This document shows, piece by piece, positions 1 to 36,278 of a DNA stretch of 36,278 nt. The position numbers were made by a program, and so were the translations under genes. The notes under the pieces were generated by a model that made no database searches, was not told where the DNA came from, and saw only the letters and a list, made by a program, of their open reading frames with translations. The stretch lies in IMG/VR virus record IMGVR_UViG_3300006162_000032; one strand, given 5' to 3'. The DNA comes from a virus. The first letter of the stretch is position 1; the number at the start of each line of letters is the position of its first letter.

Positions 1-364
1 GCATGAATCAGTATTACTAAGCAATCAGATTCTCAGTGTCAAGGTCAATGGTGAGAAATCTCGCTGAACTTGTCACGAGGGCACTATATCTCGCTGTTCC
101 GGGGTGTTGTCCAGTAAAAAATAACATTTGAAATTGCGGATAAGACTCGGGACCTAGGCTAGACTCGACTCTATATCCCGAATCTCGTAGTCACCTCCCG
201 AATTACGTATCCTACCCAGTAACGCCTGAAATTCGCTGTAAATCTCTCAAAACGCGGGACTTAATCCCCGGGTGCCCGAAAACCTCACTTTCCTAACACT
301 TGACTTCCGGTATATAATACCCACTTTTGGCAGTGACATGTTTGCATAAAGAAAAAAAAGACGA

Positions 365-400
365 TTCACCTATATACTACTGCAAAAAAGTGGTATTATA
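365..400 (+). promoter_or_regulatory. candidate extended -10 promoter (TGgTATTAT at 391-399) for the 438-2720 operon
   Basis: TG-n-TATTAT at 391-399; weak -35; AGGAGG RBS at 421-426 before ATG 438. Confidence 0.3.
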
Positions 401-437
401 GGGCCGGTTTCGGATCGGCTAGGAGGCCGGCCCCAAA

Positions 438-1205
438 ATGTTTCAGACAAACTGGTCGAATTCGTGGGCACACCTCGGACACTCCCCGGACGAGGACCCG
501 ACGAGGCCAATGCGTTACAAACTCAGTGTCACAGGTGCAGAGGGCTATGAAGACAAGGCCCGAGTCCCGAAGCTCGACCCAGATGAGATTATCACCGACC
601 CCCTGGGCAATAAGTTCCGGCGCTCCCAGGTCACTCCCAAACATCTTCTTGCCCTGAATCTCGTGATATGGGTGGTGACCGAAGAAGAAATTAACAACCG
701 GCCCAGGATCATGCGAGGACTGCCGGTGATGGGTCCGTATCTGCCCGGCGAGTTATACGACGCCGACGATCGTCCTCACTACCATGCTTACCTGGACACG
801 TTGCTCTGCGATCGAAAGTCAAACTGGGGCAGTCGATTCCAGTCGATGGGAACGGCCGAATATGAAGATTCTACCTTTGACCCGACGATCTATAAGAAAG
901 GCGACTTTGGTACGTTTGTACCACCCGGTGTGTTATTTCCGTTGCCACCCGGATCGTCGGTACAACGCGCCCAGGTCGGATTCTTCACCATGGCCGGCCG
1001 CCGTAAGTTGTCAGTCCGTTGTGGTCGATGGGACGCGGGTCATTTACTGATCGAACGGAATAAAGAATGGTCCAGCCTGGAAATCGAGACCAAGACCCGA
1101 CGGAAGATCGAGGCTGGGCAACGCGTCAAGGATTACCTGGAACAAATGGCCGAATTACGTGAAATGATCCGGAAAGAAAAGGAGTTGATAAAATCACTAC
1201 GATGA
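438..1205 (+). CDS. hypothetical protein (255 aa)
   Basis: ORF with AGGAGG RBS; first gene of a chain coupled by ATGA/TAATG overlaps. Confidence 0.55.
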   Translation: MFQTNWSNSWAHLGHSPDEDPTRPMRYKLSVTGAEGYEDKARVPKLDPDEIITDPLGNKFRRSQVTPKHLLALNLVIWVVTEEEINNRPRIMRGLPVMGPYLPGELYDADDRPHYHAYLDTLLCDRKSNWGSRFQSMGTAEYEDSTFDPTIYKKGDFGTFVPPGVLFPLPPGSSVQRAQVGFFTMAGRRKLSVRCGRWDAGHLLIERNKEWSSLEIETKTRRKIEAGQRVKDYLEQMAELREMIRKEKELIKSLR

Positions 1206-1402
1206 ACCAGGATATTACTCGACCAATGATCAATGCTTGTATTCGAGAAACTCGCCGTCATATCAAAAGATTGAAGATGAGAAAAAACCGGGGATTGCCA
1301 AATAGGCTGAAAATACTGGAAGAACTGGCCGAGAAAGAAAAGCAATATCTGGAAGAACTGGCCGAGTTTGACAAGTTATTGGCAAAGGGGAAAACTGCAT
1401 GA
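1202..1402 (+). CDS. hypothetical small charged/coiled-coil protein (66 aa)
   Basis: ATGA overlap with upstream stop. Confidence 0.45.
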   Translation: MNQDITRPMINACIRETRRHIKRLKMRKNRGLPNRLKILEELAEKEKQYLEELAEFDKLLAKGKTA

Positions 1403-1626
1403 AAAATTCCGACGTTCCACGCTTTATCCAGAACTTTCGGGTCAAACAGGGTGGCGGGGTGCTCCCCGGCCCCGGTGTCCCGGAGCAAATCGACTTTGCC
1501 CAGTTACAGGGTAAGGCAAAGTTGTCCAGTGGCGCGTATATGAATAATGCCTTTGCCCGTGCCATTCTCAAGGCACTCCATTTCGTCGAGGGTGACGACG
1601 GCGTGTTTCACAAGGCGGTGGAGTAA
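1399..1626 (+). CDS. hypothetical protein (75 aa)
   Basis: ATGA overlap with upstream gene. Confidence 0.45.
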   Translation: MKNSDVPRFIQNFRVKQGGGVLPGPGVPEQIDFAQLQGKAKLSSGAYMNNAFARAILKALHFVEGDDGVFHKAVE

Positions 1627-1739
1627 TGCTTCATAAAGACTGGTTACTTACCGTCGATGGCCAAAGAACGCTTGCCTGGTTATTGATGCTTCAATTCTGG
1701 CAACGAGGTTACCAGAAATATTGGGGGTGGGAACGATGA
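1626..1739 (+). CDS. hypothetical 37-aa protein
   Basis: TAATG overlap upstream and ATGA overlap downstream (translational coupling); below ORF-track length cutoff. Confidence 0.3.
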   Translation: MLHKDWLLTVDGQRTLAWLLMLQFWQRGYQKYWGWER

Positions 1740-2238
1740 GCATCGTGGCATGCCGGAGGGTGGATGGCAGATTTGAAATCGCCGCCGATAGTATATTTGT
1801 ACGGGGATGGACCCAGGGAAAAGACCCATCCGTCAAGTTGTGGTGGATAGGTCAGATGATCGCCGGTTCTTGCGGCGCTATGTCATTAGGTGGTTGTTCC
1901 GCGAGTATATCGAGAATCATCAACCAAAGACTAACAACGAATGGGGTTGGATAAACTTCATGTCGGAGTTCACCAAGTATGTTGTTGGCCTGGATAACCG
2001 GATCAATTACCATGATAACGATTTCATCGTGGTGTGGCAGGGTCGCGCATTTGAAATCGACGGAACACTCACCGTCCACGAGATTACTGATTTCGCGGCC
2101 ATCGGGGCGGGTTCCGACTTCGCACTCGCCGCCCTTCACCTGGGCAAGACGGCCACCGAGGCCTGCGAAGTTGCGTGTAAATTGTCTGTTATGTGCGAGT
2201 TACCGGTGGTCACCATGTTTGATAAGGAAGGCCAATAA
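1736..2238 (+). CDS. HslV/ClpQ-like N-terminal-nucleophile (proteasome-type) peptidase, interrupted by a -1 frameshift near 1885-1905
   Basis: Frame-2 part (MSIVACRRVDGRFEIAAD...VKLWWIGQMIAGSCGAMS) aligns to the HslV N-terminus (TTIVSVRRNGHVVIAGDGQ...[24 protein letters not shown]); frame-1 part (FREYIENHQ...FAAIGAGSDFALAALHL) aligns to HslV FERKLEMHQG...IAIGSGGPYAQAAARAL; ATG 1736 overlaps the upstream stop. Confidence 0.5.
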
Positions 2239-2520
2239 TGGAATATCCCAATAAGATTTATGTTTGGTTTGACCCCGTTTCAAGTCAGTTTGAATTTGCC
2301 GCCCAAGATCAATGGGCGCAATTGGCGAAGGTCGGGCAACCGCGCCGGGGCAACCGCGCCGGGGCAACCGCGCCGGGGCAACCGCGCCGGGGCAACCGCG
2401 CCGGGGCCACGGGAGGTCGACCTCTCGGCCAACGCCACGATGATATTTGGGGAGGATGATTGGGATGATTTGCACCGCGCGGTGGAAGAGGCGCGGATGA
2501 TGTTGGAGAAGAAATCATGA
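2238..2520 (+). CDS. hypothetical protein interrupted by a frame-switching 14-bp tandem repeat (N-terminus in frame 0 from ATG 2238, C-terminus in frame 1 ending 2520)
   Basis: Good RBS (AAGGAAGG) only at ATG 2238; the frame-1 ORF (2260..) has no RBS but ends in an ATGA overlap with the next gene; five 14-bp units (70 bp) separate the two frames. Confidence 0.4.
2337..2406 (+). repeat. perfect tandem repeat (CAACCGCGCCGGGG) x5, unit 14 bp
   Basis: directly visible; unit length not a multiple of 3. Confidence 0.9.
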
Positions 2521-2720
2521 AAGACTTATTCTGGAAATTGCGAAGTTGGTTCCTGGGCCTTTGCGTGATCTGTGGCACGGAACTCGTCTTCGGCGATAAT
2601 ATCTATGAAGACATGGAAGAACATTGGTATTGCCCCAATAAGCAATGTCCAGACTCGGAACTATACGAAGGCCCAGTGGGGTCTAAAGACTCCGGGCCTT
2701 TCGACCCTACCTCAGTGTAG
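2517..2720 (+). CDS. small Zn-ribbon protein (CxxC ... CPNKQC)
   Basis: ATGA overlap with upstream gene; two Cys pairs. Confidence 0.5.
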   Translation: MKDLFWKLRSWFLGLCVICGTELVFGDNIYEDMEEHWYCPNKQCPDSELYEGPVGSKDSGPFDPTSV

Positions 2721-2782
2721 AACCGCCCGATCCGATCCTACCGAAATCCGTAGACTGTCTTCCCATTTTTAGTATCTCAGTG

Positions 2783-2798
2783 TGTCTAAATTTAGACA
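2783..2798. promoter_or_regulatory. 16-bp perfect palindrome TGTCTAAATTTAGACA (operator-like) immediately upstream of promoter
   Basis: perfect inverted repeat, AT-rich surroundings. Confidence 0.45.
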
Positions 2799-2825
2799 GT
2801 TGAAAAATGAGTGAAAAAATATTTT

Positions 2826-2854
2826 TTTTCATCAAGGCATAACTAGGTTATAAT
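2826..2854 (+). promoter_or_regulatory. candidate sigma70-type promoter (-35 TTTTCA, 17-bp spacer, -10 TATAAT at 2849-2854) with A/T-rich upstream tract
   Basis: consensus -10, spacer 17, UP-like A/T run at 2800-2830. Confidence 0.45.
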
Positions 2855-2860
2855 GGATAT

Positions 2861-4080
2861 GTCCAATCTAACGGATTATGGTTAAGGCACCAGGGAAGAC
2901 CAATAGGAGCCCTACCTGGTGACCTTGTGGATCATTGAAATCTAGATTCGGTAGTTCGGAACTGAGTCCGAGTACCCAGCAAAGCGCCTGTCACGGGACG
3001 GTCTGGGAAAAGGGAATAGGGAAAAACTGAGTACCTTCTCAGAATGAACGGCCGATTAAACCTCTACTTGACGGACACCCGTGAGATTCGAGAGAATCTA
3101 AACCCTGGGACCGAGGAAACTCCCGTCATCAGAGATCGTAAGAGAAATCCAGAAGCACGAAGGGCGATTACTGTAATATCTGCCAATCTTCAGAAAAATC
3201 CGAGATTAGAGACACTCGGGCCAACCTCAGACCCTACCGGGGACGGAGAGTCCATTGAAAACTCGTAAGAGTTTGGAACGGTTCCAACGGCGGGCGGGAG
3301 GTAAGAATATGTTGACATCCCAGTTGGCTTTAGAAGATTTAAGGCGTGGGCCAAACCCCACAGTGGAGTTCACAGGTCGTACCTCACGGTCTTCGGGAAG
3401 TCCCGGATGGCGCGATTAGTATTCTGACCGCCGGATAGGACGTACCGATTTTATCTGGTCACGCCGGAATAAGCGAAATGCGATAAAGCCAGGCGTGAAG
3501 TCCACTACGACCGAATCAGGTCCCAAGTCCTGAGCATGTAGGTTATAAAGAGTAGTGGCAAAATCTAGGTTCAAACTCCCGGCAATCGGGAGAATCTATT
3601 GACACAGAGGGCCTTGCGAGTAGGAGTCGCGAGAATCAGGTGTTTCGATAAACCTGGTTCTTAAAGTGGTGATCCCAGTTAGACTGGTTGCTAAACCCCA
3701 CGAAAAGCGAACCGAAAGACGGACGGTTGTCAACGATCTACGACCCAAGTAAGAATGTCAGAGTGCCCATCGCGGACGGTACATTCCCAAACAGTTGAGC
3801 GGCGTTATGCGCCCCGGATCAACTAGAAAGATGAAACCTTTTGGAACAGAATGCCTAAATAACTCCGGTGCACAATTTATATCGGAGTTGGGATGGTTTC
3901 CAAGATTACTGAGACAATTGTATAGTCCATAGATTACCAAGGGACTCTCCTCCCGATGGTAATCGCTGTGTATGACCGTAAGGTCATGCAGAGGGGCGAC
4001 TGTTAGTAGGGACTCTCCTCCTGAATACAGTCGTTAATGCGCCGTGGGGCGGAAAATCCAATCTGAGAATAAAACCTCTC
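2861..4080 (+). ncRNA. candidate large structured non-coding RNA (or very long structured leader); no credible ORF across 1.2 kb
   Basis: no ORF >75 aa and no SD-ATG pairs. Dense local hairpins, many with GNRA loops: AAACTC-GTAA-GAGTTT 3259-3274, ATGACC-GTAA-GGTCAT about 3971-3986, CTCCCG-GCAAT-CGGGAG about 3586-3602, CACCAGG...CCTGGTG 2889-2924. Duplicated GGGACTCTCCTCC (3943, 4009) complementary to GGAGAGTCC at 3247. Confidence 0.3.
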
Positions 4081-4149
4081 AGATTGCCATACCAAGCCAC
4101 GCCAGTCCCAAGCCTGGATAAGAGCACCGGGAACAAGGAGAGGAACACA

Positions 4150-4422
4150 ATGAAAAAACTGGTTAAGGTTAGTCTCGAAGAAATCACGATGAACTTCCTG
4201 AAAGACCCGAACTCCTGGCCACGTTGGCCTTTTCTGCCCCTGGTCCGGCGTAATGGACAGAAGCCTGATTATGCCGTCCTGGCGGAGTCAAAAGAATTTC
4301 CCTTCACTCTTTTCATAGTCAATGTGTTTGACACGGAGGCCCTGAAAAATCTAAGGGACGCGGAACAGTTGGCCTATCGCAGTTTCGAGGACATCGTGAA
4401 AGATGGTTGGGTTGTTGATTAA
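4150..4422 (+). CDS. hypothetical protein (90 aa)
   Basis: AAGGAGAGGAACACA-ATG; stop abuts family-A element. Confidence 0.5.
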   Translation: MKKLVKVSLEEITMNFLKDPNSWPRWPFLPLVRRNGQKPDYAVLAESKEFPFTLFIVNVFDTEALKNLRDAEQLAYRSFEDIVKDGWVVD

Positions 4423-4452
4423 CGAGGGCCACCTCATCTGAGGTGGTAAGTC
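4422..4452 (+). repeat. family-A intergenic stem-loop element (ACGAGGGCC + hairpin + GGTAAGT)
   Basis: conserved flanks; palindromic stem acctcatctgaggtgg; starts at last base of the stop. Confidence 0.8.
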
Positions 4453-4542
4453 CGAGATTACATCGGGCGGGGATGTATGAGTTATCCTGGTCTTTCCCAT
4501 TCGCCGTCAGGGCCAACGTTGCCTAAGTGGGCCGAGATGGTC

Positions 4543-4572
4543 AAAAGGTGAGTACTAGTTAATCACCTTTTC
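4543..4572 (+). terminator. rho-independent terminator-like hairpin (AAAAGGTGA...TCACCTTTT)
   Basis: 9-bp stem with T-run on the 3' arm. Confidence 0.45.
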
Positions 4573-4682
4573 AACCACCCGGTTCGGAACATCAGCCAAC
4601 TAACCGCGCCCAGGCCAACTGGACCCCGGAACTAACCATCCCTCCCCGCGCGGCGTGATTTCGGATTTCAAGGAGAGGAACA

Positions 4683-5090
4683 ATGAAAAAGAATGAGGTA
4701 GAAGTTGGTAAGACGTACGTCGTCAAAGTCAGTAACAAACTGGTTCCCGTCCGATTGGATTCCGTTTCCTCCTACGGAGGTTGGAATGGAACCAATCTTC
4801 GGACCAACCGCGGCGTTCGGATTCGGTCGGCGATGAAGCTGAGGAAAGAGTACGTTCCCAAACCCAAGACACCCCCGGTTGAGGCCACCGTGCCAAGTTA
4901 CGGCGGCTTTAAAGAGGGTGATCGAGTCGAACTGTCCGCGGATGAATATAATCCACGGCAGGTCGGCAAGATCGTCGAGGCGGAACGTGGGGGAATGTTC
5001 ATCGTAGAACTTGATAAAGAGTTCTGGGATGCGGATGACCATGACGGTATCCGTGAGGTTTACTTCACGGATATGAAAAAGATTGCCTGA
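4683..5090 (+). CDS. hypothetical protein (135 aa)
   Basis: AAGGAGAGGAACA-ATG. Confidence 0.6.
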   Translation: MKKNEVEVGKTYVVKVSNKLVPVRLDSVSSYGGWNGTNLRTNRGVRIRSAMKLRKEYVPKPKTPPVEATVPSYGGFKEGDRVELSADEYNPRQVGKIVEAERGGMFIVELDKEFWDADDHDGIREVYFTDMKKIA

Positions 5091-5121
5091 ACGAGGGCCG
5101 CGGATCACTCCGCGGTAAGTA
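5091..5121 (+). repeat. family-A stem-loop element
   Basis: TGA-ACGAGGGCC-gcggatcactccgcgg-TAAGT. Confidence 0.8.
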
Positions 5122-5183
5122 CAGTTAAGGGAGGAAATCCCAACAAGAGATTACATCTCTTGTTGCTGTACCAGGAGAGGAAT
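5118..5183 (+). promoter_or_regulatory. family-B-like structured leader (variant: TACAG/CTGTA P1, GGGAGGAAATCCC, AACAAGAGA...TCTCTTGTT) ending in CCAGGAGAGGAAT-ATG
   Basis: shares the 3' block GCTGTACCAGGAGAGGAA with copy at 15637-15706. Confidence 0.55.
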
Positions 5184-5447
5184 ATGGCAAGAACTTTGCA
5201 AAAAGAACAACGCACCGTCTATGTCACGACCGTACGAGTAGAGGCCCAGACGTTCGAAAAGACCAACAAAGGAACCTGGGAGTACGTCGGGCCGGGCAGT
5301 ACCGATTATGAACGGGAATACACGGCCGTGGCCAGTGAGAGTCATCACGTCGCCGAAAACATCGCCGACAAACTGGTCGACGCATTTCCTGAACTTCACC
5401 AAAAAGACCAGGACACTACTAACTGGTTCAATAACGATATTGGTTGA
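5184..5447 (+). CDS. hypothetical protein (87 aa)
   Basis: start after conserved leader; ORF-track N-terminal extension LLYQERN is the translated leader. Confidence 0.55.
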   Translation: MARTLQKEQRTVYVTTVRVEAQTFEKTNKGTWEYVGPGSTDYEREYTAVASESHHVAENIADKLVDAFPELHQKDQDTTNWFNNDIG

Positions 5448-5475
5448 CGAGGGCCACCCCACGGGGTGGTAAGTA
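5447..5475 (+). repeat. family-A stem-loop element
   Basis: ACGAGGGCC-accccacggggtgg-TAAGT. Confidence 0.8.
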
Positions 5476-5488
5476 TGGAGAGAAAACA

Positions 5489-5779
5489 ATGAAAAAGAAC
5501 CACGAACAAAGCAAAGAATTCACCAAGTTGTTGCTCGATCTGAAAGAACAGGGTTGGTCTATTTATATGAGACCGATTTTGCGAATCGTCGATGATACCT
5601 GGATACTCCGGCGGCGGTCTGATCCGTTGGAATTCCTGTTCGTCGCCGAAGACTTTCAGGTGTGGGAACGGAAGCGGTTCACCCGTGAACCGTTTGGTGA
5701 CTATACCGTGCCCTACCGCGATTTGGGTGGGGGCAAAGACCTGAAATCACTTTACCAGAACCTTACGAGGGCCGCCTGA
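5489..5779 (+). CDS. hypothetical protein (96 aa); last codons (..TRAA-stop) lie inside a family-A element
   Basis: GGAGAGAAAACA-ATG; stop TGA in hairpin loop. Confidence 0.55.
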   Translation: MKKNHEQSKEFTKLLLDLKEQGWSIYMRPILRIVDDTWILRRRSDPLEFLFVAEDFQVWERKRFTREPFGDYTVPYRDLGGGKDLKSLYQNLTRAA

Positions 5780-5793
5780 GAAGGCGGTAAGTA
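5765..5793 (+). repeat. family-A stem-loop element (stop codon of upstream gene in its loop)
   Basis: ACGAGGGCC-gcc-TGA-gaaggc-GGTAAGT. Confidence 0.75.
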
Positions 5794-5886
5794 CCGGGTC
5801 TCACCCAAGACGACAAGATCATGGTTGAGTAGTCCATGACGAGACTCCGAGCGCGTGCGGCCCGGTACTTCAAAAAGAGAGGAACA

Positions 5887-6090
5887 ATGATATATCACAT
5901 AGGACAGGAAAAAGGTGGGCGAATTAAATTCACAACGGATGTTGATTGCCTGTCTCCGCAGATCGTGAAATATACCAAAAAGAACTTCCAAAATCGGGGA
6001 GAGGTTCTATTGTTGGCCGAGGAACTGTGGAAACAGGGTCATGAAACCTGCGTTGATGATGAGGTTGGTTTGGTGGAGTTGGAACACTAA
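5887..6090 (+). CDS. hypothetical protein (67 aa)
   Basis: AAAAGAGAGGAACA-ATG; upstream 90-nt leader forms 10-bp helix AAGTACCGGG/CCCGGTACTT. Confidence 0.45.
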   Translation: MIYHIGQEKGGRIKFTTDVDCLSPQIVKYTKKNFQNRGEVLLLAEELWKQGHETCVDDEVGLVELEH

Positions 6091-6118
6091 CGAGGGCCGC
6101 CCGGTCGGGCGGTAAGTG
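6090..6118 (+). repeat. family-A stem-loop element
   Basis: TAA-CGAGGGCC-gcccggtcgggc-GGTAAGT. Confidence 0.8.
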
Positions 6119-6237
6119 ACGGGTCGGTTCGATTCCACTCGCCCGCGCCTAGTAAGGGTGTGTGTTTGTTGAGTCCCCTTCGAACGGCCAGTTGCAAGGA
6201 TGACGTCGATCCGTCACTTACCAAGGAGAGGAACAAA

Positions 6238-6549
6238 ATGACTTACAAAAGAAAAAAGTTGATTGTACTTCCGGAACGTCTCTTTCGTCAAAAGATCGAG
6301 GCGCAATTGGCAAAGGTTATCAATGCGGTCGAAGTCGCCCATGGTGAGGCGATGAGTCTCAGTATCATTGCCGAGGACCAGACCACGGCCCTGGACAATG
6401 ATCCCGAGGCACTGTCCCCGAAAAACAAACGGGCTTATAACCTGGCCGAGGATGTTTTGGAATGGGCGCAGGCCGTCGAGGAACTGTTGGATGGGGTGGA
6501 TACCGGGGCAATCCGGGCCAAGCTCAAAAAAGCAACGAGGGCCGCCTGA
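6238..6549 (+). CDS. hypothetical protein (103 aa); C-terminus ..ATRAA encoded by a truncated family-A copy
   Basis: AAGGAGAGGAACAAA-ATG; 12-bp helix GGTAAGTGACGG (6111-6122)/CCGTCACTTACC (6213-6224) abuts the SD. Confidence 0.5.
   Translation: MTYKRKKLIVLPERLFRQKIEAQLAKVINAVEVAHGEAMSLSIIAEDQTTALDNDPEALSPKNKRAYNLAEDVLEWAQAVEELLDGVDTGAIRAKLKKATRAA
6535..6549 (+). repeat. truncated family-A element (ACGAGGGCCGCCTGA) inside coding 3' end
   Basis: identical to the 5' half of the copy at 5765. Confidence 0.6.
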
Positions 6550-6557
6550 TGGCCAAA

Positions 6558-6590
6558 ACGAGGGCCGACTCAAAAATGAGTCGGTAAGTA
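6558..6590 (+). repeat. family-A stem-loop element
   Basis: ACGAGGGCC-gactcaaaaatgagtc-GGTAAGT. Confidence 0.8.
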
Positions 6591-6603
6591 CAAGGAGCGT
6601 AAT

Positions 6604-6846
6604 ATGCCAAAACTTTCGAAGGGTCAGATCGCCAACTTCCGAACATTGTCGAACGCCAATCACAACGACCGACTTTGTTTAATCGACTGCCAGGATAAGT
6701 CCACCGGAAAGTCGGTGGCCGTCGTGGCGGCGTTGAACATAGTCGGGAAAGAAATTGAGATTATTCCGTTGGCAAAGTTGTTCGACGGTAATCCCTATGA
6801 TGAGTTACTGCCGCCCAATCCGGACGGTGGTTATCATCAAGATTGA
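6604..6846 (+). CDS. hypothetical protein (80 aa)
   Basis: AAGGAGCGTAAT-ATG. Confidence 0.55.
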   Translation: MPKLSKGQIANFRTLSNANHNDRLCLIDCQDKSTGKSVAVVAALNIVGKEIEIIPLAKLFDGNPYDELLPPNPDGGYHQD

Positions 6847-6876
6847 ACGAGGGCGGTCACCCCGGTGACCGTAAGT
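6847..6876 (+). repeat. family-A stem-loop element
   Basis: ACGAGGGC-ggtcaccccggtgacc-GTAAGT. Confidence 0.8.
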
Positions 6877-6891
6877 ACAAAGGAGAACAAA

Positions 6892-7167
6892 ATGTTTGAA
6901 ACAAATGTCGACGACTTTCACAAAGAACAAGAGGCCGCAAAACGGGCCACCGGGGTCAATTATCGAGATGCTTTGGAATTGGCGATCGCGGCCCTGCAAA
7001 GAGCCGGGGAGGCAAAGTCAGAATCGGCGGTGTTAAATCATATCGACTCGGCCTTACTGGAAGTCGGGGTCGGTGTGCATCTGATGCACACCATACCCCG
7101 GCAGTTGTCTCCGTTTCGGACAAAGTCGGTCATGCAGTTGCTTGGAAGAATGGGAGTTGAAAAATAA
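6892..7167 (+). CDS. hypothetical protein (91 aa)
   Basis: AAAGGAGAACAAA-ATG. Confidence 0.55.
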   Translation: MFETNVDDFHKEQEAAKRATGVNYRDALELAIAALQRAGEAKSESAVLNHIDSALLEVGVGVHLMHTIPRQLSPFRTKSVMQLLGRMGVEK

Positions 7168-7197
7168 ACGAGGGCCGGGTTGAAAACCCGGTAAGTA
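7168..7197 (+). repeat. family-A stem-loop element
   Basis: ACGAGGGCC-gggttgaaaaccc-GGTAAGT. Confidence 0.8.
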
Positions 7198-7209
7198 CAG
7201 GAGAAAAAC

Positions 7210-7446
7210 ATGGAAAATGAATTTTCTGTTTGCCAATTTTTTCCGGATGGCGCCTATGAATATGTGAGACGATTTGTGGGGCCGGAAGAGGCGGTGAAGG
7301 CGTTCCAACACTATACCCATTCGGTGGGCGCCCGCCTGGGCACCACCGTGCGGGTCATTATCACCGACGGCGGCGATATGACAAACATGGAATGGAAGTT
7401 TGGGAAGGGTATCACCTTCCCCGCGGGGCAACACTTTAAACAGTAG
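7210..7446 (+). CDS. hypothetical protein (78 aa)
   Basis: CAGGAGAAAAAC-ATG. Confidence 0.55.
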   Translation: MENEFSVCQFFPDGAYEYVRRFVGPEEAVKAFQHYTHSVGARLGTTVRVIITDGGDMTNMEWKFGKGITFPAGQHFKQ

Positions 7447-7447
7447 T

Positions 7448-7477
7448 ACGAGGGCGGTCACTTCGGTGGCCGTAAGT
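7448..7477 (+). repeat. family-A stem-loop element
   Basis: ACGAGGGC-ggtcacttcggtggcc-GTAAGT. Confidence 0.8.
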
Positions 7478-7492
7478 GCAAAGGAGATAACG

Positions 7493-7774
7493 ATGACTGA
7501 AAAAGATCACCCCGACGATATCTTAAAAGAATTGGGGTTTGTACAAACATATCCCAGAAAATCCGAGGGTGATACCAGATATTTTCGTGGCGAGGCAAGT
7601 GACCGCACCGCGATGATTATATGGTATTCCCAGGACGAGGGCACCGCCGGAATTCGTTACATCGACAACGGTAAAAGGGCAGGTCGACATATTTGGATCG
7701 GGTCATACTCAATTCTGGCCGATATGTTGGTCAAACTTAAAACAAATGGATTTTTTACGAGGGCCATTCCGTGA
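7493..7774 (+). CDS. hypothetical protein (93 aa); C-terminus FTRAIP-stop encoded inside family-A element
   Basis: AAAGGAGATAACG-ATG. Confidence 0.55.
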   Translation: MTEKDHPDDILKELGFVQTYPRKSEGDTRYFRGEASDRTAMIIWYSQDEGTAGIRYIDNGKRAGRHIWIGSYSILADMLVKLKTNGFFTRAIP

Positions 7775-7786
7775 GGAGTGGTAAGT
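7757..7786 (+). repeat. family-A stem-loop element (stop TGA in GNRA-like loop GTGA)
   Basis: ACGAGGGCC-attcc-GTGA-ggagtg-GTAAGT. Confidence 0.75.
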
Positions 7787-7810
7787 CCAAATATGGACTA
7801 AGGAGAACCA

Positions 7811-8020
7811 ATGAAACTTTCACTTCGAGAAGCATTGGCAAAGATGTACACCCCCGAAGTCGCAGAAAATCTCGAGAAAATTGACCTGGAAGAATATCGC
7901 CGGGGTGGCCGAGAAGGTCTCAAGAGTTTTCTTGAAATTAATGACACTTCTCTTTCCACCACAGAAATTGATCTTCTTCTCGATCTAACCGCCGAACAAG
8001 TGGAGAATGCCCATGCGTAA
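7811..8020 (+). CDS. hypothetical acidic protein (69 aa)
   Basis: AAGGAGAACCA-ATG; leader hairpin GTCCAAATATGGAC. Confidence 0.55.
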   Translation: MKLSLREALAKMYTPEVAENLEKIDLEEYRRGGREGLKSFLEINDTSLSTTEIDLLLDLTAEQVENAHA

Positions 8021-8138
8021 ACAAATTTGGCGGACGTTCCGTAAACATATCTGGACGGCGTTGTTTATCGCGGCAATGGCCGGTGTATTCATCATCCTGG
8101 AGGCCGCGTTGACGATTCCGTCGGGGCCGGGGCAGTAA
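8013..8138 (+). CDS. hypothetical 41-aa membrane peptide
   Basis: ATG overlaps upstream stop by 8 nt; hydrophobic core; below ORF-track cutoff. Confidence 0.35.
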   Translation: MRKQIWRTFRKHIWTALFIAAMAGVFIILEAALTIPSGPGQ

Positions 8139-8141
8139 GCA

Positions 8142-8170
8142 ATGAGGGCCGCCCACCTTGGGCGGTAAGT
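8142..8170 (+). repeat. family-A stem-loop element (variant ATGAGGGCC)
   Basis: ATGAGGGCC-gcccaccttgggc-GGTAAGT. Confidence 0.7.
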
Positions 8171-8197
8171 CCAAATATGGACTAAAAGGAGAACAAT

Positions 8198-8530
8198 ATG
8201 TCGGTATTGACTGACGAGACAGTAAACATTTTGGATCAATTAACTGACCGGGATGAGGCCTTCATCGGGGCCATCTCGGCAACGCAGGCCATGTCTGAAA
8301 CTCTCGTTTGGTCACACCGTATGAACTACAACCAGGAAGATATGGAAGGGGTTCTTGACGAGGCGGTCGACAACTGGACTGGGTGGACCGAGGATGAGTA
8401 CCGGGATTTTATCAAGACGTATGATGAGACGCTCAAAAAGGCCGCCTATGATGGTTTGAGACAAACCTTGGAAGATTGCCTTCGGGCTTTTCACCTAAAT
8501 AAAAACTCTTCCGTGGGTTTAACACGGTAG
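8198..8530 (+). CDS. hypothetical protein (110 aa)
   Basis: AAAAGGAGAACAAT-ATG; same leader hairpin GTCCAAATATGGAC as gene 7811. Confidence 0.55.
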   Translation: MSVLTDETVNILDQLTDRDEAFIGAISATQAMSETLVWSHRMNYNQEDMEGVLDEAVDNWTGWTEDEYRDFIKTYDETLKKAAYDGLRQTLEDCLRAFHLNKNSSVGLTR

Positions 8531-8531
8531 C

Positions 8532-8562
8532 ACAGAGGGTCGGACGATAAGTCCGGTAATGG
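8532..8562 (+). repeat. family-A stem-loop element (ACAGAGGG variant, 3' flank GGTAATGG fused to family-B leader)
   Basis: ACAGAGGGT-cggacgataagtccg-GTAATGG. Confidence 0.7.
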
Positions 8563-8626
8563 CAATGAGGGAAAACCTCAGAACTGAACGGTACCCGTTC
8601 AGTTTGCCATACCAGGAGAGGAACAT
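8556..8626 (+). promoter_or_regulatory. family-B structured 5' leader (three-way junction: ATGGCAA/TTGCCAT P1, GAGGG-AAAA-CCTC P2, variable P3) ending in ACCAGGAGAGGAACAT-ATG
   Basis: P1 and P3 complementarity; P3 = GAACTGAACGG/CCGTTCAGTT. Confidence 0.6.
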
Positions 8627-8821
8627 ATGAACATCGTAAGGAATTTGGCGCCACTTTGGCCGCTGCTGTTACTGTTGCTACTTTTTTCGTGGCTTGCGCG
8701 TCCCGCCGAGGCGTCCTCCCGCGGTAGCAGGGGACATCACCGTTCGGCGGTGGCAAGTTGGCCAAAAAGTACTCACGGTCACTCTCACTTCCCGCACAAA
8801 CCGGTAAAAACGAGAGGATAA
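8627..8821 (+). CDS. hypothetical protein with N-terminal signal-peptide-like Leu run (64 aa)
   Basis: start after family-B leader. Confidence 0.45.
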   Translation: MNIVRNLAPLWPLLLLLLLFSWLARPAEASSRGSRGHHRSAVASWPKSTHGHSHFPHKPVKTRG

Positions 8822-8822
8822 C

Positions 8823-9065
8823 ATGTCAATACGATTGATTATCAAAGGCGACAAAGAAACCGCCCTGGTCGAGGCCTCCCTCGCAGATATCCGGCAGTAT
8901 AACTTTGTAAAGGAAAATCTGCAATCGGACGGTGAGACCAAGTATACCGAGGCACTCGCATCAGACGCCGATCTGGAACGGGTTGCCATCTGGTTCACGA
9001 AACAAAAACACGAGGAGGTTCCCTATCCACCGGGGACACTTCTTTGGTACCAGTTTGTTCCTTAG
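8823..9065 (+). CDS. hypothetical protein (80 aa)
   Basis: GAGGATAAC-ATG, 1-nt gap after upstream stop. Confidence 0.5.
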   Translation: MSIRLIIKGDKETALVEASLADIRQYNFVKENLQSDGETKYTEALASDADLERVAIWFTKQKHEEVPYPPGTLLWYQFVP

Positions 9066-9069
9066 TGAT

Positions 9070-9101
9070 ACGAGGGCATCCCCGGAAACGGGGGTGTAAG
9101 T
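9070..9101 (+). repeat. family-A stem-loop element
   Basis: ACGAGGGC-atccccggaaacgggggtg-TAAGT. Confidence 0.75.
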
Positions 9102-9134
9102 CCGATGAATCGGGCTTATACAGGAGAAGAACAA

Positions 9135-10697
9135 ATGAATCACCAAGAAATGTTGAAGTCGTTCTTGGCAGTTGAAGCGATGAAGTCGTACAACGTCGTT
9201 AGTCCAATAATGTTATCCAATCCGATATCCGTGTTAAAACGTATGACGCGCGATAAAGGTTGGAGTAACCAGGCCATTGTTGAAATGGGCCGTCGGAAAA
9301 TGCTGGGAAAGTTTCTGGGAAGTTACGTCTTGCGTAATGTTTCCGGAGATGAAATATACCAAAAATTTCCGGTGTTGGATTATTTGGGTGAAGTTTCGTT
9401 GTTCTCGAAACCCGCCGACTGTGTTACTTACCGGGGAACGCCCGAGCAAAATCAAGTAATTGATCGCGCCTTGGCCGTCTCTCCGGTAAATACTTCCAAT
9501 AATTTTTTTGGGAGTGGTATCGCCGGACGTTTGTCCACGTTTTATAACGTGATCAATTTGGACATTGGGAACACACCCATTGCCATCATCGGTGGTGGGG
9601 CGGCGGGCCAAATTGTACGATATGGCCTGAGTCGCACCGGATTTAAAAATGTAACTCTTTATGAAAAGGGCAAACCATTTGGAATCTGGTCACGGGAAGA
9701 TATCAAAGGCGGGAGTCGAAACAATCCTCGTAGATTGGTCCTGGGCGAGTATGCCCTGGAACCGGCGCCCGGCGAAGGATCGGAGGTACGGGATTTTCTG
9801 CAAAATATCCAGAACGCCAATTCATTAAACGTTATCACCAACGACGTCACCACGGTTACTCCGAACAATCTTGCCCACGGGGTTTATGACCGTGGTCAAA
9901 GTTTTAAGGAGTACCCCATCGTCATCAACTGCCTGGGACTGGGAAAACCGAAAAACCTCTCGGATCGCCACCGTATGGTGACATCTGCGGAGGTCACCCA
10001 CGCCGGTAACCGTTGGCAAAAGCGCCTCACTTACCCGCAAATTAAGGGAAAGAAATTTCTCTTTATTGGCCTGGGAAACTCTACCGCCGAGATGCTCCGG
10101 CAACTTCACGATGCCCAGGATCGAGGAATTGATACCGATTATTCGGTATTGACCCACTATCCCAAGGACTCCGTATTTAATCCGGATGATTACATCATCC
10201 AAAAAAACACGAAGTACCGGGTATTTCGTGATCTTTCTGCCTCGAACCTGGTAGATTACGAGGGCGATCTTCCCCAGAACCGGGCCGATTACTACCGGGC
10301 ACTGCGGACGGGGCGCATCGTGTCAGATGTCACCGGGTGGGACCGGATCATAAAAGACTTTGTGATCCGGCGGGGTCGTTCCCAGACCGAAACCAAAGTG
10401 GATGAGTTTTATAACCTGACCGGTTATGAGAATCGCCCCGACGATCTGGTGAACTTCGGTTGCAGTTTCCGGCACAATGAAATGCAATACGACTACGACG
10501 GAGAAATTCAAAAGTCTCCCGGACTGGCCGACCCGGAACTCCGGTTGCACAAAGGTTACTTTGGGTTTGGCGCCCTTCTGGGAACCTCCCACAACCCCAA
10601 CGCGATCGTGATTCCGGGTATGTTGCACCGCCTGGGCGACCTGTTGTTCGGGGTCATCGTGCGGTCTATGGAGTACAAAGAAAAACAGAACGACTAA
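9135..10697 (+). CDS. FAD/NAD(P)-binding oxidoreductase with two dinucleotide-binding motifs (flavin monooxygenase-like)
   Basis: IAIIGGGAAGQIV (GxGxxG) and FLFIGLGNSTAEML (second Rossmann, PvdA/IucD-like GxGxSxAE); CAGGAGAAGAACAA-ATG. Confidence 0.7.
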   Translation: MNHQEMLKSFLAVEAMKSYNVVSPIMLSNPISVLKRMTRDKGWSNQAIVEMGRRKMLGKFLGSYVLRNVSGDEIYQKFPVLDYLGEVSLFSKPADCVTYRGTPEQNQVIDRALAVSPVNTSNNFFGSGIAGRLSTFYNVINLDIGNTPIAIIGGGAAGQIVRYGLSRTGFKNVTLYEKGKPFGIWSREDIKGGSRNNPRRLVLGEYALEPAPGEGSEVRDFLQNIQNANSLNVITNDVTTVTPNNLAHGVYDRGQSFKEYPIVINCLGLGKPKNLSDRHRMVTSAEVTHAGNRWQKRLTYPQIKGKKFLFIGLGNSTAEMLRQLHDAQDRGIDTDYSVLTHYPKDSVFNPDDYIIQKNTKYRVFRDLSASNLVDYEGDLPQNRADYYRALRTGRIVSDVTGWDRIIKDFVIRRGRSQTETKVDEFYNLTGYENRPDDLVNFGCSFRHNEMQYDYDGEIQKSPGLADPELRLHKGYFGFGALLGTSHNPNAIVIPGMLHRLGDLLFGVIVRSMEYKEKQND

Positions 10698-10727
10698 CGA
10701 GGGTGGGTCACTTCGGTGACCCGTAAG
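10697..10727 (+). repeat. family-A stem-loop element
   Basis: ACGAGGGT-gggtcacttcggtgaccc-GTAAG. Confidence 0.75.
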
Positions 10728-10761
10728 ACCAATCAAATCTTTAAATAGGAGAGGAATTAAC

Positions 10762-11172
10762 ATGAAATGGATTGAATTGCTGCGGGAGATTGCCAAAGAA
10801 ATCAACAAAAATTCGTCACCGACGGATGTACTAGACCGGGGTGGCGACAATCTCTACAAAATATCACAGGGGAAGGCCCTATGGTGGGTTCTTTCGGCGT
10901 TGCGCGGTCCGGATGAACAGAACTCGCAAAATGGCATCAGCGACCATGATGCCAAATGGGCGACGACCGAGGTAATCCGAGGCCGTCTTGGCCTATGGGA
11001 GAACGGTAATCAGGCCAGTTGTTTATCTAGTACCTCCGATACGGCAGATAAGCTGGAACTCCGCAAACGGATAGTCACCACGGGGGATAACCATTTTGGT
11101 TATCACGCCCGGATGGCCTTTCACGTTTTGGGCCTGAAATGGGATGAGGTCAATAAAATCGAACCCATTTAA
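10762..11172 (+). CDS. hypothetical protein (136 aa)
   Basis: ATAGGAGAGGAATTAAC-ATG. Confidence 0.55.
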   Translation: MKWIELLREIAKEINKNSSPTDVLDRGGDNLYKISQGKALWWVLSALRGPDEQNSQNGISDHDAKWATTEVIRGRLGLWENGNQASCLSSTSDTADKLELRKRIVTTGDNHFGYHARMAFHVLGLKWDEVNKIEPI

Positions 11173-11193
11173 CAAGATGTAGTGTCCCTGATA

Positions 11194-11223
11194 ACGAGGG
11201 CCACGGAGAAATCCGTGGTAAGT
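11194..11223 (+). repeat. family-A stem-loop element
   Basis: ACGAGGGCC-acggagaaatccgtgg-TAAGT. Confidence 0.8.
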
Positions 11224-11241
11224 ACAAGGAGAGAATTTCAA

Positions 11242-11478
11242 ATGAACCGACAAAATGTAGAAAAAACCAAGAAAAGATTGGAAGAACTAGGAGTCATCTC
11301 CCTAAATGAACTGCGCACACGCCTGGCTAAAAAGGGTGTGTCGCCGAATATACCGCTCACCACGGCCATGGTGAAACATGTTGAAAGTTACCCCCGGCCG
11401 GAGGAAGTCGTGGCCATGGGACTGGCGATGATTATGTACGGAATGATCAAGATGGAAAGGCGAGGGAACCCCCTCTGA
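11242..11478 (+). CDS. hypothetical protein (78 aa)
   Basis: CAAGGAGAGAATTTCAA-ATG; stop TGA lies in loop of hairpin AACCCCC-TCTGA-GGGGGTT. Confidence 0.5.
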   Translation: MNRQNVEKTKKRLEELGVISLNELRTRLAKKGVSPNIPLTTAMVKHVESYPRPEEVVAMGLAMIMYGMIKMERRGNPL

Positions 11479-11498
11479 GGGGGTTTAAGGAGGGAAAT

Positions 11499-11741
11499 AT
11501 GACAACACAAGTGGGAATGATCGAGGTAGATTCGACCAATATCCAAAGTATCGGATATGACGTGCTGCGGCGGATTCTGTACGTAAGATTCCTGACCGGC
11601 CGCATGTATCGTTACTTTGGCGTAGGTCCCCTGACCTTCGGCCGCTTTCAACGGGCACATTCCAAGGGTCGTTTTTTCTACCAGTTCGTTCGATATCGTT
11701 ACAAGTATGAATTGGTGGAAAACGGCCGGAGGGTGGCATGA
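11499..11741 (+). CDS. hypothetical protein (80 aa)
   Basis: TAAGGAGGGAAAT-ATG. Confidence 0.55.
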   Translation: MTTQVGMIEVDSTNIQSIGYDVLRRILYVRFLTGRMYRYFGVGPLTFGRFQRAHSKGRFFYQFVRYRYKYELVENGRRVA

Positions 11742-11914
11742 GATGGCGGGTCAAGTACGAAACTGTACTGGAGGCAGAAAACCGCACCCAGGCGGTTCTT
11801 TTGGCGGAGTCTTTAATTCCAGAGAAATATTCTAAAGGGATGAAATACACCGTCGAGTTTATTGATCTTGATGAAGAGATGACAGAGGAAGAATATTCAG
11901 AGGGCGCCGGGTGA
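11738..11914 (+). CDS. hypothetical acidic 58-aa protein
   Basis: ATGA overlap with upstream stop; stop TGA in loop of following hairpin; below ORF-track cutoff. Confidence 0.35.
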   Translation: MRWRVKYETVLEAENRTQAVLLAESLIPEKYSKGMKYTVEFIDLDEEMTEEEYSEGAG

Positions 11915-11925
11915 TCCCCGGCGTT
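11898..11925 (+). repeat. family-A-like stem-loop (CAGAGGGCG-ccgggTGAtccccgg-CG)
   Basis: variant lacking GGTAAGT; stop codon in loop. Confidence 0.5.
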
Positions 11926-11947
11926 ACGACCAAATAAAGGAGAAACA

Positions 11948-12214
11948 ATGACAGTAGATAATATTGATGTATACCCGATCGTCGGATGTGAAAAATATCC
12001 GGAGGTTCGGGAAGCAGGTTATTTGGTATGTGAACATGTCGGTAACCCCGGCGACGTGGAGTTTTTTGAGCCGGCCACCGAAACTTCCATGGGCGTAATC
12101 AGTTGCAAGAGTTGTCCTGAAGAAACCGACCCAAAAAGACAAATATATCACTTCTCGGTCAGTTGTGCGTCCTGCCTACGATCGGCGGGGTTTATTCCGA
12201 TTACTGTTCAATAA
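11948..12214 (+). CDS. Cys-rich (Zn-binding-like) hypothetical protein (88 aa)
   Basis: AAAGGAGAAACA-ATG; CxxxxxxxxxC, CKSC, CASC motifs. Confidence 0.5.
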   Translation: MTVDNIDVYPIVGCEKYPEVREAGYLVCEHVGNPGDVEFFEPATETSMGVISCKSCPEETDPKRQIYHFSVSCASCLRSAGFIPITVQ

Positions 12215-12242
12215 CAGAGGGCCACGGGAAACCGTGGTAACG
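12214..12242 (+). repeat. family-A stem-loop element (ACAGAGGG variant)
   Basis: ACAGAGGGCC-acgggaaaccgtgg-TAACG. Confidence 0.75.
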
Positions 12243-12301
12243 CACTCGTCCCTCCAGGCCGTGCGTTGGAAGCAAATTTGTTCGTGATAGGAGAGATTCA
12301 A

Positions 12302-12592
12302 ATGAAAAGTCAAAAGAAGCCCGTGCAGTCTGCAACGGGACGACAGTTTTACGCGCTGGTTGCAAAACCGAAGGTGGATATCACCAAATTAAAACCCCAT
12401 ACCCACGCCGGCGCCACCGTATTGGCCATTAAGAAACTCAAAAAGGCCACGAGTGGCGAGGTCATCGCCGAGGTTAAACGCCAGGGTAAATTGGCGACGA
12501 CGATGCCCGTCGAACAGGCAATTCACTACCAACTGTTCGATCTTGCCAAACGGCGGGGAGTCTTAAAAGTCATGCCAAAGCGGGCGGCATGA
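12302..12592 (+). CDS. small basic protein, paralog of 21962..22372 globular domain (putative nucleic-acid binding)
   Basis: HAGATVLAIKKLKKATSGEVIAEVKRQGKLAT vs HPGAVVHALRKLGEGTRNDVIVEVEKQGKIET. Confidence 0.5.
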   Translation: MKSQKKPVQSATGRQFYALVAKPKVDITKLKPHTHAGATVLAIKKLKKATSGEVIAEVKRQGKLATTMPVEQAIHYQLFDLAKRRGVLKVMPKRAA

Positions 12593-12611
12593 ATAATTCA
12601 TAATGTGGTAA

Positions 12612-12643
12612 ACGAGGGCCGGCCCAGTCATGGGCCGGTAAGT
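12612..12643 (+). repeat. family-A stem-loop element
   Basis: ACGAGGGCC-ggcccagtcatgggcc-GGTAAGT. Confidence 0.8.
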
Positions 12644-12658
12644 ACAAAGGAGAAAACA

Positions 12659-12841
12659 ATGCCAAGAGTAAAACCCGCCAGTCGGGATCGCATTATTTTA
12701 ATCCCCTGCCCTCGTTGCCGGGCCGGGTCTAATGAATTTTGCTTTCGCCAAACAGATTCTAAAAAAGAACCGATGTCAAATTTTGTTCATTCTGTTCGGG
12801 TTCGCGCCTATCATAAGGCGACCAGAGATGAAAAACAATGA
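12659..12841 (+). CDS. small Zn-ribbon-like protein (60 aa; CPRC...C)
   Basis: AAAGGAGAAAACA-ATG. Confidence 0.45.
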   Translation: MPRVKPASRDRIILIPCPRCRAGSNEFCFRQTDSKKEPMSNFVHSVRVRAYHKATRDEKQ

Positions 12842-12953
12842 CGAAGAGGAGCCTCAACATGGTTGGATCGCCACGATGATTGGGGCGGTAATCGTTGGGT
12901 TTTCGATTACCGGGGTCATCTTGATGGTTCAATGGTTTATAACGCGTCACTAA
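12828..12953 (+). CDS. hypothetical 41-aa membrane peptide
   Basis: overlaps 3' end of previous gene; TM segment IGAVIVGFSITGVILMV; stop abuts family-A element. Confidence 0.3.
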   Translation: MKNNDEEEPQHGWIATMIGAVIVGFSITGVILMVQWFITRH

Positions 12954-12983
12954 CGAGGGCCACGGGGGTAACCCGTGGTAAGT
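12953..12983 (+). repeat. family-A stem-loop element
   Basis: ACGAGGGCC-acgggggtaacccgtgg-TAAGT. Confidence 0.8.
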
Positions 12984-13002
12984 ACAAAGGAGAACGACAA
13001 AG

Positions 13003-13230
13003 ATGTGGAACCCATTTCGTAAGAAAAAAGCACCCGTTGTTGATCCAGTTTTTGATGCCATTGCCAACCGTCACGTTTGTCCAGACTGTAATAACGACAC
13101 ATTTTTTCAAGGACGACGGGGTGGGTTAAGTCAAAACATAAAATGTTCTAAGTGTGGTTCTGAATTTAACGTGGCGCCCTTCGAGGATGGCCAGTTTTTG
13201 GGCGAACCTTTTCTGGTAGAACGTATTTGA
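13003..13230 (+). CDS. Zn-ribbon protein (CPDC...CSKC; 75 aa)
   Basis: AAAGGAGAACGACAAAG-ATG. Confidence 0.55.
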   Translation: MWNPFRKKKAPVVDPVFDAIANRHVCPDCNNDTFFQGRRGGLSQNIKCSKCGSEFNVAPFEDGQFLGEPFLVERI

Positions 13231-13262
13231 ACGAGGGCCGTGGGATAACTTCCACGGTAAGT
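13231..13262 (+). repeat. family-A stem-loop element fused to family-B leader
   Basis: ACGAGGGCC-gtgggataacttccacg-GTAAGT. Confidence 0.8.
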
Positions 13263-13328
13263 GTGGCAGAGGGAAACCTCAGAGTGCGACGGCCTCCGCC
13301 GTCGACACTGCCATACCAGGAGAGGAAT
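13262..13328 (+). promoter_or_regulatory. family-B structured 5' leader (P1 TGGCAG/CTGCCA, a covariant of GGCAA/TTGCC)
   Basis: GAGGGAAACCTC P2; P3 GTGCGACGG/CCGTCGACAC; CCATACCAGGAGAGGAAT-ATG. Confidence 0.6.
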
Positions 13329-13547
13329 ATGCAAAACAAAATTATTGATGATTACATTCATCGATTACCTTGTAATCAACGGCGGTATGCGAGGGCATAT
13401 CGTACATGGTTACTGACCGGACAAAAGGGTTCGGCGCCCAATCCATTTGGCTTCCAGTTAAGTGGATTTGAAACTAGTCTGATCAAAAAGGTCATCGAAA
13501 ATGGGACCATTCAGGAGGCCCGGTATGCCAAGACCAAATCAGCCTGA
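13329..13547 (+). CDS. hypothetical protein (72 aa)
   Basis: start after family-B leader. Confidence 0.5.
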   Translation: MQNKIIDDYIHRLPCNQRRYARAYRTWLLTGQKGSAPNPFGFQLSGFETSLIKKVIENGTIQEARYAKTKSA

Positions 13548-13749
13548 GTTCGCCGTCAAAAAGAGCGAATTCGACGAAATACGACGGGTGATTCATCCGA
13601 CGATTACGTACGGTACCACCGAGGCGGGGCCGTTTAAGTACCTCATCTTTCCGGGTGAGACCGCGAGGCGTCGCGCGGTGATCGATGTTCAAACCGCCGG
13701 GTTCCGGGTATTTTATCAACGGTCTTGGGGAGGAATGGTAAAGGTATGA
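13525..13749 (+). CDS. hypothetical protein (74 aa)
   Basis: CAGGAGG at 13511-13517 then ATG 13525; overlaps upstream gene. Confidence 0.45.
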   Translation: MPRPNQPEFAVKKSEFDEIRRVIHPTITYGTTEAGPFKYLIFPGETARRRAVIDVQTAGFRVFYQRSWGGMVKV

Positions 13750-14003
13750 AAAAAGCAAAATCGACACCCAATCCGGAATGGACCGAGGAAAAGGTCAAAA
13801 AAGAATTACCCATGGTCAAACTCCAGGTTGGCCCACGGGTCATTCTTACTGCCGTTACTTCTGGTCGAATGTTAGATTATTGCGTAGTTTCCGTTTACTC
13901 CCATATGAATCTGGACGTGCCCCAGGTACGGGAAATGCGTCTGGAATTTTCCTGGGCGGCGGTTACTCGCAGTCTCAACGAAAATAAACCACTACAAATA
14001 TAA
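13746..14003 (+). CDS. hypothetical protein (85 aa)
   Basis: ATGA overlap. Confidence 0.5.
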   Translation: MKKAKSTPNPEWTEEKVKKELPMVKLQVGPRVILTAVTSGRMLDYCVVSVYSHMNLDVPQVREMRLEFSWAAVTRSLNENKPLQI

Positions 14004-14033
14004 CGAGGGCCGTGGGGAAAACCCACGGTAAGG
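14003..14033 (+). repeat. family-A stem-loop element (GGTAAGG variant)
   Basis: ACGAGGGCC-gtggggaaaacccac-GGTAAGG. Confidence 0.8.
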
Positions 14034-14066
14034 CCACAATAGAGTGAGCCTTGTAAGGAGAGGAAA
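14027..14066 (+). promoter_or_regulatory. family-C leader (GGTAAGGCCAC...GTGAGCCTT helix abutting AAGGAGAGGAAA-ATG)
   Basis: AAGGCCAC/GTGAGCCTT complementarity; related copies at 14318 and 14794. Confidence 0.45.
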
Positions 14067-14282
14067 ATGATCACGGATAGTATCAACAATCGCGATATGC
14101 GTCGTCAAGAAGCAATCAACAAGGCCATCGAGGCCGCCGATCGTATTATTCTGGAACACTCAGACGGATCGGTCGAAGAAACCAACTATCTAACCTCGGC
14201 CGTCGCCGTAAAGTGGGCCGAAAAGGTTCACCATGCAAACCAGCATGATTTGGCCCGGTACGATTTGAACCAGGCCGCCTAA
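14067..14282 (+). CDS. hypothetical protein (71 aa)
   Basis: GTAAGGAGAGGAAA-ATG. Confidence 0.5.
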   Translation: MITDSINNRDMRRQEAINKAIEAADRIILEHSDGSVEETNYLTSAVAVKWAEKVHHANQHDLARYDLNQAA

Positions 14283-14290
14283 GTTGTTTC

Positions 14291-14323
14291 CCCGAAGGCG
14301 GGTCACTCCGGTGACCCGTAAGG
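14291..14323 (+). repeat. family-A-like stem-loop (no ACGAGGG; stem gggtcactccggtgaccc + GTAAGG)
   Basis: same stem as copy at 10697. Confidence 0.55.
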
Positions 14324-14376
14324 CCACCATCCGGGGGCACGAAAACCGGAGTGAGCCTTATTAGGAGAGGAACAAT
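14318..14376 (+). promoter_or_regulatory. family-C leader with inserted hairpin TCCGGGGGCACGAAAACCGGA
   Basis: GTAAGGCCACC...GTGAGCCTT-ATTAGGAGAGGAACAAT-ATG. Confidence 0.45.
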
Positions 14377-14517
14377 ATGTCCCGAGACAAAGTGGTCAAA
14401 CGTCTGCAAGACGCGATCATGTGGTATGTTTCTCATGACGTGTATCGGTTGCTGATTGAACTTGCGTTTCTGGGTGGGGTGGCATCAGTTGCCATCGCCG
14501 GCGGCGCACGAGTATAA
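14377..14517 (+). CDS. hypothetical 46-aa protein with hydrophobic C-terminus
   Basis: TTAGGAGAGGAACAAT-ATG; below ORF-track cutoff. Confidence 0.35.
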   Translation: MSRDKVVKRLQDAIMWYVSHDVYRLLIELAFLGGVASVAIAGGARV

Positions 14518-14521
14518 ATCA

Positions 14522-14734
14522 ATGAACCGAAGACGACAAAGCCGTCTCCGGGCCAAGAATAGATTTTGGCGGGTTTACCACAGTATGTGGTTTAAACTGA
14601 TCGTGTTAGTGATTTTGATCGTGGCCGCTTTTCTTTTGCGACACGAGGCATTAACACTGACCGCGGTCGTCGTCAAGTCGATGGACATCGCCTGCGATTT
14701 ACTCGCCGACGGTGCTTTCAACGGTGGTGAATAG
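14522..14734 (+). CDS. hypothetical membrane protein (70 aa; Arg-rich N-terminus then TM)
   Basis: ATG 4 nt after upstream stop; TM LIVLVILIVAAFLL. Confidence 0.4.
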   Translation: MNRRRQSRLRAKNRFWRVYHSMWFKLIVLVILIVAAFLLRHEALTLTAVVVKSMDIACDLLADGAFNGGE

Positions 14735-14751
14735 AAACTCAAAACATATCT

Positions 14752-14766
14752 CTGCGATTATCGCAG
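14752..14766. promoter_or_regulatory. palindrome CTGCGATTATCGCAG (copy 1 of 2) between stop codon and family-A element
   Basis: second copy CTGCGATTCTCGCAG at 15592-15606 in identical context AAACATATCT-pal-TGATACGAGGGCC. Confidence 0.5.
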
Positions 14767-14770
14767 TGAT

Positions 14771-14800
14771 ACGAGGGCCGTGGGGAAACCCACGGTAAGG
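14771..14800 (+). repeat. family-A stem-loop element (GGTAAGG variant)
   Basis: ACGAGGGCC-gtggggaaacccac-GGTAAGG. Confidence 0.8.
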
Positions 14801-14853
14801 CACAAGCCGGGGGCACGAATCCGGCGGTGACCTTAAAAGTGGAGAGGAAAAAT
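14794..14853 (+). promoter_or_regulatory. family-C leader with hairpin GCCGGGGGCACGAATCCGGC
   Basis: GTAAGGCAC...GTGACCTT-AAAAGTGGAGAGGAAAAAT-ATG. Confidence 0.4.
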
Positions 14854-15069
14854 ATGGCACCCGAAAAACCAAAGGCCAAGACGGTAACCGTAGAGCTGCG
14901 CGTGGTTGATCCCAAGAAGGGAGCAGTCAAATACAGCCTTCCCAAGGATCAGTCCGGCGTACTCACCAACATCTACGTCAACCGTCTGGAGGCGATGAAA
15001 GAACTGGGTATCTCTGAACTCGGGGACCTCAAGGGTTTCAAGGTTACCCTGGAACCTATTACTGCGTGA
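14854..15069 (+). CDS. hypothetical protein (71 aa)
   Basis: GGAGAGGAAAAAT-ATG. Confidence 0.5.
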   Translation: MAPEKPKAKTVTVELRVVDPKKGAVKYSLPKDQSGVLTNIYVNRLEAMKELGISELGDLKGFKVTLEPITA

Positions 15070-15098
15070 CGAGGGCCGGCCCATCTGGGCCGGTAAGT
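15069..15098 (+). repeat. family-A stem-loop element
   Basis: TGA-CGAGGGCC-ggcccatctgggcc-GGTAAGT. Confidence 0.8.
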
Positions 15099-15111
15099 AC
15101 CGGAGGAAACA

Positions 15112-15234
15112 ATGAACAAACTTAAACAACTCGGAGAGTACGTAGTAGTACTGGCGGTCGTCGTAATCATTATCATCGGCAGTCGCCACCTAATCGGCGA
15201 CAATGTTAATCTGGTTTATAGCGTGGTTCGTTAA
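15112..15234 (+). CDS. hypothetical 40-aa membrane peptide
   Basis: CCGGAGGAAACA-ATG; TM VVVLAVVVIIIIG; below ORF-track cutoff. Confidence 0.35.
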   Translation: MNKLKQLGEYVVVLAVVVIIIIGSRHLIGDNVNLVYSVVR

Positions 15235-15261
15235 CGAGGGCCGTGGGAAACCACGGTAAGT
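15234..15261 (+). repeat. family-A stem-loop element
   Basis: TAA-CGAGGGCC-gtgggaaaccac-GGTAAGT. Confidence 0.8.
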
Positions 15262-15297
15262 CAATCTCCCCATTGACTTGAAAGGAGGACGCGCGAT

Positions 15298-15405
15298 ATG
15301 TGGCCATTTAACTTGCACCCCGTCTTCATGGGGTTTACCTGGTTTGATATCTCCGCAACCGCGTGGTTTTTTTTGTTGTGGTTGTTGTATCGGCAAGTTC
15401 ACTAA
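15298..15405 (+). CDS. hypothetical 35-aa hydrophobic peptide
   Basis: GAAAGGAGGACGCGCGAT-ATG; Trp/Phe/Leu-rich. Confidence 0.3.
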   Translation: MWPFNLHPVFMGFTWFDISATAWFFLLWLLYRQVH

Positions 15406-15416
15406 AGGAGAAAACA

Positions 15417-15575
15417 ATGAAAACACTGTGGAAGTCCGAAGAAGGGCAAGATATCGCAGAATACGCCGTGATGCTGGCGGTAATTCTGGTAATCGTCGTC
15501 GGTACGGTTCGCCTGATTGGAAGCAATTCCAATAACGTTTTTTCAAGTGCGGCGAGCGCCGTGGCGGCGCAGTAA
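15417..15575 (+). CDS. flp: Flp/Fap-family type IVb pilin-like protein (52 aa)
   Basis: MKTLWKSEEGQDIAEYAVMLAVILVIVVGTV matches Flp pilin signature (EEG-x-x-x-IEY-[AG]-hydrophobic stretch); CTAAAGGAGAAAACA-ATG. Confidence 0.55.
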   Translation: MKTLWKSEEGQDIAEYAVMLAVILVIVVGTVRLIGSNSNNVFSSAASAVAAQ

Positions 15576-15591
15576 AAATAAAAACATATCT

Positions 15592-15606
15592 CTGCGATTC
15601 TCGCAG
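15592..15606. promoter_or_regulatory. palindrome CTGCGATTCTCGCAG (copy 2 of 2)
   Basis: see 14752-14766. Confidence 0.5.
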
Positions 15607-15610
15607 TGAT

Positions 15611-15640
15611 ACGAGGGCCGCGGGGAAACCCGCGGTAAGT
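15611..15640 (+). repeat. family-A stem-loop element
   Basis: ACGAGGGCC-gcggggaaacccgcg-GTAAGT. Confidence 0.8.
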
Positions 15641-15706
15641 ACAGCCGGGAAAAAATCCCAAACAAGAAACTTAAACCGTCTCTTGTTGCTGTACCAGGAG
15701 AGGAAC
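15637..15706 (+). promoter_or_regulatory. family-B-like structured leader (variant, paralog of 5118-5183)
   Basis: TACAGC/GCTGTA P1, GGGAAAAAATCCC, AACAAGA...TCTCTTGTT, CCAGGAGAGGAAC-ATG. Confidence 0.55.
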
Positions 15707-15946
15707 ATGAAACTAATCTACGTTATCAACCACCATTCCAATGAAGATTACATGAACAATCTGGCAATCGTCGAAGTAGGACCGGACGACGCCTCTGAAA
15801 GTGGAATGACCATCGGAACAAAAATTGAACGGTACAGAAATTTGTTAAAGGTTAAGTACCCGTTTCATCATTCCATCGTGTTCATGGGTCACTTCCAGGG
15901 AGGTATTCATGTAATGCCATTCCAAGATTTAGAGATATTCATGTAA
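15707..15946 (+). CDS. hypothetical protein (79 aa); C-terminus altered by 32-bp tandem duplication
   Basis: start after conserved leader; ORF-track extension LLYQERN is translated leader. Confidence 0.5.
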   Translation: MKLIYVINHHSNEDYMNNLAIVEVGPDDASESGMTIGTKIERYRNLLKVKYPFHHSIVFMGHFQGGIHVMPFQDLEIFM

Positions 15947-15968
15947 TGCCATTCCAAGATTTAGAGAT
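15905..15968 (+). repeat. perfect 32-bp tandem duplication (ATTCATGTAATGCCATTCCAAGATTTAGAGAT x2)
   Basis: directly visible; without second copy the gene would end ...DLEI-TGA-CGAGGGCC as at other family-A junctions. Confidence 0.9.
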
Positions 15969-15971
15969 ATG

Positions 15972-15998
15972 ACGAGGGCCGTGGGAAACCACGGTAAG
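15972..15998 (+). repeat. family-A stem-loop element
   Basis: ACGAGGGCC-gtgggaaaccac-GGTAAGT. Confidence 0.8.
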
Positions 15999-16068
15999 TA
16001 TGGTTAATGAGGGGAAACCTCAGAACCAAGAGACTTCGTCTCTTGGTTTGCCATACCAGGAGAGGAAC
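15999..16068 (+). promoter_or_regulatory. family-B structured 5' leader
   Basis: ATGG..TTAATGAGGGGAAACCTCAG; P3 AACCAAGAGAC/GTCTCTTGGTT; TTGCCATACCAGGAGAGGAAC-ATG. Confidence 0.6.
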
Positions 16069-17172
16069 ATGAGTACAGCAACGTACCAAGTTACATCACC
16101 CGTGGACGATCCCTACTCGTCTTTGATTGATGAGTTTCTGTGGCGGGAGTTTCCCGTCGCCGCGGCTCCTCCAAAACAATCATTGCTCGAGATTATCACC
16201 GGTATTCTCTTGGGAACGAACCAGAATCGTTATGGTCCGATCCCGAAACCCGAGGCACTGGTGACAATTCGGGCGGTCATCCGGCAGAGTCTCGAACTGG
16301 GTAAGGCAATTCCGGTGCTGGTTCCCTGGGGCGGCCGAAAGGCCAAGACGGGGGCCATTCTGGATGTGGCCGAGGTCATGGCACTGAAACAACTCGCCTG
16401 CCTTTACCGGCAGGTTCGGGAAGTCTTCACACCATCTATCCAGTTTAATCTTCGTGTTGAAGATATCAACGCGGAGTATCTCTACCAAGAAGATGGCCCA
16501 GTCGGAGCAGAAATGGTGGAAGAGTACTCACAGGGTTTGTCGGCCTTGGTTCGGATTCTAAATCTTCATTTTGTGAATCCGGTCCGGGAAAAACATCTGA
16601 CTACCTATGAGGCCTACTTTGCCCTGGCCGACCAGATACAAGATGCCATGTACGAGTATCTGGTGGATAGTGACCAACCGGGTTATGACCGGAATAAATC
16701 CAAGTCTTGGGCAAAATTGCAGGACTTGGGTTGGTCTGGGGAAATTCCCACGGAGCAACGGGAGTATTACCGTCGACGGTATCGGGCCTGGGAACCGGGC
16801 ATTACGGAGTTCGCGGCCAATGTCAAGTTGGCGCGGTACTTCGCGGGCGCCCTGGCCCGGTACAAACTGCGGGCCTCGGGCGCAGATAAAAGTTGGACTG
16901 ATTATATTCAGATCAGCTTTACGCCGCCCGTACCCGGTGCCCCGGAGTCCTTTACCAATCGCATGTTGTACTATCGAACCATCGTCGAACGTTTGTCCAG
17001 AAATCACATGCCACCCTGGCGGGGTCGGGGTTACATTGCAATGATCGGACGGACGGCGGTTCCCAAACTTGCAAGTTTTCAAGAAAATCTTTCCTTGATT
17101 TCGCACCAAACTCGGTTGTCGAGAAACGGGGAAGACGTAGATGTTGATACAAGTTATTTGGTCAAACAATAA
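16069..17172 (+). CDS. hypothetical 367-aa protein (likely enzyme; no motif recognised)
   Basis: long ORF after family-B leader; ORF-track N-terminal 23 aa are translated leader. Confidence 0.65.
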   Translation: MSTATYQVTSPVDDPYSSLIDEFLWREFPVAAAPPKQSLLEIITGILLGTNQNRYGPIPKPEALVTIRAVIRQSLELGKAIPVLVPWGGRKAKTGAILDVAEVMALKQLACLYRQVREVFTPSIQFNLRVEDINAEYLYQEDGPVGAEMVEEYSQGLSALVRILNLHFVNPVREKHLTTYEAYFALADQIQDAMYEYLVDSDQPGYDRNKSKSWAKLQDLGWSGEIPTEQREYYRRRYRAWEPGITEFAANVKLARYFAGALARYKLRASGADKSWTDYIQISFTPPVPGAPESFTNRMLYYRTIVERLSRNHMPPWRGRGYIAMIGRTAVPKLASFQENLSLISHQTRLSRNGEDVDVDTSYLVKQ

Positions 17173-17201
17173 CAGAGGGACGCGGCGAACCTGCCGCGTT
17201 A
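17172..17201 (+). repeat. family-A-like stem-loop (ACAGAGGGAC-gcggcgaacctgccgcg-TTAATG)
   Basis: variant flanks. Confidence 0.55.
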
Positions 17202-17219
17202 ATGAACAGGAGGGAAAGC

Positions 17220-17411
17220 ATGCCAGAATTAGATCGGGTTTGGATGTTGGTAGATCGAGAAGGGGTAGTTTTGTATCATCGCCCCGGAACATCTGCCAGC
17301 GAGGCCTGGGAGTATGCCGTAAAGGACGTGAAGGATATCACGGGGTGGGATGCCAGTCTTCTCAAGAAAAAGGGCTTTCGAGCAAAAAAAAGTGATTATC
17401 AGTTTGCCTAA
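17220..17411 (+). CDS. hypothetical protein (63 aa)
   Basis: CAGGAGGGAAAGC-ATG. Confidence 0.5.
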   Translation: MPELDRVWMLVDREGVVLYHRPGTSASEAWEYAVKDVKDITGWDASLLKKKGFRAKKSDYQFA

Positions 17412-17431
17412 TAAGCCCATTCCTAGTAACT

Positions 17432-17460
17432 CAGAGGGCCGTGGGTAAATCCACGGTAAT
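17432..17460 (+). repeat. family-A stem-loop element (CAGAGGGCC ... GGTAATGG) fused to family-B leader
   Basis: CAGAGGGCC-gtgggtaaatccac-GGTAATGG. Confidence 0.75.
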
Positions 17461-17524
17461 GGCAATGAGGGGAAACCTCAAACATGCGGCTTCGCCGCAA
17501 TGTTTGCCATACCAGGAGAGGAAC
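17455..17524 (+). promoter_or_regulatory. family-B structured 5' leader
   Basis: TAATGGCAATGAGGGGAAACCTCA; P3 AACATGCGGC/GCCGCAATGTT; TTGCCATACCAGGAGAGGAAC-ATG. Confidence 0.6.
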
Positions 17525-17695
17525 ATGAAAGAGCCAATTAAAGTAGAACTCGGAGAAAAAGAATTGCGAGAATTATTAAATGGCCGCACAATCACCGTGC
17601 GGGATCGGCACCGCGAGATAGAAATCACCGCCACCGCGGCGGGGTTTCTGGCCGAGCGTGCGGTGATGGACGAAAATCCCGTTTTGAAAGTGTAA
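17525..17695 (+). CDS. hypothetical protein (56 aa)
   Basis: start after family-B leader. Confidence 0.5.
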   Translation: MKEPIKVELGEKELRELLNGRTITVRDRHREIEITATAAGFLAERAVMDENPVLKV

Positions 17696-17709
17696 AAGTA
17701 GTGGTAAAA

Positions 17710-17742
17710 ACGAGGGCCGGGGGATATATTTCCCCGGTAAGT
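17710..17742 (+). repeat. family-A stem-loop element
   Basis: ACGAGGGCC-gggggatatatttcccc-GGTAAGT. Confidence 0.8.
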
Positions 17743-17763
17743 AAATATCAAAGGAGAACGTAA

Positions 17764-19113
17764 GTGGAAGAAAAAGAATTATTAGATCGTGCAAAATCCG
17801 GCGATCAAGACGCGTTCTCCCAAATATATCGTGACCAGTTATCGCGGGTAAAAAAAACTTTGCGCAAATATTGGCAACTGAATGAAGACGCCGTGGAAGA
17901 ACTGGCCCAGGTGACCTTTACGAAGGCCTTTCTGGCCATCGGCGATTTTCGAGGTGAGGCCAAATTAAGTTCCTGGTTGCATCAAATTGCGCACCGGGAA
18001 TTTTTGATGTACCTACGAAGAAAGAACAATCTTTCAGAAGTATCCTTGGATAATCCCATCAATGAAGATGGAAACACCCTGGATTTGCCGGATACTCCGG
18101 ATAAAACCATAGATTCCTGGATCACACGTGAGCATTTTTTGCGCTTGTTACCGTATTTGAATAGGAGCCGGCGCCGCGTGTTGTTTCTTAGATTTCTGGA
18201 AGAAAAAACTTTGGAAGAAACCGCCGGAATTTTAAATTTGTCCGTCGGGGCCGTAAAGGCCTATCAATCACACGGTTTGAGTGATCTTCGAGTGTTGTGG
18301 GAGAGCAAATCAATGAGCAAATCAATGAGCAAGAAAAAACGAAGGTTGCGGCGCGAAAAACTGGTCGCCGCGGCCGCCCGGGAACACATCGGGAGTCCAC
18401 CACCGACGCAAATACGAAGTTCACGGAATGCGGGGGCGTCCAGATTCAATGAAACGGAACTGGGTAGTTATTACCATCTGAGCGGACGCGACCCTCGTGC
18501 CCCGAATCAAATATTTACGTCGCACGGACTTCTGGCAAAAACCCCCGTGAATCTCCGTCCCCCCCGGACGGTCACAGCACCGGGGCCGGTTCGGCAGTAT
18601 ACCCAGGAAGAGATTGTTCATCAAAACTATCTCTTTCAACTAAAACAACAAGGAGAGAAAACAATGGAACAAATACCAAGTGGATCACCACCGACCATCG
18701 AGTCTTTGATATCTGATGCCCATCGCAAGGTACAGTTTTATACCCGGCAGGCCGCGGAATCCGAGGCCGAGGCCCGTAAGTGGACCGCGGTGATTGAACA
18801 ACTGACAAGTGCCCACGATATTATCACGGGAAAGAAGTCGATTAATGCGACGGCCCATGATGAGGTCAATGGAAATGCCCCGCAGACTCGTTCACCACGA
18901 GGATATTGGGAACCGGTCTTAAAACAGATACTCGCCGATGGGCCTCTTCCTAAGAACGAATTAGTTCAGAAGATGATGACCGCGGGTACCACAAATGGTC
19001 AGGCCTATTCGATCATCCGTCGATGCCAAGATAAAGAATTAATCCTGGAATCGGATGGAAAACTGCACTGGATGGCGCCGGTCACCGAAGAACAACCGAG
19101 GGCCGCGGGGTAA
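17764..19113 (+). CDS. ECF-type sigma-70 family factor (regions 2 and 4) with about 260-aa C-terminal extension
   Basis: region 2: AVEELAQVTFTKAFLAIGDF...SSWLHQIAHREFLMYLRRK; region 4: RRVLFLRFLEEKTLEETAGILNLSVGAVKAYQSHGLSDLR; AAAGGAGAACGTAA-GTG start; in-frame internal AAGGAGAGAAAACA-ATG at 18664. Confidence 0.75.
   Translation: MEEKELLDRAKSGDQDAFSQIYRDQLSRVKKTLRKYWQLNEDAVEELAQVTFTKAFLAIGDFRGEAKLSSWLHQIAHREFLMYLRRKNNLSEVSLDNPINEDGNTLDLPDTPDKTIDSWITREHFLRLLPYLNRSRRRVLFLRFLEEKTLEETAGILNLSVGAVKAYQSHGLSDLRVLWESKSMSKSMSKKKRRLRREKLVAAAAREHIGSPPPTQIRSSRNAGASRFNETELGSYYHLSGRDPRAPNQIFTSHGLLAKTPVNLRPPRTVTAPGPVRQYTQEEIVHQNYLFQLKQQGEKTMEQIPSGSPPTIESLISDAHRKVQFYTRQAAESEAEARKWTAVIEQLTSAHDIITGKKSINATAHDEVNGNAPQTRSPRGYWEPVLKQILADGPLPKNELVQKMMTAGTTNGQAYSIIRRCQDKELILESDGKLHWMAPVTEEQPRAAG
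18303..18326 (+). repeat. 12-bp tandem repeat (GAGCAAATCAAT x2) inside sigma-factor extension (SKSMSKSM)
   Basis: directly visible. Confidence 0.8.
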
Positions 19114-19127
19114 TACCCGTGGTAAGG
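19097..19127 (+). repeat. family-A stem-loop element (stop TAA of sigma gene in loop)
   Basis: CGAGGGCC-gcggggTAAtacccgtg-GTAAGG. Confidence 0.7.
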
Positions 19128-19138
19128 AGGGAACAACA

Positions 19139-19357
19139 ATGAATGAAGGTTTGGCAAGTTTGGCGTTAATTTTACTGGGAGTATTGTACCTATGGTATGT
19201 ATTCTCTTTGGCCCGGCGACAGGAAAAGGCCTGGGAGATTATGCAACAGGCGCTTCTATCTCAGAACCGATGTGCGCCGCCGCCCGATATGGAAGTTCCG
19301 CCGGGGGTATTGCGTCCGGACGCACACCACGTACCACCGGCGCGGGGTATTCAGTAA
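19139..19357 (+). CDS. hypothetical membrane protein (72 aa)
   Basis: GGAGGGAACAACA-ATG; TM LASLALILLGVLYLWYVF. Confidence 0.45.
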   Translation: MNEGLASLALILLGVLYLWYVFSLARRQEKAWEIMQQALLSQNRCAPPPDMEVPPGVLRPDAHHVPPARGIQ

Positions 19358-19385
19358 CAGAGGGCCGGCCCACGGGCCGGTAATG
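19357..19385 (+). repeat. family-A stem-loop element (ACAGAGGG variant)
   Basis: ACAGAGGGCC-ggcccacgggcc-GGTAATGG. Confidence 0.75.
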
Positions 19386-19449
19386 GCAATGAGGGGAAAC
19401 CTCAACAAATAAGCCAACGGCTTATTTGTTGCCATATCAGGAGAGGAAA
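19379..19449 (+). promoter_or_regulatory. family-B structured 5' leader
   Basis: TAATGGCAATGAGGGGAAACCTCA; P3 AACAAATAAGCC/GGCTTATTTGTT; TTGCCATATCAGGAGAGGAAA-ATG. Confidence 0.6.
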
Positions 19450-19857
19450 ATGCGTTGTCCAAGTTGCAATAAGTTTGTTCCCTATGAAGACCCCCATGAA
19501 GTTGAGTTAGAAGGTGATTTGGAAGTGGACCTCATCGCGGCCGAGGTCCGGGCCGATGTTCGAGTAATATTGAAATGCGGCGAATGCGGCGAAGAATTGA
19601 AAGATGCAAATATCAGCGCAACTCAGGATATTCCTGGGTATGTACCCGAAGACCACGAGGGCGATGAACACGACCTCTCCGTCAATGGTAATGGTTCAGA
19701 TTTAGAACCGGCCACAAAAAGCGAGGGCAAGGGAAGAGGAACGAAAATGTTCTATGGTTTTTCTCTAGACTACAAAGTTTCGTGCAGTTGCGGAGCAACA
19801 TTCGAGGGAACGTTGTCGGATTTTGAACAAGCTAGTGCAATGAATGAACTCGCGTAA
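19450..19857 (+). CDS. Zn-ribbon-containing hypothetical protein (135 aa)
   Basis: MRCPSCNKF ... CGECGEE ... CSCG; start after family-B leader. Confidence 0.55.
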   Translation: MRCPSCNKFVPYEDPHEVELEGDLEVDLIAAEVRADVRVILKCGECGEELKDANISATQDIPGYVPEDHEGDEHDLSVNGNGSDLEPATKSEGKGRGTKMFYGFSLDYKVSCSCGATFEGTLSDFEQASAMNELA

Positions 19858-19885
19858 CAGAGGGCCGTGGGGTAAACCCACGGTA
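19857..19885 (+). repeat. family-A stem-loop element (ACAGAGGG variant)
   Basis: ACAGAGGGCC-gtggggtaaacccac-GGTAACGG followed by hairpin AACGGAC-TACT-GTCCGTT. Confidence 0.75.
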
Positions 19886-19916
19886 ACGGACTACTGTCCG
19901 TTATGAGGATAAAAAC

Positions 19917-20429
19917 ATGAAACCAAGGAGAGGAAAACAGTATGGGAGCACTAAGGAAAGTCATTCCATTTTCCAAACTGCGGCATTCCGGCTCGGTTAC
20001 CTTTACCGGGATATCAAAGCGCAGCTTAACGCCCTCGGAGCAGAGACAGGCGGAGCGATCACTCCGCCCGACGCTGCCCATTGGGTGGGAACGCTTCTTC
20101 TCGCCGAGACGCGCGGGGAGTTATTGGACGGTACCCAACATTTGCCCCAGATGCGGGGAGCAACCGACCAAGGGAATGAAATCGCCCCTGGCACGACGAC
20201 GATTCATGTTCGTTCACATGATGACAAACCATTGAAACGTCGTCTGTCCAAGTCGGCACGGAACCGGATTGCCCAGGCCCAGCGATTGCGATGGGCGAAA
20301 ACCAAAAGAAAATCAAAAGTTGCCATCGGGGCGAAAAGTTACTGGGACAAAATGTCTCCGGAAGAACGTTCGGCCGAGATGCAACGTCGCGTCAAAGTCC
20401 GGAATGCCAACAAAAAGAAGGCGGCATAA
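19917..20429 (+). CDS. hypothetical basic protein (170 aa; Lys/Arg-rich C-terminus)
   Basis: GAGGAT + 7 nt + ATG; stop abuts next family-A element (TAA-ACCAGAGGGC). Confidence 0.45.
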   Translation: MKPRRGKQYGSTKESHSIFQTAAFRLGYLYRDIKAQLNALGAETGGAITPPDAAHWVGTLLLAETRGELLDGTQHLPQMRGATDQGNEIAPGTTTIHVRSHDDKPLKRRLSKSARNRIAQAQRLRWAKTKRKSKVAIGAKSYWDKMSPEERSAEMQRRVKVRNANKKKAA

Positions 20430-20431
20430 AC

Positions 20432-20460
20432 CAGAGGGCACCGGGGAAACCCGGTGTAAC
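20432..20460 (+). repeat. family-A stem-loop element (CAGAGGGCA variant)
   Basis: CAGAGGGCA-ccggggaaacccggtg-TAACGG followed by hairpin AACGGA-TATCTT-CCGTT. Confidence 0.7.
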
Positions 20461-20489
20461 GGATATCTTCCGTTATCAAGGAGAGGAAT

Positions 20490-20999
20490 TTGGAAAACCA
20501 ACAATACGAAAAGCCATCCCCGGAAACCGTGGCGAAACTCGAGCAGTTAATTGAGTACATCGAGAAAGAACCACTTCGGTTCAACATGGGTTTGTGGGGA
20601 GTAACGGCCAAAGAAGGCGATGTTTTGAAAAAAAGAGTGTCTCAAATATTATCAGAATTTTCGCCGACGGCCGATGATGTTCCCCCCTGTAATACGGTGG
20701 GATGCCTGGCGGGAAATATTCTGGTAATGACGGGACAGGTTAAACCGATTAAAGATGAAGAAACAGACGTATCTTATTTTATCTTTCACACGGATACCCC
20801 CGACCGCGCCGCGGAATGGCTTGGCATAGATAAGAGTGCCGCGGCACGCTTGTTTCTTTTAAGGGGTTATCGCAACTACGGCCGAGGTCACTGGCCAGAA
20901 ACTTTTGAAAGAAGACTTCGGGATGCCACCCCGGGGACTACCGAGTATGTCAATATTACCAAAGAACGTATCCGGCACTTTGAACAAACCGGAGAATAA
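20490..20999 (+). CDS. hypothetical protein (169 aa)
   Basis: AAGGAGAGGAAT-TTG start per ORF track; internal ATG alternatives exist. Confidence 0.5.
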   Translation: MENQQYEKPSPETVAKLEQLIEYIEKEPLRFNMGLWGVTAKEGDVLKKRVSQILSEFSPTADDVPPCNTVGCLAGNILVMTGQVKPIKDEETDVSYFIFHTDTPDRAAEWLGIDKSAAARLFLLRGYRNYGRGHWPETFERRLRDATPGTTEYVNITKERIRHFEQTGE

Positions 21000-21027
21000 C
21001 AGAGGGCCACGGGTAAACCCGTGGTAA
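20999..21027 (+). repeat. family-A stem-loop element (last copy; ACAGAGGG variant)
   Basis: ACAGAGGGCC-acgggtaaacccgtgg-TAATG. Confidence 0.75.
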
Positions 21028-21116
21028 TGTACACCAGACCGTAATCGGTGTACTATGATTTTGCTGTTGTTCCTCTCCGAACAGACACGGGGTTGTTCCC
21101 GTGTCATACAGCAAAC

Positions 21117-21149
21117 CCCGGCCCAGGAAACTGGGCCGGGCATATTTTT
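21117..21149 (+). terminator. rho-independent terminator (CCCGGCCCAG-GAAA-CTGGGCCGGG + CATATTTTT)
   Basis: 10-bp GC stem, GNRA loop, U-tract; ends the small-gene array. Confidence 0.8.
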
Positions 21150-21272
21150 CAAAAACAGTAGGTTGCGGTGGGTGCTCTTTAAGGCTTGTCCGCCTGGCAG
21201 CCGGCGCAGGCAAAGAGGATACAAGACCCGGCATGTTCAGCGGTGAGGACTTCCTCATGGACTCTGAGAGCA

Positions 21273-21302
21273 CCCTCCGGAACCTAAATGTTCCAGGAGG
21301 GG
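21273..21302 (+). promoter_or_regulatory. hairpin sequestering the RBS (CCCTCCGGAAC...GTTCCAGGAGGG) of gene 21307
   Basis: 3' arm contains the SD CCAGGAGGGG 5 nt before ATG. Confidence 0.35.
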
Positions 21303-21306
21303 AACC

Positions 21307-21930
21307 ATGGAGATGAGGTCAGTAAATACTGACCACCCCAAGGCTCCGGTTTCAGGATCGGCCGTGTACGTGGTAGTGGAGGAGGGTGATCATAAGGTCA
21401 CCCTGTTCCACCCCTGGACACTCACCGAACTCACCATCCCGAGGGAAGAGTATACCAAGGGCATGGGGTCGATGATGTGGCCGGAAAATGAAACCGGGGC
21501 CGTATTTTCTGTAAAAAAAGTTGTACAAACGATCGACGACAAAGTAAAATTCTTTACCGTATCGAAGCGTGGGTTTCCGGTGAGAACCGTGATCCGGGTA
21601 CTCGCGGCTTTGAAGGGTGAGACGGTGGCAAATGTTGAGAAAAGTATCTCGATTCAGGAGGCCACCGCGAAGGCCAGTTCTTCAAGCAAGACGGTCCGGC
21701 AATATGAACTTGCAAAAAAGGTCAAACTTGCCGATTACAAGGGCCGGCAGCATGAAATACTGGGTGTGTTAAGCCGGGGGCCGGCGACGGTCACGGCGAT
21801 CGCGGATGCGATCAAGTACGTTCCAAAGATGAAGGTGGACCAGGACCCCATCAAGCAAAAGGAACGGGAAATACTCTGGGTCTTGAAGCAAGTCTTCATG
21901 AAACAGGGTCTGGTACGTATCAAAGAATAA
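21307..21930 (+). CDS. hypothetical protein (207 aa)
   Basis: CCAGGAGGGGAACC-ATG. Confidence 0.6.
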   Translation: MEMRSVNTDHPKAPVSGSAVYVVVEEGDHKVTLFHPWTLTELTIPREEYTKGMGSMMWPENETGAVFSVKKVVQTIDDKVKFFTVSKRGFPVRTVIRVLAALKGETVANVEKSISIQEATAKASSSSKTVRQYELAKKVKLADYKGRQHEILGVLSRGPATVTAIADAIKYVPKMKVDQDPIKQKEREILWVLKQVFMKQGLVRIKE

Positions 21931-21961
21931 CATTGGGTAACCCCCAAAGGAGAGAACAACA

Positions 21962-22372
21962 ATGGTCGAAGCAACTGAAGAAGTAGTCAATACCGAGCCG
22001 GCCCCCAAGAAAGCCAAGAAAAAGTCGGCCGCCAAGAAGGGCAAGGCAAAGACCGCCAAGAAGGCAAAGGGCAAGGGCGGGTCATCTGCGCCTCGTGGCC
22101 GTAAACTGTACAGCCTCGTGGCCGGCGTGAAGCTGGACGACTATGATCCTAAGACGCACCCCGGCGCCGTGGTCCACGCCCTGCGAAAGTTGGGCGAGGG
22201 TACTCGGAACGATGTGATTGTCGAGGTTGAGAAACAGGGAAAGATCGAAACCGGCATGGAACTGGCGGACGCAGTGGGTTTTGTCCTCTGGGACCTTTCG
22301 ATCGGGAAACACGCCGGTGTTATCAAGACCAAGGCGGCACCCAAGAAGTCAGACAGTAAGAAGGCCGCCTAA
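21962..22372 (+). CDS. histone-H1/Hc1-like basic protein: Lys/Ala-rich N- and C-terminal tails around a globular domain
   Basis: PAPKKAKKKSAAKKGKAKTAKKAKGKGG ... KTKAAPKKSDSKKAA; globular domain paralogous to 12302..12592; AAAGGAGAGAACAACA-ATG. Confidence 0.6.
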   Translation: MVEATEEVVNTEPAPKKAKKKSAAKKGKAKTAKKAKGKGGSSAPRGRKLYSLVAGVKLDDYDPKTHPGAVVHALRKLGEGTRNDVIVEVEKQGKIETGMELADAVGFVLWDLSIGKHAGVIKTKAAPKKSDSKKAA

Positions 22373-22398
22373 GTCGCCCCTCAGAAGTCAGGAGAATA

Positions 22399-22437
22399 AA
22401 TACCCAGGTCCATTTTTTAGACCTGGGTATTTTTTTG
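22399..22437 (+). terminator. rho-independent terminator (ATACCCAGGT ... ACCTGGGTAT + TTTTTTT)
   Basis: 10-bp stem followed by T7 run. Confidence 0.75.
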
Positions 22438-22446
22438 CCCAAAATA

Positions 22447-22488
22447 TCAGTGTCAATGTCAGTATCAGTATCAGTATCAGTAGCAGTT
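22447..22488. repeat. imperfect hexanucleotide microsatellite (TCAGTA)x7
   Basis: tcagtg tcaatg tcagta x4 gcagtt. Confidence 0.8.
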
Positions 22489-22637
22489 TAGCAACATCTG
22501 ATACTCATAAATAACCACCCCCTCCCCGATTTTTACGTTTGAAAAAAATTTATTTTCTCAGTTGCTTACTTTTTTTCGTTTCCGGAGTATTATATCCCGA
22601 CCTAAGAAGTTCGCTAAAATAGAGGTGAAAAACACAA

Positions 22638-22829
22638 ATGAAAACAACTCCGCCGAAATTCGCTTGGAATCGGGGAAAGACGGACAAGAGCAAAGGTTTT
22701 GTTCGGGTCAGTCCGTTTTACGAAGATGACGTGGCGGACTATTTCTGGTTCGCCGGTTGGGACGGACGTACGTTTGAAGAAGCACAACAAACTCTGGTTG
22801 ACAAGGAGCACGCGAGTGAAAAAATCTAG
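22638..22829 (+). CDS. hypothetical protein (63 aa)
   Basis: AGAGGTGAAAAACACAA-ATG. Confidence 0.45.
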   Translation: MKTTPPKFAWNRGKTDKSKGFVRVSPFYEDDVADYFWFAGWDGRTFEEAQQTLVDKEHASEKI

Positions 22830-23142
22830 ACAACAAAAAATTGAAGAGTACGGTATTGCGATGCACGCCCTGCAAAGTGGCATCGCATTTTCTCTGGCTA
22901 AAAAAAATCCCACGGTTCCGGATATAAATCAAAATCCTTATCTCCGGGAACTAAAGCATCAACGGGTGGGGATCGACGGGACAAAATCTGATCATAGCGC
23001 CCTGGTAAAATTACTGATCGAAAGGGGAATCATCACCGACGAAGAGTACATTGATGCCATGTTAGAAGGTGTGATCGCCGAGGTTCATCGGTATGAAAAG
23101 GCGCTCAGCCAAGAGTATGGCGTGAAGGTAACCCTCCTATGA
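22816..23142 (+). CDS. hypothetical protein (108 aa), GTG start
   Basis: AAGGAG + 7 nt + GTG; ORF-track longer version overlaps previous gene without RBS. Confidence 0.45.
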   Translation: MKKSRQQKIEEYGIAMHALQSGIAFSLAKKNPTVPDINQNPYLRELKHQRVGIDGTKSDHSALVKLLIERGIITDEEYIDAMLEGVIAEVHRYEKALSQEYGVKVTLL

Positions 23143-24311
23143 ATACAAATCTCGACGCTCTCATTATCAATTCATACGCCGGCAGCCTGGTGCTCGGAGC
23201 GCAATCTACCGGACTAGAAATTCGTGGGTCTTATGAAGACTGCGGGTTTGGTCTTCCGATCCAGAAATTGAACTTTCCGAAGTTGAAATTTGTGGAAAGA
23301 ACCCCCTGGCCAAAAGACAATTTGTCTTCTACCATTGTTATTGCCCACCCTCCCTGCGCGGCCTTTTCCAATCAAAACAATTCAGTCTCCCGCAAGGGTA
23401 TTAATACGGACGCCTTTAAGTGTCATCGGGAGGTGATGGACTATTCGATGAGCAACCGGTGTGCGGCCCTGGCCATCGAGTCGGTCCCCGGTGCGTTAAA
23501 GGCCCAGGCGGAGTATGCCAAGTATGCCCGGAAGTACAACTACACCCACTACTTCATACATTTAAATTCGGCCAGTTTCGGGGTCTCGCAATGGCGTCCC
23601 AGAGTTTGGATGATATTCCTGCGCGACCTACCACGGTTGGTGGTAAATCCTCCGTGGGAGTGGAAGACCGTGGGAGATATTCTACAAACCCCCGAAGAAT
23701 ATGAGGCCGCCGTCGGGGCCGGGATCGAACCAAATGTCATGATGAAGAAGTTACTGGATTATTTCGGCAAGAAATTCAAGACCGCCGAGTTTAACTTCGA
23801 AGAGTTTTTGAAATTTGAAAATATCGGATCGTTCGTACCGGCCGTGGCGGAGTTCCTGAATATTGAAAAGACCCGCGAGGCCGTTAACAAGGCCTGCGGT
23901 ACCTCGGGATTGTTCGGGGTTCGGTTGCCGCGGAAGATGGACCTACGGTGGTTTTCTCCGGTGATCCTGGACGATAGTTTTTTCTTTGCCAATGGTCGCC
24001 CCCTGACGATGATCGAGTACCAAAGAATCATGGGATTCCCCGATGATTTTAAATGGCCAGAAAATCTCAAACGAAAATTCACCATGTATCTTTCCAAGGG
24101 CGTGGCACCGCCGGTCGCGGCCTGGATCGCAAAGACTTTGGTCATGAATTGTGAGAAGACCATCTCGTTATCTCCCGCCCGTACCCAGGTCGGTGCGCCC
24201 GGTGAAATTCTGGATATCCGGCCGAATACCGATCAGGCCAAGGAGGCCGTCAACCGGAGTCGCAACAAGACATTACCATTCGTCGGAAAGTTTAAGAGGG
24301 CCGCGGTATGA
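23139..24311 (+). CDS. DNA (cytosine-5)-methyltransferase-like protein
   Basis: motif IV HPPCAAFS (PC), motif VI IESVPG (ENV-like), motif VIII QWRPRVW (QxRxR), N-terminal SYAGSLVLG (motif I-like); correct order. Confidence 0.6.
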   Translation: MNTNLDALIINSYAGSLVLGAQSTGLEIRGSYEDCGFGLPIQKLNFPKLKFVERTPWPKDNLSSTIVIAHPPCAAFSNQNNSVSRKGINTDAFKCHREVMDYSMSNRCAALAIESVPGALKAQAEYAKYARKYNYTHYFIHLNSASFGVSQWRPRVWMIFLRDLPRLVVNPPWEWKTVGDILQTPEEYEAAVGAGIEPNVMMKKLLDYFGKKFKTAEFNFEEFLKFENIGSFVPAVAEFLNIEKTREAVNKACGTSGLFGVRLPRKMDLRWFSPVILDDSFFFANGRPLTMIEYQRIMGFPDDFKWPENLKRKFTMYLSKGVAPPVAAWIAKTLVMNCEKTISLSPARTQVGAPGEILDIRPNTDQAKEAVNRSRNKTLPFVGKFKRAAV

Positions 24312-25456
24312 AGTTTCGAGATTATGTCGACCAGGATACATTAAGAAAGTACCTGGATGAAAAAATTGTGACGGTTCGTTTTCATCCCCGTGCGCCCCTG
24401 GCAATATACAATTATGGCCGACGTGCACAGTTCGAAAACATCTGGGACAATGTCACTGTCCGATGCCGTGGGTTGATCGTGGATCAAAAAATGGGCGACG
24501 TGATCGCCCGCCCATTTGAGAAATTTTTCAATTTAGGTCATCAAGGAAGACCAGAGACGAATTTTGAAAACTTGCCGTCGGAGGAACCAGAGGTTACTGA
24601 AAAAATGGATGGTAGCCTGGGAATTTACTATCGGTACGGTGATCTGTCGGGAATTGCCTCACGGGGTTCTTTTGACTCTGAACAGGCCCTGTGGGCAACT
24701 CAATGGTATAAAATTCATTTGATAGATTCTCAATGGCCGGAAACTTTTACACCTCTATTTAAAATTGTCTACCCCGGCAATCGCATCGTTGTTAAATACG
24801 ACTGGGAAGGACTCATATTACTTGGCATGGTTGAAAAAGAATCGGGTCGGGAATTATACCACCGGCATCTGGTTGGTTACGGCCAGAAAAATAACTGTCG
24901 AGTGGTTCCATTGTTCAATAAGTCTATTGCCGACTGCCGGACTGAGGAACAAAATAACGCCGAGGGTTACGTCGCAACTTGGAACCATGGACTGCCCCGA
25001 CCTCCCCTAAAAATAAAAATCAAATTTATTGAGTACCGTCGTCTTCATCGGTTAATGACCGGCAGATCTCCCAAGGAAATATGGAGGATGCTGAAAGACG
25101 GGGAAGTCTTCGATGCCGATGTACCGGAGCACTATGCCGAGTGGTTACGGGGCTGGAGAGAATTACTTTTGGGTGAGTATTACCGACTGGAGACAAAAGC
25201 AAAAAATATCTACGACACTTGCGACTTGGAAAAAGATGGTCAGAACAAAGATTCCCGTCGAAAACTGGCGGAATACTTTAACCGGGTTGAGCATCGTGAG
25301 GTCAACGGAGTTCTTTTCAAAATGTTGGACGGCGAATCCTACCAGGAAATTATCTGGAAACTTATCAAACCTCTCACAAAGAGTTATGATCCTTTTCGAG
25401 TCGCCGGCTTGATTTTCTTCGGGTCGACTTTTTTCGCCTCGGCGGTTAGCGAATAG
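24308..25456 (+). CDS. ATP-dependent polynucleotide (RNA) ligase-like nucleotidyltransferase
   Basis: motif I KMDGSLG (KxDG), motif IV-like AEGYVATW, motif V LKIKIKF (KxK); no DNA-ligase OB/extended domains; ATGA overlap. Confidence 0.55.
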   Translation: MKFRDYVDQDTLRKYLDEKIVTVRFHPRAPLAIYNYGRRAQFENIWDNVTVRCRGLIVDQKMGDVIARPFEKFFNLGHQGRPETNFENLPSEEPEVTEKMDGSLGIYYRYGDLSGIASRGSFDSEQALWATQWYKIHLIDSQWPETFTPLFKIVYPGNRIVVKYDWEGLILLGMVEKESGRELYHRHLVGYGQKNNCRVVPLFNKSIADCRTEEQNNAEGYVATWNHGLPRPPLKIKIKFIEYRRLHRLMTGRSPKEIWRMLKDGEVFDADVPEHYAEWLRGWRELLLGEYYRLETKAKNIYDTCDLEKDGQNKDSRRKLAEYFNRVEHREVNGVLFKMLDGESYQEIIWKLIKPLTKSYDPFRVAGLIFFGSTFFASAVSE

Positions 25457-25843
25457 ATGTTGAGGTTTTCGGCGGCAAAATGCAGCGGCGGGGCAAGCAT
25501 TAAATTTGGGAATTATATAGTTAACTCCCTTGCGGGAGAGAAAGTAGGTCACGTGAAAGAAAATAAATTCATCGCAGAATCGGGATGGCCGCAAGTGCAT
25601 GGTCAGATTTCAACCGTCAGTTTTCAAATCCAATCTGGGCCGATCAAGGAGTTTGGCGAGAACGGATGCCAGATCGACGATGTGATCGAGTGGGCGAAAG
25701 AGAAGATCGAAGGTTTCAACAAGGCTTTCCCCTGCCGAGAGAACTCTGTAATCATCACCAAACTCGACGAGGCGCTTCTGTGGTCGCTGAAACGCAAGAT
25801 GGATCGAGAGAAACGCAGCGTCGAGGGAACCAATAAGGCATGA
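25457..25843 (+). CDS. hypothetical protein (128 aa)
   Basis: ATG immediately after ligase stop (TAGATG). Confidence 0.4.
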   Translation: MLRFSAAKCSGGASIKFGNYIVNSLAGEKVGHVKENKFIAESGWPQVHGQISTVSFQIQSGPIKEFGENGCQIDDVIEWAKEKIEGFNKAFPCRENSVIITKLDEALLWSLKRKMDREKRSVEGTNKA

Positions 25844-26079
25844 ATCACAAAGACCTAGCTGAGCGTGCTTCCCGGATGGCTATGCCGTCATCCGGGGATG
25901 ACGCCGCTGACCAGAAGGCGCTTTTGGATGCCGCATTGCATCAGGCACGGATGGAAGAGAACATCTGCCCAAACGGTTGCGGCCCGATGATTTGGGACGA
26001 TCCAAACAATCGGCATTGTCCCGCGTGCAACTTTCACGGCTGGTGCAATGTGCCCTATTCCGGTGCAAAGCAAGCCTGA
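25840..26079 (+). CDS. Zn-finger-like hypothetical protein (CPNGC ... CPACNFHGWC)
   Basis: ATGA overlap. Confidence 0.45.
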   Translation: MNHKDLAERASRMAMPSSGDDAADQKALLDAALHQARMEENICPNGCGPMIWDDPNNRHCPACNFHGWCNVPYSGAKQA

Positions 26080-26156
26080 GAAACGACTTAGGGAGTTATG
26101 TATATAGTTCCCTTAAATTTACCGACGAGATGTTCGAGGCCCACGTAAATACCCTG

Positions 26157-26245
26157 GCACCGGAGAAGAGAAACGGGCACCCCGGTCCCATAAGGATATT
26201 CCGGGGGATACCGGGTGCCGAAAAATTATGAAAAAATTTTTATTT
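26157..26245 (+). terminator. complex GC-rich inverted repeat (GGCACCGG/GGGCACCCCGG ... CCGGGTGCC) followed by A/T-rich tract; possible terminator
   Basis: 9-bp+ inverted repeats, then AAAAATTATGAAAAAATTTTTATTT. Confidence 0.3.
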
Positions 26246-26368
26246 ACATCAAGGTGATTTTTAGGATAGGATTCTCGCCGCGCGGTAGAAAACGCGAAGC
26301 GTACGATAATCAATATTTGGGTTCTGGCGAGTGGTTCTGCTCGCGAAGAGCCAAGAAGGAGAAAAACG

Positions 26369-26578
26369 ATGCTAGTTGAATTCACCGATGGGGACGGGAT
26401 TAGCGTATTGATCAATTCGGAGCATATTAGTGCGGTGCGCGAGGGTCGAGCAGGACAAAACGTGTCTATCTGGATAGGTACCGACATTAGAATCAACGTG
26501 AGGCAATCGTTTGAAGAAACGAAGAAGCGTCTGGGCCTTGCGATCACGCCGCGAGCAGAAACGTTGGCGATTCGGTGA
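26369..26578 (+). CDS. hypothetical protein (69 aa)
   Basis: AAGGAGAAAAACG-ATG. Confidence 0.45.
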   Translation: MLVEFTDGDGISVLINSEHISAVREGRAGQNVSIWIGTDIRINVRQSFEETKKRLGLAITPRAETLAIR

Positions 26579-26606
26579 TTGAGCGAGACATCCACCAGGA
26601 GAATGA

Positions 26607-27212
26607 ATGCAATTCATCGGAGATGTTCATGCGACGACAAAAGGCAACATGGAGAAGTACCTCGCTCTACTCGGTGAAGAACCGAGCATACAAGTCGGCG
26701 ACCTCAACATCGGTTTTGCCGGCGTTCATCTCCCTAATTTGCCCCGGCGGCATCGATTCATTCACGGGAACCATGACAATCCGGAAAAATGCCGGGGGCA
26801 TAAAAATTACCTGGGAAGTTATGGATACTTTCCAGATCTTGCTTTATTCTACGCCGGGGGCGCCTTCTCGATTGACTATATGTCGAGGGTACCGGGGCGT
26901 AGTTGGTGGCCGGACGAGCAACTGAGCATGCAACAGTGGGAAGATGCCGCGGCTCTGTACGTACGGTCGAAACCGAAGCAGGTGGTGACGCATGATTGCC
27001 CTCTCCCCGTTGCGCACCTCCTGCTTCGAGAGATGTCAAACTTTTACGACCCGGACCGGACACCGGATGCCACCAAAGAGGCATTGGAGGCCTTGTTCAA
27101 TTTTCATCGTCCCGAAATCTGGGTATTTGGTCACTATCATGTTTCACGAGACTTTGAATACGAGGGCACCCGCTTTATTTGTCTCGCGGAACTAGAATCA
27201 AAGATTTTGTAG
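26607..27212 (+). CDS. calcineurin-like metallophosphoesterase
   Basis: GDVH, GDLNIG, GNHD, THD, GHYH motifs in canonical order; CAGGAGAATGA-ATG. Confidence 0.75.
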   Translation: MQFIGDVHATTKGNMEKYLALLGEEPSIQVGDLNIGFAGVHLPNLPRRHRFIHGNHDNPEKCRGHKNYLGSYGYFPDLALFYAGGAFSIDYMSRVPGRSWWPDEQLSMQQWEDAAALYVRSKPKQVVTHDCPLPVAHLLLREMSNFYDPDRTPDATKEALEALFNFHRPEIWVFGHYHVSRDFEYEGTRFICLAELESKIL

Positions 27213-27234
27213 GAGGTGAGAAAAAGGAAAATAG

Positions 27235-27441
27235 ATGGATCAACTCAACTCCCGGGGTCATACTCGGGCCTGTACATGTTGCTTCGAGTGTCGTAGTGAA
27301 AACCGCCGGTGGGCGTTAAGCCTTCCGGCGGCCTTGATGTTAAATCCGGCGCTCAAAACCAATCGCTCTATTTTAATCAAGCGAAATCGTCTAATATATG
27401 ACGGTTTGAGAGGAAAAGAAAATGGCAGACGCAAAAAATGA
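27235..27441 (+). CDS. doubtful small ORF (68 aa)
   Basis: weak RBS; overlaps probable promoter/leader of MVP gene. Confidence 0.15.
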   Translation: MDQLNSRGHTRACTCCFECRSENRRWALSLPAALMLNPALKTNRSILIKRNRLIYDGLRGKENGRRKK

Positions 27442-29976
27442 ATTGATTCTGGCGCAGAATCAATATGCGTTCATTCAGGACGAGACCAAGGGAAGTGTGA
27501 AGGTCCACGTGGGGCCGCTTACCGTCACTCCGTCTGGCAATGACCGCCCGGTAGTCTATGATAACGAGACCCGTCGTTTTATTCAGGCAACTTCTTTGAA
27601 AGAGGCCGTACAACAGAACACCACCGTCGATGAGGGTTCTTATGTAATTTTGGAGAACCCCGCCGACAAGGGCAACAATCCGCCGGCCGGCGCCTCTTCA
27701 CTGCCGACTGATTTACAGATTGGCCGTAAGATCAATATTCCTGGTCCGGCGACCTTCGCCCTTTGGCCGGGGCAAAGTGCCCAGGTCCTAGAGGGACATC
27801 AGCTTCGTTCCAATGAATACCTGGTGGCCCGCGTCTACGGCGTCGAAGAGGCCAAGAAAAATTGGCCGACGGTCGGTACTCGCCTTCCCGAGTTGCCAGA
27901 TAATTTGGCCACCGGACAATTGCTTGTGATTCAGGGAACAGACGTCAACTTTTTCATTCCTCCCACGGGAGTAGAGGTACTCCCCGATCCGGTGACCAAG
28001 ACACAGTACATTCGTTCTGCGGTGACCCTGGAACGATTGGAATACGTGATTCTTCTTTCAGAAGATGGCAACAAGCGTTATGAAATCGGACCCAAGGTGG
28101 TCTTCCCACTGGCCACGGAAAAATTTGTTACCAAGTCTGACGACGGACGGGCCGGTATCAAACAGAAGGCCATCGAGTTGACTGACCAGATGGGTATTTA
28201 TGTTAAGGTTATTGCCGACTATGAGGATACCACCAACTTCCTTGGTCCCAATAACACTCCGTTGGGCCGGCGGGAATCAAGTGCCGAGGCGGCACCCGTC
28301 GAGGGTCGGCGACCTCCAAAATCAGAGAACAAGTATTCTTACAAAGTTGGTGATGAATTGTTCATCACCGGCAAGCAACAACGCATCTATTACCCTCGGT
28401 CGGAACACGCCCTGATTGAGTATGATGGCGAAGATGCCCAGGGAAATAAGTTCAAACGGCAGCGGTATTATGCCGTGGCCATTCCCGAGGGTGAGGCCCG
28501 TTATGTTCTGGACAAGATCACGGGTAAGATTGACAAGGTATCGGGACCGCAGGTGTTCCTTCCCGATCCTCGTTATCAGACCATTGTGCGTCGTATTCTG
28601 AGTGACAAGGAAGTTTCTTTATGGTATCCGGGCAACTCTACCGCCGTGGCCTTCAACCAGGCCCTACGGGCAACTTCCCAGGACGCCACGATGGACTTTG
28701 TCCAGGATATGACTCATAATACAATGGACCTGGAACGATCGATGAACCGTATGACCAAAGGTTCTCCGATCATGGCCAGTAACAGTTATTCCGGGGGTAC
28801 CGGAGTGTGTTGGCCGGGGCCGCGGGGGAGACTCTGCGGCGATCCGGAAAATACACCCCGCCTCCGTCGTTGACCCTGAACACGAAATACGACGGGGTAC
28901 CCGTCGTTGAACCCTGGACGGGTTATGCCGTCCAGGTGGTACGCCGCAATGGAAGTCGGCAGGTTATCAAGGGGCCGGCCTCGATTCTTCTGGGATATGA
29001 CGAGACTCTGGAACGGGTGACGTTGTCCACCGGAAAACCCAAGACCACGGACAAGCCGATGGAAACGGTTTATCTGCGGGTAGACCATAACAAGGTTTCC
29101 GATTTTGTTACAGTCGAGACTCGGGATATGGTCAACGTAGAAATCTATGTTTCCTACCGGGTCAATTTTGAGGGCGACGCCAACAAGTGGTTCTCTGTTG
29201 AAAACTACGTGAAGTTCCTGTGTGACCATCTTCGTAGCCTTTTGCGGGCGAAGGTAAAGCACCTGACAATCAAGCAGTTCATTGATTCCTCGTCGGCCAT
29301 CATCCGGGACACAGTGCTGGGCGAGCCGAAGGACGGCAAGCGGGCGGGAAAGGTATTTGACGAGAACGGGATGCGCATCTATGACGTCGAAGTCCTTCGG
29401 GTAATGATCAAAGATGATACCATCTCCGGCCTCATGGTCAAGACCCAACGCGACACCGTACAACAAACTTTGAATCTTTCCGCCAAGGAAAGTGAAAAGT
29501 TGTTGACGGAGAAACTCACCGAACTGGAGATGGCCCTGGCAGATTTGAATAAAGCCTCAAGTCTGCATACGATTGAAGTGGAGAAGACCATCGCCCAGGC
29601 CAACGCCGACTTGTCCATGCAAAAAGAGGAGTCGGTACGCGAACGAAGTATCAGGGCCAAGAAACATGATGTGACGATCGCCGAGATTTCTCATCAGGTG
29701 GCCTCGGAGAATCTGGCCGTCGACGAGGCCCGGGCGGAGCACGAACAAAAGGTACTGGAGGGAGAAACGGCCGAGTATGTAAAACGACTGGCCGCGATTT
29801 CTCCGGAACTGGCAAAGGCCATTGTTCTCATTGGAAACAATGACCTTGCCGAAAAACTGGCCGAGGCGGTCGCGCCCCTGGCCGTGGTGGAACAACAGGG
29901 GATCGGTCCGATTTTGGGCCGTATCTTTCATGGAACACCGGTAGAAAAGATTCTCAACCAGATCGAAGACAAATAA
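27422..29976 (+). CDS. major vault protein (MVP) homolog: MVP repeat domains + SPFH-like shoulder + cap-helix coiled coil; reading frame broken near 28790-28830
   Basis: Part 1 27422..28873: GEARYVLDKITGKIDKVSG vs human MVP NEGIYVQDVKTGKVRAVIG; YKVGDELFITGKQQRIYYP vs VVAGDEWLFEGPGTYIP. Part 2 28807..29976: GVPVVEPWTGYAVQVVRRNGSRQVIKGPASILLGYDETLERVTLS vs [45 protein letters not shown], followed by a coiled coil. G-runs (ccggggg, cgcggggg) at the junction. Confidence 0.65.
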
Positions 29977-30030
29977 CCCAAACAAGGGACCGGAGAAATC
30001 CGGTCCCCATCTTAATTCAAGGAGAGACAC

Positions 30031-30288
30031 ATGCAAGATGTCATGGAAGTACCGGCGGGAAAACATATTATCCATACTTTGGATAATACCGGAGATACCC
30101 GGTCGATATGGGACTCTGGAAGTGCAGATGAAACGGCCGCGGCCCGGAGGATGTTTGAAGACCTCAAGGGAAAACGGTACATTGGTTATAAGGCCGAGGG
30201 AAAAGACGGCCGCAAGGGAGAAGTATTGCAGAAATTTGATCCCGAGGCCGAACGCATTATCATGGTGCCACCCCAGGTGGGAGGTTAG
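30031..30288 (+). CDS. hypothetical protein (85 aa), downstream of MVP homolog
   Basis: CAAGGAGAGACAC-ATG. Confidence 0.5.
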   Translation: MQDVMEVPAGKHIIHTLDNTGDTRSIWDSGSADETAAARRMFEDLKGKRYIGYKAEGKDGRKGEVLQKFDPEAERIIMVPPQVGG

Positions 30289-30289
30289 C

Positions 30290-30859
30290 ATGGCGATGAC
30301 CTATGCGGTTTGTTATCCGGACCCATTTTGGGTACAGTGCAACTATGCAACCGGTGCCACTGGAAACTCGGTAACTTGGGATGCCTGGAATTATTTTTAT
30401 TCCGGAGCAAGTACGGTCGCAACCGGCGCAACCGGGAACGTTATTTATCAGTGGCAAGTATGGAATAACGCCTACCAAGAAACAACCAAACAACAACGGG
30501 CGCGAATTACGGCAGAACGAGAGGCCGAACGAGTTCGACTGGCCGAGGCCGCGGAACATGACAAGAAGGCCCAGGCCCGAGCGGAAGAACTTTTGTTTTT
30601 GTTCCTGACCCCGGAACAACAGAAGATGTACAAAGAAAAGGGTTACTTTGACACGGAGGTGAACGATAAACAATACCGTCTGTACAAGGGTCGGGCCGGT
30701 AACGTACGGAAGATCGAGAACGGCAAAGAGGTAGACAAACTTTGCGCCCATCCCGTGCCGTCTCTTCCCGATGCCGACAATGTCCTTGCCCAGTTTCTGG
30801 CGCTTCATACCGACGAGGCGGCCTTTAATCAACTGGCCAACCACACCAGATTAAACTAA
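30290..30859 (+). CDS. hypothetical protein (190 aa) with internal ATGATGN-W-rich duplication and charged helical segment
   Basis: GGGAGGTTAGC-ATG 2 nt after upstream stop; ORF-track longer N-terminus overlaps previous gene. Confidence 0.5.
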   Translation: MAMTYAVCYPDPFWVQCNYATGATGNSVTWDAWNYFYSGASTVATGATGNVIYQWQVWNNAYQETTKQQRARITAEREAERVRLAEAAEHDKKAQARAEELLFLFLTPEQQKMYKEKGYFDTEVNDKQYRLYKGRAGNVRKIENGKEVDKLCAHPVPSLPDADNVLAQFLALHTDEAAFNQLANHTRLN

Positions 30860-30866
30860 CAAAGGC

Positions 30867-30896
30867 CCCGGCGGAGCAATCCGCCGGGCTATTTTA
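30867..30896 (+). terminator. rho-independent terminator (CCCGGCGGA-GCAA-TCCGCCGGG + CTATTTTA)
   Basis: 9-bp GC stem, GNRA loop, U-rich tail. Confidence 0.7.
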
Positions 30897-30937
30897 GGGC
30901 CAAATAAAAATCAATATTAAATCAAGGAGAAACAACA

Positions 30938-31204
30938 TTGAGTCAAGCTCTGGCAATGAAGCGTATTAAAGAAACCCGCGGGGCCGAGTGGCCTCCGCGT
31001 CTTTTTGAAACAAAGGTCGAGGCGATGTTGCGTAAGAAACTCGGCGTCGATTATTCCGTCAACAATATATCGCACTACCTTGACGTGACTCCGGTCACGA
31101 TGCGAAAGATTCTAAAAGGTTGTACCATCTCCCTGGAAAATGCAATGAAACTGGCCGAGTTGTTGGGTAAGGATATTAAGGAAATATGGAAACTAAAAAA
31201 ATAG
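30938..31204 (+). CDS. XRE/Cro-type helix-turn-helix regulator-like protein
   Basis: ISHYLDVTPVTMRKILKGCTISLENAMKLAELLG HTH-like; AAGGAGAAACAACA-TTG (or ATG at 30956). Confidence 0.5.
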   Translation: MSQALAMKRIKETRGAEWPPRLFETKVEAMLRKKLGVDYSVNNISHYLDVTPVTMRKILKGCTISLENAMKLAELLGKDIKEIWKLKK

Positions 31205-31380
31205 TCTGGACTCACTCGATTTGTCGGAAATGTTATTTTGATTTGTACCCCGGTAAAGTTCCGGTTCTGACAAATGCCGAACCCGAGGTATGTTGTTTTT
31301 GCGCCGACCGGCATCAAAGTGGTATCTATACTCGGATGAATCCGGAAGACTCACGCCTTGTTTGCCGGGGGTTGCATTAA
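31186..31380 (+). CDS. Cys-rich small protein (CRKC ... CCFCADRH)
   Basis: overlaps upstream gene end. Confidence 0.4.
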   Translation: METKKIVWTHSICRKCYFDLYPGKVPVLTNAEPEVCCFCADRHQSGIYTRMNPEDSRLVCRGLH

Positions 31381-31383
31381 ATA

Positions 31384-32907
31384 ATGATCACAATTGACCC
31401 ATCTCGTTTTAACTTGAAACCGTTTAAGCACCAGTTGGTTGGAACCTCGGCCCTGGTGCGACACCCCTATTTTGCCTTATTCGACGAGATGGGCGTTGGT
31501 AAAACGAAACAGACCATCGACGCCGCCTGCGTACTTTTTGATAACTCTGAGATTGACACCGTGGTCATCGCCTGTCCTGCCCAGGTGAAAACCGTGTGGC
31601 TTGATCCCGATCTGGGAGAAATCCAGAAACATGCCTGGGTAGAGTCGGTTGTTCATCACTTTCACGGAAAGACTCGGGACCTGAGATTCGGCCGGGGACT
31701 CATTTGGATTGTGGTCTCTTACGAATTGATTCGACAGGACCCGCCCCTGAACATACTTGTCAAATTATTGCGTGGACGGGAAACGATGTTGGTCATGGAC
31801 GAATCTATTTTTTTGAAGAGTCCCAAGGCCAGTCAGACTAAACAAACATATGAATTGTCTCTTCATTGCAAGCGGCGTTATCTTTTGAATGGCACCCCCA
31901 TCGGAAATAACCTTCTCGATTTGTACTGCCAGTTTAAGATGTTGAGTCCCGAGATTCTGCAATGTAAGTCCTACTTTCATTTTCGGGCACGATATGCCAT
32001 CATGGGAGGGTTCAAGAACAAGCAGATCGTGGGATTCAAAAACGCGGAGGAGGTCAATCGGCTCACGGCGCCCTATGTTCTACGGCGGCTTAAAGAAGAC
32101 TGTTTGGACCTTCCGCCCAAGACTTATTCCCACATGACCGTTGCCCTGACGCCGGAGAACTGGAAAAAGTACAAATCCATGCGGGATGACATGGTGGTGT
32201 GGCTCGGGTCGGATGCGTGTATGGTCCGGCACGCCCCGGTGAAGGCCCTACGCCTTGGGCAGATTACCTCCGGGTTCCTCGGAGGCATCACCGAAATGTC
32301 GCAGGAGGAATGGGCACTCTATGGCATTATGGACGGCGACCCCATCATGCAAGAGACGGGCGAAACCAGAACGGAGGAAATCGGACGTGAAAAGTTGGAT
32401 GGAACTATGGATTGGCTCGAAAGACGATTCGACGAAAACGGTGCTTTCCGCACAATTATCTGGTGCCGATTTAGACCGGAACTTGATCGAATATATGACG
32501 AAATACGCGGGTGCAAAAATATCATGCGAACTGGTGTACACCTTCACAGCATCCGAGGACAACAATCAAAGAGAGAAAGAACTGACGCAGTTCGCGAGGG
32601 TATGGCAGGAACTGGACCCGCGATTATTCTCGGACAGCCACACGCGGGTGGTCTGGGACTCAATCTCACCACCCTTCCAAATGTCATGTATATTTCGAGT
32701 GACTATTCACTCCTCGCTCGCCTCCAGTCCGAAGATCGCGTCCATCGTCCGGGACAAACTCAAAATGTTGGGTACACTGACGTAATTGCCACCGGGCCAG
32801 ATGGACAGAAGACCATCGACCACGCCGTGATTAAGGCCCTTCGCAACAAAGAAAATCTTGCCGACTGGACCACGGATCGTTGGCGGTCGGCCCTATTGGA
32901 GGAATAA
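31384..32907 (+). CDS. SNF2-family DNA-dependent ATPase/helicase
   Basis: motif I DEMGVGKT, II LVMDESIF, III GTPIGNNLLDLY, V GGLGLNL, VI QSEDRVHRPGQTQNV. Confidence 0.85.
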   Translation: MITIDPSRFNLKPFKHQLVGTSALVRHPYFALFDEMGVGKTKQTIDAACVLFDNSEIDTVVIACPAQVKTVWLDPDLGEIQKHAWVESVVHHFHGKTRDLRFGRGLIWIVVSYELIRQDPPLNILVKLLRGRETMLVMDESIFLKSPKASQTKQTYELSLHCKRRYLLNGTPIGNNLLDLYCQFKMLSPEILQCKSYFHFRARYAIMGGFKNKQIVGFKNAEEVNRLTAPYVLRRLKEDCLDLPPKTYSHMTVALTPENWKKYKSMRDDMVVWLGSDACMVRHAPVKALRLGQITSGFLGGITEMSQEEWALYGIMDGDPIMQETGETRTEEIGREKLDGTMDWLERRFDENGAFRTIIWCRFRPELDRIYDEIRGCKNIMRTGVHLHSIRGQQSKRERTDAVREGMAGTGPAIILGQPHAGGLGLNLTTLPNVMYISSDYSLLARLQSEDRVHRPGQTQNVGYTDVIATGPDGQKTIDHAVIKALRNKENLADWTTDRWRSALLEE

Positions 32908-33608
32908 TGAAAATTGGAACCAAAAGCATTCTCTATGGTGCCCACTGTTTTTTCATTCACCCCTGGTTTGTGGCCCGGGCCTGGTATAAACTCTATGGGT
33001 TTCCGTGGGACCCACGGTTATGGGCCTGTTTCTTTTTTCATGATCTTGGTTACATTGGAAAACCTAATATGGACGGGCCGGAGGGCGAGCAACACCCCTA
33101 CCTCGGTGCCCAGATCGTGAGCGCGTTATTCGATGGGTGGGACCCGGAAAAACCCCCGCACTATAAACCATGGTATAATTTCTGTCTCTATCACTCTCGA
33201 TTCCTGGCCAAACAACATTTACAAAATACCTCGACACTCTGTGTCGCCGACAAATATTCGTTTTGTATCACGCCTCGTTGGCTTTATCTTTTTCTGGTAA
33301 ACTTGACCGGCGAGATACACGAATATATGAAATTGGCCAGGGCCTCATTTGAACTGAACTGTTACAGTGACGACGTTAAAGAATGGCATCACAATGTTTG
33401 TATTTATCTTGAGGCCTGGGTCCGGGAACACAAAGACGGCCGGCCGGATACCTGGACCCAAACCGAGGGAAATCACACCGAAGGTTGTACCTGTTCCCGT
33501 TGTGGTCGTTCCCCGGCCGAGGCGGCCGTAAATTTTGCAGCAAAATCCATGGAGGAAAGCAATGCAATCAGAGAAAAAAGTGTTCATAGTGACGAACGAG
33601 TTCATTGA
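32907..33608 (+). CDS. HD-domain-like phosphohydrolase (putative)
   Basis: H (AHCFFIH), HD (FFFHDLGY), H (GEQHPYLG), H (CLYHSRF), D (CVADKYS) spacing; TAATG overlap. Confidence 0.45.
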   Translation: MKIGTKSILYGAHCFFIHPWFVARAWYKLYGFPWDPRLWACFFFHDLGYIGKPNMDGPEGEQHPYLGAQIVSALFDGWDPEKPPHYKPWYNFCLYHSRFLAKQHLQNTSTLCVADKYSFCITPRWLYLFLVNLTGEIHEYMKLARASFELNCYSDDVKEWHHNVCIYLEAWVREHKDGRPDTWTQTEGNHTEGCTCSRCGRSPAEAAVNFAAKSMEESNAIREKSVHSDERVH

Positions 33609-33762
33609 TCCTAAGATCAATTTCAAGTTCGCCGTTCGCGCCCACATCATGGCAGAAAATGAAACCTTGGCCAAAACTATACTTCAAGAGTGGGGATTGG
33701 ACCAAAAGTGGAAAATTGGAACGGGATCAATACAAATTCTTAGTGACCGGGTGATGTCATGA
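33562..33762 (+). CDS. hypothetical protein (66 aa)
   Basis: GGAGGAAAGCA-ATG. Confidence 0.4.
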   Translation: MQSEKKVFIVTNEFIDPKINFKFAVRAHIMAENETLAKTILQEWGLDQKWKIGTGSIQILSDRVMS

Positions 33763-34043
33763 AACAAAAAGAGGCGGTAAATCATCCGGCCCATTATGGT
33801 GGAGATACCACCTACGAAGTCATCAAAGTACTTGATGCCTGGGACTTGGGATTTTGCCTGGGTAACACCGTTAAGTATATTGCCCGGGCCGGCAAAAAAG
33901 GAAGTAGGTTGGAAGACCTTAAAAAGGCCGCCTGGTATCTTGGTCATGAAATCGAGAAGGAGGAACGACATGTTCGATTGGGAAATACTGACCGACAAAA
34001 TGCGGGACGTGTGGTTCGCCTGGCGCGATCGAAAACTGAGTGA
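33759..34043 (+). CDS. DUF3310-family phage protein
   Basis: VNHPAHYGG...E.IKVLDAW...GF.LGNTVKYIARAGKK...DLKKAAWYL motif pattern; ATGA overlap. Confidence 0.55.
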   Translation: MKQKEAVNHPAHYGGDTTYEVIKVLDAWDLGFCLGNTVKYIARAGKKGSRLEDLKKAAWYLGHEIEKEERHVRLGNTDRQNAGRVVRLARSKTE

Positions 34044-34230
34044 TCTTGAAAAAGTGAGACGGGCGCGGACGGCCGTACGACAAGTGGTAGAAGACATGCA
34101 GGACGAACCGGCCGATGCCTTTGTTCATGCGGCCCTGTCGGCTTGTGAGGCCCTGGACCCGATCCTTGGCGAACTAGAAGCAAAAGAGGCAGAAAAGGAG
34201 AGGAATGAAAATAATTCAACCCTACGCTAA
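33970..34230 (+). CDS. hypothetical protein (86 aa)
   Basis: GAGAAGGAGGAACGAC-ATG; overlaps 3' end of DUF3310 gene. Confidence 0.4.
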   Translation: MFDWEILTDKMRDVWFAWRDRKLSDLEKVRRARTAVRQVVEDMQDEPADAFVHAALSACEALDPILGELEAKEAEKERNENNSTLR

Positions 34231-34912
34231 AATCATGGTACTGACCCCGGAGCCACTCCGGCACATCGAGTGGTGTGCCCGGATCAGTCATCGATCGGAG
34301 GATGCTTCGCCTAACACCGAACGGTTTATTAAAACGGTGGTCATGGACCATGGCGATTGGTCAGTGGTAGAACACGTCACCGCCTCGGTGGATGCCGTGA
34401 TGGACCGGGGTATAACCCACGAATGGGTACGGCATCGACTCGCCTCCTATACCCAGGAGAGTACCAGGTTTGTCAATTATGAGAAGAAGATGCCGCCGGC
34501 CTTTATCTACCCCATACCGGGAGTTGATTGCGAATATTGCCGGACGGGAGATGAACCCACCGTATCCGGAATACACCATCGTCCGGGTTTTCCTCTCTGT
34601 CAATACAATCGGGACTGGTTATGGATAATTCAAAACTGTGAAAATATGTATTGCGCGTTACTCAAAAAAGGTTGGCGTCCGCAGGAGGCCCGGAGCGTGT
34701 TTCCCAATGCCCTGGCCTCGCGTATCGTGACCACGGCAAATTTGCGCAGTTGGCGGCATTTCTTTTTGATGCGTACTTCCAAAGAGGCCCATCCGCAAAT
34801 GCGGCAGATCACGATTCCGTTATTGAAAGAATTTCAACAAAGGATTCCACTCTTGTATGACGATATCGTACCCGAGTCCCGGCAGATCGACAATTTGAAG
34901 TTGGGGAGGTGA
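34205..34912 (+). CDS. thyX: flavin-dependent thymidylate synthase
   Basis: ThyX signature RHR-x7-S (RHRLASYTQES); GAAAAGGAGAGGA-ATG. Confidence 0.8.
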   Translation: MKIIQPYAKIMVLTPEPLRHIEWCARISHRSEDASPNTERFIKTVVMDHGDWSVVEHVTASVDAVMDRGITHEWVRHRLASYTQESTRFVNYEKKMPPAFIYPIPGVDCEYCRTGDEPTVSGIHHRPGFPLCQYNRDWLWIIQNCENMYCALLKKGWRPQEARSVFPNALASRIVTTANLRSWRHFFLMRTSKEAHPQMRQITIPLLKEFQQRIPLLYDDIVPESRQIDNLKLGR

Positions 34913-34915
34913 CCA

Positions 34916-35164
34916 GTGATAATTGCCAGAAACGCCACGAAAGGATCGGGCGATCTTCGTACCTATATTTTTCACGTTAATTTTCAATGCTTGGCAGATG
35001 ATGTCGATCAGGCCCTCGACTGTTTCCAAGAAAATTCACATTTGTTTTATAAGCCAAATGAAAAGAAGGACGCAAAACCGGCCGCCCGTACTTGTCCATT
35101 ATTGTCGGTAGAGATTATTACATCCCCAAATGAAAGGGTGGCACCGTGGCAAAATCAAAAATAG
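34916..35164 (+). CDS. hypothetical protein (82 aa), GTG start
   Basis: GGGGAGG + 6 nt + GTG. Confidence 0.4.
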   Translation: MIIARNATKGSGDLRTYIFHVNFQCLADDVDQALDCFQENSHLFYKPNEKKDAKPAARTCPLLSVEIITSPNERVAPWQNQK

Positions 35165-35649
35165 ACAAGAAAAACATGGTACGGTACAGCAACGAACCTA
35201 CCTATCAGGAAAAGGTAGATCGGGCGAAATCAGACCTGCGGGACGAGGGCCTGGCCGACAAGGTAAAGTTGGCCCTGCGCTTTGACGAACTCAGAAAAGA
35301 GGAGGATAAACTCAACGATGATCTGGCGGTAAATGCGGTTATGCAAGAGGCCATTACCCAGATGGTAGTGGACATTCTCGATGATGAGGGTATCACTAAG
35401 TTTACCCTGCCGGACGGCCGGACCTTTTACCAGGAACAGGCCGTATATGTATCGGTACAAGACCGAGAAAGTTTCTATAACTGGCTGAAAACAAATGGAC
35501 TTAACGACGTTTTTACCGTAAATTACCAGACCGCGGCCTCGATCGTTAAAGAACGACTCGAAACCGGTCAGGAAGTTCCGCCGGGCGCCGCGGCCTTCCT
35601 GAAAACAAAGTTGAAGCGCAGAAAAGCAAAAGAGAGTCAAGGAGAGTAA
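35146..35649 (+). CDS. hypothetical protein (167 aa)
   Basis: ORF-track start GTG 35146 with AAAGGGTGG upstream. Confidence 0.45.
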   Translation: MAKSKIDKKNMVRYSNEPTYQEKVDRAKSDLRDEGLADKVKLALRFDELRKEEDKLNDDLAVNAVMQEAITQMVVDILDDEGITKFTLPDGRTFYQEQAVYVSVQDRESFYNWLKTNGLNDVFTVNYQTAASIVKERLETGQEVPPGAAAFLKTKLKRRKAKESQGE

Positions 35650-35652
35650 ACA

Positions 35653-36278
35653 ATGGCGAAAGCAACACAAGAAGATAAGGCCCTGGAACAGGTAACCGGA
35701 AAATTGGCCGTTCCAGATTACATCACGGGTCGTGAGGGGACCGAGCAAATTGAGCGCCAGGATGTTACCTATCCGCGGCTTGGTTTGTGCCAGTCTCTTA
35801 CCCCACAAAAGAAGAAATCGGATGCCAACCACATCCCCAACCTCACCGATGGGCAGTTCTTTAACACGATCACCGGAGAAATCTACGGAGAGTCTGTCTT
35901 GGTGGTTCCTATTCTTTTTTCCAAGCAGCGCATCAAGTTTCATCCCATGAGCGAGGGGGGTGGGATCGAGTGCCAATCATTCAATGGAAAAGATGGGGGG
36001 TTCCTTTCTCCCAAATGCGAAGAGTTGGACGGAACGACGGTCTGTGAACATGCCAAATTCTCGGATAACCACCGGCCCACCTGTGACAAATTGCACAATC
36101 GGCCCGCGGCGATCGTAAAACCAATTGACCGTCCGGCCTCCGGGGGTATCTTCTTTTGCGAGGTGGCCGATATTCCGATCATCATCTCGCTCAAATCTAC
36201 CGGTCTGAAAGTGTCGAAACAATGGAATTCCCTGGTAAAGTTAAACCCGAATACCCCCATGTTTGCCCGGGTTTATGA
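35653..36278 (+). CDS. hypothetical Cys-cluster protein, 3'-truncated by window edge
   Basis: AAGGAGAGTAAACA-ATG; open to end of window (208+ aa); C..C...C..C cluster. Confidence 0.5.
   Translation, partial: MAKATQEDKALEQVTGKLAVPDYITGREGTEQIERQDVTYPRLGLCQSLTPQKKKSDANHIPNLTDGQFFNTITGEIYGESVLVVPILFSKQRIKFHPMSEGGGIECQSFNGKDGGFLSPKCEELDGTTVCEHAKFSDNHRPTCDKLHNRPAAIVKPIDRPASGGIFFCEVADIPIIISLKSTGLKVSKQWNSLVKLNPNTPMFARVY

Follow-up and report, generated by a model that had tools for sequence, protein, structure and literature searches.

Twister and hammerhead ribozymes have been suggested to process polycistronic phage or bacterial mRNAs (PMC6765202), and defects in the twister pseudoknots are tolerated poorly (PMC5408937; PMC11662667). 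In other phage contigs, complete twisters of type P5 (Rfam RF02684) form arrays between small genes, with the layout stop codon, ribozyme, Shine-Dalgarno sequence (SD).

Processing is carried out by proteins, and has been demonstrated, in systems of the ompA and T7 type: a stable helix a few nucleotides at most from the (processed) 5' end, as in the ompA 5' hairpin and at the T7 RNase III sites, gives protection from 5'-end-dependent decay, and a hairpin left on the upstream fragment shields the 3' end of that fragment. Unlike the element described here, such systems consist of lone hairpins or RNase III duplexes and lack a recurrent three-way junction.

In the engineered insulator RiboJ, a hairpin caps the 5' end once the ribozyme has cut; it raises mRNA and protein levels and is presumed to make the ribosome-binding site accessible (PMC6206723). 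The start-associated sequences (SAS) and extended SAS (ESAS) of Cluster K mycobacteriophages, suspected of a role in translation, resemble family B (see below) in that a conserved stretch, overlapping the SD, lies just a few bases ahead of the start codon in some of the non-structural genes, all sites have one orientation and about half are preceded by an inverted repeat whose spacer varies (PMC3203893); they differ from it in sequence (GGGATAGGAGCCC), in having ESAS arms that are sequence-conserved rather than freely covarying, and in lacking both a three-way junction and a ribozyme-like partner.

The window, that is, the whole 36,278-nucleotide stretch of virus DNA analysed here (IMG/VR record IMGVR_UViG_3300006162_000032), contains an early operon whose spacers carry twister-like elements (family A), seven of them followed by a closed three-way junction (family B). 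Family B is a recurrent structured RNA 5' leader, neither a promoter nor a chance repeat, and A and B together have the look of a ribozyme cassette that has been remodelled and shapes how each message begins.

Family B adopts the same three-way junction in all seven copies

Family B comprises five main copies (8556, 13262, 15999, 17455 and 19379) and two variants (5118 and 15637), all on the coding strand and at a fixed position relative to the SD:

5119-5183, + strand: variant copy 5118 (78.4 bits, z -5.46); junction 5119-5171, SD AGGAGAGG 5173-5180, ATG 5184 (87-aa ORF); P1 GUACAGU/GCUGUAC, P2 GGGA-GGAAA-UCCC, P3 AACAAGAGAU-UAC-AUCUCUUGUU
8559-8626, + strand: main copy 8556 (71.9 bits, z -5.94); junction 8559-8610, SD 8614-8621, ATG 8627 (64 aa); P1 AUGGCA/UGCCAU, P2 UGAGG-GAAAA-CCUCA, P3 AACUGAACGG-UAC-CCGUUCAGUU
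13261-13328, + strand: main copy 13262, with shifted P1 (61.2 bits, z -7.08); junction 13261-13316, SD 13318-13325, ATG 13329 (72 aa); P1 GUGUGGC/GCCAUAC, P2 GAGG-GAAA-CCUC, P3 of 11 bp with one bulge
15639-15706, + strand: variant copy 15637 (66 bits, z -5.75); junction 15639-15694, SD 15696-15703, ATG 15707 (79 aa); P1 GUACAGC/GCUGUAC, P2 GGGA-AAAAA-UCCC, P3 AACAAGA..UCUUGUU
15998-16068, + strand: main copy 15999 (75.9 bits, z -6.06); junction 15998-16056, SD 16058-16065, ATG 16069 (367 aa); P1 GUAUGGU/GCCAUAC, P2 UGAGG-GGAAA-CCUCA, P3 of 12 bp
17459-17524, + strand: main copy 17455 (88 bits, z -4.21); junction 17459-17510, SD 17514-17521, ATG 17525 (56 aa)
19383-19449, + strand: main copy 19379 (85.5 bits, z -5.67); junction 19383-19435, SD 19439-19446, ATG 19450 (135 aa, Zn-ribbon-like)

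A covariance model built from these same seven copies recovers exactly them, at 61-88 bits, with the next match at 27.9 bits; no family B copy was found outside this phage, and the seven genes led by B have no recognisable property in common. The 3' block TACCAGGAGAGGAA is exact at 5169, 8610, 13314, 15692, 16054 and 17510 and has one mismatch at 19435; allowing up to two mismatches gives 11 matches against 0.27 expected. The block, which the first-pass annotation took to be invariant, is only nearly so, copy 19379 reading AUAUCAGG, while the two variants do keep it, as that annotation held. The N-terminal LPYQERNM, described there as an artefact, is the translation of TTGCCATACCAGGAGAGGAACATG.

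The three-way junction previously proposed upstream of at least five genes, plus two variants, is both the minimum free energy (MFE) and the centroid structure of all seven copies. Its z-scores range from -4.2 to -7.1, none of 200 shuffles folds as well, and, at a folding energy of -20 to -34 kcal/mol, it dominates the ensemble. The suggested structural alignment and covariation check bears it out: in a hand-made alignment of the seven copies (25 pairs, fitted to the structure), 96.1% of cells are paired and 15 of the 25 pairs change on both sides (P1, 2; P2, 2; P3, 11), a comparison among paralogues within one genome. None of 500 shuffles reaches the real value, and slid controls are 31-40% paired; other fetched contigs carrying this phage are 99.99-100% identical.

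The P1 described earlier as ATGGCAA/TTGCCAT holds, as AUGGCA/UGCCAU, for three of the five main copies but not for 15999 (GUAUGGU/GCCAUAC) and 13262 (GUGUGGC/GCCAUAC), and the compensatory change TGGCAG/CTGCCA is present in the sequence but ambiguous, the G in question belonging to P2 in the MFE structure. In the variants, to which a covarying P1 had been ascribed, this stem reads GUACAGU/GCUGUAC and GUACAGC/GCUGUAC. P1 and P2 keep their sequence, whereas P3, flanked by conserved blocks, is completely diverged, and the gap between the two blocks changes with P3 length; even so, P3 is not unique to each copy as had been thought, a CAAGAGA/UCUCUUG core being common to 5118, 15637 and 15999. The P2 loops are GGAAA, GAAAA, GAAA or AAAAA, and the junctions consist of A, UAA or C (J12), 0-2 nt (J23) and 0 nt (J31), J(P3-P1) being 0 nt in all seven copies. 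A search for sigma-70-type promoters (-35/-10 hexamers, 16-18 bp spacing) gave no promoter-like site on any B copy, and there is no + strand intrinsic terminator call on any of them, P3 being followed by UUGCCAUACC.

Family A matches the core of type-P5 twister ribozymes

The layout of family A, xx-GAGGG-hairpin-UAA-yy, matches the L1/P1/P2 core of type-P5 twisters. The family is far commoner than B, with 35 matches to its own model; nearly all spacers between the early genes of the operon contain one element. Every B copy lies directly 3' of a family A element, and B is present in only seven of about 35 cassettes. The relevant features are:

2826-2854, + strand: best sigma70-like promoter, TTTTCA-17-TATAAT (consensus match only), with an A/T tract upstream; putative start of the early transcript carrying all A and B elements
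3987-4117, + strand: candidate for a complete twister ribozyme, of type-P5 layout with P1 capped (RF02684, 30 bits)
4420-21031, + strand: span of the 33 aligned family A copies, from 4420-4453 to 20998-21031
5089-5122, + strand: A element before B copy 5118, AC-GAGGG-hairpin-UAA-GU, 43.2 bits
8531-8563, + strand: A element before B copy 8556, CA-GAGGG-hairpin-UAA-UG, 31.1 bits
11896-11930 and 14290-14325, + strand: weaker family A matches from the model search
13229-13264, + strand: A element before B copy 13262, 38 bits
15609-15642, + strand: A element before B copy 15637, 47.6 bits (Twister-P5, 23.9 bits)
15970-16001, + strand: A element before B copy 15999, 38.2 bits
17430-17463, + strand: A element before B copy 17455, 38.4 bits (Twister-P5, 23 bits)
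19356-19387, + strand: A element before B copy 19379, 39.4 bits
21117-21150, + strand: intrinsic-terminator-like hairpin followed by a T run (consensus match only), just downstream of the last A copy; putative end of the early transcript

None of the 33 aligned copies, the seven upstream of B among them, departs from GAGGG and UAA. P1 is 97.8% paired, with covariation at 7 of its 7 pairs; P2 has only 2 bp and is 90.9% paired, with covariation between AC/GU, CA/UG and CC/GG. The L2 dinucleotide is unconserved across the family (AC, 11; CC, 6; GC, 4; others, 12). When the window was searched with Rfam, a check that the first-pass annotation had recommended, no family reached its gathering threshold, and at the E-value threshold only sub-threshold Twister-P5 matches were returned, repeatedly on family A elements. 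For the 17430 element together with the start of B, the alignment to Twister-P5 reads UAAUG--GCAAU-GAGG..CUC as P2'-L2-P4.

The complete twister candidate contains a B-like fold

The candidate at 3987-4117 consists, in order, of UGCA, GAGGG, P1, U^AA (UAA at 4036-4038), UGC, GC, P3 (CGUGG..CCACG) and P4-L4 (CCAG-UCCCAAGC-CUGG). Every consensus base is present (E = 8e-4 in 2 kb), and so are all core elements: P1, L1, P2, the L2 GC, P4, L4 UCCCAAGC and T1/T2 complementarity. A P1 loop of 23 nt and an insert of 58 nt in P3 keep its score below the gathering threshold of 37.6. Hairpins with UCCCAAG are found only at 3516-3531 and 4102-4117.

Within the P3 insert (4037-4094) lies a B-like fold (model match over these positions, 17.8 bits), to which the degenerate copy annotated earlier at 4060-4149 corresponds; B-like it is, but the match is partial and placed inside the twister. 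The helix AUGcGC/GCCAU, which competes as it does in B, is also found in this twister. Since the only complete twister of the operon still has a B-like copy in its P3 insert, B most likely descends from an elaborated twister P3 domain.

Family B takes the place of the twister 3' domain

Each cassette with B runs from the stop codon through A (xx-GAGGG-P1 hairpin-U^AA), B and 1-3 nt to the strong SD AGGAGAGGAA and AUG, B thereby occupying the place that P2', L2, P3 and P4 have in complete phage twisters. The 5' strand of B-P1 starts 1-2 nt after the twister scissile phosphate (1-2 nt after the A following the U of UAA) and its 3' strand ends 1-3 nt before the SD; B-P1 joins the 3' flank of the scissile site to the 5' flank of the SD, making the whole spacer one compact unit.

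The likeness to type-P5 twisters (RF02684) extends from the order of parts (stop codon, xGCA/xx-GAGGG-capped P1-U^AA-P2', structured 3' domain, SD, AUG) to an identical L1 (GAGGG/UAA), the covarying P1 and P2 of family A and the presence in the same operon of the complete twister with its B-like P3 insert. The main B copies, moreover, keep UAAUG-GCAA, which is near the twister consensus UAAUGCgGCAA and includes the L2 GC, and have a hairpin at the place of P4; the GAGGG in this hairpin, B-P2, repeats that of the twister L1 strand about 25 nt upstream. Unlike a type-P5 twister, however, B-P2 lacks L4 UCCCAAGC, so that the canonical pseudoknots T1 (L1 GGG:L4 CCC) and T2 (L2 GC:L4 GC) cannot form and are absent from A+B. 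P2 has 2-3 bp instead of 3-4 bp, the Rfam scores are 18-30 bits against a gathering threshold of 37.6, and the P2' bases (the 3' strand of A-P2) and L2 bases are taken up by B-P1 in the MFE structure of the B cassettes. Lacking L4, T1 and T2, A+B should not self-cleave by twister rules. Substitutes for T1 (CCUC/UCCC) and T2 (the GC in UGCCAU) can be drawn within B on paper only.

Family B leaves the Shine-Dalgarno sequence free

According to the first-pass annotation, B is a translational riboregulator in which the CCUC strand of P2 pairs alternately with GAGGG or with the SD GGAGAGG. CCUC is indeed complementary to GAGG within the SD of the five main copies, yet the best fold of all seven keeps the SD out of any pairing with the leader. 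A forced pairing of CCUC with the SD is penalised by +5.6 to +9.9 kcal/mol in the main copies, and the two variants, whose P2 is GGGA/UCCC, offer no register for it. Predicted SD accessibility, 0.16 to 0.78 with 30 nt of coding sequence included, shows no temperature switch, only a gradual change between 20 and 55 °C, and where it is low this results from copy-specific pairing with the coding region. The junctions, 0-3 nt long and unconserved, leave no riboswitch-like pocket, there being no conserved unpaired junction or loop bases to form one, and no Rfam riboswitch or thermometer match was found. A switch of this type is therefore highly improbable.

Alternative readings of family B

Could B act at the level of DNA, as a promoter for a phage sigma factor or as a boundary repeat for cassette shuffling comparable to the PeSL cassettes of T4-type phages? 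The operon encodes a sigma-70-family factor of the phage (17764-19113), and modules are gained and lost between relatives, L074 having the A hairpin of window position 20430 without the downstream module. Such a reading is nevertheless scarcely credible: 11 covarying P3 pairs and compensatory changes in P1 and P2 are unexpected for a promoter or recombination site, the spacing of the conserved blocks follows the length of P3, every copy lies on the coding strand and is fixed to the SD, and B carries no promoter-like match; the unstructured promoter that would have sufficed to dismiss the earlier description is not borne out. At the RNA level, B might instead replace lost ribozyme activity as a substrate of a host double-strand-specific RNase of the RNase III type, much as T7 has RNase III sites between its early genes. 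With no nucleotides between P3 and P1 in any copy, the two stems could stack coaxially into a 16-19 bp helix whose cutting would separate the cistrons; this is very unlikely, as the helix is shorter than classical substrates (about 20-22 bp), such a role does not account for the P2 branch or for its conservation, and a cut within B would take away the structure beside the SD.

Conserved P1 and P2 next to a diverged P3 are typical of a protein-contacted face with a structural spacer, and a trans-acting phage or host RNA-binding protein could use B as an operator, recognising the P1/P2 face (for example, the purine-rich P2 loop) and the adjacent SD to co-regulate the seven genes as a regulon. 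GGA motifs in the P2 loop (GGAAA, GAAAA and GAAA loops) and in the SD would give a two-site geometry in the style of CsrA, and the B-led gene 17525-17695 (56 aa) has a weak match (E = 0.005, below threshold) to FlbT, a flagellin-mRNA regulator. This match, however, lies under the curated cut-off and has no PDB counterpart, no RNA-binding protein was recognised, and the two variants differ in P1/P2 sequence, one of them having an AAAAA loop without GGA; an operator is unlikely. Also unlikely, and marginally more so, is that B belongs to a rearranged twister as its working or regulatory component, the three-way junction being an OFF state with the P2'/L2 bases locked in B-P1 and the C-rich strand (CCUC/UCCC) in B-P2, and an alternative fold with T1-like (GAGG:CCUC or GGG:CCC) and T2-like (GC:GC) contacts cutting at U^A. 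The 3' strand of B-P2 has complementarity to 3-4 nt of the L1 GAGGG in each of the seven copies; UCCCAA in the variants is identical to bases 1-6 of the L4 consensus UCCCAAGC; the main copies retain UAAUG-GCAA with the L2 GC, and GC recurs in the UGCCAU strand; the competing helix is shared with the complete twister; and the invariance of GAGGG/UAA in 33 copies is hard to explain without twister-like chemistry. Against this stand the absence of a P4 closing an L4-like loop, a P2 of only 2-3 bp, the unconserved L2 dinucleotide of family A, an ensemble dominated by the three-way junction, the poor tolerance of pseudoknot defects (PMC5408937; PMC11662667) and published searches that gave no promising non-circular twister permutations (PMC10085705). 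It is distinctly unlikely that the roughly 35 A elements, especially those with B, constitute a new rearranged twister form rather than relics; the roles of L4 would then fall to other parts, CCUC/UCCC serving as T1 partner and the GC of UGCCAU as T2 partner, with P3 an insertion, or to another partner. If so, a natural ribozyme switch would determine whether a pair of adjacent early cistrons is split, with the B junction as its inactive conformer.

Proposed role of family B

The reading that we favour, though tentatively, is that B is a closed, cis-acting three-way junction that forms the 5' leader domain of seven early cistrons within a twister-type intercistronic cassette and stabilises or insulates the cistron downstream. 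Processing would consist of a cut at or near U^A in family A, after which B would put a flush, stable structure on the 5' end of the downstream message and may protect it from 5'-end-dependent decay; B would also insulate the SD from neighbouring sequence, so that it stays single-stranded. Several points run counter to a leader-domain role: with no L4 and no canonical pseudoknots, A+B is not expected to cut itself at U^A; a purely structural function leaves the retention of P1/P2 sequence, as against the drift of P3, unexplained; B is present in a minority of cassettes (7 of ~35), before genes without a common property; and SD accessibility is uneven (0.16 to 0.78, as above).

By analogy, a leader of this kind can be regarded as a natural counterpart of the engineered ribozyme and hairpin insulator RiboJ, in which a ribozyme is likewise followed by a stable structure ending just before the ribosome-binding site. 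RiboJ is synthetic and combines the sTRSV hammerhead with a simple 23-nt hairpin, whereas the B cassette is natural, lies within a polycistronic operon, has a ribozyme-like element with putative cleavage and ends in a three-way junction. Other leader modules of the operon also start at the UAA of A and close just before the SD, which fits a general closed-spacer design.

Family B leaders share a three-way-junction fold

The block TACCAGGAGAGGAA occurs in six exact copies and in one with a single mismatch, all on the + strand and immediately 5' of a start codon; with up to two mismatches allowed, it is matched 11 times against 0.27 expected. A covariance model built from the seven family B leaders (main copies at 8556, 13262, 15999, 17455 and 19379; variants at 5118 and 15637) picks out just these seven, at 61-88 bits, with the best of the remaining matches at 27.9 bits. 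As proposed in the first-pass annotation, the leader is a recurrent three-way junction: folded alone, each copy adopts the same junction as both its minimum free energy (MFE) and its centroid structure, at -20 to -34 kcal/mol (z -4.2 to -7.1), energies that are equalled by 0/200 dinucleotide shuffles.

Geometry of the family B junction
P1: 6-7 bp
P2: 4-5 bp, purine loop GGAAA, GAAAA, GAAA or AAAAA
P3: 9-12 bp, loop of 3-7 nt
Junction P1-P2: 1-3 nt
Junction P2-P3: 0-2 nt
Junction P3-P1: 0 nt in all copies

Covariation agrees with this fold. In an N-padded alignment made by hand, which replaced structurally imperfect MAFFT and covariance-model alignments and, being fitted to the per-copy folds, yields pairing numbers that lean towards structure, 96.1% of 155 cells are standard pairs and two-sided changes are seen in 15/25 pairs (P1, 2; P2, 2; P3, 11). 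This level of pairing and covariation was reached by none of 500 shuffles, and sliding the partner by 1-3 columns left 31-40% paired. All of the covariation comes from seven paralogues of one genome, population-level covariation being unobtainable because the other fetched contigs that carry the same phage are 99.99-100% identical to the window in the overlap. Independently of any alignment, the copies contain at least five unrelated P3 sequences, all of which form perfect or near-perfect hairpins between conserved blocks; RNAalifold, run on a plain MAFFT alignment, likewise predicts the junction.

Pfam and PHROGs searches of the seven genes led by family B returned nothing above threshold, and no property common to these genes was detected. 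One of them (17525-17695, 56 aa) has a weak, sub-threshold match (E 0.005) to FlbT, a flagellin-mRNA-binding regulator; its product has no PDB match.

The Shine-Dalgarno sequence stays free of the leader

In the MFE structure of every copy, calculated on a sequence extended by the upstream hairpin and 30 nt of coding sequence, the Shine-Dalgarno sequence (SD) is unpaired with the leader. This bears on the earlier proposal of a switch, in which the CCUC of the P2 3' strand would sequester the SD: imposing that pairing on the five main copies carries a penalty of +5.6 to +9.9 kcal/mol, and there is no register for it in the two variants, whose P2 is GGGA/UCCC. We consider such a switch very improbable. 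The other modes of regulation suggested at that stage fare no better, as SD accessibility drifts smoothly between 20 and 55 °C, unlike that of a thermosensor (where it is low, at 15637, 15999 and 19379, the partner is copy-specific coding sequence), and the junctions are short and unconserved, so that a riboswitch ligand pocket is absent. Family B is a structured leader, and not an SD/anti-SD switch, a thermometer or a typical riboswitch.

All Rfam families stay below threshold on it. A hammerhead or twister-sister was rejected on account of too few unpaired junction bases and the lack of Rfam matches, and a boxB/nut-like antitermination site because the seven copies sit at ribosome-binding sites and the loop is unconserved; the window contains no RNA complementary to UUGCCAUACCA that could act in trans.

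Every leader follows a twister-like core

Each family B copy lies immediately 3' of a family A element, which has the form xx-GAGGG-hairpin-UAA-yy (hairpin of 6-9 bp, G+C-rich) and directly follows the stop codon of the upstream gene. Across 33 cleanly aligning copies, GAGGG and UAA never vary, pairing in the hairpin reaches 97.8% with covariation at all seven pairs, and the dinucleotides on either side covary as a helix of 2 bp (AC/GU 21, CA/UG 5, CC/GG 1). Two further copies lie outside this alignment:
11896-11930, family A element
14290-14325, family A element

A covariance model of family A gives 35 matches, on the + strand only, from 4420 to 21031; nearly all intergenic spacers of the early operon hold one, whereas 10 kb of upstream and 12 kb of downstream sequence hold none. 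The stretch coincides with a putative early transcription unit, delimited by consensus matches only, in which a promoter is followed by a 1.3-kb non-coding leader, about 50 small ORFs and a terminator-like site:
2826-2854, sigma70-like promoter, putative start of the early unit (consensus match only)
21117-21150, terminator-like site, putative end of the early unit (consensus match only)

A permissive Rfam scan matches family A elements repeatedly to RF02684 (Twister-P5), at 18-30 bits against a gathering threshold of 37.6. The consensus of that family reads cGCA-GAGgG-[P1 hairpin]-UAA-UGCg-GC-AAgac-[P4/L4], and, judged by sequence, family A is its P2-L1-P1 part, reproduced exactly and including what would be the catalytic internal loop (U^AA, with ^ the scissile site, opposite GAGGG). 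P4/L4 is absent from all elements except that at 3987-4117, so that both pseudoknots are unable to form canonically, and such pseudoknot defects are those least tolerated by twisters (PMC5408937; PMC11662667). Self-cleavage of the A/B cassettes by twister rules would therefore be unlikely. The GAGGG/UAA loop, invariant even where a pseudoknot partner is lacking, does not fit the k-turn consensus, and completion of the elements by a trans-acting L4 hairpin (3516-3531) was discarded because the L2 dinucleotide is unconserved and the complex would be held by only 3-5 bp.

Two family A copies are preceded by a repeat of about 50 nt with an extra hairpin, CUGCGAUUxUCGCAG (14740-14802 and 15580-15642); between their own hairpins, one U-A pair is replaced by C-G, a compensatory change.

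Complete and partial twister candidates in the early unit

3987-4117, complete twister candidate, just 5' of the first early gene
3494-3532, partial twister
5797-5850, possible expanded P4/L4, downstream of the family A copy at 5767

The candidate at 3987-4117 reads, in order, UGCA, GAGGG, P1, U^AA, UGC, GC, P3 (CGUGG..CCACG) and CCAG-UCCCAAGC-CUGG, with all consensus bases and both T1 and T2 complementarity present; a 23-nt loop on P1 and a 58-nt insert in P3 keep its score at only 30 bits (threshold 37.6). What had been listed as a degenerate further copy of family B does align to the family B model (17.8 bits) but is this P3 insert, within which AUGcGC/GCCAU makes a weak P1 of the B type, a potential competitor of the ribozyme's P2, T2 and P3. 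The P1 loop carries GGGACUCUCCUCC, a pyrimidine-rich, anti-SD-like 13-mer found identically in a second hairpin loop (3941-3953).

The partial twister at 3494-3532 has P2 (CGU/ACG), L2 (AC) and P4/L4 (CAGG-UCCCAAGU-CCUG), with L2 and L4 complementary (AC:GU); a 10-nt loop replaces L1 and P1, which leaves the L4 CCC without a cis partner. At 5797-5850, GGUCUC-ACCCAAGACG...-GAGACU could be an expanded P4/L4, which, if true, would give the window a second complete twister; Rfam returns no match there.

Possible role of the leader

Family B sits where complete twisters have P2'/L2/P3/P4. Its main copies retain UAAUG-GCAA against the twister consensus UAAUGCgGCAA, Rfam aligns its P2 to P4, and its P1 begins 1-2 nt downstream of the A next to the scissile U and closes 1-3 nt upstream of AGGAGAGG. 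Since the 5' strand of this P1 coincides with the twister A(+2), P2' and L2 positions, it and the P2 of family A are mutually exclusive. We rate the whole as a twister-type intercistronic cassette with its 3' domain replaced by a three-way-junction leader, and we infer that an elaborated twister P3 domain gave rise to family B after losing the P4/L4 downstream of it and becoming fixed next to the SD.

Tentatively, and at somewhat less than even chances, we favour a closed 5' leader domain: with processing at the family A element, family B would leave a flush, stabilising 5' structure on the downstream cistron and would keep a strong SD clear of neighbouring sequence. This parallels engineered RiboJ, whose hairpin remains after ribozyme cleavage and to which higher mRNA levels and an exposed ribosome-binding site are attributed (PMC6206723), and it fits a published suggestion in which twisters of phages and bacteria process polycistronic RNAs into fragments that differ in stability (PMC6765202). 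Its weak points are that cleavage would be unlikely by twister rules, that a purely structural role fails to explain the sequence conservation of P1 and P2, and that the genes led by family B have no common property detectable with Pfam or PHROGs. An operator bound by a protein is rather unlikely. A rearranged or switchable ribozyme is unlikely, even with the P2 3' strand complementary to L1 in 7/7 copies, the variants reading UCCCAA, like L4, and a GC available for a T2-like contact; improbable is an RNase III-type site, and least probable of all an element acting at the DNA level.

For bacterial and phage twisters, reviews offer only the suggestion of polycistronic message processing, and this operon, with one complete twister candidate, about 35 cassettes reduced to the invariant L1/P1 core and seven in which a conserved three-way junction replaces the missing half, is a natural series that could make their role testable. 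Cutting of the truncated cassettes, by themselves or by a partner, would show re-use or rewiring of a ribozyme core, and failure to cut would call for a new explanation of catalytic-loop invariance; either way, family B, set against a strong ribosome-binding site, is a natural "spacer-closing" leader of compact size that could serve as an insulator part and offers a direct test of how intercistronic ribozyme cassettes contribute to the expression of phage genes.

Related elements in other phages

The closest known counterparts of family B are type-P5 twisters, from which it departs in L4 and the pseudoknots and to which it does not belong, RiboJ, and the SAS/ESAS repeats of Cluster K mycobacteriophages (PMC3203893). 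Exact and gapped patterns of family B found nothing in IMG/VR, and it is absent from the phage relatives, from the phages with twister arrays and from the 17 loci (0/17) at which a JGI metagenome scan matched the family A pattern; that pattern gave only single, chance-level matches there and in IMG/VR (42 loci). Relatives reached through the SNF2 helicase and a 207-aa protein (contigs L045/L073, L074 and L047) lack family B and have only diverged or single A-like elements; L073 has the form UGAAGG-hairpin-UAAR, and L074 one strong copy, directly on the SD.

A scan of IMG/VR for the canonical twister pattern gave 67 phage loci. Arrays of above-threshold type-P5 twisters lie between small genes in several of them (L124, 8; L129, 8; L100, 6; L130, 5; L093, 5; L131, 5), in the order stop codon, twister, 5-20 nt, SD, AUG, which is also the layout of family A in the window; no published description of such arrays was found in the literature searched.

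Other closed spacers and the phage

Other short modules (small hairpins, a family C and two large domains) also run from the UAA of family A to just before the SD, so that family B is one of several closed spacers between the two. Family C, a third recurrent leader module, is found at 14027-14066, 14290-14376 and 14794-14853, always between a family A element and the SD; its P1 (UAAGGC/GCCUUA) encloses CCGG-GGGCACGAA(A)A-CCGG in two copies, the shorter one at 14027-14066 being without the inner hairpin. Leader hairpins at 12236-12301 and 15255-15290 have loops (CCCUCC and CUCCCC) complementary to the GAGGG of the preceding family A element, which makes them possible T1-like partners. A large domain at 6111-6237, closed by GGUAAGUGACGG/CCGUCACUUACC, holds the tRNA T-arm-like GGUUCGAUUCC, although ARAGORN finds no tRNA in it. 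Between the putative early promoter and the complete twister candidate lies about 1.1 kb of strongly structured non-coding sequence (2860-3986), with neither a tRNA nor an Rfam family at threshold.

The window is part of an uncultured phage genome of about 70-100 kb. Nearly all called genes are on the + strand, and their products include a sigma-70-family factor, a C5 methyltransferase, an Rnl1-type RNA ligase, an SNF2 helicase and an Acb2/Tad1-like protein. Megablast of 8000-20000 found no close relative in phage records; IMG/VR yielded no relatives of the 367-aa protein or the sigma factor, and a set of 5.8 billion proteins no homologue of the latter. The window has no tRNA, unlike the related contig L073, which carries two tRNA genes (10813-10885 and 7689-7760) and a weak YrlA (Y RNA-like) match (11126-11252) in a long non-coding region. 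At 27422-29976, window ORFs of 483 and 389 aa (MVP shoulder domain) correspond to a single 851-aa gene in ERZ27247953 k141_4512440, from which the window differs by a 1-nt indel. Finally, an 86-nt stretch at 25391-25476 (- strand) is 95% identical to contig L048 7163-7247, forming an inverted repeat whose second copy lies about 28 kb away, upstream of the window.

Follow-up and report, generated by a model that had tools for sequence, protein, structure and literature searches.

Does the long open reading frame at 17764-19113 of this phage DNA specify a single protein, two genes that have run together, or one gene with two products? The question arises from a preliminary description of the window (the whole stretch of 36,278 nucleotides, IMG/VR record IMGVR_UViG_3300006162_000032), in which an ECF sigma factor was seen to carry a C-terminal extension with what looked like a second ribosome-binding site and start codon inside it. 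The answer that we hold with moderate confidence is that the sigma-X gene, as we call it, is one real cistron in which two complete proteins are fused, and that it contains in addition a conserved nested start through which a shorter isoform would be made. The cistron and its boundaries are the following.

17764-19113, + strand: sigma-X fusion ORF, 449 aa, GTG start (ORF call).
17753-17766, + strand: primary SD GGAG (17753-17756) and GTG start codon (17764-17766), anti-SD duplex -8.7 kcal/mol.
17712-17741, + strand: upstream intergenic 'punctuation' hairpin (GAGGGCC-stem-loop-stem-GGTAAG), one of 34 copies, taken as the 5' cistron boundary.
19098-19126, + strand: downstream punctuation hairpin, whose loop holds the stop codon TAA (19111-19113), taken as the 3' cistron boundary.

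All 34 copies of the punctuation hairpin in the window are on the + strand, with 29 differing stem arms. The hairpin flanks the sigma-X gene at 17712 and 19098 and has no copy within it; the end of the gene for P0004, the other fusion protein to be introduced below, is likewise punctuated by a hairpin, with a differing stem. The hairpin was also considered as the promoter recognized by this sigma factor and was set aside because its conserved flanks lie a variable 14 to 20 nt apart, which is unlike a -35/-10 pair.

The N-terminal part of the protein presents no difficulty of assignment.

17827-18027, + strand: sigma-70 region 2, aa 22-88 (Pfam PF04542, E 9e-11; pLDDT 83-92).
18136-18291, + strand: sigma-70 region 4/4.2 helix-turn-helix, aa 125-176 (PF08281, PF04545; pLDDT 90-95).

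Residues 1-180 make up an ordinary group 4 (ECF-type) sigma factor in which both sigma2 and sigma4 are present. PF04542 (Sigma70_r2) scores 41.8 bits (cutoff 24); over aa 125-176, PF08281 (Sigma70_r4_2) scores 33.8 bits (cutoff 25.7, E 2.5e-8) and PF04545 (Sigma70_r4) 31.3 bits (cutoff 24.1, E 1.5e-7), and the NCBIfam model TIGR02937 ('sigma70-ECF') reaches 76 bits (cutoff 42.9) over aa 16-176. Regions 1.1 and 3 are absent, and Pfam contributes no further sigma domain at E up to 1. The nearest relatives of this half are ordinary ECF sigmas of 193-200 aa that cover 96% of aa 1-183, the closest being bacterial (from Zixibacteria MAGs, for example) at 31-34% identity; PHROG 1740, 'RNA polymerase sigma factor', is matched over aa 4-205 at E 3.6e-18. 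No equivalog model of NCBIfam reaches its cutoff for a named ECF group, the best being SigY with 83 bits against 194. Pfam and TIGR02937 thus confirm the preliminary description in its clear regions 2 and 4 and its long extension, for which it had given 260 aa; since the sigma domain occupies aa 1-180, the extension comes to ~269 aa (aa 181-449). The same description predicted GGAAC...CGT promoters nearby; sequences of the form GGAAC-N14-19-CGT are not enriched in the window (10 observed, 10.6 expected) and, with counts that match expectation, the candidate that had been singled out at 4627-4657 is at chance level. No anti-sigma domain, such as might have gone with the anti-sigma-like role also suggested there, was found in the extension or, at E up to 0.05, in any of eight neighbouring genes (six flanking, two further out).

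What, then, is the extension? Judged by its alignments, it is a complete copy of an undescribed family of phage proteins, here called X, whose members elsewhere are standalone proteins.

18313-19110, + strand: X-family part, aa 184-449 (phmmer, alignments A1/A2, AlphaFold2 models).
18598-18642, + strand: conserved X-family helix YSxEVIxHxNxL, aa 279-293 (alignment; helix 101-115 in the extension model).
18697-18828, + strand: long helical hairpin, aa 312-355, motif GsIExALxDA..K..FY...RW (extension model pLDDT 89-93).
18907-19071, + strand: C-terminal winged helix-turn-helix (H-H-H-beta-beta), aa 382-436 (pLDDT ~96).

An exhaustive phmmer search with aa 181-449 yields 42 matches at E up to 1e-3, 11 of them at E up to 1e-10. 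The proteins are mostly of 230-320 aa, many of the longer ones begin at the position of the joint with the sigma domain, and the members have in common the motifs ARExIGsPkPT, GAPRL, YSxEVIxHxNxL and GsIExALxDA...RW and the C-terminal winged helix. In our protein the order is a basic helix (with the motif AREHIGSPPPT), a disordered Pro/Arg-rich region, the helix YTQEEIVHQNYLFQL, a linker, the helical hairpin, which supplies the best-conserved alignment columns of the family, and the winged helix. The Pro/Arg-rich low complexity had been remarked on in the preliminary description; it is present, and AlphaFold2 predicts it to be disordered, with pLDDT <50 at aa 216-228 and 240-276.

It took an exhaustive HMMER search to reveal the X family. 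Homolog searches that relied on a word index, whether queried with the whole protein or with alignment A2, recovered nothing beyond the protein itself and P0032; IMG/VR scans with the window protein, the group-B alignment A4, A8 and A9 found nothing, and one with P0004 as query picked up no more than an unrelated ECF of Bacteroidota style that has an anti-sigma gene (L010). Pfam, PHROG and PDB sequence searches of the extension produced nothing significant, the PHROG match of the protein ending at aa 205, and Pfam has no family for its 38 relatives either. Foldseek searches against PDB and BFVD brought up only generic Fur, BlaI, MarR, Z-alpha and SelB winged helices (rmsd 1.5-3 A over ~55 residues, E 0.08-0.7), which are not significant. 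At the level of nucleotides, blastn of 17000-20000 against GenBank phages gave zero matches, a scan of GTDB genomes found no prophage relative and the window contains no Rfam family. Several candidates were discarded on the way: P0005, P0016 and P0020, long repeat proteins in which many separate stretches matched, were taken to be spurious (P0005 and P0020 read as low-complexity repeats), and the short, seemingly standalone P0003 and P0030 are contig-edge truncations and not genes of their own, as P0029 probably also is, judging solely from its overlap with P0042. An alignment that mixed sigma-only with X-only sequences (A5) was dropped because the sigma homologs were wrongly aligned with the extension in it.

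Fusion to a sigma factor is rare among the 42 matches, being shared by a single further protein, P0004 (440 aa, on an unrelated contig), which the extension matches at E 7e-31 over query residues 7-253 and which has 38% identity with our protein over the X part and 27% over the sigma domain. In the flanks of six loci with standalone X genes (L004, L005, L006, L013, L014 and L015; up to 6 kb per side, some contigs stopping sooner) no sigma gene was detected. A 206-aa protein close to P0026 in L015 drew a faint Sigma70_r4 flag; by the NCBIfam models it is no sigma factor. Since standalone X genes do not sit beside sigma genes, a functional link between X and sigma is suggested by the two fused examples only. 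The full-length AlphaFold2 model (pTM 0.28, with only two fused sequences to provide coevolution) has no confident contact between sigma domains and extension, and it renders the joint as a continuous helix, aa 161-209.

The joint itself is informative about how the two proteins came together.

18299-18327, + strand: fusion joint, with SD-like GGGAGAG (18299-18305) and in-frame ATGs at 18313 (M184) and 18325 (M188) (standalone-homolog alignment).
18303-18332, + strand: perfect tandem duplication of 12 bp (GAGCAAATCAAT), 2.5 copies, 100% match (Tandem Repeats Finder).

Standalone X proteins start with sequences that match aa 184-188 and what follows: MSNKRRKKRRL in P0027 and MSKSKQKK in P0007, against M-SKSM-SKKKRRL in ours. 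In both fusion proteins, in-frame ATGs preceded by an SD are found precisely at the standalone X start position; the anti-SD energy for the ATG at 18313 is -7.3, and the equivalent in P0004 is tGGAGcggcaATG-SNRRKKK. As read from these alignments, the joint keeps the ancestral X start (M184/M188, "MSKKKRR") together with its SD. The 12-bp repeat, correctly described beforehand as encoding SKSMSKSM, lies on the joint, where it doubles the junction Met; the duplication is probably recent. The fusion would have come about when the sigma gene lost its stop codon, the start codon and SD of the ancestral X gene persisting in frame at 18299-18327. Fusion of two genes by stop loss had already been suggested, with 18664 as its place. 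The fusion stands and the place does not: standalone homologs start at the joint, at about 18300-18330, and run continuously across 18664, which therefore is not a former gene boundary.

If 18664 does not mark an old boundary, why does so good a start signal lie there?

18650-18666, + strand: internal SD AAGGAGAG, 6-nt spacer and in-frame ATG (M301), candidate initiation site (SD energy -8.5 kcal/mol).
18664-19113, + strand: nested in-frame ORF, putative 149-aa short isoform comprising hairpin and winged helix (equivalent module in L017).

The sequence at 18650-18666 reads AAGGAGAGAAAACAATG with its ATG in frame, so that the reported SD and start, AAGGAGAG-N6-ATG, are there as described. The further statement that the signal is identical to those of about 40 gene starts needs correction: the exact 17-mer is unique, with two other sites within 1 mismatch, and it agrees with the consensus of the locus without repeating any fixed string. 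(When as many as 3 mismatches are allowed, 4 copies are found against 0.13 expected by chance per window.) In a ribosome-binding-site matrix trained on 40 called gene starts, 18664 ranks 17 out of 665 ATGs, and all 16 that rank better are at gene starts or inside the ribosome-binding region of one; the site at 30031, for example, is 7 nt upstream of the start at 30038 and in another frame. AlphaFold2 places 18664 in a lower-confidence linker between helix and hairpin. The predicted RNA fold around 18664 does not stand out (z-score -1.2).

In all 11 of the homologous genes for which DNA is at hand there is an in-frame ATG or GTG within the same linker, with anti-SD energies of -7.6 to -9.3 kcal/mol in ten and -5.0 in the remaining one. 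Elsewhere in these genes, control ATGs reach -7.5 or below in 6 of 153 cases (4%), an excess at the linker start with a Fisher p of 1e-9 (1e-8 with the one close pair collapsed), to be read with the qualification that the eleven genes, at pairwise identities of 21-47% and 79% for that pair, are homologous and thus not independent samples. The residues that encode the SD vary (GEKTM, KEKTSM, KEHTPM, REGRTM, GGAEEM) while its purine-rich character is kept, and several standalone homologs have a stronger SD at the internal site than at the annotated start. At one locus, L017, the hairpin and winged-helix module is a separate gene of 139 aa, with stop codons upstream in frame. These observations suggest that a conserved nested start is a feature of the X family and older than the fusion, and that a DNA-binding-type fragment of 149 residues is probably translated from it in the sigma-X gene as well. 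The separate C-terminal protein of about 150 aa that had been surmised accordingly gains comparative support as a putative product, from the ten genes with a strong SD and from L017. A continuous architecture among homologs combined with the lack of a conserved internal SD had been named in advance as the outcome that would speak against it; the architecture is indeed continuous, and the internal SD and ATG are conserved.

Two other explanations of the locus have little to recommend them. The slimmest chance attaches to an artefact of sequencing or assembly, a missing base or a chimeric join that merged adjacent genes. A 1-nt indel at 28807 between the window and another assembly might lend it colour; that position is outside the sigma-X gene, whose sequence is identical in the assemblies of three samples, at full length in ENA ERZ28007521 and Logan SRR5581441 and over the 3' 558 nt of the gene in a contig of the third (JGI 3300027898). 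A further full-length JGI cluster member specifies the same 449-aa protein, differing only in the writing of its GTG start, and the divergent P0004 has the same fused architecture on its unrelated contig. Scarcely better is the prospect that the fusion occurred at 18664, between a sigma factor with a 120-aa tail and a formerly separate gene of 149 aa whose start signal survives. The strong SD and ATG at 18650-18666, and the one contig on which the C-terminal module is found alone, are what it would explain. Against it, all standalone homologs cover both sides of 18664 in one ORF with conserved motifs upstream, aa 184-300 and aa 301-449 belong to the same protein family, the true joint, with its ancestral N-terminal Met, is at 18313-18327, and P0003, the database entry of 149 aa, is truncated by a contig edge.

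The remaining alternatives question the internal start. It may be a coding by-product of the Lys/Gly-Glu-Lys residues and the hydrophobic Met that the family needs where the segment YSxEVIxHxNxL...GEK ends, codons such as AAG GAG and GGA GAG happening to resemble an SD, in which case only the full-length protein would be made. We think this unlikely, though well worth taking seriously. When the six upstream codons are re-coded synonymously, an equally strong SD results in 5-52% of trials per gene (per-gene p 0.05-0.52, Fisher combined p 0.05); since this test is marginal, the conserved Lys/Gly-Glu residues could explain much of the SD-like sequence. In addition, about a quarter of the family proteins (~8 of 36, counted by eye) have no Met in the linker, so that a GTG start would need to be assumed there, and the folding of the RNA, as noted, is unremarkable. 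A mere by-product does not sit well with the facts that the residues (GEK, KEK, KEH, REG, GGAEE) and their spacing to the Met vary while a strong SD is found at 6-12 nt in 10 of 11 genes, that a strong SD precedes only 4% of the remaining Met codons of these genes, that the site is in a linker at a module boundary and not inside a packed helix, and that L017 has the downstream module as its own gene. Alternatively, the extension might act purely in cis in the manner of ECF41 and ECF42, inhibiting or licensing sigma2/sigma4 by folding back on them, the internal start being irrelevant. That is distinctly improbable as a full account. C-terminal extensions are the second commonest mode of ECF regulation and usually go without an anti-sigma gene (PMC7826278), in line with the six flanking genes and the two beyond, from which anti-sigma domains are absent; yet the extension is unrelated to the SnoaL-like, TPR, Cys-rich, DUF1835 and transmembrane types, X is autonomous in other phages with no sigma gene found in the flanks examined, and AlphaFold2 shows no confident docking onto the sigma domains. 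Action in cis is, at all events, compatible with the fusion with a nested start that we prefer, and not exclusive of it.

On that preferred reading, in-frame nested genes are the nearest parallel. Internal initiation within a longer ORF produces Tn5 Tnp/Inh, gene 4A/4B of T7, S107/S105 of lambda, A/A* of phiX174 and the isoforms of ClpB and IF2, and the likeness consists in an in-frame ATG with its own SD at a domain boundary, from which the truncated product would keep whole domains. The sigma-X gene differs in that its long form is a sigma fusion, its internal start belongs to the X family and predates the fusion, and its short product is predicted from sequence. With the nested start in the linker, two proteins should be translated from the mRNA, sigma-X with 449 aa and a C-terminal isoform with 149 aa; initiation at the ATG at 18313 could also yield X alone, with ~266 aa. 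Winged helix and hairpin would provide the sigma factor with an added module for nucleic acid binding and self-association, and the free short isoform might pair with the full-length protein through the hairpin, or compete with it for binding sites, and in that way set its activity. Inh of Tn5, an N-terminally truncated in-frame isoform, acts on full-length Tnp in this sense. It is doubtful, and we offer it only as speculation, that X proteins might in general be transcription factors of phages, directed at RNA polymerase or sigma and always produced as two nested isoforms, the rare fusion being the 'Rosetta stone' that discloses their partner and a single ORF supplying both a sigma factor and its free modulator (anti-sigma-like or a co-factor).

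T4 MotA, an activator by which a phage engages both DNA and sigma region 4, offers no more than a conceptual lead: here too a phage module of DNA-binding type adjoins sigma region 4. There is no sequence relation to MotA and no significant fold relation (a single BFVD match to its activation domain, at E 0.34 over 58 residues, is generically helical), and membership is not claimed. Phage-encoded sigma factors (PHROG 1740, 351), which Schwartz et al. reportedly treated in 2022, resemble ours in the match to PHROG 1740 and in a setting among early-type small genes; they differ in that the PHROG match ends at aa 205 and that our sigma core is nearest to ordinary bacterial ECFs. In the ECF classification, C-terminal extensions are a feature of 19 groups (Casas-Pastor et al. 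2021, PMC7826278). Such ECFs are treated as one-component regulators. Phage ECFs fall outside the scheme (PMC7826278). Like ECF41, ECF42, ECF238 and others, the sigma-X protein has a complete sigma2-sigma4 core followed by >50 extra residues (269 in this case) and, as with the ECF41/42 type, no recognizable anti-sigma gene among its neighbours. Unlike the known extensions, this one consists of a disordered, motif-bearing region, a helical hairpin and a winged helix, and it is elsewhere a free-standing phage protein with its own conserved internal start. It thus represents a new type of ECF extension, one that is autonomous in other phages, and a joint that still bears the ancestral start signals is visible in the gene. 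The family-wide nested start predicts a second product in the same frame. Should the short isoform be real, the phage would carry a sigma factor and the matching free module in one gene, a compact means to time or limit phage-directed transcription, and some 40 uncharacterised X proteins would gain their first functional lead, to transcription. The same phage has genes for a methylase, an RNA ligase and an Acb2/Tad1-like protein, and the sigma-X gene has early-type small genes on either side.

The ORF at 17764-19113 (+) is real, with a GTG start and 449 codons for amino acids. Its sigma regions 2 and 4, called clear in the preliminary description, do match Pfam models above threshold (Sigma70_r2 at aa 22-88, Sigma70_r4_2/r4 at aa 125-176); TIGR02937, the ECF superfamily model, gives 76 bits (cutoff 42.9), and PHROG 1740, 'RNA polymerase sigma factor', covers aa 4-205. 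The closest relatives of aa 1-183 are ordinary ECF sigma factors of 193-200 aa (31-34% identity), and since these cover 96% of the query, the sigma part is complete, ending near aa 180. The gene is no artefact: its sequence is unchanged across assemblies from three samples. ENA and Logan contigs carry the full gene and a JGI contig its 3' 558 nt, and another JGI record predicts an identical 449-aa product. P0003, a database entry of 149 aa, was rejected as a separate protein, being only a contig-edge truncation.

The remainder of the protein belongs to X, an undescribed phage protein family. When 1.84 billion representatives were searched exhaustively with HMMER, aa 181-449 matched 42 proteins. 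Three of them are long repeat proteins hit at many places along their length and were set aside as spurious (the two inspected are low-complexity repeats). P0004 (440 aa, E 7e-31), encoded in contig L011, has the same sigma-plus-extension architecture; the other matches are proteins of 140-360 aa without a sigma domain. Many of the longer of these have a basic N-terminus (MSNKRRKKRRL, MSKSKQKKFSK) that aligns with aa 184-200 of the window protein, and they go on to span all conserved blocks in order (ARExIGsPkPT; GAPRL; the YSxEVIxHxNxL helix; a linker of variable sequence; GsIExALxDA..K..FY...RW; a C-terminal domain). Pfam, PHROG and PDB sequence searches gave no match for the family. AlphaFold2, supplied with the family alignment, models the extension (mean pLDDT 77; full-length numbering) as follows.

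aa 184-209, basic helix
between the aa 184-209 and aa 281-295 helices, disordered stretch
aa 281-295, helix
aa 312-355, long helical hairpin (pLDDT about 90)
aa 382-436, winged helix (pLDDT about 96)

Foldseek with this model found generic winged-helix neighbours only, none significant. A Lys/Arg-rich protein with the motif RIAAAQRxRWAK...YW..M.PEER.AE..RR, encoded close to X in the window (19917-20429) and again in locus L005 (8020-8646, - strand), is possibly a conserved neighbour of the family.

Sigma and X meet at 18299-18330, where the in-frame ATGs at 18313 (M184) and 18325 (M188) coincide exactly with the start position of standalone X proteins; GGGAGAG lies 7 nt upstream of ATG 18313 (SD energy -7.3 kcal/mol). 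The 12-bp tandem repeat noted earlier is perfect (2.5 copies, 18303-18332), sits on the joint and duplicates the Met. P0004 is arranged alike, with tGGAGcggcaATG followed by SNRRKKK. The model of the whole protein has the final helix of sigma4 continuous with the basic X helix (aa 161-209) and shows no confident packing of the extension onto the sigma core (pTM 0.28). A complete ECF sigma factor is thus fused to a complete X protein at about 18300-18330, and we hold this reading of the architecture with high confidence. At six loci where X stands alone, the flanks examined (up to 6 kb a side) yielded no sigma gene, which marks the fusion as a lineage-specific event. The P0004 contig and the window are syntenic at the next conserved gene, with sigma cores 27% and X parts 38% identical. 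Relative to known ECFs with C-terminal extensions (PMC7826278), the extension is of a new type, autonomous in origin and with its own nested start.

An intergenic element marks the limits of the cistron: GAGGGCC and GGTAAG(TAC) enclose a hairpin with a stem of 6-9 bp and a loop of 2-6 nt. It lies directly after stop codons and ahead of the next gene's SD. The + strand carries 34 copies (4424-21030), the - strand none; the flank-to-flank distance is 14-20 nt, and the presence of 29 different stem arms strongly indicates that pairing is kept by covariation. Examples are:

6849-6875, +, punctuation element
12614-12642, +, punctuation element
15613-15639, +, punctuation element
17712-17741, +, punctuation element
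19098-19126, +, punctuation element

The last two flank the sigma-X gene, whose stop codon lies in the loop of the 19098 copy, and none lies inside it; judged by this punctuation, sigma and X form a single unit. A copy with another stem closes the P0004 gene, but standalone X loci are not rich in the element. It has no Rfam match; in role it is similar to T7 RNase III sites or to the PeSL cassettes that T4-type phages carry (PMC2839356). CCCGGCCCAGGAAACTGGGCCGGG with a T-run (21117-21150) forms a strong intrinsic terminator that closes the block of small punctuated genes; TGTTGTTCCTCTCCGAACA, also conserved in L011, precedes it within 21065-21150.

Within this single unit, the internal SD with an in-frame ATG at 18664 (M301) is present as described (AAGGAGAGAAAACAATG, 18650-18666). 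To call it identical to some 40 gene starts was too strong: the 17-mer is unique, with two other sites only at one mismatch or fewer. A matrix derived from 40 called starts in this phage nevertheless ranks it 17th of 665 ATGs, and all 16 better sites are at gene starts or in a gene start's ribosome-binding region (one, 30031, is in another frame, 7 nt upstream of the start at 30038). Homologues, to which the preliminary description had looked for a decision, are continuous in architecture across the site, but the internal SD is conserved in them rather than absent, so that the start is not dismissed. Each of the 11 homologous genes with available DNA has, in the linker before the hairpin, an SD-like run followed by a start codon in frame.

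Linker start signals (gene or locus: SD-like run, spacing, start codon)
Window: AAGGAGAG-N6-ATG
L011: GGGAGAG-N9-ATG
L006, L008: AAGGAG-N9-ATG
L012: AAGGAG-N12-ATG
L013, L014: AAAGGAG-N9-ATG
L015: GAGGGAAGG-N7-ATG
L016: GGAGGAG-N8-ATG
L005: AAGGAG-N9-GTG
L004: AAGGAAAGGGA-N10-ATG (weaker)

In ten of the genes the anti-SD energy lies between -7.6 and -9.3 kcal/mol; L004 has -5.0. The 11 X proteins are 21-47% identical pairwise (one pair 79%), and the residues encoding the SD vary (GEKTM, GEKPSM, KEKTSM, KEHTPM, REGRTM, GGAEEM). Only 6/153 other ATGs in these genes have an SD of -7.5 or below, and one of the six is where a downstream, overlapping gene truly begins (Fisher p 1e-9, or 1e-8 with the close pair collapsed, for genes that share ancestry). 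When the six upstream codons are re-coded synonymously, an SD is often regenerated (combined p = 0.05), and Met is absent from the linker in about 8/36 family proteins. These comparisons establish, at the level of sequence, a conserved putative nested SD and start at the module boundary.

Several standalone X genes (in L004-L006, L008, L012-L013) have annotated primary starts with little or no SD (+0.7 to -3.7 kcal/mol), and in each the linker start is stronger (-7.9 or below, except -5.0 in L004), so that translation in these phages may favour the short isoform. In L017 the hairpin and winged-helix module is a separate 139-aa gene, with in-frame upstream stops and an unrelated gene upstream. 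Use of the nested start would yield a 149-aa hairpin and winged-helix protein, and we judge real initiation at 18664 somewhat the likelier case. That product might modulate or partner full-length sigma-X via shared self-association or shared binding sites, a role that is much less certain.

The expectation of GGAAC...CGT-type promoters nearby was not borne out: GGAAC-N14-19-CGT occurs at chance level (10 found, 10.6 expected). The neighbouring genes scanned contain no anti-sigma domain. Seven genes are preceded by a second, longer repeated leader, GGTAATGGCAATGAGGGGAAACCTCA, a variable hairpin and then TTTGCCATACCAGGAGAGGAACATG, in which TGGCAA and TTGCCA might pair as arms and so enclose the SD in a multi-hairpin structure:

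5139-5187, longer leader
8580-8628, longer leader
13284-13332, longer leader
15679-15709, longer leader
16024-16072, longer leader
17480-17528, longer leader
19405-19453, longer leader

A near-perfect 14-bp tandem repeat, GGGCAACCGCGCCG, occupies 2320-2424 in about 6-7 copies. Compared with L001, the ENA assembly contig, the window lacks one nucleotide at 28807 (GGAGTAGTG against GGAGTGTG). The deletion splits an 851-aa gene (Pfam MVP_shoulder) into two overlapping ORFs at 27422-28873 and 28807-29976; it may reflect a misassembly, a genuine variant or a frameshift site. Precomputed Pfam hits on L001, which is identical there, mark a gene cluster at 23139-25843:

23139-24311, C5 DNA methylase
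24308-25456, T4-type RNA ligase
25457-25843, Acb2/Tad1-hairpin anti-defence-type protein

Follow-up and report, generated by a model that had tools for sequence, protein, structure and literature searches.

Background

Repair of tRNA in bacteriophage T4 is carried out by Pnkp, which unites a P-loop kinase with a HAD phosphatase, and by the RNA ligase Rnl1 (gp63), which requires 3'-OH and 5'-PO4 ends, and it counters the PrrC anticodon nuclease. [quoted passage not shown] RNA-repair neighbourhoods with such phosphoesterases were thus already noted by that group and are not new. The ligand and hexamer residues of the anti-defence protein CbTad1 have also been named (PMC10680739).

The window, a stretch of 36,278 nucleotides which is identical to its ENA contig but for one indel, had initially been annotated as carrying a C5-cytosine methyltransferase, an Rnl-like ligase and a calcineurin-type phosphoesterase in the same operon, a possible RNA-repair and anti-restriction module. 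All three ORFs lie on the plus strand where they had been placed, with significant family matches (ORF list and profile searches; PF00145, PF09511/PHROG 562 and PF00149/PHROG 1649). Several separate tools against bacterial immunity are gathered here, with putative roles as a DNA methylase, a tRNA-repairing ligase, a Tad1 sponge and a Dbr1-like phosphodiesterase. In our judgement the region is probably a variable counter-defence island of independent effectors in two apparent units, located in the early/middle part of the genome of an uncultured phage with contigs reaching 72-100 kb.

Results

Layout of the locus

22400..22437, + strand: intrinsic terminator read from the sequence, stem ACCCAGGTC/GACCTGGGT then a T-run, 3' of the upstream gene
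22540..22556, + strand: AT-rich promoter-like motif TGAAAAAAATTTATTTT, 5' of the first unit, putative function
22816..23142, + strand: p108, 108-aa ORF (ORF list; gene call on the source contig), stop overlapping the methylase start by 4 nt
23139..24311, + strand: divergent C5-cytosine DNA methyltransferase (PF00145, E 7.7e-16)
24308..25456, + strand: T4 Rnl1-family RNA (tRNA) ligase (PHROG 562, PF09511), start overlapping the methylase stop by 4 nt
25553..25843, + strand: sponge of the Tad1 (Thoeris anti-defense 1) family, 96 aa with GTG 25553 as start codon (structure and profile matches)
25840..26079, + strand: Zn79, 79-aa Cys-rich (CxxxC...CxxC) zinc-ribbon-like protein (ORF list, gene call), start overlapping the Tad1 stop by 4 nt
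26229..26272, + strand: AT-rich promoter-like region, TGAAAAAATTTTTATTT then TTTACA-18-TAGGAT, inside the 289-nt gap, putative function
26369..26578, + strand: s69, 69-aa protein (ORF and gene call; strong ribosome-binding site)
26607..27212, + strand: binuclear metallophosphoesterase (MPE), 201 aa, with a Dbr1-like phosphodiesterase-type core (PF00149, PHROG 1649)
27422..29976, + strand: major-vault-protein (MVP)-like gene (PF11978, E 4.8e-27)
29986..30007, no strand assigned: GC-rich hairpin of 9 bp, 7 of them GC, resembling a terminator on either strand

The genes of the cluster appear to fall into two neighbouring transcription units whose AT-rich promoter-like motifs resemble each other, promoters and units alike being pattern-based. 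This arrangement is suggested by the terminator at 22400-22437, which delimits the first unit on its 5' side, by the 4-nt overlaps in that unit (p108/methylase, methylase/Rnl1 and Tad1/Zn79 in the ORF list), and by the motif TGAAAAAAWTTTTATTT, found three times in the window where 0.01 would be expected, with the copies at 22540 and 26229 shared between the units. The first unit (about 22.55-26.08 kb) would provide the C5 methylase, the Rnl1-type ligase, Tad1 and the small zinc-ribbon protein, while the second (about 26.23-30.0 kb), which probably starts at the promoter-like region 26229..26272 and has its probable end at the hairpin 29986..30007, would provide the 69-aa protein, the Dbr1-like MPE and the MVP homolog. 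The single operon proposed earlier is doubtful, because the 289-nt gap and its AT-rich promoter-like motif part the methylase-ligase-Tad1-Zn79 block from the s69-MPE block and leave the MPE in an apparent second unit.

Among the smaller genes, p108 found no match in family searches and has a homolog (46% identity) in the relative L260, s69 has no family match, and Zn79 gave only faint matches. The "small Zn-finger ORFs" described between the main genes are reduced to one, since of the two ORFs between the ligase and the 289-nt gap only 25840-26079 is Cys-rich; the other, 25457-25843, is the Tad1 gene, which had been missed. The MVP-like gene is probably the last of the second unit. A 1-nt deletion near 28806 splits it in the window, and other contigs encode it at 851 aa; its protein aligns to MVP residues 467-815 (E 6e-10).

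Methylase and ligase

The methylase matches the C5 DNA methylase family PF00145 with 58.9 bits against a cut-off of 22 (E 7.7e-16), shows the motifs PPC, ESV, QWRPR, GFPDDF and GVAPPVA in its translation, and has M.HaeIII as its best solved-structure match (E 3.7e-4). It is called divergent because its match to TIGR00675 (NCBIfam dcm; E 5.9e-10) scores under the cut-off of that model; PF00145 was found in all 209 metagenomic homologs. As far as the sequence tells, the methylase is an orphan, with no recognisable restriction partner.

Judged by its sequence, the protein encoded at 24308-25456 is a genuine T4-Rnl1-family RNA (tRNA) ligase, matching PF09511 (RNA_lig_T4_1) at E 3.3e-12 and PHROG 562 (T4 gp63/Rnl1) at E 8.6e-60. 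The motifs singled out in the initial annotation are indeed present, KMDGSLG as motif I with K99 and LKIKIKF as motif V with K237/K239, and their columns are invariant in the family alignment, where R54, K72, F73, K99, D101, G102, E219, G220, K237, K239 and Y243 never vary. A profile search had been suggested there to discriminate among nucleotidyltransferases, and it rules out a DNA ligase or capping enzyme for this KxDG protein: the family profile reaches T4 Rnl1 at E 6.8e-51 over residues 45-365, against only E 4e-3 for DNA ligase. The ligase shares little identity with T4 Rnl1, and it scores 51 bits against the NCBIfam equivalog (cut-off 242). The earlier remark that no P-loop kinase could be recognised holds for the window, 10 kb upstream and ~4 kb downstream, about 50 kb searched by tblastn and Walker-A scans. 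Since Rnl1 requires 3'-OH/5'-PO4 ends, this missing kinase counts against the role that the ligase would have in the counter-defence island.

The Tad1 homolog

On sequence matches and predicted structure, the ORF at 25457-25843 is a Tad1 homolog. It matches CmTad1 (8kbb) at E 1.2e-14 and CbTad1 at E 1.3e-7, and shares 46% identity with SBSphiJ7 Tad1; the top 12 Foldseek hits of its predicted model are all Tad1, with nothing else better than E 2. Alignment with the published residues reveals that the six ligand contacts of CbTad1 (F82, R90, N92, T97, R109 and R113) are all conserved. The longest ORF runs from ATG 25457 to 25843, a GGAGAG ribosome-binding site precedes GTG 25553, and the homologs are 94-96 aa long; the start is probably GTG 25553. 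Elsewhere, the family is found in unrelated gene contexts. With Tad1 identified, the region reads instead as an anti-defence island with multiple targets.

A variable slot in related phages

The source phage is syntenic with L260 across g170, p108, g207, g136, the methylase (62%), SNF2 (64%) and DUF7307. In L260, the methylase is present and the cargo between it and the SNF2 helicase differs from that of the window, while in L259 the methylase (53%) is followed by an MPE (53%), without ligase or Tad1. The region is read as a variable island because the methylase-to-SNF2 slot holds different cargo in relatives and because L259 has neither ligase nor Tad1. Neither the window Tad1 nor the window methylase has a counterpart nearby in any of 160 MPE- or Rnl1-anchored viral loci, and the combination of C5 methylase, Rnl1, Tad1, Dbr1-like MPE and MVP homolog is absent from these related loci.

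Judging from characterised family members, the methylase would protect phage DNA from host restriction enzymes by methylating it, the ligase would reseal tRNAs cleaved in the anticodon loop by abortive-infection nucleases, and Tad1 would sequester signals of Thoeris and CBASS systems, namely gcADPR and cyclic di- and trinucleotides.

The metallophosphoesterase and its neighbours

The MPE matches PF00149 (E 1.1e-6) and PHROG 1649 (E 2.3e-28), and its metal-binding motifs are intact and all invariant. The initial annotation had proposed to decide between a Pnkp-type and a lambda-type phosphatase; both are rejected, the core being Dbr1-like and motif II reading GDxGxGF, not GDxxDR.

The surroundings of the family were surveyed within 10 kb in 80 viral MPE loci and in 80 RecA/UvsX-anchored control loci. 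An RNA-repair gene was found in 26/80 MPE loci vs 2/80 controls (p 4e-7), the controls representing a partly different phage population and being shorter on average; after dereplication, it was retained in 18/57 MPE lineages and absent from 39/57. In other phages, RNA ligases, Pnkp and CCA-adding enzyme are much more frequent beside this family than beside the control gene, with Rnl1-like and Rnl5-like ligases as the two commonest neighbours in the 80 loci, and tRNA genes also contribute to the signal. In L045, Rnl1, MPE and an AAA_33 kinase form an operon of overlapping or abutting genes; in L066, a kinase comes after Rnl1, while MPE and CCA-adding enzyme lie upstream.

Most likely, the MPE would hydrolyse a phosphodiester or phosphomonoester at RNA 3' ends (2',3'-cyclic phosphate or 3'-phosphate), which would support RNA ligases and CCA-adding enzyme. 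Healing of RNA 3' ends is our best guess because RNA ligases are the commonest neighbours and because of the L045 operon, a basis found in the gene neighbourhoods of other phages and not in the window locus. The enzyme is not simply a substitute phosphatase, since a complete T4-type Pnkp coexists with it in several loci, and it may act independently of the ligase, given the 39/57 lineages with no RNA-repair gene and the ligase-free L259.

Discussion

The alternative closest to the initial annotation is one dedicated RNA-repair/anti-restriction operon of methylase, Rnl1 and MPE, in which the MPE would perform Pnkp-like healing of 2',3'-cyclic or 3'-phosphate ends for Rnl1 and the kinase would be encoded elsewhere. 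A precedent for an MPE healing domain exists in bacterial Pnkp (PMC3675462, PMC2190708), and the proposal also draws on the enrichment of the family beside RNA ligases, Pnkp and CCA-adding enzyme, on the L045 operon, and on L016, the closest Rnl1 relative with flanks, where 3.5 kb separate Rnl1 from MPE and their order is that of the window. Two parts of the module idea stand, namely a real Rnl1 and an MPE family found near RNA-repair genes elsewhere, but no conserved operon is seen in L259 or L260 and the window and readable flanks yielded no kinase. The MPE is Dbr1-like in core and motif II, and not lambda- or Pnkp-like; Tad1, Zn79, the 289-nt gap with its promoter-like motif and s69 lie between Rnl1 and MPE; L259 has methylase and MPE without ligase; in several other MPE loci (L029, L033-35) Pnkp is complete with kinase and phosphatase, and L045 and L090 have a separate HAD phosphatase; and methylase-Rnl1 linkage occurs in 0/160 other loci. 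We regard such an operon as unlikely.

More doubtful still is an MPE which, beside Tad1 and in a role like that of Acb1 or Apyc1, degrades immune signals by cleaving 2'-5' or 3'-5' cyclic or linear oligonucleotide messengers. Tad1 does share the island, Dbr1, the nearest solved relative, cuts 2'-5' bonds, and in a review of jumbo phages calcineurin-like phosphodiesterases (T5 A1 orthologs) are suggested to serve as counter-signal enzymes (PMC7824862); against this, tblastn placed a Tad1 homolog near the MPE in 0/80 loci, the neighbourhoods pointing rather to RNA ligases, Pnkp, CCA-adding enzyme and tRNA genes, and the anti-defence literature searched held no precedent for the PHROG 1649 family. 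It is very improbable that the MPE, unrelated to the ligase, works on DNA or free nucleotides as a host-DNA nuclease like cluster A mycobacteriophage gp48 or as a nucleotide-pool enzyme: a phage MPE with phosphodiesterase activity is reported to damage host DNA and silence defence genes (PMC12287305), RecA adjoins the MPE in L016, a ThyX gene and a helicase lie near it in the window, and 39/57 lineages have no RNA-repair neighbour, but only 17 Mycobacterium phage records match the window MPE, the listed ScoobyDoobyDoo (158 kb) weakly at 29% identity, the Mre11 capping domain and an adjacent SbcC-like ATPase partner are absent, and the MPE occurs in 0/80 RecA-anchored loci.

Returning to the counter-defence island, its components can be set against their known counterparts. 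Homology of the window ligase to T4 Rnl1 extends along the whole protein and includes all invariant nucleotidyltransferase residues, K99 among them, whereas no Pnkp was detected in the window or flanks; relatives such as Streptomyces phage Daubenski retain Pnk 0.8 kb downstream of the ligase. The nearest solved relative of the MPE is the RNA lariat debranching enzyme Dbr1, a metallophosphoesterase and 2'-5' phosphodiesterase. Dbr1 chains show a Ser in motif I (IAIVGSVHG in 4peh) where the window MPE has the usual Asp; wild-type Dbr1 has a Cys at this position, 4peh being a C14S variant. The C-terminal domain of Dbr1 is absent from the 201-aa protein, and the conserved GAFSID...R...SWWxDEELS block is the MPE family's own. 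With bacterial Pnkp/Hen1, a single polypeptide that joins a kinase and a ligase to a lambda-like MPE phosphatase, only the concept of MPE, kinase and ATP-dependent RNA ligase is shared, L045 carrying the three as adjacent genes. The Iyer/Aravind neighbourhoods are sirtuin-centred and belong to E. coli and Proteus phages, unlike the window.

The predicted Tad1 has the same two-helix hairpin core as the proteins of SBSphiJ7, a Clostridium botulinum prophage and C. mangenotii (PDB 7UAV, 8KBB), and keeps the pockets for gcADPR and 2',3'-cGAMP (F82/N92/R109/R113) and for cA3 (R90/T97) as well as the hexamer-interface E/W/K residues. It is shorter, at about 96 aa vs 122-125 for the two solved Tad1s, with a reduced N-terminal beta region, and its subfamily of >1000 metagenomic proteins is unusually conserved, the best-scoring 120 being 66-91% identical to it. 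As in phage anti-defence islands, where counter-defence genes are co-localised (AntiDefenseFinder, PMC11724313), members of families with known or accepted counter-defence roles, here the predicted Tad1, orphan methylase and Rnl1, stand side by side among small ORFs, in a slot whose content varies between related phages; the gene combination of the window was seen in 0/160 related loci. The locus is probably a new example of this known kind of island and not a new RNA-repair machine.

Organisation of the region

The stretch from the methylase to the metallophosphoesterase (MPE) behaves like a hypervariable accessory slot, an anti-defence island of the kind described in PMC11724313, and it lies in a + strand early/middle region of an uncultured phage that is crowded with small genes. 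Gene callers applied to the source contig predict the same methylase, ligase and MPE genes as the initial annotation had named. The genes referred to below are the following.

17764-19113, phage sigma factor
22816-23142, small ORF p108
23139-24311, + strand, C5-cytosine methylase
24308-25456, + strand, Rnl1-type RNA ligase
25553-25843, Tad1 homolog
25840-26079, Cys-rich ORF Zn79
26369-26578, small ORF s69
26607-27212, + strand, MPE of family PHROG 1649
27422-29976, major vault protein (MVP)-like gene
31384-32907, SNF2 helicase
34205-34912, ThyX

A strong terminator (22400-22437) stands ahead of the block, and overlaps of 4 nt join p108 to the methylase, the methylase to Rnl1 and Tad1 to Zn79. 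The AT-rich motif TGAAAAAAWTTTTATTT occurs three times on the + strand of the window (2812, 22540 and 26229) against 0.01 expected; the copies at 22540 and 26229 precede the two gene blocks, the latter inside the 289-nt gap before s69 and the MPE. The next convincing hairpin (29986-30007) follows the MVP-like gene. From this arrangement we infer two transcription units, one running from gene g63 through p108, methylase, Rnl1 and Tad1 to Zn79, the other comprising s69, MPE and MVP. In the stretch that separates the upstream terminator from the AT-rich promoter-like region, positions 22440-22485 hold a short CAGTAT-like tandem repeat (CAGTGTCAATGTCAGTATCAGTATCAGTATCAGTAGCAG).

Comparison with two relatives argues against a conserved module. 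The contig L259 carries a g136-like gene, a methylase (53%), a 677-nt gap free of ORFs and an MPE (53%), and has neither ligase nor Tad1. L260 is syntenic on both sides, with g170, p108, g207, g136 and a methylase (62%) followed by SNF2 (64%) and DUF7307, and holds unrelated genes in the slot occupied in the window by Rnl1, Tad1, MPE and MVP. Tad1, methylase and Rnl1 sit within 2.7 kb, among cargo that varies in both relatives despite the retained flanks. Neither the Tad1 nor the methylase of the window was found nearby in any of 80 MPE-anchored and 80 Rnl1-anchored viral loci. The proposal that methylase, ligase and MPE form an RNA-repair and anti-restriction module stands only in part: counter-defence genes and an RNA ligase are present, Tad1 had been missed, and the architecture of a dedicated healing-and-sealing operon is not borne out, given the apparent break between units and the differing cargo of L259 and L260.

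The L259 gap (1511-2187) is GC-rich, has no + strand ORF and opens with a similar AT-rich stretch; RNA folding of this gap gives a z-score of -2.83 against 20 shuffles, which is only suggestive, and either a non-coding RNA or a gene in decay may lie there. The idea that methylase and MPE enclose a conserved RNA element was rejected, the gap sharing only the AT-rich motif with the window and having no Rfam match.

Genomic setting

The window also encodes an HslV-like peptidase, and contigs from ENA, JGI and Logan that reach 72-100 kb contain the same sequence as the window; a megablast search with the region turned up no near-identical isolated phage among 50,697 phage records. ARAGORN predicted no tRNA genes in the window, and no Rfam family matched it at the gathering threshold, or at E<=1 within 22.0-31.5 kb. 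Recoded stop codons were considered as a reason for the abundance of short ORFs and rejected, since recoding any one stop lengthens ORFs about equally on both strands.

An intergenic repeat is present on the + strand at 4422-17735 and 35243 in 21 copies of ACGAGGGCC, usually as AACGAGGGCCG. It is often trailed about 13 nt on by CGGTAAGTACA (nine copies) and then by a AGGAGAGGAAC ribosome-binding site, precedes many small early genes, and has no copy from the methylase to the MPE; a promoter or other regulatory site specific to the phage is its probable function.

Right after the MPE comes the gene for an 851-aa homolog of the eukaryotic MVP, in which PF11978, the MVP shoulder domain, is recognised (E 4.8e-27) and which aligns to MVP residues 467-815 (E 6e-10). 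In the window a 1-nt deletion that is missing from otherwise identical contigs splits this gene, the frame changing near 28806. In the literature searched, the one report of phage MVPs is a 2023 preprint on gut phages (10.1101/2023.11.10.566534).

The RNA ligase

The ligase ORF is real, matching PF09511 and PHROG 562, the T4 gp63/Rnl1 family (E 8.6e-60). The two peptides from which an Rnl-like protein had been proposed, KMDGSLG and LKIKIKF, are ligase motifs I and V, which do not vary among relatives; of the nucleotidyltransferase motifs, I (KxDG), III, IV (EG) and V (KxK) are all present, with the catalytic lysine. In an alignment of 13 sequences K99-M-D101-G102, E152, E219-G220 and K237/K239 are invariant or nearly so, as are R54, K72, F73 and Y243. 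The profile of this family matches T4 Rnl1 (2c5u) with E 6.8e-51 over chain residues 45-365, a span that covers the whole of T4 Rnl1 and includes its Rnl1-specific C-terminal domain, whereas it reaches fungal Trl1 ligases at 3e-9 and DNA ligase only at 4e-3. This ranking therefore speaks against a DNA ligase or capping enzyme and upholds the Rnl-like reading. Since TIGR02308 aligns residues 50-363 with a score below its equivalog cut-off, the protein is classed, by sequence, as a member of the T4 Rnl1 family and not as a demonstrated equivalog.

A search of IMG/VR with the single ligase protein gave no confirmed match, close relatives requiring an alignment query. The ligase ends in a hydrophobic tail of 17 residues that its homologs lack, and the DNA coding for this tail (25396-25436) forms a terminator-like hairpin with a T-run just before the ligase stop, upstream of Tad1.

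The methylase

The methylase ORF is equally real: PF00145 matches it over profile positions 8-322 of 324 (E 7.7e-16), with 58.9 bits against a cut-off of 22. Motifs I, IV (PC), VI (ENV), VIII (QxRxR), IX and X follow one another in the full order of C5 DNA methylases, and the translation shows PPC, ESV (for ENV), QWRPR, GFPDDF and GVAPPVA. Deviations occur in motif I (SYAGSL) and after the catalytic PC, where A stands rather than Q, and the dcm superfamily model scores below its cut-off. The 209 metagenomic relatives all belong to PF00145; almost none come from isolated phages.

No neighbouring ORF has a nuclease or restriction endonuclease family match, as expected of an orphan methylase, though a novel restriction endonuclease among the small ORFs nearby is conceivable. 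An anti-restriction role is the standard reading for orphan phage methylases of this kind and may apply here. A Dnmt2-like tRNA methyltransferase tied to tRNA repair was set aside for want of support: the only matches with solved structures were the HaeIII and HhaI DNA methylases (weak), and no Dnmt2 chain was among them.

A Tad1 homolog behind the ligase

The ORF at 25457-25843, directly after the ligase, had been taken for a small Zn-finger protein; this is wrong, and it is instead a homolog of Tad1. Among solved structures it matches CmTad1 (8kbb) with E 1.2e-14 and CbTad1 (7uav) with 1.3e-7, the founding SBSphiJ7 Tad1 is 46% identical to it, and the precomputed Pfam family is Acb2_Tad1_hairpin. 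In a HMMER alignment, the CbTad1 residues F82, N92, R109 and R113, which contact gcADPR and 2',3'-cGAMP, and R90 and T97, which contact cyclic trinucleotides, are all identical in the window protein; these six are also invariant across its subfamily. Three of the five hexamer-interface residues mutated in PMC10680739, the study that defines both residue sets, are conserved (E, W and K).

More than 1000 metagenomic homologs were found, most of them 94-96 aa long, the 120 best-scoring being 66-91% identical to the window protein. Because of these lengths and of the GGAGAG ribosome-binding site ahead of the in-frame GTG at 25553, the real product is probably 96 aa from that codon. The AlphaFold2 model of the 96-aa protein (pLDDT 79) had only Tad1 structures among its top 12 Foldseek matches, each with probability 1.0; nothing besides Tad1 scored better than E 2, and no Acb2 structure was among the matches. 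A Tad1 would be expected to have a full N-terminal antiparallel beta-sheet and about 120-140 aa; the subfamily core is 94-96 aa, and ahead of the helices the model has only two short strands, predicted with lower confidence.

Copies of the gene lie at 25553-25843 in the window and at 8001-8285 and 8001-8288 in contigs L256 and L257. The 95-aa subfamily is unusually conserved; for the neighbouring ligase, MPE and methylase the next-closest relatives stand at 53-85%. It occurs in unlike contexts: one contig has it adjoining a portal gene, a second has it close to an integrase. Conservation together with unrelated phage contexts suggests strong constraint and frequent transfer.

Family and fold of the phosphoesterase

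The MPE ORF, too, is real, with matches to PF00149 and PHROG 1649 (E 2.3e-28). Across 55 homologs the binuclear-metal motifs GD6xH8, GD32, GNH56, H129 and GH176xH178 are all invariant; a block peculiar to the family, GAFSID...R...SWWxDEELS, is likewise unchanged throughout. AlphaFold2 gave an excellent model (pLDDT 96), and the MPE core is most similar to Dbr1.

Comparison of the MPE with other phosphoesterases (figures as listed)
Protein Figure
Dbr1 15.3
PptH 14.9
MPPED2 14.1
GpdQ 13.7
Mre11, best chain 12.7
Rv0805 12.2
lambda phosphatase 7.2
PP5, calcineurin 6.6-7.0

When the MPE family profile was compared with all PDB sequences, Dbr1 was the sole significant match (E 5.6e-10), PP2A, lambda PPase and ApaH appearing at E 0.006 or worse. 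The MPE does not show the combination of features of the lambda/CthPnkp type or of PPP enzymes (GDxxDRG as motif II, GNHE as motif III, lambda PPase or PP1 as closest fold), and it is no Ser/Thr phosphatase homolog. The kinship with a Pnkp phosphatase that had been hoped for fails as well, because the CthPnkp phosphatase belongs to the lambda-like group (PMC2190708). Nor is the MPE a Dbr1 ortholog: D6 is invariant where Dbr1 has Cys in place of the first metal-binding Asp, and motif VI is followed at once by the end of the chain, at residue 201, whereas Dbr1 chains have 351-360 aa and a C-terminal domain.

Isolated phages carrying the family infect Rhodobacter, Ruegeria, Agrobacterium, Rhizobium, Sinorhizobium, Synechococcus, Streptomyces and Mycobacterium. 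A relationship to gp48 of cluster A mycobacteriophages gained no support: the matching records from Mycobacterium phages numbered just 17, the one listed among them being a weak match from a 158-kb phage.

Phosphoesterase genes beside RNA-repair genes

For 80 IMG/VR loci holding an MPE homolog, all neighbouring ORFs were clustered. The two commonest neighbour families are RNA ligases, namely Rnl1-like (13 loci) and a PF09414/PHA02142, Rnl5-like, ligase (12 loci); T4-type Pnkp was found near the MPE in seven loci and a CCA-adding enzyme in five, and of the 78 loci whose MPE ORF was clustered, 27 also have tRNA genes. Dereplication at 70% MPE identity leaves 57 lineages, and in 18 of them an RNA-repair gene lies no more than 10 kb from the MPE. 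Such a gene was present in 2/80 control loci anchored on RecA/UvsX (Fisher p 4e-7 against the MPE loci), and the difference persists among loci of at least 15 kb (2/26 controls versus 25/57; p 9e-4). A functional tie of the family to RNA 3'-end processing is plausible, and partial, because the remaining 39 of 57 lineages have no RNA-repair neighbour. As the MPE often stands beside a full Pnkp, it is not simply a replacement phosphatase.

Seen from the ligase, the best 80 Rnl1 loci contain Pnkp in 17, the second (Rnl5-like) ligase in 22, a CCA-adding enzyme in 10, the PHROG 1649 MPE in six and a second small MPE family (PF12850-type) in 15. The PF12850-type protein has about 185 aa and is encoded 1-8 kb upstream of Rnl1, mostly within 4 kb (L133, L137, L146, L148, L155, L161, L163, L168 and others); its gene directly adjoins the PHROG 1649 MPE in L015, L054 and L056.

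The clearest case is the viral locus L045, where the genes for Rnl1 (8833-9999), MPE (9980-10597) and an AAA_33 P-loop kinase of 173 aa (10601-11122; E 8e-13) overlap or directly adjoin one another; 3 kb further downstream comes a separate HAD gene (Pnkp-phosphatase-like; 14367-14834). In L066 a homologous kinase comes straight after Rnl1, with MPE and CCA-adding enzyme upstream. The L045 operon is followed by a 462-aa coiled-coil, membrane-anchored protein, the whole spanning 8833-12507. The closest Rnl1 relative with both flanks readable is in L016 (53% identity; 5350-7728), where Rnl1 directly precedes a second ligase, of PF09414 with a PHA02142 OB domain; beyond it come four small ORFs, then MPE and RecA.

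The 5'-kinase step

The initial annotation had recognised no P-loop kinase, and wider searches agree: no Pnkp, AAA_33 or kinase-type Walker-A protein was detected in the window, 10 kb upstream or 4 kb downstream, the genome extending about 20-45 kb beyond these stretches. A phage Pnkp query had no tblastn match in the window (E cut-off 10), where the T4-type combination of P-loop kinase and DxDxT HAD phosphatase is not found; the kinase and HAD queries from L045 had none in the window, L094 or L009 (E cut-off 1). A Walker-A scan of these three contigs returned only weak motifs in ORFs without kinase similarity.

Three explanations fit these results alike. The kinase may be encoded elsewhere in the genome, a host kinase may be used, or the ligase may target breaks that already carry 5'-PO4/3'-OH ends, as from metal-dependent tRNases; such ends would be expected from the chemistry of those nucleases.

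Discussion

The region is a fresh instance of an already known kind of locus, and its significance lies in a compact natural stacking against three immunities, namely restriction, tRNA-cleaving abortive infection and TIR/cGAS-type nucleotide signalling, and in a short, highly conserved 95-aa Tad1 subfamily that environmental phages carry widely. Of greater use as a lead, and the most interesting loose end, is the small, uncharacterised Dbr1-like MPE family with its statistical link to phage RNA ligases, beside which it stands far more often than the control gene. Such an MPE could open 2',3'-cyclic phosphates or, more exotically, cleave 2'-5' linkages, e.g. in branched RNA/msDNA or in 2'-5' linked immune messengers. 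If it is an RNA end-healing enzyme or a 2'-5' phosphodiesterase, it would bring a new enzyme class to phage RNA repair and might serve as a reagent; otherwise the region stays an ordinary accessory-gene island.

The association of MPE and RNA repair is not new in outline, as Iyer, Aravind and colleagues described calcineurin-like phosphoesterases in phage tRNA-ligase neighbourhoods and predicted resolution of cyclic phosphates (PMC9503650; PMC7824862). The nearest ligases from isolated phages, those of large Streptomyces phages (36% identity), have a T4-type Pnk 0.8 kb downstream, unlike the window. Tentatively, and with the odds rather against it, the PHROG 1649 MPE may be a phage-specific, Dbr1-derived RNA phosphodiesterase acting with Rnl1/Rnl5-type ligases, joined in some phages (L045, L066) by the stand-alone AAA_33 kinase, in a pathway that splits healing and sealing among separate proteins and resembles neither T4 Pnkp nor bacterial Pnkp/Hen1; the ligase of the window phage would then repair tRNA without a T4-type Pnkp.
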